Positions 1 to 49,875 of a stretch of 49,875 nucleotides of DNA are shown piece by piece (position 1 is the stretch's first letter; every line of letters begins with the position of its first letter). The notes under the pieces are model-generated. The model ran no database searches and was not told the origin of the DNA. It saw only the letters and a list, made by a program, of their open reading frames with translations. Position numbers and translations under genes: made by a program. The stretch is from Actinomycetota bacterium. Its GTDB lineage: Bacteria > Actinomycetota > Acidimicrobiia > Acidimicrobiales > WLNW01. The stretch is from the NCBI GenBank assembly GCA_009699605.1, contig WLNW01000003.1:1-49875 (forward strand). The letters are read 5' to 3'.

Positions 1-1
1 C

Positions 2-199
2 ACCAACTTCGACGAAGCCGACGTGCTGGCCCGCAACGGCATCTACCCGAAGGTCTTCCACGAGTTGCTCACGCGAGGCGTGGCGCTCGCGCCCGGTGCC
101 TACGAGGTGCTCTTCCCGAGCCTTGCGCACTCGGCGGAAGATCTCGCGCAGACTTTCGACGCCTGCGCGGCCGCGGCCAAGGCGGTCATGGCCGGCTGA
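2..199 (+). CDS. hemL: Glutamate-1-semialdehyde 2,1-aminomutase, C-terminal fragment (truncated by window edge)
   Basis: Manual translation of frame 2 gives TNFDEAD...YPKVFHELLTRGVALAPGAYEVLFPSLAHSAEDL...AG*, matching the GSA aminotransferase C-terminus (F..ll..GV.laP..fE..F.S.AH...D). Stop TGA at 197-199. Confidence 0.8.
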   Translation, partial: TNFDEADVLARNGIYPKVFHELLTRGVALAPGAYEVLFPSLAHSAEDLAQTFDACAAAAKAVMAG

Positions 200-205
200 T
201 CCTGC

Positions 206-1042
206 TCAGCGATCGAGCTTGGCGCGGATCGCGTCTCGTGCCTCGACGAACTCGAGTCGGTTCTCGAAGAACGCGAACCGGGCCCGCACCTGGGCGGAGG
301 GGGACGGGCGTGCCCCACGATTGAGCGTCCATGCCATGAACGACTCGGCCAGGTCCTCGTGCACGCTCGACGACGCGTATTCGCTCACGAACTTGCGGAT
401 GTCCGTCGGTGCAGGTTCGGCCGTTCCGGCCCAGAACTCGTCGTGCCATGCGACGAGCGCGGACCCGAACTTCGCGCAACCGATCTCGATACGCAACCCG
501 TCGCAGCGAGTGCGCGACGCTGCGTTCGACGTCAGGTCGTCGGTGCGCAGCGTCAGCATGTGTGCGTACTCGTGCACCATCGTGTCCTGGAGCACCTCGT
601 CGGTCTCGGCCGGGTCGATCGACAGCACCCAGCTGTCCGGGGCGACCGACGAACGATGCACCATGCCGAGCGTGGCGTTTCGACCGTCGCTGATCACGTT
701 CATCTGGCGGATCGACAGCACGGCGTCGTCGGGCAACGTGGACTCGACCAGATCCCACAGCCGCGAGTCGCGGGCGAGATCGGTGCTCGCCGCGGGAATC
801 GCCGGGCGGCCGTCGGCCACGGCGTAAGACGCGAGGAGCACGAGCGTTGCGTCTGCGTAGTGCACCGACTCGGTGGCCCGGGCGGCGCGGCCTGCAGAAC
901 GCTCGCTCGTCTGCGCGGTGGCGATGGCGGCGAGCGCACCCGATGCAGGGCCTGGGTGGGCCGCCACGTGGACCCAGCTGGTGGACAGAGTCGCGGACGC
1001 GATGACCGCTGCGAGGAACCCGAAGTGTCGGCGCGTGCCCAT
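206..1042 (-). CDS. Exported putative zinc metallopeptidase (HExxH)
   Basis: 278 aa. N-terminus TRRHFGF plus a hydrophobic stretch looks like a Tat/Sec signal. HEYAH motif and downstream FVSEYASSSVHEDLAESF are typical of zincin-like putative metallopeptidases. Confidence 0.65.
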   Translation of the reverse strand: MGTRRHFGFLAAVIASATLSTSWVHVAAHPGPASGALAAIATAQTSERSAGRAARATESVHYADATLVLLASYAVADGRPAIPAASTDLARDSRLWDLVESTLPDDAVLSIRQMNVISDGRNATLGMVHRSSVAPDSWVLSIDPAETDEVLQDTMVHEYAHMLTLRTDDLTSNAASRTRCDGLRIEIGCAKFGSALVAWHDEFWAGTAEPAPTDIRKFVSEYASSSVHEDLAESFMAWTLNRGARPSPSAQVRARFAFFENRLEFVEARDAIRAKLDR

Positions 1043-1156
1043 GAACGCCGAGTGTGGTCCACGTTCACCATCTCGGGCATGAGGCGAACGGACCTCTTGG
1101 CAGAACCTTCGGCACGGGGCAGGCCCGACTTGAGGGTTCCGGAGAAGAGTTCCCGA

Positions 1157-2413
1157 TCAGCCCTTGGTGGCGGCGACGGAATCGGGCACGAGGCGGACGA
1201 GCACCGCGATGGCCTTGTATGCCGCTTCGGCCGGACCGAGCTCGTCGGGGCGCAACAGGTTCGCCATGATGCGTAAGGCCCACTCCATCAGCGAGTGCGA
1301 CTGCATGCCGACCCGGGTGAGCTCACGCATGAGCCGCGGGTTGCCGATGATCTTGGCGAACAGCCGGGCGACCTTGAAGTACAGCCGGAACTCTTCGTCG
1401 AGCAGGCGCGGGTACTCCTGGATGGCGAGCCCGTTACCGGTGGCGAGTGCCTCGGCGACGAGCGTGGCCGCGAGCCGCCCGGTTTCGTAGGCGTAGTCGA
1501 TGCCCTCGCCGTTGAACGGGTTGATCGAGCCCGCGGCGTCACCGGCGATGAGCCAGTTCGGCCCCACCTTCGGCCCGACGGAACCGCCCATAGGCAGGCG
1601 CCCGCCGGTGGGCGGCGCGACCGGCGACTCAGGATCGATCTGCCAGTGCGCGGGCAGCGTGGCCGCGAACTCTCGCATCAGGTGCGTGGTGTTGATGCTC
1701 TTCCAGTCGCGGAACGTGGACAGCAGCCCGATGCCCACGTTGATGGTGCCGTTGCCGACCGGGAAGATCCAGCCGTAGCCGGGCAGCGAGTTCCCGGCGC
1801 GGTCGCGCACGTCAAGCGCGCTCTCGATCCATGGGTCGTCGTGCATCGGGCTCTCGAAGTACCCGCGGATGGCCATGCCTTGCGGGTAGGAGCGATCACG
1901 GGCCGTGCCGAGCGCGCGACCGAAGCGCGAGTTCGAGCCGTCGGCCACGATCACGTACCGGGCTGCGATGTCCTCGGTGCGGTCGTTGTCGTGGTCGCGG
2001 ACCGTGGCGCCAACCACCATGCCGTTGCGCAGCAGCGGGGCCAGGGCTTCGGTGTGGCTTCGCAGCACGGCGCCGCGCCGCACGGCGTTCTCCGCCACGA
2101 ACGTGTCGAGCTCGGCCCGCCGGATCACGTAGCCGAAGTTCGGATAGATGGGGTGGTCGGGCCACTTCATCTCGATCGTGCGGTTGTGGGCGATCGCCCG
2201 GAGCCCATCGACGCGGTGGTAGCGGGTGAGCACGTCCGTGAGGCCCATGTCGTGGAGCTGTTTGACCCCACGCGGCGTGATGCCGTCACCGCAGGTCTTC
2301 TCGCGCGGGAACGACTTGCGCTCGACGAACACCACATCGAGACCGTGCTCGGCCGCCCAGTACGCGGCACTCGAACCGGCCGGCCCCCCGCCGATGACGA
2401 GGAGATCGTGCAT
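1157..2413 (-). CDS. menJ: Geranylgeranyl reductase family FAD oxidoreductase, probable menaquinone side-chain reductase (MenJ-like)
   Basis: GGGPAGS FAD-binding motif, FPREKTCGDG, GYGWIFP, GDAAGSINPFNGEGIDYA; respiratory gene context. Confidence 0.8.
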   Translation of the reverse strand: MHDLLVIGGGPAGSSAAYWAAEHGLDVVFVERKSFPREKTCGDGITPRGVKQLHDMGLTDVLTRYHRVDGLRAIAHNRTIEMKWPDHPIYPNFGYVIRRAELDTFVAENAVRRGAVLRSHTEALAPLLRNGMVVGATVRDHDNDRTEDIAARYVIVADGSNSRFGRALGTARDRSYPQGMAIRGYFESPMHDDPWIESALDVRDRAGNSLPGYGWIFPVGNGTINVGIGLLSTFRDWKSINTTHLMREFAATLPAHWQIDPESPVAPPTGGRLPMGGSVGPKVGPNWLIAGDAAGSINPFNGEGIDYAYETGRLAATLVAEALATGNGLAIQEYPRLLDEEFRLYFKVARLFAKIIGNPRLMRELTRVGMQSHSLMEWALRIMANLLRPDELGPAEAAYKAIAVLVRLVPDSVAATKG

Positions 2414-3162
2414 CAGCCTGCAGCAGGTGCGAGGTTGGTGATGAGCTTCTCGACGTCCTCGAGCGTGAGCGTGAGGGGGAAGGACGCGGGCAGGGCCGGG
2501 TTTTCGGCGAGGGTCTTCAGCTGCTCGAGGTCGGCTTCGGTCTGGCCACCGAAATGGATCCGCTCGTAGTAGACGACGGCGAGCAGCTGCTTGGCCGTGA
2601 GTTGCGCAGCCCAGGCCGGCATGCCGCCTGCTACCGGTCGGTTGGTGGCACCGTAGCTACCGATGGCCTTGAAGCCTTCGGAACCACGTGCGAGCCACTC
2701 GACGTGATGGGCGAAGTCGGGGAACGTGGCGAGGAGCACGCCATTCGTGAAGCCCGGGATGGCGCCGGCGCCGCCGCCCGTGGCGCCATGGCACCCCGCG
2801 CACTTGGCGTAGATGGCCTCGCCTTCGGCGAGTACCCCCTCGGCGTGGACATGAGGTTTGGACAGCGTCTGGACATAGAGGAAGGACCAGAGCGGCAAAA
2901 AGAGCAGCACTGGGGCGGCCCACCACGGGATCTTCTTGCGTGCGTTGGCGGCCCGCACCTCGGGCGTGACGACGACTTCGGGCTTCTTCGCCGCGACCAC
3001 GGGCGCAGATGCTGCGGCCTTGGCGGGCGACGAGGCCGTGGTCGCTGGCGCGGTCGAACCACCGGTGGCCGAAGCTGTCGCCGGGCCGGCGTCGCCGCCG
3101 AGGCCGAGCGCGGCGCGTCGCGCCCGGGAGCGCTCGAGGAGGTGCTCTGGAATCTCGGTCAA
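2413..3162 (-). CDS. Membrane-anchored monoheme cytochrome c
   Basis: CAGCH heme motif, GGMPAW Met ligand, one TM segment (WWAAPVLLFLPLWSFLYV). Start reassigned to TTG 3162 because GGAGGA lies just upstream. The stop overlaps the menJ ATG at 2413. Confidence 0.85.
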   Translation of the reverse strand: MTEIPEHLLERSRARRAALGLGGDAGPATASATGGSTAPATTASSPAKAAASAPVVAAKKPEVVVTPEVRAANARKKIPWWAAPVLLFLPLWSFLYVQTLSKPHVHAEGVLAEGEAIYAKCAGCHGATGGGAGAIPGFTNGVLLATFPDFAHHVEWLARGSEGFKAIGSYGATNRPVAGGMPAWAAQLTAKQLLAVVYYERIHFGGQTEADLEQLKTLAENPALPASFPLTLTLEDVEKLITNLAPAAG

Positions 3163-3514
3163 CGAATCCTCCGCAGGACTTCTGGCGGCGTCTCGAACGT
3201 CCGAAGCGGGTGCTCTCGCAGCCGCCACCGGGCGCCCGGAACCGTCTCAGCCTATGCGGATCTTGTCATGATCGGCCAAGCCGGGGTGGCATTCCCCGAC
3301 CGGCGCAGAGGTCGGCTCCGAGGGCGCCGCCGCGGCACATGAACCGCAGCTTTCGATGTGCCACGCCCAGAAGGCCCGTGCTAAACAACGCCTCACATGC
3401 CGGTCCTGACCGGCGCGTCAAAGGTGTCGCTCCCGATCCTGCTCCTCGACCCCGCCCACGCAACCGGCGAGGCCTCGTAGAAGTCAGTATCCCCGGACGC
3501 CGCTTGCTTGCTCG

Positions 3515-3537
3515 TACAATTGTGATCGGATTCACGA
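3515..3537 (+). promoter_or_regulatory. -10 box TACAAT (3515-3520) abutting a Rex/CRP-type palindrome TTGTGATCGGATTCACGA (3520-3537)
   Basis: Matches 12 of 14 specified positions of the Rex operator TTGTGAA-N4-TTCACAA and 9 of 10 of CRP TGTGA-N6-TCACA. Lies just before the GGGAGGT RBS of the first operon gene. Confidence 0.6.
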
Positions 3538-3553
3538 GGGAGGTGCTCGCCAC

Positions 3554-4033
3554 GTGCTCAACGTCGCTTTCTGGTCCTCGGTGATCGTGGCTGCTGCACT
3601 CGTCGGCGGCATCTACTGGTACATGGGCCGCCGTCCGGTTGGCACCCCGCTGACCTGGGGTGAAGCCATGGTCGCCGCGGTCTACGTGTTCTTCTTGCTG
3701 TTCTGGGTCTATGGCGTCGTGCCCCACCAGTGGCTGACCTGGGCCGACAACGAGCTGCGCTGGCGGCCCGACAAGATCTTCCTGCAGCCGCGCACCAAGC
3801 CTGCGGCGTGCTCGTGGGAATGGGGTACGGCCAAGGGCTGCATCAAGTGGCCCCTGCCCATCACCGTGTCCTGGCAGACCTTGCGCGACATCGTTGCCGT
3901 GGGCATCTACGGCATCGAGCTCGGGGGCATGGGCATGCTCTGGGTCAAGTGGCAGAAGCGGGGCCAGAAAGCCGCTGTCGCCGTCGAGAAGTCCGACTTC
4001 GGGCGGCCGCTCGTGCGCGAAGGAAGCAACTGA
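3554..4033 (+). CDS. Uncharacterised integral membrane protein (about 3 TM), first gene of the respiratory operon
   Basis: GTG start after GGGAGGT; three hydrophobic segments; TGA overlaps the next ATG at 4033. Confidence 0.8.
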   Translation: MLNVAFWSSVIVAAALVGGIYWYMGRRPVGTPLTWGEAMVAAVYVFFLLFWVYGVVPHQWLTWADNELRWRPDKIFLQPRTKPAACSWEWGTAKGCIKWPLPITVSWQTLRDIVAVGIYGIELGGMGMLWVKWQKRGQKAAVAVEKSDFGRPLVREGSN

Positions 4034-4449
4034 TGGGGGCCGGTGACGCCAACCCACCGATGCCCGAGTGGAGCGACGGCTATGTCCTCCAAGAGGTCGA
4101 CGCGGAATGGCTCTCGAAGGCGGTCAAGCCCAAGCAATTCATCCACATTGACCAGTCCGAGTGCATCATGTGCGAGGGATGCGTCGACATCTGTCCGTGG
4201 AAGTGCATCCACATGGTCACGCCCGATGTCATTGCTGAGGCAATTGGCACTGAGCGCCCCGGGGCCGACCCCCAAGATCACGTCGTCTTCCTCATCGATG
4301 ACGACGTCTGCACCCGTTGTGCGCTCTGTGTCGACCGGTGCCCCACCGGCGTCATCATCCTCGGCAAGGTCGGCGCGCCGCCGGCCACCGGCGATCCACA
4401 CCAACGCACCAACACGTACGGCTACGGCTACGGCATGCGGCTCGGCTGA
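4033..4449 (+). CDS. 2x[4Fe-4S] dicluster ferredoxin
   Basis: CIMCEGCVDICP and CTRCALCVDRCP motifs; no TM or signal. True start is ATG 4033 (TGATG coupling), not 3730. Confidence 0.9.
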   Translation: MGAGDANPPMPEWSDGYVLQEVDAEWLSKAVKPKQFIHIDQSECIMCEGCVDICPWKCIHMVTPDVIAEAIGTERPGADPQDHVVFLIDDDVCTRCALCVDRCPTGVIILGKVGAPPATGDPHQRTNTYGYGYGMRLG

Positions 4450-4476
4450 GCGCAGAGGAACTAGGAGTACACGACA

Positions 4477-5247
4477 GTGGCGACGACCAAAGCGCCGATC
4501 GGCGAGAAGCTCGCCAAGATCACCCAGCAGGTGCAGGGTTCCCAAGCATGGAACTCGATCTTCCGGCCGGGCTCGATCTTTCGCAAGGGCTACTCGGACA
4601 GCCCACGTAACCGGTCCTACGTGATCATGAACAGCGTGCTGTACCACCTTCACCCCGTGAAGGTGAAGCGTCACGCGGTCAAGGTGAGCTACACGCTGTG
4701 CCTCGGCGGGCTCAGCTTCTTCCTCTTCATCCTGCTCACCGTCACGGGTATCTTCTTGATGTTCTTCTACCGGCCTACTGCGGCCCAGGCGTGGGACGAC
4801 ATCGCCACGCTGAAGTCGTCGGTGACCTTCGGCCTGCTCGTGCGCAACATGCATCGATGGGGGGCGCACCTCATGGTGCTCTCCGTGTTCTTGCACATGG
4901 CGCGCGTCTTCTATCACGGCGCCTACAAGGCGCCGCGCGAGTTCAACTGGATCATCGGCGTCATGTTGTTGCAGCTCACGCTGCTCCTGTCGTTCACCGG
5001 CTACCTGCTGCCCTGGGACCAGCTCGCGCTTTGGGCCGTGACCGTGGGTACCAACATGATGGGTTACACCCCGGTGTTCGGTTCTCAGGTGCGCTTCGTG
5101 CTGCTCGGCGGCAAGGAGATCGGTACCGACACCTTGTTGCGCTGGTATGTGTTGCACGTCTTGCTGCTGCCATTCGTGATCGTCATCTTCATGGCGATCC
5201 ACTTCTGGCGGGTCCGCAAAGACGGCGGCATCTCGGGTCCGCTGTAG
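4477..5247 (+). CDS. petB: Cytochrome b6-like N-terminal subunit (PetB/QcrB type)
   Basis: Four heme-b histidines (MHRWGAHLMVLSVFLH; LHVLLLPFVIVIFMAIH), FTGYLLPWDQ, the CLGG heme-ci cysteine and the C-terminal GISGPL. Confidence 0.92.
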   Translation: MATTKAPIGEKLAKITQQVQGSQAWNSIFRPGSIFRKGYSDSPRNRSYVIMNSVLYHLHPVKVKRHAVKVSYTLCLGGLSFFLFILLTVTGIFLMFFYRPTAAQAWDDIATLKSSVTFGLLVRNMHRWGAHLMVLSVFLHMARVFYHGAYKAPREFNWIIGVMLLQLTLLLSFTGYLLPWDQLALWAVTVGTNMMGYTPVFGSQVRFVLLGGKEIGTDTLLRWYVLHVLLLPFVIVIFMAIHFWRVRKDGGISGPL

Positions 5248-5266
5248 ATCAGGAGACGAGGCAACC

Positions 5267-6067
5267 ATGACCGAAGTTCCTGAACACCTCCGCAAGCGGG
5301 CCGAAGAGGCCAAGGCGAAGGCCGCGGCCAAAGCCGCGGCGGCCGCCGGTGGCGACGCGACCGAGACCACCCCAGCTGCCGCCCCGGCCGCCAGCGGTGG
5401 CGACGCGGCCGGCGCGAGCAAGATCCCCGCGCACCTCCTCGAACGTTCGAAGTCGGCACGCGACAAGGCGGCCGGTGGTGGCGGTACGGCCACGGCGCTC
5501 GCCGAGAAGCCGTCGGGCGGCGTACCGGTGATCGCCGCAGGCGGCCCACCCCCGCTGGTCACCGGGCCGGGTGGTCACACCCAGCGCCTGCTCACCGTGG
5601 TCAAGTCCGGCTCCATCCAGGACGTCAAGGCCACCCCGCAGGACAAGGTGCACACCTGGCCGCACCTGCTCGTCGTCGAGTTCGGCGCCGCGCTGCTGTG
5701 CACGGCGTTCACGCTGCTCTTCTCGGTGTGGGTCAACGCACCGTTCCTCGAGCTGGCCAACTTCAACCAGACGCCGAACCCGTCCAAGGCGCCGTGGTAC
5801 TTCCTCGGCCTCCAGGAAATGCTCACGATGTTCCACCCCATGGTGGCCGGCGTGATGGTGCCCGGTATGGGCCTCTTCGTGCTGGGCGCGGCGCCCTTCA
5901 TTGACAAGAACCCGTCGAACAAGCCCGAGGATCGCAAGTTCGCCATTGCGATCATGACCGTCCACCTTATGTTCTGGGCCACGCTCGTGATGATCGGGTC
6001 GTTCTTCCGCGGCCCGGGCTTCAACTTCGTGTTCCCGTGGAACAAGGGCATCTTCTTCGACCTCTGA
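5267..6067 (+). CDS. petD: Cytochrome b6f subunit IV-like (cytochrome b C-terminal part) with long N-terminal extension
   Basis: WPHLLVVEF, ANFNQTPNPSKAPWYFLG (PEWY-equivalent), APFID; three TM helices. Confidence 0.88.
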   Translation: MTEVPEHLRKRAEEAKAKAAAKAAAAAGGDATETTPAAAPAASGGDAAGASKIPAHLLERSKSARDKAAGGGGTATALAEKPSGGVPVIAAGGPPPLVTGPGGHTQRLLTVVKSGSIQDVKATPQDKVHTWPHLLVVEFGAALLCTAFTLLFSVWVNAPFLELANFNQTPNPSKAPWYFLGLQEMLTMFHPMVAGVMVPGMGLFVLGAAPFIDKNPSNKPEDRKFAIAIMTVHLMFWATLVMIGSFFRGPGFNFVFPWNKGIFFDL

Positions 6068-6112
6068 TGACTACTTCGCTGTGTTCCCCCACCCCCTCTT
6101 GGAGCCGCTGAC

Positions 6113-6970
6113 ATGAACGGAACCATTGTCATCGTCGCCGTGGTCCTTCTCGTGCTGGCGCTCACCACACTTGTCGTGTCGGCCATGAAGCGGCGCGACC
6201 AGGGCATGGCCATCGGCGATCTGTCGCGCGAGACCGTCAAGCGCGACAAGGGTCTCGTCGTGCCCGCGGTCGCGGATGGGGCGCCGCTCACCGGCAAGGA
6301 CATCGAGCGCGCCGCCGCGGCCGACCGAAAGAAGGAACTCGAGCCGGTTGCGCCCAAGTCCCTTGCGCCATGGGTCGCGCCCGATGCCGACGCCATCGGG
6401 GTCAGCCGTCGCCAGTTCCTCAATCGCAGCATCGTCGGCGGCATGGTGCTCTCGCTGTCCACCTTCGGCGCCGCGTGCATCGGCTTCCTGTGGCCCAAGG
6501 TCGGCGGCGGCTTCGGTTCGAAGATCCGCGTCGGCCGCGTGAGCGACCTCCTCCAAGAGATCGAGAAGGCCAACGGCTTCCTCTACCGGGCCGACGGCCG
6601 CATGTGGCTCACCGAATACCCGGCCGGCTCGATCGAGAAGGCCAAGAACATCTATTCATCCGCCGAGCTCAAGGGTATGGAAGCGGGCGTCATCGCCCTC
6701 TACCAGAAGTGCCCACACCTCGGCTGTCGGGTGCCCAGCTGCGCCACCTCGCAGTGGTTCGAGTGCCCGTGCCACGGCTCGCAGTACAACCAGGTCGGCG
6801 AGAAGCGCGGCGGTCCGGCCCCTCGTGGCATGGATCGGTTCACGATGGAGGTCACCCCTGACGGCTTCCTCCTCGTCGACACCGGCTCGGTCATCCCCGG
6901 TCCGCCGATCGGCGTCAACACCACTGGCCAAGAGGCTGAGGGCCCGCACTGCCTGGCCGGCGGACACTGA
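6113..6970 (+). CDS. petC: Rieske [2Fe-2S] subunit (PetC/QcrA type)
   Basis: CPHLGC and CPCHGSQYN boxes, GPAPR, and an internal twin-arginine motif SRRQFLN before a TM helix. Confidence 0.92.
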
Positions 6971-6987
6971 GGGGATAGGGCACACAC

Positions 6988-8211
6988 ATGCTTGTCGCAG
7001 CATCCACACAATCCGCAGTCGGTTGGGTCATCGCCGTCCTCGTCGGCTTCGGTTTCGTCGCGTACATCTACGCGAACACCCGGGCCGCCAAACCCGAGGT
7101 CGGCTCCGAGATCGCGCTCGCGGCCAACCGCAAGCCGCTCGACGATGATCAGGTGCTCGAGACCACCCGTCTCGATCGCTCGCTCTTGTTCGCGCTCTCG
7201 ATGCTCGGCATCATCGCCGTGGCCCTCCCGCTCTACTGGCTCGCCGAACCGGCTCGCATCACCAACGCGGCCGAGGGCTTCACCATCCGCAGCGAGAAGC
7301 GCGGCACGGAGCTCTTCGCCGCCAACTGCGCGCGCTGCCATGGCCCAGGCGGCACGGGAGGCATCATCGCCACCTCGATCACCGATGATGCCGGAGCGTT
7401 CGTGGCCAACGTCAGCTGGAAGGCCCCGGCCCTCACCGCGGTGCTCTCGCGCTTCAGCGAGGAGGAGGTCACCGAGATCTTGAACTACGGGCGCAACGGC
7501 GTGATGCCCGCGTGGGGTGCGCCCGGCGGTGGCCCGCTCACGGTCAACAACCTACGCGACCTCATCATCTACTTGCGCACGGTGCAGCTGCCCGAAGCGA
7601 GCATGCGCGCCAGCGTCGACGGGGGCATCCGAGACGGGGCCAAGGGCGTGATGCTCAGCGAGCGCCCGACCTTGAAGGACGCGCTTGATGCCGCAAACCG
7701 GCTGTCCGATCCTGCAGCCAAGGCAGCGGCTGTCAAGGCGGCCAACGTCGACATCGAGACCTCCCTCGACGCGTTCGTCAAGCAGATCTCCGACCCCGCG
7801 TCGCCGTTCTTCGCCTCGATCTACGGCAAGCTCGTCTTCAGCAACACCGCCGCTCAAGGTGCGTACAGCTGCGCGCGGTGCCACACGACGGGCTGGTCGT
7901 ACAACGCGACCCAGGTCACCAATACGGCTGGCACGCCCCTAGCGGTGAAGTACTCCGACGGCAACGGCTGGTTCGGCCCGTCATTGCAGGGGGGCGCGAC
8001 CACGCGCAAGTTCAACACCTCGGCCACGCATGCCGCGTTCATCACGGGCGGCTCCGAGAAGGGCAAGAAGTACGGCAACGCCGGCATCGGTAGTGGTCAG
8101 ATGCCCGGGTTCGGACCCCGCATCGATGACACGGTGAAGGTGACCTACCCAGCCATCCTCACCGAGGCCGAGATCCAGGCCGTGGTTGCCTACGAAAGGA
8201 GCATGCAATGA
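6988..8211 (+). CDS. Membrane-anchored diheme cytochrome c subunit
   Basis: Two CARCH motifs, each with a downstream Met ligand (GVMPAW, GQMPGF); two N-terminal TM helices. Confidence 0.88.
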   Translation: MLVAASTQSAVGWVIAVLVGFGFVAYIYANTRAAKPEVGSEIALAANRKPLDDDQVLETTRLDRSLLFALSMLGIIAVALPLYWLAEPARITNAAEGFTIRSEKRGTELFAANCARCHGPGGTGGIIATSITDDAGAFVANVSWKAPALTAVLSRFSEEEVTEILNYGRNGVMPAWGAPGGGPLTVNNLRDLIIYLRTVQLPEASMRASVDGGIRDGAKGVMLSERPTLKDALDAANRLSDPAAKAAAVKAANVDIETSLDAFVKQISDPASPFFASIYGKLVFSNTAAQGAYSCARCHTTGWSYNATQVTNTAGTPLAVKYSDGNGWFGPSLQGGATTRKFNTSATHAAFITGGSEKGKKYGNAGIGSGQMPGFGPRIDDTVKVTYPAILTEAEIQAVVAYERSMQ

Positions 8212-9233
8212 GCGTTGCGCTCACGCTCGCCGGTATCTCGTGGGACCCCACCGTCCGCGGCATCATGGTCGTGCTCGTCGGCTCGTCCGTGTTGATGGGA
8301 TCGGTCTGGCTGCTCGTCTCCACCAACGTGGGTGTCCGGCTCGGCACGCTTATCGCCCTGTCCGGCTTCTTCGGCTGGATCTTCATCATGGCGGTCGTCT
8401 GGTGGATCTACGGCATCGGTTGGCAGGGCCTCCCCCCCTCGTGGCAGACCCTCGACATCAACGTGGGCTGCACCAGCCAAACGGTCCAGACCGCCGACTG
8501 CGGCACTGCGGTGTCGGCGGTCGATGAGGCTCGTCGGCTCACCGCGCCCGACAAGCTGCCCGCCGCGTACGATCTCGTTACGACGTCCGACGATGCGGTG
8601 GCCAAGAAGGAATACGCGTCGCCGATCGACCCGGCCAAGCTCGAAGGACTCGCGCCCGCGCAGGCCGCCGCGCTGACCGCCGACTGGAACTCCCGGAACA
8701 AGAACACCACGCTGTCCGAGCTCGCGGCGATCTCGCCGAGCCTGGCCCGCTCGCTCGACTACGGCAAGGGCTGGCGGTTGCTCAACACCGCCCAGAGCGG
8801 CGAAGCGGTGTCCACTGCCTCCGCGCACGTCGTCGAAGAGGGCTACTTCGCCGACGCCACCGGGTTCAAAGTGCTGAACTCGTTCGATCTCGGCGGCAAG
8901 GTCCGGCTGAACGCCAACCCAACCCGCGGCGATCGCATCGTCCGCGAGCTGCGCATCGCGACGCAGATCTTCAGCCCGCCGCACTACACCGTGGTGCAAG
9001 TCCGCGCTGTGGTGCCCCAGACGGCGGCCCCGGGCGAGGCCCCACCACGGCCGGTTCTCGACCAGAACTCACCGATCATCTCGGTCGTGATGGAACGCGA
9101 CCTGGGCAACAAGCGCCTCTATCCGTTCCTCACCGCCCTCGGGTCGCTCCTGTTGTTCATCGTTACGGCCACGATGCTGCACTACCGGGACAAAGAAGCC
9201 ATGGCGCGCCGCGCGGCGGCCGGGACAAGGTGA
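8208..9233 (+). CDS. Uncharacterised membrane protein (2 N-terminal TM, large soluble domain, 1 C-terminal TM)
   Basis: ATGA overlap with the cytochrome c stop; hydrophobicity pattern; ends 8 bp before nuoA. Confidence 0.8.
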   Translation: MSVALTLAGISWDPTVRGIMVVLVGSSVLMGSVWLLVSTNVGVRLGTLIALSGFFGWIFIMAVVWWIYGIGWQGLPPSWQTLDINVGCTSQTVQTADCGTAVSAVDEARRLTAPDKLPAAYDLVTTSDDAVAKKEYASPIDPAKLEGLAPAQAAALTADWNSRNKNTTLSELAAISPSLARSLDYGKGWRLLNTAQSGEAVSTASAHVVEEGYFADATGFKVLNSFDLGGKVRLNANPTRGDRIVRELRIATQIFSPPHYTVVQVRAVVPQTAAPGEAPPRPVLDQNSPIISVVMERDLGNKRLYPFLTALGSLLLFIVTATMLHYRDKEAMARRAAAGTR

Positions 9234-9241
9234 TCTGAACC

Positions 9242-9742
9242 ATGGTCGTCGCGTCGAACCTCGGGCAATACCTGCCGATCGTCCTCATGATGGGACTGGC
9301 TGCGGCGTTCGCCGCGGGTTCGTTCGTGGCGTCCGGCCTACTGGCCCCACGCTCCCCGAATGATCGCAAGCGAGCCCCGTACGAGTGCGGCATCATCCCG
9401 GCCAAGGAGACTCCCGAGCGCTTCCCGGTGCGGTTCTTCCTGATCGCGATGATCTTCATCGTCTTCGACATCGAGATCATCTTCTTCTACCCCTGGGCGA
9501 TCGCCCACAAAGAGGTCGGATGGTTCGGCCTGGTCGCCGTGCTCATCTTCTCGTTCGCCGTGTTCGAGTCGTTCGTCTACCTGATCGCCAACGGTGCCCT
9601 CGAGTGGGGCCCAGTGAAGCGACTGCGTGACGTATCGGCCACCATGCGGTTGACCGACATGCGGTCGGCCGAGCGCACCAGCACGAGCACCATTCGTCGC
9701 GTGGGTCTCGAAGGCCGCGAAGAGGGCGGAGAGGCAGCCTGA
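9242..9742 (+). CDS. nuoA: NADH-quinone oxidoreductase subunit A
   Basis: [38 protein letters not shown]; about 45 aa C-terminal extension. Confidence 0.95.
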
Positions 9743-9743
9743 C

Positions 9744-10325
9744 ATGGGACTCATCACTGACGTTCGCGATCACGGCTTCGAAGGACTCGAGCACAACTTC
9801 CTCACCGGCAAGCTCGAGGATTTCGTCAAATGGTCCCGGGCCCGCAGCTGCTGGCCGGCCACCTTCGGTCTGGCCTGTTGTGCCATCGAGATGATGGCCA
9901 CGGGTGCGGCGCACTACGACCTGTCGCGCTACGGCATGGAGGTCTTCCGCGCCTCGCCGCGCCAGGCCGATCTGATGATCGTCGCCGGTCGGTTGTCCCA
10001 GAAGATGGCTCCGGTCCTGCGCCAGATCTACGACCAGATGATGGAACCCAAGTGGGTCATCAGCATGGGCGTGTGCGCATCATCGGGTGGCATGTTCAAC
10101 AACTACGCAATCGTGCAGGGCGTCGATCAGATCGTTCCGGTCGACGTCTACGCCCCCGGGTGCCCGCCAGGCCCCGAGACCCTGATGCACGCCATCTTCA
10201 CCCTGCACGACCTCATCCAGTCGGGTGAGCTCACCCAACGCCGCGAGGCCACCGGCCGGGGCGCAGGAGTGCTCGTCGAGCAGCGCGACGGGCAAGCGGT
10301 ACCCGTCATCATCGGAAGCCGCTGA
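9744..10325 (+). CDS. nuoB: NADH-quinone oxidoreductase subunit B
   Basis: [25 protein letters not shown] (cluster N2 ligands). Confidence 0.97.
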
Positions 10326-10327
10326 GC

Positions 10328-10855
10328 ATGGCCGACCAAGATCCGGGCGCTGCCGCGGGCGATGCCGCAACCGAACCGCCGCGCCGCCACGGAGCGCTCG
10401 TCGCGTCCTCGCGCGGCCAGACCGTCCTGCACGCCGAGCGGGCCCAGTTGCGGACCCTCGTGGCTGCGCTCACCGCTGAAGGATTCGATCAGCTCATCGA
10501 TGTCACCGCGGTCGACTACTCCGTGGCCGACCAGCCCCGCCCGCTTCCGGCGGAGGTCGTGCCCGAGCGATTCGAGGTCGTGGTTGGGCTGTTGTCGCAC
10601 GGTTCGCGCGAACGAGTCCGAATCCGAGTGCAGGTGCCCGAGTCCGAACCCACCGTGCCGTCACTGTTCGACGTGCACCCCGGGTGCGAGGCGCTCGAGC
10701 GCGAGGTCTTCGACATGTTCGGCATCGTGTTCGAAGACCATCCCGATCTGTCACGCATCCTGATGCCCGAGGACTGGATCGGCCATCCCCTGCGCAAGGA
10801 TTACGCCGTCGGGCGTATACCGGTGCAATTCAAGGGCGCACCGTCGTCGCGGTGA
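10328..10855 (+). CDS. nuoC: NADH-quinone oxidoreductase subunit C
   Basis: EREVFDMFGIVFEDHPDLSRILMPEDWIGHPLRKDY. Confidence 0.95.
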   Translation: MADQDPGAAAGDAATEPPRRHGALVASSRGQTVLHAERAQLRTLVAALTAEGFDQLIDVTAVDYSVADQPRPLPAEVVPERFEVVVGLLSHGSRERVRIRVQVPESEPTVPSLFDVHPGCEALEREVFDMFGIVFEDHPDLSRILMPEDWIGHPLRKDYAVGRIPVQFKGAPSSR

Positions 10856-10865
10856 AGGGATCCAC

Positions 10866-12152
10866 ATGACCGCAACGAACCTGAACGAGACCGCAGACCG
10901 AGTACGCCGCCGCGACGCGAGCCCGGTGCTGCGCATGTCCGAGACCGCCGCTGCCAACCTCGATGGCAACCCGGCGGACCCCGCCGACGACGAGCGCATG
11001 ATCATGAACATGGGCCCGGCGCACCCGTCGACCCACGGCGTGCTCCGGCTCATCCTCGAACTCCAGGGCGAGACGGTGCTGCGGTGCAAGCCGGTCGTCG
11101 GCTACCTGCACACCGGCATGGAAAAGACCGGCGAGCAGCTCTCCTTCCTGCAGGGACCGACCAACGTCACCCGCATGGACTACAGCTCGCCGTTGTTCAA
11201 CGAGCTGGTGTTCTCGATGGCCGTCGAGACCCTCCTCGAGATCGAGGTGCCCGAGCGCGCCACGTGGATTCGCATGATGATGTGCGAGCTCAATCGCATG
11301 AGCTCGCATCTGCTGTTCATGGCCACCAACGGCATGGATCTCGGCGCGGTCGGCATGATGATCTACGGCTGGCGCGAACGCGAAGAGATCCTGCGCTTCT
11401 TCGAGAAGGTCACCGGCCTGCGCATGAACCACAACTACATCCGCCCCGGCGGGGTAGCTGCGGACCTCCCCGACAACTGGCAGGCCGACCTCACCGAGCT
11501 CCTCGACGTGCTTCCCGAACGCCTCGACGAGTACGACATCCTCATGAGCGGCCAGCCGATCTGGCGCGATCGCCTGCAAGGCGTCGGTGTCCTGAACACC
11601 GCCGAGGCATTGGCGCTCGGCGCGACCGGCCCCATCTTGCGCAGCACCGGCCATCAGTGGGACCTCCGCCGCGACGAGCCCTACCTGGCCTACGACCAGG
11701 TCGACTTCGACGTGATCGTCGGCACCTACGGCGATTCGTACGACCGCTACGCGATCCGCCTGAACGAGATTCGCGAGTCGTTGCGCATCGTGCGCCAGTG
11801 CATCGAGACGATGCCCAAAGGCGACTACCGCATCCAGGACAAGAAGGTCACGCCTCCGCCCCGGGCCCGCATCGATCAGTCGATGGAAGCGCTCATCCAT
11901 CACTTCAAGATCTTCACCGAGGGCTTCAAGGTGCCCGAGGGTGAGATCTACGTCGCGGTCGAATCGCCTCGCGGTGAGCTCGGCTGCTATCTCGTATCCG
12001 ACGGCGGGGCGCACCCGTACCGCATGCACATCCGAGGCCCGTCCTTCGTGAACCTCCAGACGGTTCCCTATCTCCTCCAGGGCGGCGTCATCGCCGACGG
12101 CGTCGCCGCCGTGTCCTCCGTCGACCCGATCATGGGCGAGGTCGATCGCTGA
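10866..12152 (+). CDS. nuoD: NADH-quinone oxidoreductase subunit D
   Basis: NMGPAHPSTHGVLRL, GYLHTGMEK, RMDY, ESPRGELG, GEVDR. Confidence 0.97.
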   Translation: MTATNLNETADRVRRRDASPVLRMSETAAANLDGNPADPADDERMIMNMGPAHPSTHGVLRLILELQGETVLRCKPVVGYLHTGMEKTGEQLSFLQGPTNVTRMDYSSPLFNELVFSMAVETLLEIEVPERATWIRMMMCELNRMSSHLLFMATNGMDLGAVGMMIYGWREREEILRFFEKVTGLRMNHNYIRPGGVAADLPDNWQADLTELLDVLPERLDEYDILMSGQPIWRDRLQGVGVLNTAEALALGATGPILRSTGHQWDLRRDEPYLAYDQVDFDVIVGTYGDSYDRYAIRLNEIRESLRIVRQCIETMPKGDYRIQDKKVTPPPRARIDQSMEALIHHFKIFTEGFKVPEGEIYVAVESPRGELGCYLVSDGGAHPYRMHIRGPSFVNLQTVPYLLQGGVIADGVAAVSSVDPIMGEVDR

Positions 12153-12769
12153 TGGCGCGCCTGTCGTCGGAGAACCTCGAGACCGCGTACGAGATCATCG
12201 CGCGGTACCCCGTGAAGAAGTCAGCGCTCATCCCGTTGCTGCACCTCGCGCAGGAACAGGACGGCTGGGTCACCGACGTCGCGATGGCCCACATCGCCGA
12301 ACTCGTTGAGGTCACGCCAGCCGAGGTCATCGGCACCTGCACCTTCTACGAGATGTTCAAGCGCAAGCCGGTGGGGAAGTACGTGGTGAACATCTGCACG
12401 AACATCTCGTGCCAGCTCCTCGGCGGCGAGGAACTGCTCCACCACGCCGAGCAGAAGCTCGCCATCAAGGCCGGCGCGACTACCGCCGACGGGCTGTTCA
12501 CCATCGAGGACGTCGAGTGCATCGCGGCGTGCACCGAGGCGCCATGCCTGCAGGTGAACTACCGCTACTTCCACAAGATCACCCACGGCGAGTTCGACTC
12601 GCTGATCGATGACCTCAAGGCGGGCACCCGCGACGAGATCCCGGCCCACGGCACCCTTGCCAAGGTCCGCCAGCACATTCCCGCGGCCCGGCGGGCGGGT
12701 GCGGTCGCACCCACTGATCGCGCCGAGCCTGTATGGCTCATCCGCAACCGACAAGAGGGTGCGTCATGA
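12152..12769 (+). CDS. nuoE: NADH-quinone oxidoreductase subunit E
   Basis: CTNISC...ECIAAC [2Fe-2S] N1a motif; TFYEMF. Confidence 0.95.
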   Translation: MARLSSENLETAYEIIARYPVKKSALIPLLHLAQEQDGWVTDVAMAHIAELVEVTPAEVIGTCTFYEMFKRKPVGKYVVNICTNISCQLLGGEELLHHAEQKLAIKAGATTADGLFTIEDVECIAACTEAPCLQVNYRYFHKITHGEFDSLIDDLKAGTRDEIPAHGTLAKVRQHIPAARRAGAVAPTDRAEPVWLIRNRQEGAS

Positions 12770-14133
12770 CCATGAACGACGTGCCCAAGATCATCACGAG
12801 CCGCTTCGACCAGGGCGACGCGCACACGCTCGACGGATATCGCCGCACCCACGGCTACGAAGGGCTCGCCGCCGCGCTCGAGAAGACGCCGCAGCAGGTG
12901 GCCGACGAGGTCAAGGCCGCATCGCTGCTCGGTCGCGGCGGCGCCGGCTTCCCGGCCGGGATCAAGTGGACTCTTGCGCCGGCCAACGTGTGGCCGCGGT
13001 ACCTCGTGGTCAACGGTGACGAGTCCGAGCCCGGCACCTACAAGGACCGGATGCTGCTCGAGCGCGATCCGCACCAACTCATCGAGGGCGTGCTGATCGC
13101 CTGCTACGCCGTCGGTTGCGGCCAGGCGTTCTTGTACATTCGCGGCGAGATGGCCCACGCCCAAGAGCGCATGGCCGCCGCACTCAACGAGGCGTACGCC
13201 GCGGGCTTCGTGGGCAAGAACATCCTCGGCACCGACTTCTCCGTCGACGTGGTGCTGCACTGGGGCGCCGGTGCGTACATCGTCGGCGAGGAGACAGCGC
13301 TCATCGAGTCTCTCGAAGGCAATCGAGGCATGCCCCGCTTGAAGCCACCGTTCTTCCCGGCGGCCAAGGGCCTGTACATGCAGCCCACCATCGTGAACAA
13401 CGTCGAGACGCTGTCGAACCTGCCGTGGATCATCCGCAACGGGGTCGACGAGTGGAACAAGCTGGGGGCCGAGACCTCGAAGGGCACCCGCGTGTTTGCG
13501 GTGTCGGGTCACGTGAACAACCCCGGCGTGTTCGAGGTCGAGTTCGGCGTGACCACCTTCCGCGACATCATCTTCGATCCGAAGTTCGCGGGGGGCATCC
13601 GGGGCGGCAAGGCGCTGAAGGCGTTCATCCCCGGTGGTGCGTCGGCACCGTGGTTCTACGAGGAACACCTCGACCTGCCGCTCGAGAAGGTGGCCATCGA
13701 CAGGGCCGGCTCGATGCTCGGCTCGGGCGCCATCGTCGTCATGGACGAGGACACCGACATGGTCAAGGCCGCGTTGCGGCTGGTGCGGTTCTTCGCCCGC
13801 GAGTCGTGCGGCAAGTGCACGCCGTGCCGTGAAGGCACCACGTGGATGGAGAAGATCATGCAGCGCATCCTCGATGGCCATGGCCGCCCCGAGGACGTCG
13901 CACTGCTCATGGACACCGCCGACAACATCTCGGTCGACTTCATGTGGCCGCCGCGCATGACCACGATCTGCCCGCTCGGCCAGTCGGCCACGACACCGAT
14001 CGCCAGCGCCGTCATGCGGTTCAAGGACGAGTTCGAACGCTACGTCGGCGGCCCCATCGAGCTCAACGTCACGGTGAAGGGCGCCGCGTTCATCGGTCCC
14101 CCCACCCGCAAGAAGGAGGGCTCCGGTGTCTGA
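12766..14133 (+). CDS. nuoF: NADH-quinone oxidoreductase subunit F
   Basis: GRGGAGFP, NGDESEPGTYKDR, GEETALIESLEG, ESCGKCTPCREG...ICPLG. Start set at ATG 12766 (ATGA overlap with nuoE). Confidence 0.96.
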   Translation: MTMNDVPKIITSRFDQGDAHTLDGYRRTHGYEGLAAALEKTPQQVADEVKAASLLGRGGAGFPAGIKWTLAPANVWPRYLVVNGDESEPGTYKDRMLLERDPHQLIEGVLIACYAVGCGQAFLYIRGEMAHAQERMAAALNEAYAAGFVGKNILGTDFSVDVVLHWGAGAYIVGEETALIESLEGNRGMPRLKPPFFPAAKGLYMQPTIVNNVETLSNLPWIIRNGVDEWNKLGAETSKGTRVFAVSGHVNNPGVFEVEFGVTTFRDIIFDPKFAGGIRGGKALKAFIPGGASAPWFYEEHLDLPLEKVAIDRAGSMLGSGAIVVMDEDTDMVKAALRLVRFFARESCGKCTPCREGTTWMEKIMQRILDGHGRPEDVALLMDTADNISVDFMWPPRMTTICPLGQSATTPIASAVMRFKDEFERYVGGPIELNVTVKGAAFIGPPTRKKEGSGV

Positions 14134-16624
14134 CACCGCCGCTCCAACAACCGTCGCGATCACCGTCAACGGTGTCGCAGTCGAAGCCAAACCGGGCGAG
14201 CTCGTCATCGATGCGTGCGAACGCAACGGCGTCTACATCCCGCGCTTCTGCTATCACTCGCGCATGCGCGCCGTGGGCATGTGCCGCATGTGCCTCGTCG
14301 AGATCGACGGCGGTCGCGGCCCGGCGCTGCAGCCGAGCTGCATGGTGTCGGTCAGCCCCGACATGAAGGTCTTCACCGAGTCACCGGTGACCAAGAAGGC
14401 CCAGGACGGCATCCTCGAGTTCCTGCTGATCAACCACCCGCTCGATTGCCCGGTGTGCGACAAGGGCGGCGAGTGCCCGTTGCAGGATCAGACCATGGCC
14501 TACGGCCCGGGCGAGTCGCGCTTCGTCGAAGAGAAGCGCCACTTCGAAAAGCCCATCCCGATCAGCGATCTCGTCTACCTCGACCGCGAGCGTTGCATCC
14601 TGTGCGATCGCTGCACGCGCTTCGCGAAGGAGGTGGCCGGTGACCCGCTGATCCACTTCCAGGGCCGGGGCAACCTCACCGAGGTCAACACCTTCCCCGA
14701 CGATCCGTTCTCGTCGTACTTCAGTGGCAACACGGTGCAGATCTGCCCGGTGGGTGCGCTCACTGCGAAGCCGTACCGCTTCAAGGCCCGCCCGTGGGAT
14801 CTCGAAGAGGTCGAGTCCACCAGCGTCGTCGACTCCGTCGGCTCGCGCATCTCGGTCCAGTCGTCGCGCGACCGCGTGCTGCGCTTCGTGGGCGTCGACA
14901 GCGACCCGGTCAACTGGGGCTGGCTTACCGACAAGGAGCGCTTCAGCTTCGAGGCGCTCGACCACGAAGGCCGCCTCGGCGGGCCGCTCATGCGCGGCAA
15001 CGCGCTCGGCAAGCTCGACGCCAAGGGCGATCAGCTCGTGCGGGCCACGTGGGCGCAGGCCTTGGGGGCCGCGGCTAGTGCGCTCACCGAAGCCGGCCCG
15101 TCGCGCGTCGGGGTCCTCGGTGGCGCACGCCTCACCAATGAAGCGGCGTACGCGTGGGCCAAGCTGACCAAAGGCGTGCTCGGCACGGACAACGTCGACG
15201 CCCAACTCGCCGACGGGCTCCCGGCCGATGTCGTGCTCGGGTTGCCTCGCGCCACCATCGACGAGGCTTGCACCCCGGGCGGCGTCATCGTGCTGCTCGG
15301 CCCCGACCCCAAAGAAGAGCTCGGCGCGCTCTACCTGCGCCTGCGCCACGCGGTCATCGAGGACCGGGCCACGCTCATCGAGCTCACCCCGCGCTCCACG
15401 GGCTTGTCGAAGTTCGCCGCGCATCGCCTGCACCCGCGGCCCGGCGAAGTTGGGGAGTTGGCCACCGCACTGGTCGCCGACGTTGCGCCTACTCGGGCCA
15501 TCGCCGGGGTCGAGCCTGCGGCGATCGCAGCCGCCACCGCAGCGTTGCGGTCGGGCAAGCCCGTCACGGTCATCCTCGGCCGGACATCGCTGGCCGAGGG
15601 AACCGACGCCATCGTCGAGGCGGCCCTCACCCTGCGCGACGGCTTTCCCGGGGTCAAGTTCCTCAGCGCGCTGCGCCGCGGCAACGTGCACGGCGCGCTC
15701 GACATGGGGCTCTCTCCAGGGCTGCTGCCTGGGCGCACCACCCTTGCTGCCAGCCGCGCCGCCTTTGTCGACGCGTGGCCGAACGTGCCGACCGCGACCG
15801 GGCTCGACGCCACCGGAATCCTCGAAGCCGCGGCGTCCGGGCGCATCACCACGCTCGTGCTGCTCGGCGCCGATCCGCTGCGCGACTTTCCCGACGCCGC
15901 GCTCGCCAAGAAGGCGCTCGAGACCGTCGAGATGCTCATCGCCGTCGACCTGTTCGTCACTGATTCGGGACGCCTCGCCGATGTGGTGCTCGCCGCCGCG
16001 GCATCCTCCTCCGAGGTCGACGGCTCGTTCACCAACCTCGAGGGTCGGGTCACTGCGGTGCGCCAGAAGGTCACGCCGCCCGGCACCGCCCGCGCCGACT
16101 GGATGATTGCCGCCGAACTCGCGACCCGCCTCGGCGGCGACCTCGGACTCGAATCGGTCGAGCAGATCCGGGCCGAGCTGGCCGCCTTGTCGCGTATCCA
16201 TGAGCCGTTGGCCACCGGTGCGTTCGGTGATCGCGACGGCGTGCTCATCACCGGAGGATCGGTCACCGTTGCGCCTCGCGAGCGCGCGGTTGTCCCGAAG
16301 AGCGATGCGTATTCGTACCGCCTCATTGCGACCCGTTCGATGTACGACCTCGGCACCGTGCTGCAGCACAGCTCCTCGAGCGCGCACCTTGCGCCCGGCA
16401 CGGCCGTGCTCTTGCATCCGCTCGACTTCGACCAGCTCGGCGTCGAGGCCGGGGCCCGTGTCAAGGTGTCCGCCGCCAAGGCGTCGCTCCACACCATCGT
16501 GCACCCCGACGCCGGGGTGCCCCGAGGTAGCGCGGCCATGTTGTTCAACCAGCCTGACGCAGATGTCGGTGGCCTTCTCGATGCACGCGCCGCGGCGATC
16601 GACGTCCGGGTGGAGCGCGTATGA
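14126..16624 (+). CDS. nuoG: NADH-quinone oxidoreductase subunit G
   Basis: IPRFCYH...GMCRMC...PSC (N1b), HPLDCPVCDKGGEC (N5), CILCDRC...ICPVGAL (N4), molybdopterin-oxidoreductase-like C-terminal part. Confidence 0.96.
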   Translation: MSDTAAPTTVAITVNGVAVEAKPGELVIDACERNGVYIPRFCYHSRMRAVGMCRMCLVEIDGGRGPALQPSCMVSVSPDMKVFTESPVTKKAQDGILEFLLINHPLDCPVCDKGGECPLQDQTMAYGPGESRFVEEKRHFEKPIPISDLVYLDRERCILCDRCTRFAKEVAGDPLIHFQGRGNLTEVNTFPDDPFSSYFSGNTVQICPVGALTAKPYRFKARPWDLEEVESTSVVDSVGSRISVQSSRDRVLRFVGVDSDPVNWGWLTDKERFSFEALDHEGRLGGPLMRGNALGKLDAKGDQLVRATWAQALGAAASALTEAGPSRVGVLGGARLTNEAAYAWAKLTKGVLGTDNVDAQLADGLPADVVLGLPRATIDEACTPGGVIVLLGPDPKEELGALYLRLRHAVIEDRATLIELTPRSTGLSKFAAHRLHPRPGEVGELATALVADVAPTRAIAGVEPAAIAAATAALRSGKPVTVILGRTSLAEGTDAIVEAALTLRDGFPGVKFLSALRRGNVHGALDMGLSPGLLPGRTTLAASRAAFVDAWPNVPTATGLDATGILEAAASGRITTLVLLGADPLRDFPDAALAKKALETVEMLIAVDLFVTDSGRLADVVLAAAASSSEVDGSFTNLEGRVTAVRQKVTPPGTARADWMIAAELATRLGGDLGLESVEQIRAELAALSRIHEPLATGAFGDRDGVLITGGSVTVAPRERAVVPKSDAYSYRLIATRSMYDLGTVLQHSSSSAHLAPGTAVLLHPLDFDQLGVEAGARVKVSAAKASLHTIVHPDAGVPRGSAAMLFNQPDADVGGLLDARAAAIDVRVERV

Positions 16625-17838
16625 TTTTCGGTCTCGATCCGCTGTACGACGACTTCTCGGCCTGGGGAACCACGCTCATCCTCGTCGTGGCCAAAGTGCT
16701 GATCGTCTTCGCGTTGCTCATGGTCGCGGTCATGTTCATGATCTGGTTCGAACGCAAGCAGATCGCCATGATGCAGAACCGCATGGGCCCCACCGTCGCA
16801 GGCCCGAAGGGGCTCCTGCAGACCCTCGCCGACGGGGTCAAGCTCTTCTTCAAGGAAGACCTCGTCCCCGAGAACGCCGATCGCAAGGTGTTCAAGCTCG
16901 CGCCTTACCTCGCCCTGGTCCCCGCCTTCTTGACGTTCACGATCATCCCCCTCGGTGGCAACTTCCGGGACAAGGCGGGCAACGTCAAGATCGCCGGCCA
17001 TTTCACGTCGCTGCAGGTGGCCGACCCGCCGATCGGGCTGCTGTTCTTCCTCGCCATGTCGGGCGTCGCGGTCTACGGCGTGATGCTCGCGGGCTGGGCG
17101 TCGGGCTCGAAGTACCCGCTGCTCGGCGCCGTGCGGGCCTCGGCCCAGATGGTGAGCTACGAAGCGGCGCTCGGGCTCGCAGTCGCCGCGGTGTTCCTCA
17201 AGTCGGGCTCCTTGTCCACCCACGACATCGTGGCCGGCCAGTGGGGCTCGGGCGGGTGGAGCATCCGCGACTGGAACGTGCTCGCCACGGGTTTCGTGCC
17301 CTTCGTGATCTTCCTCATCGCCGGGACCGCCGAGCTGAACCGACCGCCGTTCGATCTCGTCGAGGCCGAGCAGGAGCTCGTCGGTGGGTTCCACACCGAG
17401 TACAGCTCGATCCGCTTCGCCATGTTCTTCCTCGCCGAGTTCATGAACGTCATCACGATGTCGGCGATCATGGTCACGTTGTTCTTCGGTGGTCCGAGCG
17501 GGTTCTTGTTCGGTCCGTCGTGGCTCAAGGTGATCCTGCCCACGTTCTGGTTCATGGCCAAGCTCTTCTGCTTCCTGTTCGCCTTCGTCTGGTTCCGGGG
17601 CACGTTGCCCCGGCTGCGCTACGACCAGCTCATGGATCTTGGGTGGAAGGTGCTCATCCCGCTCGCGCTGTTCTGGTTCGTGATGCTCGGTGCCATGGAA
17701 GTGGCGGCCGACAACGGGTGGAATCGCGTTGCGATCGTGCCGATCGCCATCGGCGTGCTGCTGGCCGGCTCCGCCCTGCTGCTCGGCGCCAACCGAAGCG
17801 CGCGCACGGCGCGAGAACGTGACGAGGTGGCGGTCTGA
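16621..17838 (+). CDS. nuoH: NADH-quinone oxidoreductase subunit H
   Basis: ERK...QNRMGP, ADGVKLFFKED, AQMVSYE, NRPPFDLVEAEQELVGGFHTEYS. Confidence 0.96.
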   Translation: MIFGLDPLYDDFSAWGTTLILVVAKVLIVFALLMVAVMFMIWFERKQIAMMQNRMGPTVAGPKGLLQTLADGVKLFFKEDLVPENADRKVFKLAPYLALVPAFLTFTIIPLGGNFRDKAGNVKIAGHFTSLQVADPPIGLLFFLAMSGVAVYGVMLAGWASGSKYPLLGAVRASAQMVSYEAALGLAVAAVFLKSGSLSTHDIVAGQWGSGGWSIRDWNVLATGFVPFVIFLIAGTAELNRPPFDLVEAEQELVGGFHTEYSSIRFAMFFLAEFMNVITMSAIMVTLFFGGPSGFLFGPSWLKVILPTFWFMAKLFCFLFAFVWFRGTLPRLRYDQLMDLGWKVLIPLALFWFVMLGAMEVAADNGWNRVAIVPIAIGVLLAGSALLLGANRSARTARERDEVAV

Positions 17839-18560
17839 TGGGGTACCTCAACGGCTTCGCGGTCACGTTCCGCAAGCTCTTCCACAACACCCCCACGGGG
17901 GCGATCGTCACCACCGAGTACGGCGGAGGTCGCGGGCGCAAGCACGACGAAAAGCGGCCCAAGGCCGATCGGGTGCACGGCCGGCACGTCCTCAACCGCT
18001 ATGAGGACGGCATGGAGAAGTGCATCGGCTGTGAGCTCTGCGCCGGTGTGTGTCCCGCGAAGTGCATCTACGTGCGCGGTGCCGACAACGACCCCGAGAA
18101 CCCCACCTCGCCCGGTGAGCGGTTCGGGTTTATCTACGAGATCAACTACCTGCGGTGCATCCACTGCGACCTCTGCGTTGAGGCGTGCCCCACCGAAGCG
18201 ATCACCGAGTCGAAGCTGTTCGAGTTCAGCTTCACCAACCGGCAGGACGCGATCTACACCAAGGCCGAACTGCTGGTGGGCGACGACGGTATGCCGAAGC
18301 ACCTGCCCTGGGAAGACTGGCGCCCTGGCGAAGATCTCATGACCTCGGCCTGGATGCGGGCGACCTCGCCTTCGGGCGACGCCGACTACGTCGGCAAGGT
18401 CGCGTGGTCCGGCGAGCTCGGCTACGGCCTGCGGGCCCCCGAATCAGGGCAGACCACCGAGGGCGCATGGCCGCCGCCGGCGGGGGCTAGTCACGACGAT
18501 CACGGTCACGACGATCACGACGATCACGATCACGGTCACGCGCACGGGGGGAATCACTGA
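17838..18560 (+). CDS. nuoI: NADH-quinone oxidoreductase subunit I with His/Asp-rich tail
   Basis: CIGCELCAGVCP and CIHCDLCVEACP. Confidence 0.95.
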   Translation: MGYLNGFAVTFRKLFHNTPTGAIVTTEYGGGRGRKHDEKRPKADRVHGRHVLNRYEDGMEKCIGCELCAGVCPAKCIYVRGADNDPENPTSPGERFGFIYEINYLRCIHCDLCVEACPTEAITESKLFEFSFTNRQDAIYTKAELLVGDDGMPKHLPWEDWRPGEDLMTSAWMRATSPSGDADYVGKVAWSGELGYGLRAPESGQTTEGAWPPPAGASHDDHGHDDHDDHDHGHAHGGNH

Positions 18561-19162
18561 TGGCCGAAACCATCGTGTTCGCCGTGGCCGCGCTGCTCAT
18601 CCTGGGCGGAGCGCTCGGGGTGATTCTCTCGCGCAACCCGGTGCACTCAGCGCTTTTCCTCGTGCAGACGTTGTTCGGGGTGGCGATCACCTTCATCGAC
18701 CTCGACGCGCATTTCCTCGCGGCCGTGCAGGTCATCGTGTACGCCGGCGCAATCGTCATCCTCTTCCTGTTCGTGATTATGCTCCTCGGCGTCGACCAGG
18801 CCGAGAACCTCGACATCGAGCCCATAGCGGGTCAGCGACCCATCGCGCTGATCATCGCCGCGGCCACGCTCGCCGGGTTGATGTCGGTCGTGCTGTCGGT
18901 GGGCGACAAGCTCACCGGCGCCGACTCGGTCACCGGGCCGCTCGATGCGGTGATCCGCGTCGATGCACTCGGCGCATCACCCGAGTCTGCGACCGATGTC
19001 AGGGTTCTGGGCAGTCACCTGTTCACCGACTACGTGTTCGCGTTCGAGATCACCGCGGTGCTGCTGACTATCGCTGTGGTCGGCGCCGTGCTGCTCGCCC
19101 GCCGCCCCTCGGGCCCGATCGAGTCGTTCTCTGAAGACGATGCCGTGGAGGCTGTGCGATGA
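18560..19162 (+). CDS. nuoJ: NADH-quinone oxidoreductase subunit J
   Basis: NPVHSAL, QVIVYAGAIVILFLFVIMLL, FEITAVLL. Confidence 0.95.
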   Translation: MAETIVFAVAALLILGGALGVILSRNPVHSALFLVQTLFGVAITFIDLDAHFLAAVQVIVYAGAIVILFLFVIMLLGVDQAENLDIEPIAGQRPIALIIAAATLAGLMSVVLSVGDKLTGADSVTGPLDAVIRVDALGASPESATDVRVLGSHLFTDYVFAFEITAVLLTIAVVGAVLLARRPSGPIESFSEDDAVEAVR

Positions 19163-19479
19163 CCTTTGCCGTCGACGCGCCCACCACCGACTGGTACCTG
19201 ATGCTGTCGGCCGTCCTCTTCTCCCTCGGCGCGCTCGGCCTGCTCGTGCGGCGCAACCCGCTCGTCATGTTCATGTGCGTCGAGCTCATGTTGAACGCGG
19301 TCAACATCACGTTCGTGGCGATCGGCCGTGAGCTCAAGGACGTCGGTGGTCAACTCGCGGTCTTCTTCGTGTTGGTGGTGGCTGCGGCCGAGGTCGTTGT
19401 GGGCCTGGCGATCATCGTCACCATCATCCGTCGCCGCCCCGGCGCCAACGCCGATGACATCTCGGTGCTGAAGGGGTAA
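19159..19479 (+). CDS. nuoK: NADH-quinone oxidoreductase subunit K
   Basis: RRN...ELMLNAVN...AAAEVVVGLA, C-terminal LKG. Confidence 0.95.
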   Translation: MTFAVDAPTTDWYLMLSAVLFSLGALGLLVRRNPLVMFMCVELMLNAVNITFVAIGRELKDVGGQLAVFFVLVVAAAEVVVGLAIIVTIIRRRPGANADDISVLKG

Positions 19480-19484
19480 GGGCA

Positions 19485-21716
<2,232 letters not shown>

Positions 21717-21718
21717 TC

Positions 21719-23320
21719 GTGACCGTGCTCCTGCTTGCCAACGAAACTGCGTCGACATCGTTCCCGGTGCTCGCTGCGCTCGTGCTCGTTCCCTTGGCCG
21801 GTGCCATTGCCGTTTCCTTCACGTCGCCCCGCCGCAACACGGCCAAGACCATCGCCGTGCTCGCGAGCGGCATCACCGGCGCCATCTCGGTGTGGATGCT
21901 CTATGCGTTCCGCACCGGCACCGCGGAGTTCCAGTTCGTCACCCAGCAGAGTTGGATCGCCAGCTTCGGGATCTCGTGGTTCGGCGGGGTAGACGGCATC
22001 TCGCTGTTCATGATCGTGCTCACCGGCCTGCTTTTCCCGCTGGCTATCGTCGGCATCGAACCCGAGCACGAACCGAAGCCGTACTACGCGTGGTTGCTGG
22101 TGCTCGAAGCAGGGTGCATGGGCGTGTTCTTCGCGCTCGACCTGTTCATGTTCTTCATCTTCTTCGAGATCGTGCTCGTCCCGATGTACTTCCTCATCGC
22201 CGGGTGGGGTCACGCGAACCGCGCATACGCCGCAACCAAGTTCTTCCTGTACACGATGTTCGGTTCTGCATTCATGCTCGTGGGCATCGTCTCGCTGGTC
22301 ACGTTGCACGCGCGAGCCACCGGCGGCGACATCACGTTCAACCTCATCGAGATCGCCGAGAGCCAATCGATCGCGCTGATCACCTCGCGGTGGATCTTCC
22401 TGTCGTTCGCGATCGCGTTCGCGGTCAAGGTGCCGTTGTTCCCGTTGCACACCTGGCTCCCCGACGCGCACACCGAAGCGCCCACTGCGGGTTCGGTCAT
22501 CCTCGCCGGAGTCATGTTGAAGCTCGGCACCTACGGCTTCTTGCGGTTCGGGCTGTACCTCTTTCCTGAAGCATCGGTGTTCTTCGCGCCACTCCTCATC
22601 ACGCTCGGCACGATCGGCATCATCTACGGCGCCGTCGTGGCCACGATGCAGAAGGATCTCAAGCGACTCGTCGCGTACTCGTCGGTGGCGCACCTCGGGT
22701 TCATCATCCTCGGTACGTTCGCGCTGAACCGCGAGGGCATCGACGGTGCCGTACTGCAGATGGTCAACCACGGCTTGTCCACCGGCGCGCTGTTCCTCCT
22801 GGTCGGCATGATCTACGAGCGCCGCCACACCCGCGAGATCTCCCAGCTCAAGGGCTTGCAGAAGTCGGCGCCGATCCTGGCCGGGTTCTTCACGCTGGTG
22901 ATGCTGTCCTCGATTGGTCTGCCCGGCCTCAACGGCTTCGTGGGCGAATTCCTCATCCTCCTCGGGAGCTTCACTGCGCATCGTTGGTGGGCGGTGGTGG
23001 CGGCCTCCGGGGTCATCATCGCCGCGCTCTATCTGCTCTGGGCCTACCAGCGGGTCTTCCACGGCACGCCCGAAGGTGACAACGCCACGATGCGCGACCT
23101 CACCTTCCGTGAGGGTTGCGTGCTGGCTCCGCTGGTGGTCGGCATCGTCTTCCTCGGCATCTACCCCAAGCCGGTGCTGGATCGCATCGAGCCGTCGGTG
23201 GTCTCGCTCGTCGAACACATTGAACGACACGATCCTGACTTCCATGAACCGTCACCGGCGCTCGTCGTCGGTGACGCAGGCGAGGGTGCCGCACGAACTG
23301 AAAAAGAGGGTGGTCACTGA
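21719..23320 (+). CDS. nuoM: NADH-quinone oxidoreductase subunit M
   Basis: KVPLFPLHTWLPDAHTEAPTAGSV, LKLGTYG, AYSSVAHLG, GLPGLNGFVGEF. Confidence 0.96.
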   Translation: MTVLLLANETASTSFPVLAALVLVPLAGAIAVSFTSPRRNTAKTIAVLASGITGAISVWMLYAFRTGTAEFQFVTQQSWIASFGISWFGGVDGISLFMIVLTGLLFPLAIVGIEPEHEPKPYYAWLLVLEAGCMGVFFALDLFMFFIFFEIVLVPMYFLIAGWGHANRAYAATKFFLYTMFGSAFMLVGIVSLVTLHARATGGDITFNLIEIAESQSIALITSRWIFLSFAIAFAVKVPLFPLHTWLPDAHTEAPTAGSVILAGVMLKLGTYGFLRFGLYLFPEASVFFAPLLITLGTIGIIYGAVVATMQKDLKRLVAYSSVAHLGFIILGTFALNREGIDGAVLQMVNHGLSTGALFLLVGMIYERRHTREISQLKGLQKSAPILAGFFTLVMLSSIGLPGLNGFVGEFLILLGSFTAHRWWAVVAASGVIIAALYLLWAYQRVFHGTPEGDNATMRDLTFREGCVLAPLVVGIVFLGIYPKPVLDRIEPSVVSLVEHIERHDPDFHEPSPALVVGDAGEGAARTEKEGGH

Positions 23321-24858
23321 TGGGCGCGCTGTTGCTCGCCGAATCGAGCGTTCTCGCGCCCGCGCCGTCGGTCGCGTGGTGGGGGCTCGTACCGCTCATC
23401 GTGCTCGTCGCGGGCGCGGTCATCCTCCTCACGATCACCTCGCTCGCGAAGAACCTGCCGTCATGGTTCGCTGCGGCCTACACCGTGGGCATCGGCGTCG
23501 CGACCTTCTGCGCCGTGATCCCACCATGGACCCGCGTGCACCATCACGGCGCAATCTCCACGCTGTCGGGGATGTACGGCGTCGACGGGTTCTCGCTTTT
23601 CATCACCGCGGTGCTCGCCTGCTCGGTGGTACTGGCTGCGCTGTTGGGCGTGGGCTACCTCGAACGTGAGGGCATCCGAGGCATCGAGTTCTACGTTTTG
23701 CTCCTGCTGTCGGCGGCCGGTGGCGTGGTCATGGCCGGGGCCAACGACCTCATCATCTTGTTCCTCGGGCTCGAGGCGCTGTCGCTTGCGGTGTACGTGC
23801 TCGCGGCAATGAACCTGCGTCGTACGCAGTCCCAAGAAGCCGGCATCAAGTACTTCGTACTCGGCGCGTTCTCGTCGGCGTTCTTCCTGTATGGCATCGC
23901 CCTCGTCTACGGTGCCACGGGCTCCACCAACCTCGCGGTCATCAAGACCTTCCTCGCCACCCGCGTGGTCGCCGACGAGACGATGCTGTTCATCGGCTTT
24001 GCCCTACTGCTCGTGGGGTTGGCGTTCAAGGTCGCGGCGGCGCCGTTTCACTCGTGGACCCCCGACGTTTACCAGGGCTCACCCAGCCCGGTGGTCGCAT
24101 ACATGGCGTCGGGCGTCAAGGCCGCCGGGTTCGCGGGCATGATCCGCGTGTTCGTGGTGGGCTTCGGCCAGTACGCCGACACGTGGCAGCCTGCGATCTA
24201 CGCGCTCGCCGTGCTCACCCTGCTGGTGGGGTCGATCCTCGCCGTGCGTCAGACCGACGTGAAGCGCATGCTCGCGTACTCGTCGATCAGCCATGCCGGG
24301 TTCCTGCTCGTGGCCGTCGAGGCCGCCACCCCGAAGGGTGTGTCGGCCGCGGTCTTCTACCTTGCGGCCTACACGTTCATGGTGGCCGGTAGCTTCGGCG
24401 TGGTAACCGTGGTCGGGAACGGCCATCGGGGTCGCCACGACCTGTCGAGCTACAAGAGCCTGGCCAAGGAACGGCCGGCACTGGCGTTCGCGTTCACGAT
24501 CTTCTTGTTCGCGCAGGCCGGCGTTCCGTTCACCACGGGGTTCTTCGCCAAGTTCTCGGTGATCAGCGCGTCGGTCGATGCCAGCTCGTACTGGTTGGCC
24601 ATCGTGGCCATGGTCAGCTCAGTGATCGGTGCGTTCTTGTACCTGCGCATCGTGCTCACCATGTACCTCGACGATCACCACGACACCGGTTCTGTGGCCG
24701 TCGCCGCGAAGCGCCCGGTGCCCTTCGGCGCGATGGTCGTCATCGGCGTGTGCGTGCTGGTCACCCTCGGCTTTGGCATCGTGCCCGGCATCATCGAGAA
24801 CCTGGCCCGCGACGCCGTGCCGGTGCTCGTGTCTGCCGCAACGTCGGCAGTCGGCTGA
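23320..24858 (+). CDS. nuoN: NADH-quinone oxidoreductase subunit N
   Basis: EAGIKYF, FKVAAAPFHSWTPDVYQG, KRMLAYSSISHAG, GFFAKF. Confidence 0.96.
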   Translation: MGALLLAESSVLAPAPSVAWWGLVPLIVLVAGAVILLTITSLAKNLPSWFAAAYTVGIGVATFCAVIPPWTRVHHHGAISTLSGMYGVDGFSLFITAVLACSVVLAALLGVGYLEREGIRGIEFYVLLLLSAAGGVVMAGANDLIILFLGLEALSLAVYVLAAMNLRRTQSQEAGIKYFVLGAFSSAFFLYGIALVYGATGSTNLAVIKTFLATRVVADETMLFIGFALLLVGLAFKVAAAPFHSWTPDVYQGSPSPVVAYMASGVKAAGFAGMIRVFVVGFGQYADTWQPAIYALAVLTLLVGSILAVRQTDVKRMLAYSSISHAGFLLVAVEAATPKGVSAAVFYLAAYTFMVAGSFGVVTVVGNGHRGRHDLSSYKSLAKERPALAFAFTIFLFAQAGVPFTTGFFAKFSVISASVDASSYWLAIVAMVSSVIGAFLYLRIVLTMYLDDHHDTGSVAVAAKRPVPFGAMVVIGVCVLVTLGFGIVPGIIENLARDAVPVLVSAATSAVG

Positions 24859-24867
24859 CCCGTCGGC

Positions 24868-27225
24868 TCAGATCCCCAAGGGGCGGGTGCCGATGAGACC
24901 CCGTTCGGTGAGTGCGTCGAGCTCGTCGGCGGTGAGGCCGAGCAGACCGCAGAGGACCTCGGTGTTGTGCTCGCCGAGCAGGGGAGCGGGGCGGGCGAAC
25001 CGCTTCGTCGGCTGGCGACCGAACAGCACCGGGAACGCAGGGATGGGGTGGGTGCCCACGACCGGGTGCGTTACATCTTCGAAGAAGCCGCGAGTGCGGA
25101 TCTGCGGGTTGCGATCCGAGGTGCGGCAGCTGGCCACCGCAGCGGCCGGAACGCCGTGTGCGGCGAGCAGTTCCACCGTGTCGTAGAGCTTGACGGTTGC
25201 GCACCATGGGGTGAGCACCGCGTCGAACTGGTCGGGGTCCTCGGTGAGCTCGGTGCCCACGAGTGCGCCGAGCGCGGCGCGCTGCGCGTCGGTCTCGACG
25301 GCGATCGCGATCGCGCCCATCGTCTCGTCGGGATGGTCGGCCGTGCGGAACGTACCCTGCAGCCCGTAGCCGGGTTCGTGGTTGCCGTCGCGGGTGAGCA
25401 GCACGCCGTTGCCCGTGAACTCGATGACCTGTTCGGCCGCGGCGTTCAACGCGGTTTCGACCATGGTGGCCTCGACGAGGCAACCAGTGCCGGTGCGTTC
25501 TCGCCGAGCCAGCGCGACGAGCGCCGCGTACGTGGCGTGTAGCCCGGCCAGTGGATCGCACGGCCCGCGGGCGTTCATGGGTTCCACGTCGGCGTAACCG
25601 GTGAGCCACGCCATGCCCGAGGTCTGCTCCATCGTCTGGGCGAACCCAACGCGATCGCGCCATGGTCCGTCGAGGCCGAACGCCGGCATGCGCACGACCA
25701 CGATGCGCGGGTTCCACGAGCGCAGCTCGTCCCACGTGAGGCCCCACTGGTCGAACACGCGGGGCGCGAAGTTCTCGACCACGACATCGCTCACCTCGAC
25801 GAGCCGGCGTAGCAGCGAGCGCCCATCGGTCGACGTGAGATCGAGGGTGATCGAGCGCTTGCCGGTGTTCGCCGAATGGAACGTGGGACCCCATTCCCAC
25901 CACTGTTCGGTGCCGGGGGCCCTGCTCGAGCCGAACCGCATGCCGTCGGGGCGTTGGATCGACTCGACGTGGATGACGTCGGCTCCGAGGCACGCCAGCG
26001 CGAAGGTCGCATACGGCCCGGCCCAGAACGCGGTGAGGTCGACGACCCGCACCCCGGCGAGTGGCCAGTCGTTCGGGGCGGGGGAGGATGGGGCAGCGTG
26101 GGCACGCGATACAGACCGCTCCCCGAGAGCGGCCCGAACCGCGTCGGTGTCGGCTCCGATCAGCGGTGCGGGGGTGAACGCGCGCGTCATCTCGCCGTGG
26201 ATTCGCCATGGCACACGAGGTTGGCGGAACCCGCCGCCCGGGTTGTCGACATAGACGCCGCGCTCGACGAAGTGGTCGAAGCCGGTGAGGTTTTCGCCGT
26301 TGCCGATGTGCGCCACGGGGATGCGCAGCAAAGAGGCCTCTTCGACGACCTCGGCTGTGGTGCGGGCGCTGGTATAGGCCCGGATGATCCGGGTGACCCG
26401 TTCGGCGTTGGCGATGCGGCCAGCCATCGACGCGAGGTCGGGGTCGAGCGCAAGGTCGGGCTCGCCGAGGAGCAGGCAGAAGTCCTGCCACTGCTGCCCG
26501 GTGAACACACAGAAGCCGACGAACCCGTCGAGGGTCGGTTCGATCGACGGGATCTCGAGCCGCGGTTCCGACGCGTAGATGCCACTCATCGAACCCCACA
26601 AGGTCTGCACGTTCGAACACGTCGGCGTGATGGCCTCGAGCAGCGAGAGATCGACGTGGTCGCCCCGGCCGGTCATGCGGGCGCGTCGCAGCGCGGCCAT
26701 CGCCGCAACTGCCGCGTTGACGCCACCGATCCATTCGCCGATGCGCCCGCCGCCATTGATGAACGGCCGCCCCGGCAGTCCCCGGGTGGATGTGCTGCCA
26801 CCTGCGGCGAGCAGCGTGAACTCGGTGGCCGGCCGCCCGGCCCACGGCCCGGTGTGCCCGAACGGCGTGATGGTGAGCAAGGTCGCCCTGGGGTTGGCCG
26901 CGGCGATCGTGTCGTATCCGAGGCCGCGCGCCTCGAGCTCGCCCGGTCCGCTGCTGTCGATCACGAGGTCGAACCCGATGACGAGGTCACGGATCTCGTC
27001 ATCGGTGAGCACGGCGGAGTACGTCGACGTGCGAAGGAATGCGTGCAGCAGGCCCTTGCGTTCGCCCACGCCGTGGCGGCGTAGCGGATCCCCGTCGGCC
27101 GCCTCGACCTTCACCACGTTGGCCCCGCCGTCGGCCAGCAACTTTGCGCAGTACGCACCGGCGATGCCCTTGCTGAGGTCGAGCACCGCGACATCGTCGA
27201 GCGGGTAGATCAACGGTTCGTTCAT
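24868..27225 (-). CDS. Family III (CaiB/BaiF) CoA-transferase with two fused domains
   Basis: Two repeats of the family start motif (PLDDVAVLDLS...; PLAGVRVVDLTAFWAGP...LGADVIHVES), NTGKRSITLDL, APLLGEH. Start set at ATG 27225. Confidence 0.88.
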   Translation of the reverse strand: MNEPLIYPLDDVAVLDLSKGIAGAYCAKLLADGGANVVKVEAADGDPLRRHGVGERKGLLHAFLRTSTYSAVLTDDEIRDLVIGFDLVIDSSGPGELEARGLGYDTIAAANPRATLLTITPFGHTGPWAGRPATEFTLLAAGGSTSTRGLPGRPFINGGGRIGEWIGGVNAAVAAMAALRRARMTGRGDHVDLSLLEAITPTCSNVQTLWGSMSGIYASEPRLEIPSIEPTLDGFVGFCVFTGQQWQDFCLLLGEPDLALDPDLASMAGRIANAERVTRIIRAYTSARTTAEVVEEASLLRIPVAHIGNGENLTGFDHFVERGVYVDNPGGGFRQPRVPWRIHGEMTRAFTPAPLIGADTDAVRAALGERSVSRAHAAPSSPAPNDWPLAGVRVVDLTAFWAGPYATFALACLGADVIHVESIQRPDGMRFGSSRAPGTEQWWEWGPTFHSANTGKRSITLDLTSTDGRSLLRRLVEVSDVVVENFAPRVFDQWGLTWDELRSWNPRIVVVRMPAFGLDGPWRDRVGFAQTMEQTSGMAWLTGYADVEPMNARGPCDPLAGLHATYAALVALARRERTGTGCLVEATMVETALNAAAEQVIEFTGNGVLLTRDGNHEPGYGLQGTFRTADHPDETMGAIAIAVETDAQRAALGALVGTELTEDPDQFDAVLTPWCATVKLYDTVELLAAHGVPAAAVASCRTSDRNPQIRTRGFFEDVTHPVVGTHPIPAFPVLFGRQPTKRFARPAPLLGEHNTEVLCGLLGLTADELDALTERGLIGTRPLGI

Positions 27226-27489
27226 AGCGACCGAGCGTAAACGACCAACTTTTGGGTCGCGTCCCGCACGTCCTGGCGCCCGTTTCACGACCCGCAACCC
27301 AGACGGGTTCGCTCCCGCGCGATGACGATTCTGAGAGCCCGCGCCGCGTGTGCATGACCCTGGCGCTCATCGAGCCCTCGGCGTGACGGGCGCGTGGCAC
27401 ACGCCGGTCGAGTGCGCGGTGTCACCCTGGAATGGCTCGTCGGGCTAGTGTCGGCGCCGCAGCCACCAGGGATGCTGAACTCTGCCGCC

Positions 27490-27519
27490 TTGGCACGAAA
27501 AATGCCCGAAAGATAGGCT
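27490..27519 (+). promoter_or_regulatory. Sigma70-type promoter of the second nuo operon
   Basis: TTGGCA (27490-27495), 18 nt spacer, TAGGCT (27514-27519), 8 nt before GTG 27528, with no Shine-Dalgarno sequence. Confidence 0.5.
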
Positions 27520-27527
27520 CTCTCGAC

Positions 27528-27893
27528 GTGTCGGACTTCCTCCGCAGCTACCTCACGGTCGCCATTTTCGGTGCGTTCGCCGCGACGCTCGTCGGCGGCA
27601 TGCTCGCGCTCGGCAGCCTCGTGCGGCCCTCGAACAGCACCGCCCAAAAGCTGCTCACCTACGAGAGCGGCGTCGACCCCACGGGCGACATGTGGACCCA
27701 GAGCAACGTCCGGTACTACGTGTTCGCGCTGCTCTTCGTCATGTTCGACGTCGAAGCGGTGTTCATCTTTCCCTGGGCCACCCGCCTCGAGGCCTACGGC
27801 ACATTCGGCCTCATCGAGATGGGCATCTTCATCGCGATCCTGGCCCTCGGCCTGGTGTACGCCTGGCGGAAGGGAATGCTCCGGTGGGTCTAG
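27528..27893 (+). CDS. nuoA: Complex I-like subunit A (second copy)
   Basis: [38 protein letters not shown]. Start set at GTG 27528. Confidence 0.93.
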
Positions 27894-28426
27894 TAGAGAG
27901 CGGCAAGTCACCAAAGCTGCTCACCACGTTGCTCAACGTGAGCCGGAAGTACTCCCTGTGGATGTACCAGTGGGGCCTCGCGTGCTGCGCCATCGAGATG
28001 GGCGCGGCCATGGGCTCGCCCCGCTACGACGTCATGCGACTCGGCGTCATTCCGCTGCCCGCTAGCCCACGCCAGGCCGACCTGCTGTGCGTCTCGGGCA
28101 CCGTCACCGACAAGATGGCGCCCGCCGTGCTGCGGCTGTACGAGCAGATGCCCGAACCGAAGTACGTGATCTCCATGGGCAGCTGCGCGAACTGTGGCGG
28201 CCCCTACTGGGACAGCTACTCGGTCACCAAGGGCGTCGATCAGATCATCCCGGTCGACGTGTACGTCCCGGGCTGCCCGCCCCGCCCGGAAGCGTTGCTC
28301 GAAGGCATCGTCCTGCTCCAGGAGCGCATTCGCAACGAGGACCCGGCCGAGCGCTGGCGCGGCGCCCCGATCATCGTGCAGGACAACGCGGCCCGGCCTG
28401 TGGCCCCAGCAGAGGTGCCGGCATGA
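27884..28426 (+). CDS. nuoB: Complex I-like subunit B (second copy)
   Basis: [28 protein letters not shown]. Start set at GTG 27884. Confidence 0.94.
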
Positions 28427-29094
28427 GCAGCACCGAGGTCGAGGTCGGCCCAGCCGTCGACGAACAGCGCACCGCACTGGTCGCCACGCTGTCCACCAAG
28501 CTGGGTAGCGCGCTCGTGGGCAGCCACATCCGTCCCGGCGACGACCTGTGGATCCGCGTCACCGTCGACGCTTGGGCCGACACGTTCCGCATGTTGCGCG
28601 ATGCGCACGGCCTGAAGTTCTTCAACTGGCTGTCGGCCATCGACTGGATGCCGTCGCCCTTCGGTCGCGACATGGACGCCGAGGTCGACTCGATCCTGCA
28701 GGGCAAGGTCGCGAAGGCTCCCGAGCCCACGGTCACCGGCTACGCCGGTGGCGACACCCGGTTCCAGGTCCTCGGCCGCCTGCACAACCTGGCCGACCGG
28801 TGGGGTATCACCATCAAGGCCGACATCCCCGACGACACGCTCACGGTTCCCAGCATCATCAGCGTGTTCGTGGGCGCCAACTGGCACGAGCGCGAAGTGG
28901 CCGAGATGTACGGCATCGATTTCGCCGGCCACCCCGACCAGCGCAAGCTGTACCTTCCGACCGGGTTCGAGGGCTACCCGTTGCGCAAGGACTTCCCCTT
29001 GCTCGCCCGGCGCATCAAGCCGTGGCCGGGCATCGTCGACGTCGAGCAGATGCCAGGCGACGACGAACCTGAGGAAGCAGCGGCGGAGGACTGA
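28423..29094 (+). CDS. nuoC: Complex I-like subunit C (second copy)
   Basis: [18 protein letters not shown]...[12 protein letters not shown] overlap at 28423. Confidence 0.93.
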
Positions 29095-30263
29095 TGACGA
29101 TCACCGACCGCCAACAGCTCGCGTACATCGCCGGCCAGGCTGCCGACGCGCGCCTCAACCTCGAGCTCGAGACCGAGGGCATGGTCCTCAACATCGGGCC
29201 TCAGCACCCGGCCACCCACGGCACGCTGCGCGTCATCGTGCGCCTCGACGGCGAACAGGTCGTCGCGGCCGAGCCTGTCATGGGCTACATGCACCGGGGC
29301 TACGAAAAGCTGACCGAGGTGCGCACCTACCCGCAGGTGACCACGCTCATCAACCGCATCGACTGGTTGGGCAGTTTCGCCAACGAGGTTCCGTTCATCC
29401 TCGCCGCCGAGAAGCTCATGGAGGTCGAGGCCCCGCCTCGCGCCCAGTGGATCCGCACCATCTTGTTCGAGCTGTCACGCATCGCGAACATCACCCTGTT
29501 CCTTGGCGACATGGCGGCGCAGCTCGGTGCCCTCACGCCGGTCTTCTATGCGTTCCGCGATCGTGAGTACATCCTCAACCAGATCGAGGCGGTCACCGGT
29601 GGTCGCTTCCACCCGAACTTCGACCGCATCGGTGGCCTGAAGGACGATCTGCCCAAAGGCTGGGGCGAAGAGACCAAGGGCGCCCTGCGCAAGCTCTCCG
29701 AGTTCTGCGACATCATGGAGAACCTGGTCCTCGGCAACGAGATCTTCGCCGCTCGAACCCGCGGCATCGGGGTCATCCCGGCTGACGTCGCCCAGGCCTA
29801 TGGGCTTTCGGGCGCGAACCTCCGGGCGTCCGGCGTCGACTTCGACCTGCGCCGCGACAACCCGGTGGGCCTCGTCTATGACAAGGTCGACTGGAAAGTC
29901 TGGACCCACCCCGACGGCGACTCGTTCGCGCGCTACTGGGTGCGGCTCCAGGAGACCCGCGAAGCGATCGCCATCGTCGAGAAGCTCCTCGATGGCATCC
30001 CGGCCGGTCCCGTCATGGCCAAGGTGCCGCGCATCATCAAGGTGCCGGCGGGCGAGGCCTGGGTCGAGACCGAGAACCCGCTCGGCGCCATGGGTTACTA
30101 CATCGTGTCGAAGGGTGATCTCACCCCGTTCCGGGTCAAGATCCGTTCGGCCAGCTTCAACAACGTGGCCGTTGCGCCGTGGGTGCTACGCGGCGTCTAC
30201 GTCCCAGACGTGATCACCATCCTCGCCAGCCTGTACTTCATTCTTGGGGATATCGACCGATGA
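29094..30263 (+). CDS. nuoD: Complex I-like subunit D (second copy)
   Basis: NIGPQHPATHGTLR, GYMHRGYEK, ENPLG, GDIDR; no NiFe-binding CxxC motifs, so not a hydrogenase large subunit. Confidence 0.95.
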   Translation: MTITDRQQLAYIAGQAADARLNLELETEGMVLNIGPQHPATHGTLRVIVRLDGEQVVAAEPVMGYMHRGYEKLTEVRTYPQVTTLINRIDWLGSFANEVPFILAAEKLMEVEAPPRAQWIRTILFELSRIANITLFLGDMAAQLGALTPVFYAFRDREYILNQIEAVTGGRFHPNFDRIGGLKDDLPKGWGEETKGALRKLSEFCDIMENLVLGNEIFAARTRGIGVIPADVAQAYGLSGANLRASGVDFDLRRDNPVGLVYDKVDWKVWTHPDGDSFARYWVRLQETREAIAIVEKLLDGIPAGPVMAKVPRIIKVPAGEAWVETENPLGAMGYYIVSKGDLTPFRVKIRSASFNNVAVAPWVLRGVYVPDVITILASLYFILGDIDR

Positions 30264-31291
30264 TTCTCGGGGTCGAACTCGCGTATTGGCAGGTCACGAT
30301 CTTGAAGATCGTGCTCGGGATGACGGCTGTGCTGCTGCCGGCCGGCACCTTGGTGTACGCCTATTTGTTCAAGGCCGTCAGCTTCATGCAGAGCCGTCTC
30401 GGCCCTATGGAAGCCGGGCCGTACGGCTCGATGCAGCTCCTCGCCGAAGTAGGCAAGTTCCTGCAGAAAGAAGACATCGTCCCCACCAAGGCCGATCGTC
30501 TGTTGTTCAAGCTCGCACCGTACGTGGTGCTGGTGAGCACCTTCCTGCTCGTGCTCGTGGTGCCGTTCTCGGTCGACGACACGTTCTTGAACCTCGACAC
30601 CGGCATCTATTTCGCGATGGCCGTGTCGTCGGTGTCGGTCATCGGCATCCTCATGGCCGGCTGGGCGTCGGCCAACAAGTACTCGCTCATGGGTGGCATC
30701 CGGGCCGCCGGTCAGCTCATCGCCTACGAGCTGCCGATGATCCTCGCCATCGTCGGCGTGGTCATCCAGGCCGGCACGCTCAACATGAACGGCATCGTCT
30801 CCGCCCAGTGGCACGGTGAGATCTTCGGCTGGGGCGGCATCGGCAACCCCTACATCCTCACGCAGTTCGTCGGCTTCTTCATCTTCCTCATCGCGGTGCA
30901 GGCCGAGCTCACGCAGACCCCGTTCGACATGCCCATCGCCGAGAGCGAGCTCGTCGCGGGCTACCTCACCGAGTACTCGGGGCTGCGGTTCCTGCTGTTC
31001 TTCATCGGCGAGTTCGCGACCATGGGCATCTTCTCGCTCATCGCATCGGTGCTCTTCCTCGGTGGTTGGACGATTCCGTGGTTCTTCGACTTCGACTCGA
31101 ACGCCTACAACGTCATCGGCCCCCTGGTGATGATGGGCAAGATGATGATCGTGGCGTTCCTCGTGGTTTGGGCGCGCTTCTCGTTTCCCCGGTTCCGTGA
31201 AGATCAGCTGCAGCGTCTGGCGTGGAAGTTCCTCATTCCGATCTCGCTGATCAACATCGCGGCCACCGCCGTCCTGAAGGTGGTGTTCTGA
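30260..31291 (+). CDS. nuoH: Complex I-like subunit H (second copy)
   Basis: [42 protein letters not shown]. Follows nuoD directly (ATGA overlap), leaving no room for nuoEFG. Confidence 0.94.
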
Positions 31292-31830
31292 TGGCCAAGC
31301 CGAAGATCCCGGGTGTCCTGAAAGGTCTGGGCATCACCGCCAAGACCATGGTCGAGACGATGTTCCCGGACGGGCCCAAAGGGCCACCGTCGCCGTCCAA
31401 GGGCGCGGTCACGGTGCAGTACCCGCACGAGAAGGAAACGCCCGCGCCTCGCTCGCGTGGCGTCATCGCGCTCAAGGAGGAGAACTGCACTTCGTGCATG
31501 CTCTGCGCGCGCGAGTGTCCCGACTGGTGTATCTACATCGAGGCGCACAAGACGAAGGCGCCGCCCCGGCGGGCCGGCGGCAAGCCGCGCAAGGTCAATC
31601 AGCTCGACCGCTTCGACATCGATTTCTCGTTGTGCATGTACTGCGGCATCTGTGTCGAGGTGTGCCCGTTCGACGCGCTGTTCTGGAGCCCCGAGTACGA
31701 GTTCAGCGAGTTCCGTATCGCCGACCTTCTCCACGACAAGTCGCGCCTGGCCGAGTGGATGGAGACCGTGCCCGACTTCGAGCCTTATGAGGCCGGTAGC
31801 CAGGCCAAGGTCAAGAAGGTGCCACGCTGA
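31291..31830 (+). CDS. nuoI: Complex I-like subunit I (second copy)
   Basis: [12 protein letters not shown] and [12 protein letters not shown]. Start ATG 31291 (TGATG). Confidence 0.94.
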
Positions 31831-32369
31831 TGCTGGCCGCCCTCCTCGCGCAGGCGAACCCCACTGGTGACGGCCTCTTCGTCGCGCAAAACATCGCCTT
31901 CGGCGTTATCGCGGCGGTCATGTTGGTCTCGGCGTGGCGGGTCGTCACGACCAAGAACGTGGTGCACGCCGCGCTCTACCTCGTGATCGTGCTCGCCGGC
32001 GTGGCCGCCCAGTTCCTGTTGCTCGGCGCCGAGTTCATCGGCGTCACGCAGGTGCTCGTCTACATCGGTGCGGTCATCGTGCTGTTCCTGTTCGGCATCA
32101 TGCTCACCCGGGCGAAGCTCGGCGAGGATGACACCGTGGCTCGCGAGCACCGGCTCATGGCGGCGCTTGTCGGCGTGCTGCTCTTCGGCGTGATGGCGTG
32201 GGCCGTCGTCGACGACTACAGCGACACCCACGTCGACATCGTGTCGCCGAACACCACGGCCATGGTCAGCGATGCGATCTTCTCCCAGTACCTGATCCCC
32301 TTCGAGGTGGTGTCGATGTTGCTCCTCGCCGCACTCATCGGGGCCATCGTCGTGGCCAGGAAGGACTGA
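31830..32369 (+). CDS. nuoJ: Complex I-like subunit J (second copy)
   Basis: NVVHAAL, QVLVYIGAVIVLFLFGIML, PFEVVSMLL. Confidence 0.94.
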   Translation: MLAALLAQANPTGDGLFVAQNIAFGVIAAVMLVSAWRVVTTKNVVHAALYLVIVLAGVAAQFLLLGAEFIGVTQVLVYIGAVIVLFLFGIMLTRAKLGEDDTVAREHRLMAALVGVLLFGVMAWAVVDDYSDTHVDIVSPNTTAMVSDAIFSQYLIPFEVVSMLLLAALIGAIVVARKD

Positions 32370-32370
32370 G

Positions 32371-32670
32371 ATGCTCCTCAACCAGTTCCTCCTCCTTGCC
32401 GCGGCATTGTTCTGCATCGGCGTTTACGGCGTGCTGGCCCGCCGAAATGCCGTGCTTGTGCTGATGTCGGTCGAGTTGATCCTCAACGCGGTCAACATCA
32501 ACTTCGTGGCGTTCGGAGCGTTCAACCGCACGGTGGCCGGCGAAGTCTTCGGTCTGTTCGTCATCGCCGTCGCCGCGGCCGAGGTGGGCGTCGGGCTCGC
32601 CATGGTTCTCCTCCTGTACCGCAACCGCAAGAGCATCGACCTCACTGAAGTCGATCTCATGAAGGGCTGA
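32371..32670 (+). CDS. nuoK: Complex I-like subunit K (second copy)
   Basis: RRNA...ELILNAVN...AAAEVGVGLA, C-terminal MKG. Confidence 0.95.
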   Translation: MLLNQFLLLAAALFCIGVYGVLARRNAVLVLMSVELILNAVNINFVAFGAFNRTVAGEVFGLFVIAVAAAEVGVGLAMVLLLYRNRKSIDLTEVDLMKG

Positions 32671-32672
32671 GC

Positions 32673-34940
32673 GTGAACGCCCTCCTGTTAGCCAACGAGA
32701 CAGCCGCAAGCGCTGGATGGATGCTCCGCAACGCCTGGATCATCCCGTTCATCCCCGCGATGTCGTTCCTGCTCATCCTCCTCATCGGCAAGCGCACACC
32801 CGGTAAGGGTCACTGGATCGGCATCGCCGCGGTATCCGCCGCGTTCGTGCTGTCCGCCATCGCAGGCGTGCAGTGGATCCAGCACGTCAACGACGCGCAT
32901 CACGCGTCAGGCTCTGAAGAGCAGGCCTTGTCGGTGGGCGGCGGCACGCTCGCGGCAAAGACCGAAAGCCCCACCGCCGGCGCAGCACCAGCCGAAGGCG
33001 AGTCCGCAGCCGCCGAAGAGGAGCACGTCGCTGTGGCGCCGGTGCGCAACTCGGTCACCTGGTACGAGAACGAGGGCACGAACGTCAAGGTCGGCACGCT
33101 CGTCGACGGGCTCTCGGTCATGATGCTCGTGGTCGTCACGCTCATCTCCCTGCTGGTGCACATCTACTCCACCGATTACGTGCACGGCGACCGTCGCTAC
33201 ACCCATTACTTCGCGTTTCTCAGCTTGTTCACCGCGTCCATGCTCACCTTGGTCATCGCCGAGAACACATTGATGCTGCTCTGCGCCTGGGAGCTGGTGG
33301 GCGTCTGCTCGTTCGCCCTTATCGGTCACTGGTGGGAAGAGCAGCCGAACTCCGACGCAGCCCTCAAGGCGTTCCTCACCAACCGCGTCGGCGACATGGG
33401 CCTCATCATCGGCGTCACCATCCTCTACTTCGCCGCGGGCAAGAGCTTCGACATCGTGAAGATCAACGAGATGGCGAACTCGGGCGAGATCCGGCAGTTC
33501 TTGCTGCTGGTCGCGTCGTGCTGCCTCATCGCCGCAGTGGCGTCGAAGTCGGGTCAGTTCATCCTCCACACGTGGTTGCCCGACGCCATGGCCGGTCCCA
33601 CCCCGGTATCGGCGCTCATCCACGCAGCCACCATGGTCGTGGCGGGCGTCTTCATGGTGGCCCGCCTCTACTCGGTGTTCTTCCACGGTCTCACCATCCC
33701 CGGCTCGAGCATCAACCTCTTGGCGCTCGTCGGTGCGGTCACCCTCATCGGCGGCGCCCTGCTGGCGTTCGTCCAGAACGACATCAAGAAGGTGCTCGCG
33801 TACTCGACCATCAGCCAGCTCGGCTACATGGTCATGGCGCTCGGTGTCGGCGCATGGACCGCGGCCGTCTTCCACCTCTTCACGCACGCCTTCTTCAAGG
33901 CGTGCCTGTTCCTCGGCGCCGGCTCGGTGAGCCATGCGTGCCACCACAGCTTCGACATGAAGGCCGAGATGGGTGGGCTGCGCAAGATCATGCCCCGCAC
34001 CTTCTGGACCTTCGTCATTGCCACCGGGGCGCTCATCGGCATCTTCCCGCTCGCCGGCTTCTGGTCGAAGGACGAAATCCTCGCCGGCACCGGCGGCTGG
34101 CCCGACACCCACGGCACTGGCACGTACTACGCAATGCTCATCATGGGGATGCTTGGTGCCGCGCTCACTGCGGCGTACATGACCCGTGTGATCTACCTCA
34201 CGTTCTTCGGTCAGTACCGCGGGCACAGCCACCCGCACGAGAACGGGCCGCGCATCACCATCCCGCTCATCATCCTCGCGGTGTTCGCGGTCGGTGCTGG
34301 CTTCCTCAACCTGCCGCCGGGCGTGTTCGGTGCCGGCGACGCCCATCACCCCACGGGTTGGCAGGAACGGTTCGGGCACTACGTCGAACCCGTCGGCAAG
34401 TACTTCCCCGACGTCGTCCACGCGACACCGAGCTACCTCCTGGCCATTGTGTCGAGCGCGATCGGACTCGCCGGCGTTGCCGCGGCGTACGCCTATTACC
34501 GCAAGGTCGAGACCCGGTCCCGCGCCGAAGGGCGCAAGCTCACCGAGTTGCCCGACGGCATCACCACCCGGTCGAAACCGGCCAAGGCCTTCCATACGTT
34601 GCTCGTGAACAAGTACTACCTCGATCACTTGTACAACAACGTCATCGTCGCCGGCATCAAGGGCCCAATCGCCCGGGCCGCGTACTGGTTCAACCAGCAC
34701 GGCATCGACGCCTCGGTCAACGCAGTCGGCAAGGGTTCCGTCATCGGCGGCAAGTTCCTCTATACCTACTTCGACCAGAAGGTCGTTGACGGTGCAGTCA
34801 ACGCGTCGGGCACCCTCTCGAGCGGTGTCGGCGAAGAGCTGCGCCACATCCAGACCGGCAAGGTCCAGCAGTACGCGTTGCTCCTCTTCGGAGGCACAAC
34901 CGTGCTCGCCGGCATCTTCCTCATCCTCCTCACTACGTAG
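32673..34940 (+). CDS. nuoL: Complex I-like subunit L (second copy)
   Basis: WELVG, NRVGD, KSGQF, WLPDAMAGPTPVSALIHAATMV, HAFFKAC. Confidence 0.95.
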   Translation: MNALLLANETAASAGWMLRNAWIIPFIPAMSFLLILLIGKRTPGKGHWIGIAAVSAAFVLSAIAGVQWIQHVNDAHHASGSEEQALSVGGGTLAAKTESPTAGAAPAEGESAAAEEEHVAVAPVRNSVTWYENEGTNVKVGTLVDGLSVMMLVVVTLISLLVHIYSTDYVHGDRRYTHYFAFLSLFTASMLTLVIAENTLMLLCAWELVGVCSFALIGHWWEEQPNSDAALKAFLTNRVGDMGLIIGVTILYFAAGKSFDIVKINEMANSGEIRQFLLLVASCCLIAAVASKSGQFILHTWLPDAMAGPTPVSALIHAATMVVAGVFMVARLYSVFFHGLTIPGSSINLLALVGAVTLIGGALLAFVQNDIKKVLAYSTISQLGYMVMALGVGAWTAAVFHLFTHAFFKACLFLGAGSVSHACHHSFDMKAEMGGLRKIMPRTFWTFVIATGALIGIFPLAGFWSKDEILAGTGGWPDTHGTGTYYAMLIMGMLGAALTAAYMTRVIYLTFFGQYRGHSHPHENGPRITIPLIILAVFAVGAGFLNLPPGVFGAGDAHHPTGWQERFGHYVEPVGKYFPDVVHATPSYLLAIVSSAIGLAGVAAAYAYYRKVETRSRAEGRKLTELPDGITTRSKPAKAFHTLLVNKYYLDHLYNNVIVAGIKGPIARAAYWFNQHGIDASVNAVGKGSVIGGKFLYTYFDQKVVDGAVNASGTLSSGVGEELRHIQTGKVQQYALLLFGGTTVLAGIFLILLTT

Positions 34941-34966
34941 CGCGAAGCCAAGGGAAAGAACAGAAC

Positions 34967-36553
34967 ATGGACTTCCTGGAAACCTGGGGAATCAGCATTG
35001 CGGTGTTCGTGCCGGTCATCGGCGCGCTTGTCGTCATGCTCATCCCGAAGTCGTGGGGCGAGGACCTGTACAAGCAGGTCGCCCTTGCGGTGTCGCTCGT
35101 GTCCGGCGGCTTCGGCATCGCGATGCTGGTCAACTTCAACTTCGATGACACCGGCCGGTTGCAGTACCTGGTCGACAAGAAGTGGATCGAAGCGATCAGC
35201 TCGCGCTACATCGTGGGCCTCGACGGCATCTCGCTGCCGTTGTTCCTCCTCACGCTGCTGATCGTGCCGCTGTGCATCATCTACAGCTGGAACCACTTCC
35301 CCGAGCCGCACAACCCGAAGGCGCTTCTCGCGCTGATCCTGCTGCTCGAGACCGGCATGCTCGGCTCGTTCGTGGCTCAAGACCTCATCTTGTTCTTCGT
35401 CTTCTTCGAAGTGGTCCTACTCCCGATGTTCTTCATGATCGCGGTGTGGGGCGGGGAAAAGCGCCAGTACGCGTCGTTGAAGTTCTTCCTCTTCACGCTG
35501 TTCGGATCGGCGCTGATGATCCTCAGCTTCCTTGCGATGTTCTTCCTTGCCGATCCGCACACCTTTGACATGCGTGCGCTGCCGACCGCCCTGCAAGGCG
35601 TCGCACTCAGCACCCAGGTGTTGATTTTCCTCGGCATGCTCATTGGCCTTGGCATCAAGGTCCCGATGTTCCCGTTCCATACGTGGTTGCCCGACGCCCA
35701 CACCCAGGCGCCCACGGTCGGTTCGGTGATCCTGGCTGCGGTGCTGCTGAAGCTCGGCACCTACGGCTTCGTGCGCATCGCGATCCCGATCCTGCCCGCC
35801 GCCGCCGTGAAGGTGGCACCCCTCATCGGCGTGCTGGCGGTGATCGGCATCATCTACGGCGCGCTCGGGTGTCTCGCCCAGACTGACATGAAGCGGCTCA
35901 TCGCGTTCTCGTCGGTGGCCCACATGGGCTTCGTGATGCTCGGCATCTCGACGCTCACCCAATTCGGCATCAACGCCGCGATATTTGGCATGGTCGCCCA
36001 CGGCCTCATCACCGGCATGTTGTTCTTCATCGCCGGTTCGGTGAAAGAGCGCTATCACACCCTCGAGATCTCCAAGCTCGGCGGACTGCTACTCGACGCC
36101 CCCAAGATGGGTTGGCTTCTCGGGCTCTGCGTGATGGCGTCGCTCGGTCTGCCTGGTCTCGCCGGGTTCTGGGGCGAGTTCCCGGCGATCTTGTCGTCGT
36201 ACAGCCCGGCCCATGGGCTCAACGTCGAGCTTTATCGCATCTTCATGGTCATCTCGGCGCTCGGTACCGTGCTCGCCGCTGGCTACCTGCTGTGGTTGCT
36301 TCAGCGCGTCGCATTCGGGCCGAGCAAGAGCCACGGCGACGGTCACGAGCAGATCCACGACATGCACGTCAGCGAGGGTCTGGCGTGGGCCCCGCTGATC
36401 GCGCTCATCGTCGCCCTCGGCGTCTACCCGGGGATCATGTTCAAGTCCACCGACGCCGCCGTGGCCAAGAGCTTGGCCGCCTGTCTCGTCGACGACAAGG
36501 GCCCGACCTGTCCGGAGCTCGCCGACATGCTCCACGCCGAACGAGGGAAGTAA
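34967..36553 (+). CDS. nuoM: Complex I-like subunit M (second copy)
   Basis: KVPMFPFHTWLPDAHTQAPTVGSV, LKLGTYG, GLPGLAGFWGEF. Confidence 0.95.
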   Translation: MDFLETWGISIAVFVPVIGALVVMLIPKSWGEDLYKQVALAVSLVSGGFGIAMLVNFNFDDTGRLQYLVDKKWIEAISSRYIVGLDGISLPLFLLTLLIVPLCIIYSWNHFPEPHNPKALLALILLLETGMLGSFVAQDLILFFVFFEVVLLPMFFMIAVWGGEKRQYASLKFFLFTLFGSALMILSFLAMFFLADPHTFDMRALPTALQGVALSTQVLIFLGMLIGLGIKVPMFPFHTWLPDAHTQAPTVGSVILAAVLLKLGTYGFVRIAIPILPAAAVKVAPLIGVLAVIGIIYGALGCLAQTDMKRLIAFSSVAHMGFVMLGISTLTQFGINAAIFGMVAHGLITGMLFFIAGSVKERYHTLEISKLGGLLLDAPKMGWLLGLCVMASLGLPGLAGFWGEFPAILSSYSPAHGLNVELYRIFMVISALGTVLAAGYLLWLLQRVAFGPSKSHGDGHEQIHDMHVSEGLAWAPLIALIVALGVYPGIMFKSTDAAVAKSLAACLVDDKGPTCPELADMLHAERGK

Positions 36554-36556
36554 CCC

Positions 36557-38050
36557 GTGCTGGCCGAGGTCGCATTCACCGCACCACACGTCGATTTCGC
36601 GGCGCTGGCACCCGAGATCGTCCTCACCGCGGGCGCCGTGCTCGTGATCCTCCTCGACGCGCTCGCGCTCGACAAGATCAAGCCGTTCATCTCGATCATC
36701 ACCGGGGCCACCCTGCTCGGCGCCATGATCCCGATCCTGTGGCTCGCGAACAACGGCGTCGACCGGTCGCTGTTCGGCGGAGCGTTTGTGGTCGACAACT
36801 TCGCCCTCCTGTTGAAGGCGATGTTCTTGCTGTCGGGTTACGTCGTGGTGCTGCTCGCCATGAACTACATCGCCGAAGGCGACTACTGGGAGAGCGAGTT
36901 CTACGCGATGATGCTGTCATCGCTGCTCGGCATGGTGGTCATGTGCTCGGCGCGCGACCTCCTCACGATCTTCGTTGCGCTCGAGCTGCTGTCGATCCCG
37001 GCGTACATGCTCGCCACGTGGCGCAAGCGCGACCTCAAGAGCAACGAAGCCGGCATCAAGTACTACCTGATGGGCGTGTTCGCCTCGGCCATCATGTTGT
37101 ACGGCATGTCGCTCGTTTTCGGCGCGTCGGGCAGCACGCTGCTGACCGACGTCGCGAAGGGGCTCTCTGGCGACAATGTCCGCCCCACCGCGGTAGTCGG
37201 CATCTTGTTCGTGGTCATCGGCTTCGCCTTCAAGGTCTCGGCGTTCCCCTTCCACGCGTGGGCCCCCGACACCTACGAAGGCGCGCCCACCCCGGTCACC
37301 GCGTTCTTGGCAGTTGCCTCGAAGGCCGCCGGTTTCGTGGCCATCGTGCAGCTGATCTACGTCGGCTTCGGCACACGCGAAGATGTGTACCAGCCACTGC
37401 TCTGGGTCTTGGCTGCTGGTTCCATGACCGCCGGCAACCTCATGGCACTGCGGCAGAAGAACATCGTGCGCCTTATGGCGTACTCCGGCATCGCCCAGGC
37501 TGGCTACATGCTCGCCCCCCTCGTGGTGGCGGGCAATGACAAGGTCGGCGATAAGCCCCTGCAGGCCATCGTCGGGTATCTCGTCATCTACGCGGCCATG
37601 AACCTCGGCGCCTTCGGCGTGATCATGGCGGTGGCTCGCAAGACCCGCTCGGCCGAGATCTCCTCGTTCCGTGGGTTGTTCCACTACGCGCCGGCGCTCA
37701 CCGTGGCCATGACCGTCTTCTTGATGTCGCTCGCGGGAATCCCGCCGCTCGCCGGTTGGTATGCCAAGTTCCAGGTGCTCAGCGCGTTGATCTCGGCCGA
37801 GAACGCGTCGGGCGTGGCCATGGGCATCCTCGTGGGCGTCAACTCGGTGATCGCGCTCTACTACTACGGCACGATCGCCCGTTCGATGTGGGCCGACGAC
37901 GCGCCCGATGGCGACCTCACCCCGGTGCGCGTGCCGCCGGCGCTCGTGTCGGCCATTGTGATCACTGCCGCAGTCACCGTGGTGTTCGGTGTCCTGCCGC
38001 AGGCCATCGGCCACTTCACCAACGGCGGTCTCCTGGCCATCGGTGGGTGA
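36557..38050 (+). CDS. nuoN: Complex I-like subunit N (second copy)
   Basis: EAGIKYY, FKVSAFPFHAWAPDTYEGAPTP, RLMAYS, GIPPLAGWYAKF. Confidence 0.95.
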   Translation: MLAEVAFTAPHVDFAALAPEIVLTAGAVLVILLDALALDKIKPFISIITGATLLGAMIPILWLANNGVDRSLFGGAFVVDNFALLLKAMFLLSGYVVVLLAMNYIAEGDYWESEFYAMMLSSLLGMVVMCSARDLLTIFVALELLSIPAYMLATWRKRDLKSNEAGIKYYLMGVFASAIMLYGMSLVFGASGSTLLTDVAKGLSGDNVRPTAVVGILFVVIGFAFKVSAFPFHAWAPDTYEGAPTPVTAFLAVASKAAGFVAIVQLIYVGFGTREDVYQPLLWVLAAGSMTAGNLMALRQKNIVRLMAYSGIAQAGYMLAPLVVAGNDKVGDKPLQAIVGYLVIYAAMNLGAFGVIMAVARKTRSAEISSFRGLFHYAPALTVAMTVFLMSLAGIPPLAGWYAKFQVLSALISAENASGVAMGILVGVNSVIALYYYGTIARSMWADDAPDGDLTPVRVPPALVSAIVITAAVTVVFGVLPQAIGHFTNGGLLAIGG

Positions 38051-38098
38051 GCGCCCGCCCCGAGATGACCGAGCCCGCGGTGTGAACGTGTCCCAGAA

Positions 38099-39133
38099 GT
38101 GAACGCCCTCGCCGCGTCGCTCGCCGCAGTCATCCGACGCGATGGCCCGATCACCTATTCCGCGTTCATCGAGGCGGCGCTGTACGACGCCGATCATGGC
38201 TTCTACGAAACGGGTGGCGCGGCCGGGCGCCGTGGTGACTTCCTGACGAGCCCGGAGGTCGGTCCGCTATACGGTGCCGTGGTCGCTCGCGCCCTCGATT
38301 CGTGGTGGTTCGATCTCGGCTGCCCGGAGGAGTACCCGGTCGTCGAGTGCGGCGCCGGACCCGGGACCTTGGCCCGTTCGGTGCTGGCCGCGCGCCGCGA
38401 GCTGGCGTGTGGCGACGCGCTGCGCTACATCACTGTCGAGCGGTGCGCGACCCAGCGCCTGCGCCACCCGGATGGCGTGGAAGCCCGCGAATCGTTCGAC
38501 CTCGGGCCGTTCACCGGAGTGGTTTTCGCCAACGAACTGCTCGACAACCTGCCCTTCGATCTTCTCGAGTGGCGCGGCGGTGGTTGGCACGACGTACTAA
38601 TCGACGCAGCCGCCGACGACACGTTCACCGAGGTCCTCGGCGACCTGGTCGACAACCCGTCGCGCCCGCCTACAGGAACGGAAGGGGCGCGGTTGCCGCT
38701 TCAACCCGCGGTCACCGCCTTCCTCGCCGACGCGCTGGCCCGCCTCGAACACGGCCACGTCGTGCTCGTCGACTACATGTCCGCCAACACCGGTTTCCTC
38801 GACCGCTCGTGGCCCACGTGGGTGCGCACGTACCGCGGTCACGAACGTGGCGGGCATCCCCTCGACGAACCGGGCACCCAGGACATCACGTGCGAGGTCG
38901 CGCTCGACGCGCTGCTTGGGGTTGCGGCGCCGCGCGAGGTCAGCACGCAGGCCGAGTTTCTCGCCGCGTACGGCATCGACGAACTGGTCGAAGAAGGCCG
39001 GGCCTCGTGGCAGGCCGGTGCGGGCATCGGCGACCTCGCCGCGCTCCGCGGCCGAAGCCGCATCCGCGAGGCAGAAGCGCTGTGCGCCGCCGACGGTCTC
39101 GGCGGGTTCACCGTGATGCACTGGGTACGCTGA
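38099..39133 (+). CDS. SAM-dependent methyltransferase, MidA/NDUFAF7 family
   Basis: GPITYSAFIEAALY...GFY, GDFLTSPE, VECGAGPGTLA, FANELLDNLP, LVDY, PGTQDIT are hallmark motifs of the MidA/NDUFAF7 (DUF185) family. Confidence 0.88.
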   Translation: MNALAASLAAVIRRDGPITYSAFIEAALYDADHGFYETGGAAGRRGDFLTSPEVGPLYGAVVARALDSWWFDLGCPEEYPVVECGAGPGTLARSVLAARRELACGDALRYITVERCATQRLRHPDGVEARESFDLGPFTGVVFANELLDNLPFDLLEWRGGGWHDVLIDAAADDTFTEVLGDLVDNPSRPPTGTEGARLPLQPAVTAFLADALARLEHGHVVLVDYMSANTGFLDRSWPTWVRTYRGHERGGHPLDEPGTQDITCEVALDALLGVAAPREVSTQAEFLAAYGIDELVEEGRASWQAGAGIGDLAALRGRSRIREAEALCAADGLGGFTVMHWVR

Positions 39134-39137
39134 GCCC

Positions 39138-39815
39138 GTGGAAACCGCCGCGGTTCGTACACCGCTCAGCCGTGAGCGCGTCACGACGGCGGCGCTGCTC
39201 CTGATCGACGCCGACGGGCTCGATGCGCTCAGCATGCGCAAGCTCGGCGCCGCGCTCGGCGTCGAAGCGATGTCGCTGTACAACCACGTGCGCAACAAGG
39301 ACGACCTCCTCGGTGCGGTCACCGACAACATCTGCGCCGAGATTCTCCTGCGCTTCGACGCGACCAGCGCGACGCCGCGTACCAGCGACCCCGTGACCTG
39401 GCAGTCGCGCGCCACCGCCATGGCCTACGCGTACTGGACCGTCTCGCGCGAGCACCCCCGTGCGTTTCCACTCGTGAGCTACAAGCCCATCGATTCGATG
39501 AACGGCATGATGATGCTCGCGCGGTGCCTCGAGATCTTCACCGATGCCGGCTTGGCGCTCGACGATGCGGCTGCCGCGTTCAATGCGGCGGCTGGCTGGC
39601 TGCTCGGCACGATCGAGCAGGAGCACCGTCTCATGGGCAAGCTCGTCGAAGGCGGCGGGGTCACCAAGGCCGATGTGCCGGACGCCCTCGGGTCCATCGT
39701 CGACTTCCGCGACGCGTGTTTGGCCACGTCGCCCGAGGAGCGGTTCTCCCTGGGCCTCGAGATCTTGCTGGCCGGCATCGAGGCACGCTTGGCCACCGCC
39801 AGAATCCGGCCCTAG
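39138..39815 (+). CDS. TetR family transcriptional regulator
   Basis: LSRERVTTAALLLIDADGLDALSMRKLGAALGVEAMSLYNHVRNKDDLL helix-turn-helix; TetR-like C-terminal domain. Confidence 0.93.
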   Translation: METAAVRTPLSRERVTTAALLLIDADGLDALSMRKLGAALGVEAMSLYNHVRNKDDLLGAVTDNICAEILLRFDATSATPRTSDPVTWQSRATAMAYAYWTVSREHPRAFPLVSYKPIDSMNGMMMLARCLEIFTDAGLALDDAAAAFNAAAGWLLGTIEQEHRLMGKLVEGGGVTKADVPDALGSIVDFRDACLATSPEERFSLGLEILLAGIEARLATARIRP

Positions 39816-39859
39816 CATCGAATTGAACGCGCAAGATCAACAGCACTGGGGGATGCAGC

Positions 39860-41029
39860 ATGGCTCGGTACTACCAGGTCATTTCCGCTGACGGTCACGT
39901 CGAGACGCCACCGGACCCATGGGTCAAGTACGTCCCGGAGAAGTGGAAGGACCGCGCGCCGCGGCTCATCAACCTCCCCGACGGCGGCGAGGGTTGGATC
40001 ATCGAAGGGCAGCCGCTGCTCAAGAACGGCCAGAACATCACCGGGCGTGGTCCCATCCGCTTCGATTTCGGGTCGTATTACAAGCCCGACGGAAGCTTCA
40101 ACGATGGCGCGGGCGGCCCGGTGCAACGCCTACGAGAGCAGGACGAGGACGGTGTCGATGCCGAGGTGCTCTTCCCGCCAGTGTTCGCGTCGCGGTTCCT
40201 CGAAGGCATCAAGGACCCCGACATCTACCGGTCGATGATCCGGGCCTACAACAGCTGGTTGGCCTACGACTACTGTTCCGTCGCCCCCGACCGCCTCATC
40301 GGCAACTCGGTCACGCCGATCAGCGACATCGACCACGCGGTGGCCGAGGTCGAGTTCGCCAAGAGCGCCGGGCTCAAGAGCGTCGCCTTCTACATGTTTC
40401 CCAACGGCACCGGCTTCGCCCAGCCCGAGGACGACCGGTTCTGGGCCAAATGCCTCGAGCTCGACATGGCCATTTCGCCGCACTTCGGCTTCGGCGAGGT
40501 GCGCGCCCCGGTCGGCCAGCCCGGTGCCGGCACCGCAGGTCAGCCGTACGCGTCGGCACTCGTGCAACGCGCCGGATCGCACGCACCCGTCTATTGCATG
40601 GCTCAGCTCATGGCGGCCGGCGTGTTCGATCGCTTCCCCGAGATCAAGTTCTACTTCGCGGAGAGCAACGCCAGCTGGCTGCCGTCCACCATGTTCTTCA
40701 TGGACGATAACCACGAGATCTTCTCGAACGCCTTCGGGGGACGGCGCATGGAGCTGACGCCGAGCGAGTACATCGCGAAGCACTGCTTCTTCTCGATCAT
40801 CCGTGACCCAGTGGCCGTCGAGCTGGCCGACCACCTACCGATCGACAACATCATGTGGGGCACCGACTTCCCGCACTCGGTGGGTTCGTTCCCGAACTCC
40901 CAAGACTTCCTCGGCTCCGCATTCGCGGGCAAGGACGAGCTCAAGCGCAAGCTCACGCTCGAGAATCCCGCGGCCTACTTCAAGCTCGACCTCACCAAGC
41001 CGATCACGGAAACCCCCGTCTCGGTCTGA
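39860..41029 (+). CDS. Amidohydrolase family protein (amidohydrolase_2 type)
   Basis: ISADGHVE, RLREQDEDGVDAEVLFP, FDRFPEIKF, WGTDFPH. Confidence 0.85.
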   Translation: MARYYQVISADGHVETPPDPWVKYVPEKWKDRAPRLINLPDGGEGWIIEGQPLLKNGQNITGRGPIRFDFGSYYKPDGSFNDGAGGPVQRLREQDEDGVDAEVLFPPVFASRFLEGIKDPDIYRSMIRAYNSWLAYDYCSVAPDRLIGNSVTPISDIDHAVAEVEFAKSAGLKSVAFYMFPNGTGFAQPEDDRFWAKCLELDMAISPHFGFGEVRAPVGQPGAGTAGQPYASALVQRAGSHAPVYCMAQLMAAGVFDRFPEIKFYFAESNASWLPSTMFFMDDNHEIFSNAFGGRRMELTPSEYIAKHCFFSIIRDPVAVELADHLPIDNIMWGTDFPHSVGSFPNSQDFLGSAFAGKDELKRKLTLENPAAYFKLDLTKPITETPVSV

Positions 41030-41035
41030 TCCCGA

Positions 41036-41073
41036 ACGCGCTTCTGCCGAGCGCGCGCTCGGCAGAAGCGCGT
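41036..41073. terminator. Perfect 38-bp palindrome between convergent genes, probable bidirectional terminator
   Basis: ACGCGCTTCTGCCGAGCGCGCGCTCGGCAGAAGCGCGT equals its own reverse complement; lies between the stops at 41029 and 41086. Confidence 0.7.
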
Positions 41074-41085
41074 CTGGCAGCGTTT

Positions 41086-41508
41086 TCAGCGCGTGGCCAG
41101 CGCGTCGCGGATCTGGATCAGGAGCTCGACCTCGCTCGGGCCGGCGGGCTCGACCACGACGACCTCTCGCGGCTTGCGCAACCGGTTCACGGCCTTGACC
41201 ACCATGAAGATCACCAAGGCAATGATCAAGAAGTTGATGATCGTGGTGATGAACGAGCCGAGGAAGATCTGGTTCTCGTAGAACGCGGTGACTCCCGCGC
41301 GCCCTGCAGCCGGACCGGCGATCTCGTTCCCCCAGTGGATGGAGATGTCGTTGAAGCTCGGCTGACCGAAGACGATGCCGACGATCTGCATGAGCACGTC
41401 ATTGACGAGCGAGGTGACCACGGTGGCGAACGCCGCGCCGAGGATGACGCCGATGGCGAGGTCCAGCGCGCTGCCCTGGGAGATGAACTCCTTGAATTCC
41501 TTGATCAT
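41086..41508 (-). CDS. mscL: Large-conductance mechanosensitive channel
   Basis: MIKEFKEFI..G..LDLAIGVILGAAF, GSFITTIINFLIIA, LLIQIRDAL; AGGAG RBS. Confidence 0.95.
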   Translation of the reverse strand: MIKEFKEFISQGSALDLAIGVILGAAFATVVTSLVNDVLMQIVGIVFGQPSFNDISIHWGNEIAGPAAGRAGVTAFYENQIFLGSFITTIINFLIIALVIFMVVKAVNRLRKPREVVVVEPAGPSEVELLIQIRDALATR

Positions 41509-41634
41509 GATGCTCCTGTTTATTGTCCCCCCTCACGGGTGGTGTCGAGCGTAGATCGGTGTTGACTTCGCGTGCCGCCGCGAAGGTTTCCTCATCCCGG
41601 TAATCTCCCCCCGTTCCAGTACACGGGAGGGCGC

Positions 41635-43626
<1,992 letters not shown>

Positions 43627-43627
43627 C

Positions 43628-44116
43628 CTGAGCGCCATCCCCTCGCACTGGTTGTGGCGCGACGGTCCGGTCGGGTCCGGGCCAGCGGTCATCTTCGACA
43701 TGGACGGTGTGCTGTCCGACGCGTCGCAGCGCCAGCACTTCCTCGACGGCCCACTCCAGTACTGGGAGAAGTTCTTCGCCGCGTGCGGCGAAGACGCGCC
43801 CATCGTCGAGGCTCTCGAGATGGCCCGGTTGCTCGACCCGTCCGTCGTGGTGATCCTGCTCACCGCGCGGCCAATCCGCGTGCGGCGCCAGACGATGGAC
43901 TGGCTCGGCCGCCACCCGGTGCGGTGGGACCTCCTCGTGATGCGCGACGAGGACGATTGGACCAGCTCCCACACGTTCAAGCGCGCCGAGCTTCGTGACC
44001 TGCAGGGTCGGGGCTACGAGATCCAACTCGCCGTCGACGACGACCCGCGCAACGTCGAGATGTACCGCCGGGCCGACGTACCGGCCCTGTACTTCCACAG
44101 CGGCTACTACGATTGA
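43628..44116 (+). CDS. HAD-superfamily hydrolase resembling the polynucleotide kinase 3'-phosphatase domain
   Basis: FDMDGVL (motif I), LLTARP (II), K (III), VDDDP (IV). Start uncertain: CTG 43628 just after the acs stop, or TTG 43604. Confidence 0.7.
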   Translation: MSAIPSHWLWRDGPVGSGPAVIFDMDGVLSDASQRQHFLDGPLQYWEKFFAACGEDAPIVEALEMARLLDPSVVVILLTARPIRVRRQTMDWLGRHPVRWDLLVMRDEDDWTSSHTFKRAELRDLQGRGYEIQLAVDDDPRNVEMYRRADVPALYFHSGYYD

Positions 44117-44242
44117 TTGCCCGTTACGTGCGCGGCCGACGTCGGCCGCTTTCGCGTGGCTTTCGTCGGGCCGTCGCACGATACAACTCAGCGTTCACCC
44201 TTCCCGAGCCATCGTGGAGCAAAGGGTGACGAAGGAAGACTC

Positions 44243-45094
44243 ATGAAGAACTACGGAAAGACTGCAGTCCTGTTGGCCGCCCTTGGTGGGCTGTTCGTCG
44301 TTCTCGGAGGGGCCTTCCTCGGGCAGGGCGGTCTCTACATCGGCCTGGCACTCGGCCTGGTCATGGTCGGTGGTTCGTACTGGTTCAGCGACAAGCTCGC
44401 CATCAAGTCGGCCCACGGCGTCCAGGTCGACCGCACCCAGGCCCCCGATTACTACCGAATCGTCGACGAGCTCGCCCAACGAGCGGGCATGCCCATGCCG
44501 CGCCTGTTCATCGCCCCGTCCGATCAGCCGAACGCGTTCGCCACGGGCCGCAACCCGAAGCACGCCGCGATCTGTGTGAACCAGGGTCTGTTGCAACTCA
44601 TGTCGTGGGACGAAGTGCGCGGTGTGCTCGCCCACGAGCTCACCCACATCCGCAACCGCGACATCCTCACGGGGTCCATCGCCGCTGCGGTGGGCATGGC
44701 CATCACCTTCGGGGCTCGCATGGCCATGTGGGGGGCCATGTTCAGCGGTGGCCGTGATCGCGATCGTGACGACAACCCCTTGGTGTTGTTGGCCACTGCG
44801 CTCCTTGCGCCCATCGCCGCGATGATCATCCAGATGGCCATCAGCCGCAGCCGCGAGTTCCAGGCCGATGCCGGCGCGGCCCGCCTCATCGGTGACGGCG
44901 AGCCGCTCGCCCGGGCGTTGCTGCGCCTCGAGGCATACGCAGGCCGCATCCCGTCCGACGTGAACCCCAGCCAGGCATCCAACTACATCGTCAACCCCCT
45001 CAGCGGGCGCAAGGTGACGTTCGGGAACCTATTCTCGACCCACCCGCCCGTCGAGGCCCGTGTCGCCCGTCTCCGTCAGGGCAACTGGGCCTAG
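44243..45094 (+). CDS. htpX: Zinc metalloprotease HtpX (M48)
   Basis: PNAFATGRNP, HELTH, SRSREFQAD, FSTHPP. Start ATG 44243 after GAAGGAAG. Confidence 0.93.
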   Translation: MKNYGKTAVLLAALGGLFVVLGGAFLGQGGLYIGLALGLVMVGGSYWFSDKLAIKSAHGVQVDRTQAPDYYRIVDELAQRAGMPMPRLFIAPSDQPNAFATGRNPKHAAICVNQGLLQLMSWDEVRGVLAHELTHIRNRDILTGSIAAAVGMAITFGARMAMWGAMFSGGRDRDRDDNPLVLLATALLAPIAAMIIQMAISRSREFQADAGAARLIGDGEPLARALLRLEAYAGRIPSDVNPSQASNYIVNPLSGRKVTFGNLFSTHPPVEARVARLRQGNWA

Positions 45095-45579
45095 TCGCGG
45101 AAGTTCTCGAACTGGAGCGGGATGCCGAAGTCATGCTCGCGGAGTGCGGCGATCACCTCTTGGAGGTCGTCTCGCTTCTTGCCGGTGACCCGCAGCTGAT
45201 CACCCTGGGTCTGTGACTGGACACCTTTGAGCCCGAGGCCCTTGATGTGGGTGTTGATGGCCTTGGCCTTGTCAGACGAGACGCCGGCCTGCAACTTGAC
45301 CACCTGGCGCGCGGTGCCCTTCGACGCTTCCTCGATCTTGCCGTAGTCGAGGACCTTCAACGACACCTTGCGCTTGACCATCTTCTCCTCGAGCAGCTGG
45401 CGTGTCGCGGCGAGGCGGTCCTCGGTGATCGACGCGAGCGTGATTGCATCGGTTCCGAGCTCGATCGAGGTGTTGGTGTCCTTGAAGTCGAAGCGGGTCG
45501 TGATCTCGCGCGACGCCTGGTCGACGGCGTTGCGGAGCTCCTGCATGTCGATCTCGGAAACCACATCGAAGGTAGGCAT
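45091..45579 (-). CDS. yajQ: YajQ family nucleotide/c-di-GMP-binding protein
   Basis: MPTFDVVSEID.QE..NAVDQA, RFDFK, RVTGKKRDDLQ, LQFENFRD. Confidence 0.95.
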   Translation of the reverse strand: MPTFDVVSEIDMQELRNAVDQASREITTRFDFKDTNTSIELGTDAITLASITEDRLAATRQLLEEKMVKRKVSLKVLDYGKIEEASKGTARQVVKLQAGVSSDKAKAINTHIKGLGLKGVQSQTQGDQLRVTGKKRDDLQEVIAALREHDFGIPLQFENFRD

Positions 45580-45597
45580 GGCGCGAAACGTAGCGCG

Positions 45598-46929
45598 TCA
45601 GCCGGGGGCTGCCACGCAGTAGCGGTCGATGGCCGCGACGAATGCCGCGGCCCGCTGTCGATAGTCGAGGTACGTACCGAAGCTGGGTGCGGCAGGGGAG
45701 AGCAGCACCACACCGCGAGGAGCGGCCCATGCGTAAGCGGCCCGCACCGCGGCGTCGAGATCGTCGGCCGCGCGCACCTCGACCGCGGACGGCAGCACCG
45801 CGTCCGCGAGCTCGCGGCGGATGCGATCCCCCGATGCCGGGATGGTGAGCACCAGCAGGGGTGCTTCGCGCGTGGCCAACGCTTCACCGAGCGAGTGATA
45901 GTCGATGCCTCGATCGAAGCCGCCCAAGATCACCGCCGTTCGCTGCGCGGCGAACGCGTCGATAGCTCGCACGGTCGGGAGCACGTTGGTTGACAACGAG
46001 TCATCGACGAACTCGACCTCGCCGATAGTGCGTACGGTCTGGAGCCGGTGCTCGAGCCCCGGAAAGCCGCGGGCGGCTTCGGCGAGCGAATCAGGATCCG
46101 GGTCGAGGCCGAGGGCCCGAAGGCACCGGTATGCGATCTCGGCGTTGTCGAGGTTGTGGTCGCCGCGGACGCCAAGGGTGCGATGCCAGTCGGTGCGTCG
46201 GGTCGGGTCGGGGCTGACCCATTCGACCTGCGGTCCGAGCAGTGACGCCCGTTCGACGAGAGCCGGGCTCGTGCTCGACGCGATGGTGAGCCGGGCCCCG
46301 GGTTGTGTGCACAGCGAGAGCTTGTCCCGGTAGTAGCCCTCGACCGAGCGGTGCCAGTCGAGGTGATCTGGGTGCAGCGAGGTCACGGCCACGATGGGCG
46401 GCGACACCGCAACGTCGGTGGCTTGGTAGCTCGACGTCTCGATCACCCAGTACCGGGGCTCCGGGGCTCCGGCTGTTCGTGCAGGGTCATATGGGGGCCG
46501 GCCGATGTTGCCGCCGACGAACGTGGGGAAGCCGAGCCCATCGAGCAAATGGCCGAGCATCGCCGAGGTGGTGCTCTTGCCCTTGGTGCCCGTGACCGCG
46601 ACCACCCGCTCGATCGGCGCGCCCTGCAGCCACAGCCCGAGCCCGCCGAGCACCGGCACGCCCGCGGCGTCGAGCGCCGCCGCCGCCGGGAGGTAACGGC
46701 TGATGCCGGGCGACTTCACAACCGCGTGGCAGCGCAGCAGCGCTTCGAGCCCGCCGTGATCGATGGCGAGCACCTCGGCGTCTTCGTAGGTCGGCTTCGC
46801 GTCGTCGACCAGCACCACGCGGGCGCCGAGCGTGCGCAACATGCGGATCGAGGCCTCGCCCTCGACGCCGAGGCCCCACACACCGACCTCCGCGTTGCGG
46901 AGGTCAGCCCACGAGATGGCGGGGCGCAT
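45598..46929 (-). CDS. murD: UDP-MurNAc-L-Ala:glutamate ligase, probable MurD2 (L-Glu-adding)
   Basis: KSPGI, VTGTKGKSTT, GGNIG, ETSSYQ, DHLDWH, GLEHRL, DDSLSTN, LLSPAAPSF. Start ATG 46929 overlaps the murL end. Confidence 0.9.
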   Translation of the reverse strand: MRPAISWADLRNAEVGVWGLGVEGEASIRMLRTLGARVVLVDDAKPTYEDAEVLAIDHGGLEALLRCHAVVKSPGISRYLPAAAALDAAGVPVLGGLGLWLQGAPIERVVAVTGTKGKSTTSAMLGHLLDGLGFPTFVGGNIGRPPYDPARTAGAPEPRYWVIETSSYQATDVAVSPPIVAVTSLHPDHLDWHRSVEGYYRDKLSLCTQPGARLTIASSTSPALVERASLLGPQVEWVSPDPTRRTDWHRTLGVRGDHNLDNAEIAYRCLRALGLDPDPDSLAEAARGFPGLEHRLQTVRTIGEVEFVDDSLSTNVLPTVRAIDAFAAQRTAVILGGFDRGIDYHSLGEALATREAPLLVLTIPASGDRIRRELADAVLPSAVEVRAADDLDAAVRAAYAWAAPRGVVLLSPAAPSFGTYLDYRQRAAAFVAAIDRYCVAAPG

Positions 46930-48358
46930 ACGAGTCGGGGATGTGATCGGCGCCGATCGGTACGAGCAATGCGTTGATCGCTTCGTCGTCGAGCTCGCGG
47001 TCATCGAGTTCGCGAAGGAGCGCCTCGAGCATTGGCGAGCCGGTGCGGTCGGGCCGTGCGGCGGCGCGCTGCAACGCGGCTCGGCATTCGGACACCTCAC
47101 CCACGCACTCGAACGGCTTCGGCTCGTGGCCGATGTCGAGAAGCGTGCGGAACGACCTGATCGTGTCGGGGTTCTCGAGTGGCTCGCGCCCACCGAACAC
47201 CGCGCGAAGGTCGGCTGCCGCGACGAACGGCGCGAGGATCAGGTCGATGAAGCAGCACTTGTCGCACACGCCGCACCATGTGGCGTGACGCTTCGCCGGG
47301 TCGAGCTGGAAGGCTCGGTTGCAGCTCCGAAAGACCCGGTGATAGTTGGTGAGCTTGGCGAACCGACGAGCGATCGCGAGCTCCGAATAGGGCCGAAGCA
47401 GCGAGAAGTATTCGGGGCCGTCGGTGAACTGATCGGCGAGCGCGGCACGCAACAGCGTTTCGAACTCGGCGCTCTTCGAGTACTGGTGGTTGATCGTGCG
47501 GCCATCGACTTCGAGGTTGCCGGACGACGCCGACCATTCGTTCGACATCACCACCGCCCCGCGCCCGTGCAGCACCGCGATCAGCGTTGCGATGGCCGAG
47601 AGGATGCCGGTGACCGGGACATGGCCGTTGCGAAAACCCAGTTCGCGCGACCGCAGCACTTTTGCATCGAGCTCGCGCTCGGCCCGCAATACCGGAAGGC
47701 CGGTCTCGCGCGCGGCGGCCTCGATGGCCGCGAAACGATCACCCATGCGGCTCAGGATGAACAATGCGGTGTCGGCGTGGATTTGGCGCACCTCGTCGAC
47801 GGTGACGATGGAATCGATGCCGCCACCGAAGGGCACCAGGGGACGATCGAGGTGGACGCCCGTCGCCACCGGTTCCGGTGCGGTCGACGTGTAGTGGAAC
47901 ATGAGGTCACGCAGATCGAGGCCGTTGCTGTACGCGAACTCGCCGAGTCCGTCGAGATAGAACGCCCGCAACATGGTTGCTTCAGCCGGGGTGAGCGGAT
48001 GGTCGCCGAAGTCGATCAGTGGGGGAGCGGCCGCCTTGTAGTACGAGACGCCGGCCACCAGGAACACCAACCGCGCCGCTCGATCGGCGGCGGAGGCGAC
48101 GGAGGCCGGTGCGTCGGGGAGCGGGGCGAATCGGATGTGCTCGACGAACTCGAGCCCATCGAGGCGGTAGTGACACCGCAGCTGCCCGTCCGCGAGGTCG
48201 AGTGCGAACCCGACGTAGTGGAACGCCTTGACCGCGGCCGGGTCGAACCCTTGTGCCGAGAAGGCCGGTGCTGCACGGTCCGGGTCTGCACGGTCCGGGT
48301 CTGCACGGTCCGGGTCTGCACGGTCCGGGTCTGCACGGTCCGGGTCTGCGGTGGTCAC
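46904..48358 (-). CDS. murL: UDP-MurNAc-L-Ala-L-Glu epimerase
   Basis: GVSYYKA, FGGGIDS (PP-loop-like), NGHVPVT, NHQYSKS, FRSCNRAF, WCGVCDKC, KPFECVGE; directly upstream of a MurD. Start set at GTG 48358 after GGAGG; the longer ORF would run through the tRNA. Confidence 0.85.
   Translation of the reverse strand: MTTADPDRADPDRADPDRADPDRADPDRAAPAFSAQGFDPAAVKAFHYVGFALDLADGQLRCHYRLDGLEFVEHIRFAPLPDAPASVASAADRAARLVFLVAGVSYYKAAAPPLIDFGDHPLTPAEATMLRAFYLDGLGEFAYSNGLDLRDLMFHYTSTAPEPVATGVHLDRPLVPFGGGIDSIVTVDEVRQIHADTALFILSRMGDRFAAIEAAARETGLPVLRAERELDAKVLRSRELGFRNGHVPVTGILSAIATLIAVLHGRGAVVMSNEWSASSGNLEVDGRTINHQYSKSAEFETLLRAALADQFTDGPEYFSLLRPYSELAIARRFAKLTNYHRVFRSCNRAFQLDPAKRHATWCGVCDKCCFIDLILAPFVAAADLRAVFGGREPLENPDTIRSFRTLLDIGHEPKPFECVGEVSECRAALQRAAARPDRTGSPMLEALLRELDDRELDDEAINALLVPIGADHIPDSYAPRHLVG
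48271..48349. repeat. Perfect 15-bp tandem repeat, 5 copies plus 4 nt, encoding (ADPDR)5 in the MurL N-terminus
   Basis: CTGCACGGTCCGGGT at 48271, 48286, 48301, 48316 and 48331, then CTGC. Confidence 0.95.
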
Positions 48359-48371
48359 CGTGGCCTCCGGT

Positions 48372-48409
48372 GTGAGCGGCAGCGTGCGTGCAATCGTGAG
48401 CGGCAGCGT
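48372..48409. repeat. 14-bp direct repeat GTGAGCGGCAGCGT, two copies 24 bp apart
   Basis: Copies at 48372-48385 and 48396-48409, between the tRNA-Tyr 3' end and the murL RBS. Confidence 0.8.
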
Positions 48410-48417
48410 TTGTGTAG

Positions 48418-48499
48418 TGGGCCGGGGAGGATTCGAACCTCCGTAGGCGATGCCGACGGGTTTACAGCCCGCTCCCTTTGGCCACTCGGGCACCGACCC
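48418..48499 (-). tRNA. tRNA-Tyr (GTA)
   Basis: GGGTCGG acceptor stem, CCCGAGTGGCCAAAGGG D-arm, GCGGG-CTGTAAA-CCCGT anticodon arm, long variable arm, GGAGG-TTCGAAT-CCTCC T-arm; CCA not encoded. Confidence 0.97.
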
Positions 48500-48511
48500 A
48501 GAACGTGGACG

Positions 48512-48520
48512 AGGATAGCA
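48512..48520 (-). promoter_or_regulatory. Extended -10 promoter element for tRNA-Tyr
   Basis: TGCTATCCT (TGn-TANNNT) on the minus strand, 12 nt upstream of the tRNA 5' end. Confidence 0.45.
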
Positions 48521-48591
48521 AGCGAGCATCGAGTTGACCCACCTGGATCGGGCACGCCCGTCATCGGGCCCGAGAAGCAACCTCGGCGAGG

Positions 48592-49083
48592 TCAGGAGCG
48601 AAGCATGCGCTGCATGAGCGCGACGTCGAGCCACCGGTGAAACTTGCGGCCGACTTCGCGCTCGATGCCCACGAGCTCGAACCCCACCGACCGGTGCAGC
48701 TGGATCGATGCCTCGTGCCCATCGACGATGCGGGCCATCATCGTGTGGAACCCGCGGCTACGTGCGGCCTCGACGGTCGCGGTGAGCAGGAGCTTGCCCA
48801 CGCCTTTGCCCTGATGGCTTCGGGCCACGTACACCGAGTCTTCGACCGTGGTGCGATATGCCGGTCGATCCCGGTACGACGACAGCGACGCGAACCCGAC
48901 CACCTCGCCCGCATGCTCAGCCGTCAGCACCGTGAGTGCCCCAAGTCTCGACGTGAGCCACTGCTGTTGGTCGACGAGGCTGCGAGGAACCATGTCGAAC
49001 GTGTGGGTGGTCTCGGTGACCTCGAGGTTGTAGATGGTGCGGATCGCCTCTGCGTCGGCGATGGTGGCCAGCCGGATGTGCAC
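48592..49083 (-). CDS. GNAT N-acetyltransferase, phosphinothricin / methionine-sulfoximine acetyltransferase-like
   Basis: IYN..V...T.TF, YRDRPAYRTTVEDSVYV...QGKGVGK.LL, SIQLHRSVGF, EVGRKFHRWLDV. Confidence 0.88.
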   Translation of the reverse strand: MHIRLATIADAEAIRTIYNLEVTETTHTFDMVPRSLVDQQQWLTSRLGALTVLTAEHAGEVVGFASLSSYRDRPAYRTTVEDSVYVARSHQGKGVGKLLLTATVEAARSRGFHTMMARIVDGHEASIQLHRSVGFELVGIEREVGRKFHRWLDVALMQRMLRS

Positions 49084-49118
49084 GGCCGAACATTACCGGC
49101 CCGGATCTCGGACAGGGG

Positions 49119-49621
49119 TCAGGACGCGATTCCGGCCTTGCGGTTCGAGTTCGTGGCCACCGGCTCGACGATGGCCATGTCTCCGGCCAGTGACTCGAGC
49201 CTCGCCCAGGTGGCGATGTCCTCGTCGTCGGTGAGGAAGATGATCTGCTGCTCGCGGGATCGTTCGACGAGCAGTTCCAGAAGGGCCGGACGATCCTCGC
49301 GTGCGATCTCGCGGAACGAGTCGTCGAGCACCATCGGCAGGCTCTCACCGCCTGCGGCACTGCTGCGCAGGCCTTCGAGCGCGGCCGTCTCGGCGGCCTC
49401 TGCGCCCTCGAGCCGGCCGTTGTGGCGCATAGCCATCGCGAGCCCGAACAGCGCGAGGAACGCCGCCGCGCCGAAGGTTATCCGGCGGGTGCGCTCCGCT
49501 CGTCGTTGTCGGCGTCGATCGCCCGCAGTTCGGCGGCGCCGAGCGCACCGACGAGCTCATTCACGATGCCGTCGCGTTCGATCTGGCCGACGCCGCTGAT
49601 GACCAATCGTTCGTATCGCAC
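49119..49621 (-). pseudogene. Probable degraded, frameshifted gene ending in an SMC/YhaN-like ATPase C-terminal motif
   Basis: GTG 49621 opens MRYERLVISGVGQIERDGIVNELVGALG..., which stops at 49478. A second frame, read from about 49497, continues with a hydrophobic segment and LPMVLDDSF...QQIIFLT to 49119. No Walker A motif. Confidence 0.45.
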
Positions 49622-49795
49622 GAGGCAGACGTCGGCGCGCCGGCCCGGGACCTTGAGTCGAAATACCTATGCAGCGCGAACTGCGTCCCTATGCCCGAAG
49701 GGTCATGCCGTTCGGCCTGGGGGCGAACGGGTTGGGGAACGCGGGGATCGCGTGGCATCATTGACGCCCGTGTCCTGGCGCAAGCCTTGGCGCAT

Positions 49796-49868
49796 GCTCC
49801 CTTAGCTCAGACGGCAGAGCGCTTCCATGGTAAGGAAGAGGTCGACAGTTCGATTCTGTCAGGGAGCT
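49796..49868 (+). tRNA. tRNA-Thr (GGT)
   Basis: GCTCCCT/AGGGAGC acceptor stem, TAGCTCAG..GGCAGAGC D-arm, CTTCC-ATGGTAA-GGAAG anticodon arm, GACAG-TTCGATT-CTGTC T-arm; CCA not encoded. Confidence 0.97.
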
Positions 49869-49875
49869 CGTTACC

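Follow-up and report, generated by a model that had tools for sequence, protein, structure and literature searches.

A conserved respiratory super-locus of Acidimicrobiia encoding a b6-type cytochrome complex with an adjoining ferredoxin gene and two complex I-type enzymes

Layout of the respiratory locus

The window, that is, the whole stretch of 49,875 nucleotides that was analysed, contains a conserved respiratory super-locus of Acidimicrobiia (Table 1). A seven-gene set, from the membrane protein mp159 to the membrane protein mp341, forms together with nuoA-N one same-strand run with gaps of −1, 27, 19, 45, 17, −4 and 8 bp. This agrees with the initial annotation, which had described a ferredoxin gene (Fd) before a b6-type cytochrome b, in a run with gaps of 45 bp or less continuing into nuoA-N. 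The position 3554 from which the run had been counted is the start of mp159 rather than of Fd, which starts at 4033, its ATG overlapping the mp159 stop by one base. No terminator-like site was found between the genes of the run, the sole such site lying within nuoA, and RNA-library contigs bridge the mp159/Fd and Fd/petB junctions. Open reading frames of other frames across 4043–5270, the Fd/petB region, were rejected as spurious. The second nuo operon, initially placed about 2.7 kb further on and described as devoid of nuoEFG, starts 2574 bp past the nuoN1 stop, with no nuoE, nuoF or nuoG between its D2 and H2 genes; the identification of nuoM2 and nuoN2 is based solely on paralogy.

Table 1. 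Features of the locus (positions in the window)
Feature	Position	Strand	Basis and remarks
Monohaem cytochrome c, 271 aa	2413..3228	-	PF00034 + PF13442; divergent gene
mp159, small hydrophobic membrane protein	3554..4033	+	without Pfam or NCBIfam match
Fd, 138 aa, 2x[4Fe-4S]	4033..4449	+	Fer4 families; two CxxCxxCxxxCP motifs
petB, four-helix cytochrome b6	4477..5247	+	PF00033, E 1e-45
petD, subunit IV	5267..6067	+	PF00032
Rieske [2Fe-2S] subunit	6113..6970	+	PF00355; CPHLGC + CPCHGS in translation
Dihaem cytochrome c, membrane-anchored	6988..8211	+	PF00034; two CxxCH sites in translation
mp341, membrane protein, last of seven-gene set	8208..9233	+	without Pfam or NCBIfam match
nuoA-N, complete NADH:quinone oxidoreductase	9242..24858	+	Pfam for 14/14 subunits
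nuo2, 11 genes (A,B,C,D,H,I,J,K,L,M,N)	27432..38050	+	Pfam; without nuoEFG
Methyltransf_28 (NDUFAF7/MidA family)	38099..39133	+	PF02636, E 1.9e-28; directly 3′ of nuoN2

Among 80 loci sampled at the level of the order, mp159 lies 5′ of Fd in 78, the remaining two being cut by a contig end; mp341 lies 3′ of the cytochrome c gene in every locus that reaches that far, and the divergent monohaem cytochrome c gene is found upstream in most. mp341 is followed by nuoA in 60 of these loci, the other 20 ending earlier. Across 20 diverse loci of the class, mp159 precedes Fd in 17 and the succession of mp341 and nuoA occurs in just four. Elsewhere the genome (96% complete) contains two haem-copper oxidase genes as well as genes for 2-oxoacid:ferredoxin oxidoreductase. 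No photosynthetic reaction-centre or photosystem genes were found in it, which extends to the whole genome the initial view of an organism without photosynthesis genes in the window and at the same time removes the defining part of the analogy then drawn with cyclic electron flow.

The b6-type complex and its ferredoxin

The genes at 3554–9233 hold the only cytochrome b of the genome, and their products would form the organism's sole Rieske/cytochrome b complex, putatively an APWY-clade quinol:cytochrome c oxidoreductase of the b6 type, with menaquinol as the assumed substrate. The assignment to the b6 type is based on the split into petB and petD, on the haem-ci cysteine of petB (C75-L-G-G, a CxGG motif invariant in 38 sequences), on His126, 140, 227 and 242, which are invariant in 38 sequences and show the b6 spacing, and on the closest solved chains, those of b6 from cyanobacteria and plants (E 1e-47, as compared with only 1e-24 for actinobacterial QcrB). 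The Qo motif of petD, A175-P-W-Y178 (APWY), is invariant in 31/31 sequences. petB carries an N-terminal extension of ~65 aa, and petD a long, low-complexity one with two IPxHL(L/R)xR(S/A) motifs; the motif IPEHLLERS is found in the cytoplasmic N-terminus of the divergent monohaem cytochrome c. The C-terminal tail of mp159, S-x-[YF]-G-R-P, is invariant in the alignment.

The synteny check proposed in the initial annotation gave a uniform result, petB lying directly 3′ of Fd in 80/80 order-level and 20/20 class-level loci. Across the order-level loci Fd is 78–96% identical, similar to petB (71–93%), while the Rieske protein, cytochrome c, mp159 and mp341 are far less conserved. Most of the 2076 Fd homologues are 137–138 aa long. 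All eight cluster cysteines are invariant in the alignment, and conservation reaches beyond the cluster motifs to an N-terminal 'VKPKQF' segment and a C-terminal 'GYxYGxR' tail; such extensions are untypical of free ferredoxins. By-eye inspection of Fd revealed neither a hydrophobic stretch nor a signal peptide, and its solubility we can only infer. Barring a delta-like subunit of 2-oxoacid:ferredoxin oxidoreductase, Fd is the sole free-standing 2x[4Fe-4S] protein found in the genome, which also encodes one small Fer4_15 ferredoxin.

A 615-aa Fer4_20 + Pyr_redox_2 protein ends in a dicluster domain to which Fd is 41% identical over 86 aa. In 5/5 Actinomycetota loci examined, a GltD-like NAD(P)/FeS oxidoreductase of ~600 aa lies directly upstream of a second petB–petD–Rieske–cytochrome c cluster, and Fd occupies the operon slot equivalent to that of this oxidoreductase; matches to mp159 and mp341 are absent from these five clusters. 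The Fd gene was not found in two genomes of the class, G096 and G198, which keep petB, indicating that the core complex can do without Fd.

Complex prediction, another of the checks suggested initially, placed Fd on petB/petD/mp159 with a median score of 0.41 (runs 0.40, 0.46 and 0.41) against 0.02 for the best control, a result rated as 'weak support' (partner pLDDT at least 63, contact agreement among runs at least 46%). When petD was replaced, the score fell to 0.02. In the benchmark, the 'weak support' mark is passed by 58 of 80 solved complexes as compared with 2 of 110 mismatches, and just 7 of the 80 solved complexes score 0.60 or lower. Our own alignments served as input, the monomer was modelled without haems, and the Fd monomer model is poor (mean pLDDT 55).

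Adjacency to petB, petB-like conservation, homology to the GltD-like domain and the docking prediction together favour Fd as a fixed subunit, one of the two roles initially envisaged, there within an enlarged complex; for the other, that of a shuttle to Nuo2, the evidence is circumstantial. Subunit IV and cytochrome b6, perhaps with mp159, would most likely hold Fd at the cytoplasmic (n) face. The two clusters of Fd would lengthen the haem bn/ci chain towards the cytoplasm, and the Qi side might gain through Fd a port by which electrons pass to a low-potential partner or arrive from it. We assign a probability of about 0.65 to the joint reading of three enzymes side by side, with Fd a fixed n-side subunit of the b6-type complex and no demonstrated ferredoxin circuit.

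Two complex I clusters and the electron donor of Nuo2

The nuoA-N genes probably encode an ordinary NADH-oxidising complex I, which in this bacterial order would belong to the transcription unit of the seven-gene set. Nuo2 is a distinct lineage, marked by a Tyr-to-Trp change in NuoD and by an NDUFAF7-like methyltransferase gene on its 3′ side. At the RxDY site, NuoD2 has Trp in 20/20 loci, as compared with Tyr in 55/55 NuoD1; the Methyltransf_28 gene is found 3′ of nuoN2 in 15/20 class loci, and the 11-gene composition is unchanged in 20/20. Paralogues of the two clusters share 30–48% identity. NuoB2 retains the N2 cysteines and NuoI2 both cluster motifs, and the predicted enzyme would combine an intact Fe-S chain with an altered NuoD pocket and a dedicated methyltransferase. 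In one genome (G251) the Methyltransf_28 gene adjoins an orphan NuoD2-like gene. No conserved redox gene was found in the nuo2 flanks.

Nuo2 might receive electrons from F420H2 via an FpoF-like subunit or, alternatively, through NuoEFG borrowed from operon 1; that either of these applies appears rather unlikely. F420 has been proposed for Candidatus Actinomarinales in the text of PMC7771536, and the present genome encodes CofE and, on contig C115, a 391-aa Fer4 + FrhB_N + FrhB_C protein that aligns nearly full-length to FpoF (132.9 bits, cut-off 475). However, at E 1e-20 the FpoF-like gene was not found in 47/47 genomes of family f18, 19/20 of f15, 8/8 of f22, 9/9 of f24 and 6/6 of f27, families whose sampled genomes nearly all have a nuoD2 ortholog. 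The gene is present where nuo2 is lacking, in family f4 (5/5), in f10 and in G096. These mismatched distributions indicate that it does not track nuo2. As for borrowing, a single nuoEFG set serving two isozymes is suggested for another bacterium in PMC4453560, but here NuoB2, C2, D2 and I2 are just 27–48% identical to their nuo1 paralogues.

It was also conceived that soluble Fd shuttles electrons between the cytoplasmic Qi/haem-ci face of the b6-type complex and Nuo2, which would amount to the cyclic flow of cyanobacteria without its photosynthetic part. In a phylum sample of 251 genomes, Fd and a nuoD2-like gene occur together in 99, Fd only in 6, the nuoD2-like gene only in 27 and neither in 119 (90, 6, 26 and 119 after subtraction of 10 unpublished genomes), counts that are confounded by relatedness, since related genomes are not independent. 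Seven genomes of the class sample (families f4, f5 and f10) lack b6-type petB, Fd and nuoD2 alike, G096 lacks Fd and nuo2 while keeping petB, and genomes of ~1 Mb retain all three. Of the 66 pairs of Fd and nuoD2 that share a contig, 61 are at most 60 kb apart (median 27 kb, usual range 20–60 kb), although pairs from fragmented assemblies are close by construction, and on contigs >1 Mb just 10 of 15 lie within 40 kb by hand tally. The 2-oxoacid:ferredoxin oxidoreductases need an acceptor, and the donor of 11-subunit enzymes is treated as an open question in the text of PMC11238625. On the other hand, the deep-branching lineages in which Fd is almost universal are those in which nuo2 is so too, and their co-occurrence and 20–60 kb linkage can be attributed to shared descent. 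The co-occurrence anticipated in the initial annotation holds in 99 of 105 Fd-bearing genomes and breaks down in both directions elsewhere: G198 has an intact nuo2 without Fd, G273 (98% complete) carries Fd while nuoD2 and nuoH2 were not found, and in G150 Fd accompanies a fragmented nuo2. Moreover, Fd is never apart from petB in 100 loci, and its extensions argue against a free carrier. No circuit would arise if both enzymes merely oxidised reduced Fd, and reduction of Fd by the b6-type complex would presumably move electrons against the membrane potential. We consider the shuttle highly improbable; co-occurrence, together with the fact that no other conserved Nuo2 donor was seen, leaves room for a functional Fd–Nuo2 link.

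We likewise strongly doubt that Fd, fixed on the b6-type complex, also touches Nuo1 or Nuo2 in one Fd-wired assembly. Such an assembly would fit the single run of the seven genes and nuoA-N here and in 60/80 order-level loci, the position of nuo2 mostly 20–60 kb from Fd, and the lack of an input module in Nuo2 itself and of a conserved one in its flanks; yet the fusion with nuo1 is confined to 4/20 class-wide loci, contact does not follow from co-transcription, and G198, G273 and G150 are discordant here as well.

The haem ci of b6-type complexes requires dedicated factors, as in the chloroplast CCB system. That Fd, mp159 and mp341 are such assembly factors, acting for example in covalent haem-ci attachment or in cytoplasmic-side cofactor reduction, would suit the absence of a known family for the two membrane proteins and of their matches from GltD-type clusters, as well as the two genomes with petB and no Fd, but it is the least probable reading, given that Fd is as conserved as catalytic petB, that the domain homologous to Fd forms the C-terminal part of a large oxidoreductase encoded at the equivalent operon position, that this oxidoreductase family is reported within Kuenenia complexes in the text of PMC5600118, and that docking was predicted at 0.41 ('weak support').

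Comparison with known systems

Known counterparts of nuo2 are the nuoA2-N2 genes of Streptomyces, in papers on which the names nuoA2, nuoB2, nuoD2 and nuoH2 are used, and the truncated 11-gene nuo paralogue without EFG of Candidatus Actinomarinales, members of the class Acidimicrobiia with two nuo clusters (Lopez-Perez et al. 2020, PMC7771536). The text of that paper proposes F420 as donor of the truncated enzyme and states that complex III is missing; the words 'ferredoxin', 'cytochrome b' and 'NDUFAF7' do not occur in the passages covered, the b6/Fd operon and the methyltransferase being unmentioned there by those names. As regards Geobacter ExtP/ExtQ (NF040969, NF040970), petB passes the ExtP cut-off (306.9 bits, cut-off 290), whereas petD fails that of ExtQ (46.4 bits, cut-off 150). 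The name ExtP stems from a selenite/tellurite context, which finds no support in this locus.

With the b6f complex of cyanobacteria and chloroplasts and the firmicute and heliobacterial b6c complexes, the present one shares a b6 of four helices that carries CxGG, a subunit IV that is a protein of its own, and a Rieske protein. It differs in having APWY instead of PEWY, in lacking cytochrome f and photosystems, and in its operon-encoded Fd and the N-terminal extensions on b6 and subunit IV. Ferredoxin input at haem ci is an idea long discussed for b6f, according to the text of PMC5600118.

The split cytochrome b and the Qo motif APWY are shared with the APWY clade of Kao and Hunte (2014, PMC4122944), whose text places a split cytochrome b of Ilumatobacter in the PEWY-cyt c or the APWY clade and states that an APWY complex has yet to be characterised. 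Subfamily G of Dibrova et al. (2017, PMC5600118) probably shares members with this clade. A stand-alone 138-aa Fd and the two membrane proteins are not described in the passages covered of either paper, whose supplements or operon figure may show the neighbourhood.

Further counterparts are the Rieske/cytochrome b complexes of Kuenenia stuttgartiensis (Kuste4569-4574 and Kustd1480-1485), of which NAD(P)/FeS oxidoreductases are reported to be parts in the texts of PMC5600118 and PMC12954380. As here, they combine a b6-like cytochrome b, a subunit IV, a haem-cN site and a negative-side Fe-S protein (PMC12954380), a place presumably taken here by Fd; the sequence homology of Fd is to the dicluster domain at the C-terminus of proteins of the same architecture, and a matching gene order was seen in 5/5 actinobacterial paralogue clusters. 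Unlike its Kuenenia counterparts, the present locus encodes the dicluster module only, without the FAD/NAD(P) domain and without Fer4_20; its cytochrome c is a dihaem protein where theirs are hexa- or octahaem, and the organism is an aerobe.

Layout of the respiratory locus

The locus is best read as three neighbouring respiratory enzymes, namely a seven-gene b6-type complex III, a 14-subunit complex I (nuo1) and a second, 11-gene nuo operon without nuoEFG (nuo2), and these form one conserved super-locus. An ORF listing combined with family scans gave the gene layout and confirmed what the initial annotation had described, a same-strand run from the ferredoxin (Fd) and petB genes into nuoA-N followed by nuo2. 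The ferredoxin had, however, been started at 3554, which is the start of the membrane protein mp159; the ferredoxin itself begins at 4033. ORFs at 3554-4033 (taken as Fd), 4043-4624 and 4698-5270 had no Pfam matches and were discarded, the real Fd and petB lying in other frames.

Features of the respiratory locus and their positions in the window
Feature	Position	Strand	Remarks
mp159	3554-4033	+	Membrane protein, no family match
Fd	4033-4449	+	138 aa, two CxxCxxCxxxCP motifs
petB (cytochrome b6)	4477-5247	+	PF00033
petD (subunit IV)	5267-6067	+	PF00032
Rieske	6113-6970	+	PF00355; CPHLGC and CPCHGS boxes in translation
Dihaem cytochrome c	6988-8211	+	
mp341	8208-9233	+	No family match
nuoA-nuoN (nuo1)	9242-24858	+	Starts 8 bp past mp341
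CoA-transferase gene	24868-27297	-	Between the nuo operons
nuo2 (nuoA, B, C, D, H, I, J, K, L, M, N)	27432-38050	+	Nothing between D and H
Methyltransf_28 (NDUFAF7/MidA family) gene	38099-39133	+	After nuo2

The window has a high G+C content (63-69%) and comes from a genome of 3.45 Mb in 277 contigs, estimated to be 96% complete. Internal gaps of the seven-gene set measure -1, 27, 19, 45, 17 and -4 bp, and no terminator-like sites were found between the genes of the same-strand run. Nor did a scan of 3000-10000, uninformative for this phylum, find a sigma-70-like promoter. The CoA-transferase is an 809-aa double family III protein with many paralogues in the genome, four of them near full-length (43-45% identity) and over 20 others weaker.

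At order level, nuoA follows mp341 in 60 of 80 loci, the remaining 20 ending earlier, as compared with 4 of 20 class-wide loci. The fusion to nuo1 is therefore a trait of this order and some others, and not of the complex. Five order-level loci (L043, L046, L064, L074, L076) have no nuoE or nuoF match after nuoD1 within the remaining ~2 kb, and their nuo1 operon may be interrupted or otherwise arranged.

The b6-type complex III

Cytochrome b is split: b6, with four helices, and subunit IV are encoded by separate ORFs 19 bp apart. The haem-b histidines of b6 are spaced by 14 and 15 residues, and in PetB the pairs H126/H140 and H227/H242, together with C75-L-G-G, were invariant in all 38 sequences of the alignment. 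The solved chains closest to PetB are cyanobacterial and plant b6 (E 1e-47), as compared with E 1e-24 for actinobacterial QcrB. Subunit IV carries the Qo motif A175-P176-W177-Y178, invariant in 31/31 sequences, and by this motif the complex belongs to the APWY clade of Kao and Hunte. That clade was defined in 2014; the paper lists a split cytochrome b of Ilumatobacter and describes the clade as being without any characterised member (PMC4122944). An identity as ExtP/ExtQ was rejected, since only PetB passes its NCBIfam model (306.9, cut-off 290), while PetD scores 46.4 against the ExtQ cut-off of 150.

In the 96%-complete genome, petB is the sole cytochrome b gene and two haem-copper oxidase genes are present, while reaction-centre genes (PF00124, PF00223) were not found in searches whose controls responded. 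Taken together, these observations identify the seven-gene set of this aerobe as its housekeeping quinol:cytochrome c oxidoreductase. The analogy with cyclic electron flow in cyanobacteria and heliobacteria, drawn in the initial annotation, breaks down at its defining element, as a ferredoxin-reducing photochemical reaction centre was not found in the genome.

A whole class, abundant in the environment, has no complex III other than this b6-type one. Metabolic reconstructions can easily miss it: a KEGG-based genome paper on a related order, which deals with streamlined marine Acidimicrobiia, states that complex III is missing (PMC7771536). The streamlined genomes (~1 Mb) of family f18, genus g35, carry petB in 44 of 47 cases, plus Fd and nuoD2. 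If f18 is the streamlined group of that paper, the missing complex III would reflect a gap in annotation.

A nine-residue motif, (I/V)P(E/A)HL(L/R)xR(S/A), begins petD (5276-5302) and is repeated some 50 residues further on (5423-5449). A third copy (3127-3153, minus strand) lies in the cytoplasmic N-terminus of the divergent upstream cytochrome c. The corresponding regular expression matched six times in the whole genome, four of them in the window, and only these three matches look genuine; the N-terminal copy is kept across the class. Judged from sequence, the motif may be a shared docking peptide.

Nuo2 and its electron donor

Nuo2 is best regarded as a distinct complex I-like enzyme. Its 11-gene composition, with nuoEFG absent, was identical in 20/20 class loci, nuoA2 being detected in 13 of the 20 at the threshold used. 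NuoB2 retains the N2 cysteines (CC...C...C pattern), NuoI2 two full cluster motifs, and NuoD2 the His-rich HPxxHG loop. The tyrosine of the RxDY motif of NuoD is a quinone ligand of complex I. It is found in 55 of 55 NuoD1 sequences, whereas NuoD2 has a tryptophan in 20 of 20 (in the window RIDW, residues 88-91, 29355-29366). Orphan NuoD2-like genes likewise have tryptophan; a single 11-gene nuo of another family has tyrosine.

After nuoN2, 15 of the 20 class loci (L105-L123 and the window) have a Methyltransf_28 (PF02636) gene, which suggests an enzyme for NuoD2-specific modification, tied to the 11-subunit and not to the 14-subunit enzyme. In G251, a genome of 9 Mb, a methyltransferase gene of the same NDUFAF7/MidA family is likewise the neighbour of an orphan NuoD2-like gene (L125:8024-8767). 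No conserved redox gene was found in the flanks of the 20 nuo2 loci, the methyltransferase alone being widespread there; genes for a phosphodiesterase and a patatin-like lipase occur as local neighbours, at 8 and 6 loci respectively. In cyanobacterial NDH-1, the accessory subunits for ferredoxin docking are NdhS, NdhV and NdhO.

Within this class, Ca. Actinomarinales has already been reported to combine a 14-gene with a truncated 11-gene nuo operon, and F420 was put forward as the donor (PMC7771536). The window's genome encodes a 391-aa protein with a Fer4 dicluster, FrhB_N and FrhB_C, the architecture of FpoF/FrhB, although it scores below the FpoF cut-off (contig C115:4337-5512; L133), and a CofE F420 ligase (contig C31:2565-3155). 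The organism probably makes and uses F420. At E 1e-20, however, the FpoF-like gene was absent from the nuo2-bearing families f18 (47/47 genomes), f15 (19/20), f22, f24 and f27 (all sampled genomes), while it is present in f4, f10 and genome G096, which lack nuo2. This distribution does not track nuo2 and argues against the FpoF-like protein as a general Nuo2 partner. With its tryptophan pocket and its own methyltransferase, Nuo2 offers a clean case for the donor question of 11-subunit complex I-like enzymes.

The ferredoxin: subunit or shuttle

The best reading of the ferredoxin is that of a fixed subunit on the negative (cytoplasmic) side of the uncharacterised b6-type complex III. This reading draws on gene adjacency, sequence conservation, homology to a larger oxidoreductase that occupies the same operon slot, complex prediction and RNA contigs that bridge the genes. 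Fd is directly followed by petB in 80/80 Acidimicrobiia loci at order level, taken from named genome records, and in 20/20 loci picked across other families of the class, so that the adjacency in relatives on which the initial annotation had staked its proposal holds in 100 of 100 loci. mp159 precedes Fd in 78 of the 80, a contig end cutting the other two, and the gene order through mp341 is retained in all 80 as far as the contig reaches. Identity to the window across these loci is 78-96% for Fd and 71-93% for PetB, as against 46-64% for the Rieske protein, 33-52% for cytochrome c, 38-82% for mp159 and 29-56% for mp341.

A word-indexed collection contained 2076 Fd homologues, the best 120 of which are 80-95% identical and nearly all 137-138 aa long; clustering at 50% left only a handful of full-length clusters. 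Three of the 50% representatives (P0132, P0139, P0208) seem to fuse mp159 with Fd, but they look like read-throughs caused by frameshifts and were set aside. All eight cluster cysteines are invariant in 41 sequences, and conservation extends to an N-terminal VKPKQF(I/L)HID segment and a C-terminal GYxYGxR tail; a 30-aa insert separates the two clusters. Free soluble 2x[4Fe-4S] ferredoxins have about 55-80 residues and genes that are not bound to a single membrane complex, and with its 138 aa, conserved extensions and a gene always beside petB, Fd is not a typical member of that group. mp159 likewise ends in an invariant tail, S-x-(Y/F)-G-R-P, which, like the G-Y-x-Y-G-x-R tail of Fd, is kept class-wide; both tails could be contact peptides, to go by their sequences.

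Fd consists of Fer4 domains only, without an FAD/NAD(P) domain. Its remotest full matches fall in ~600-aa proteins of Fer4_20 + Pyr_redox_2 + Fer4_7 architecture, where they lie in the C-terminal dicluster domain (41% identity over 86 aa, E 8e-20). Five further genomes of Actinomycetota have the gene for such an oxidoreductase immediately upstream of a second petB-petD-Rieske-cytochrome c cluster (5/5 loci examined), in the operon slot that Fd occupies in the window. These paralogous clusters (L128-L132, from G347, G203, G359, G262 and G238) begin with the ~600-aa protein, a GltD-like NAD(P)/FeS oxidoreductase, have no mp159 or mp341 matches and encode a short subunit IV. Fd would then correspond to these larger oxidoreductases pared down to a docking-and-wire module. 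A PDB sequence search with Fd returned generic dicluster domains only (FwdF, MvhB, NdhI, NuoI) and no Rieske/cytochrome b-associated chain, and in the literature searched, which did not extend to subscription journals and supplements, no b6-type complex of actinobacteria was found to be described with an Fd subunit.

Complex prediction of PetB, PetD and mp159 with Fd, using alignments of our own making, gave a median score of 0.41 (0.40, 0.46, 0.41), as compared with 0.02 for the best control; partner pLDDT was at least 63, contact agreement between runs was at least 46%, and replacement of PetD abolished the score. The modelling of Fd with PetB/PetD that the initial annotation had proposed is graded by the method as weak support for an interaction, on the b6 side only. 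Of the 80 solved complexes, 58 pass at this mark, as do 2 of the 110 mismatches, but only 7 of the solved ones scored 0.60 or less. Each of the seven genes is partly covered, at 92-100% identity, by RNA-library contigs that come from four metatranscriptome studies of freshwater, and single contigs bridge mp159/Fd (3963-4212, 3994-4144) and Fd/petB (4418-4580), although DNA carry-over may contribute to such contigs and they cannot prove a single transcript. In the four runs, 8782-9249 is without cover, including the 9233-9242 junction to nuo1. A joint skipping 3312 in one run had only 21 letters on its shorter side and was disregarded.

Some observations speak against a fixed subunit. Two genomes have petB and lack an Fd gene: G096 has mp159 and then, after ~190 bp, petB, and G198 has an mp159-like gene directly before petB. 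They are among seven class genomes with a petB ortholog and no strong Fd match; in three others (G112, G140, G164) petB lies within 212 bases of the contig start, and the remaining two are G054 and G190. Moreover, the AlphaFold2 model of Fd alone is poor (mean pLDDT 55, pTM 0.37).

The initial annotation had proposed that Fd either shuttles electrons between the b6-type complex and Nuo2 or is built into an enlarged supercomplex. The fixed-subunit part survives as the best reading, while the link to Nuo2 is a minority reading, drawn from co-occurrence and linkage. Among 201 class genomes (cut-offs E 1e-30 for Fd, E 1e-100 for the nuoD2 and petB orthologs), Fd was found in 177, nuoD2 in 188 and petB in 183, and seven, belonging to families f4, f5 and f10, have none of the three, their only cytochrome b being a distant one. 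The co-occurrence predicted initially was recovered across the phylum: of 251 genomes, 99 have both Fd and nuoD2-like genes, 6 Fd only, 27 nuoD2-like only and 119 neither (90, 6, 26 and 119 without ten unpublished genomes). Four of the six genomes with Fd only are 63-90% complete, and G248 has two NuoH-like copies; the 98%-complete G273 has Fd and lacks nuoD2 and nuoH2 orthologs. The nuoD2-like-only group is mixed, with orphan genes in G251 and G291 and one rearranged 11-gene nuo with the canonical tyrosine in G202, and thus provides no clean case of nuo2 without Fd. Fd and nuoD2 lie at most 60 kb apart in 61 of 66 same-contig genomes (median 27 kb, hand tally) and at most 40 kb apart in 10 of 15 on contigs above 1 Mb. 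Distances of 30-60 kb also occur in families outside the class (e.g. G374, G286, G231, G208, G263), and one family has ~300 kb (G214, G309, G371). In distribution and map position, the association of Fd with nuo2 is therefore real and old.

The scarcity of other dicluster ferredoxins also helps to keep such a link in play as a minority reading. In five ~1-Mb genomes, the dual-Fer4-motif proteins over the cut-off are two NuoI paralogues and the operon Fd only, with a weak match in a conserved ORF of 86-99 aa. The window's genome yielded no further free dicluster ferredoxin in Fer4 and motif scans, and the only other small dicluster protein there is a delta-like subunit of 2-oxoacid oxidoreductase; one Fer4_15 ferredoxin is present. 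Against the link, the relatives counted are not independent and the separate events few: about two co-losses (clade f4/f5/f10; G096) stand against three discordant genomes (G198, G273, G150). The association of Fd with petB is also much tighter than that with nuo2. That Fd, fixed on the b6-type complex, exchanges electrons directly with the N-module-less Nuo2 appears to us very improbable. Were it so, Fd would be the missing input module of Nuo2, and a low-potential quinol branch, or Fd reduced by 2-oxoacid oxidoreductases, would feed a complex I module that pumps protons. Such a complex III-I connection would be so far undescribed, and it would provide a working example of the purpose of haem ci.

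Ferredoxin input to b6f at the haem ci/Qi side has been debated for decades in photosynthesis research. If Fd is indeed a built-in subunit on the cytoplasmic side, the complex would be a natural example of a b6-type enzyme that has a protein-bound port for electrons there, and in an aerobic, cultivable group of actinobacteria the question could be tested free of photosystems. Cultivated members include Ilumatobacter, Iamia and Salinilacustrithrix flava, the last of which carries the complete set at locus L064.

The fixed-subunit reading finds a counterpart in the Rieske/cytochrome b complexes of anammox bacteria, of which an NAD(P) oxidoreductase is considered part (PMC5600118). In a 2025 AlphaFold3 study this oxidoreductase, with its chain of clusters, is placed on the negative side, and for Kuenenia an additional b haem is predicted where the two cytochrome b chains of the dimer meet, with a histidine of the b6 N-terminal region as ligand and C-terminal Arg/Lys nearby (PMC12954380). 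PetB of the window has an N-terminal extension (4477-4680, residues 1-68) with invariant Y56-H57-L-H59-P and R65-H66, and an invariant R245-V-R247-K248 at its C-terminus. The anammox oxidoreductase shares the Fer4_20 + Pyr_redox_2 + Fer4_7 architecture of the proteins with an Fd-like C-terminus. Kuenenia-type complexes, however, have a negative-side FAD/NAD(P) subunit with Fe-S clusters, whereas Fd of the window lacks the FAD/NAD(P) domain; the full Kuenenia-type architecture is found in the paralogous clusters of the other actinobacterial genomes.
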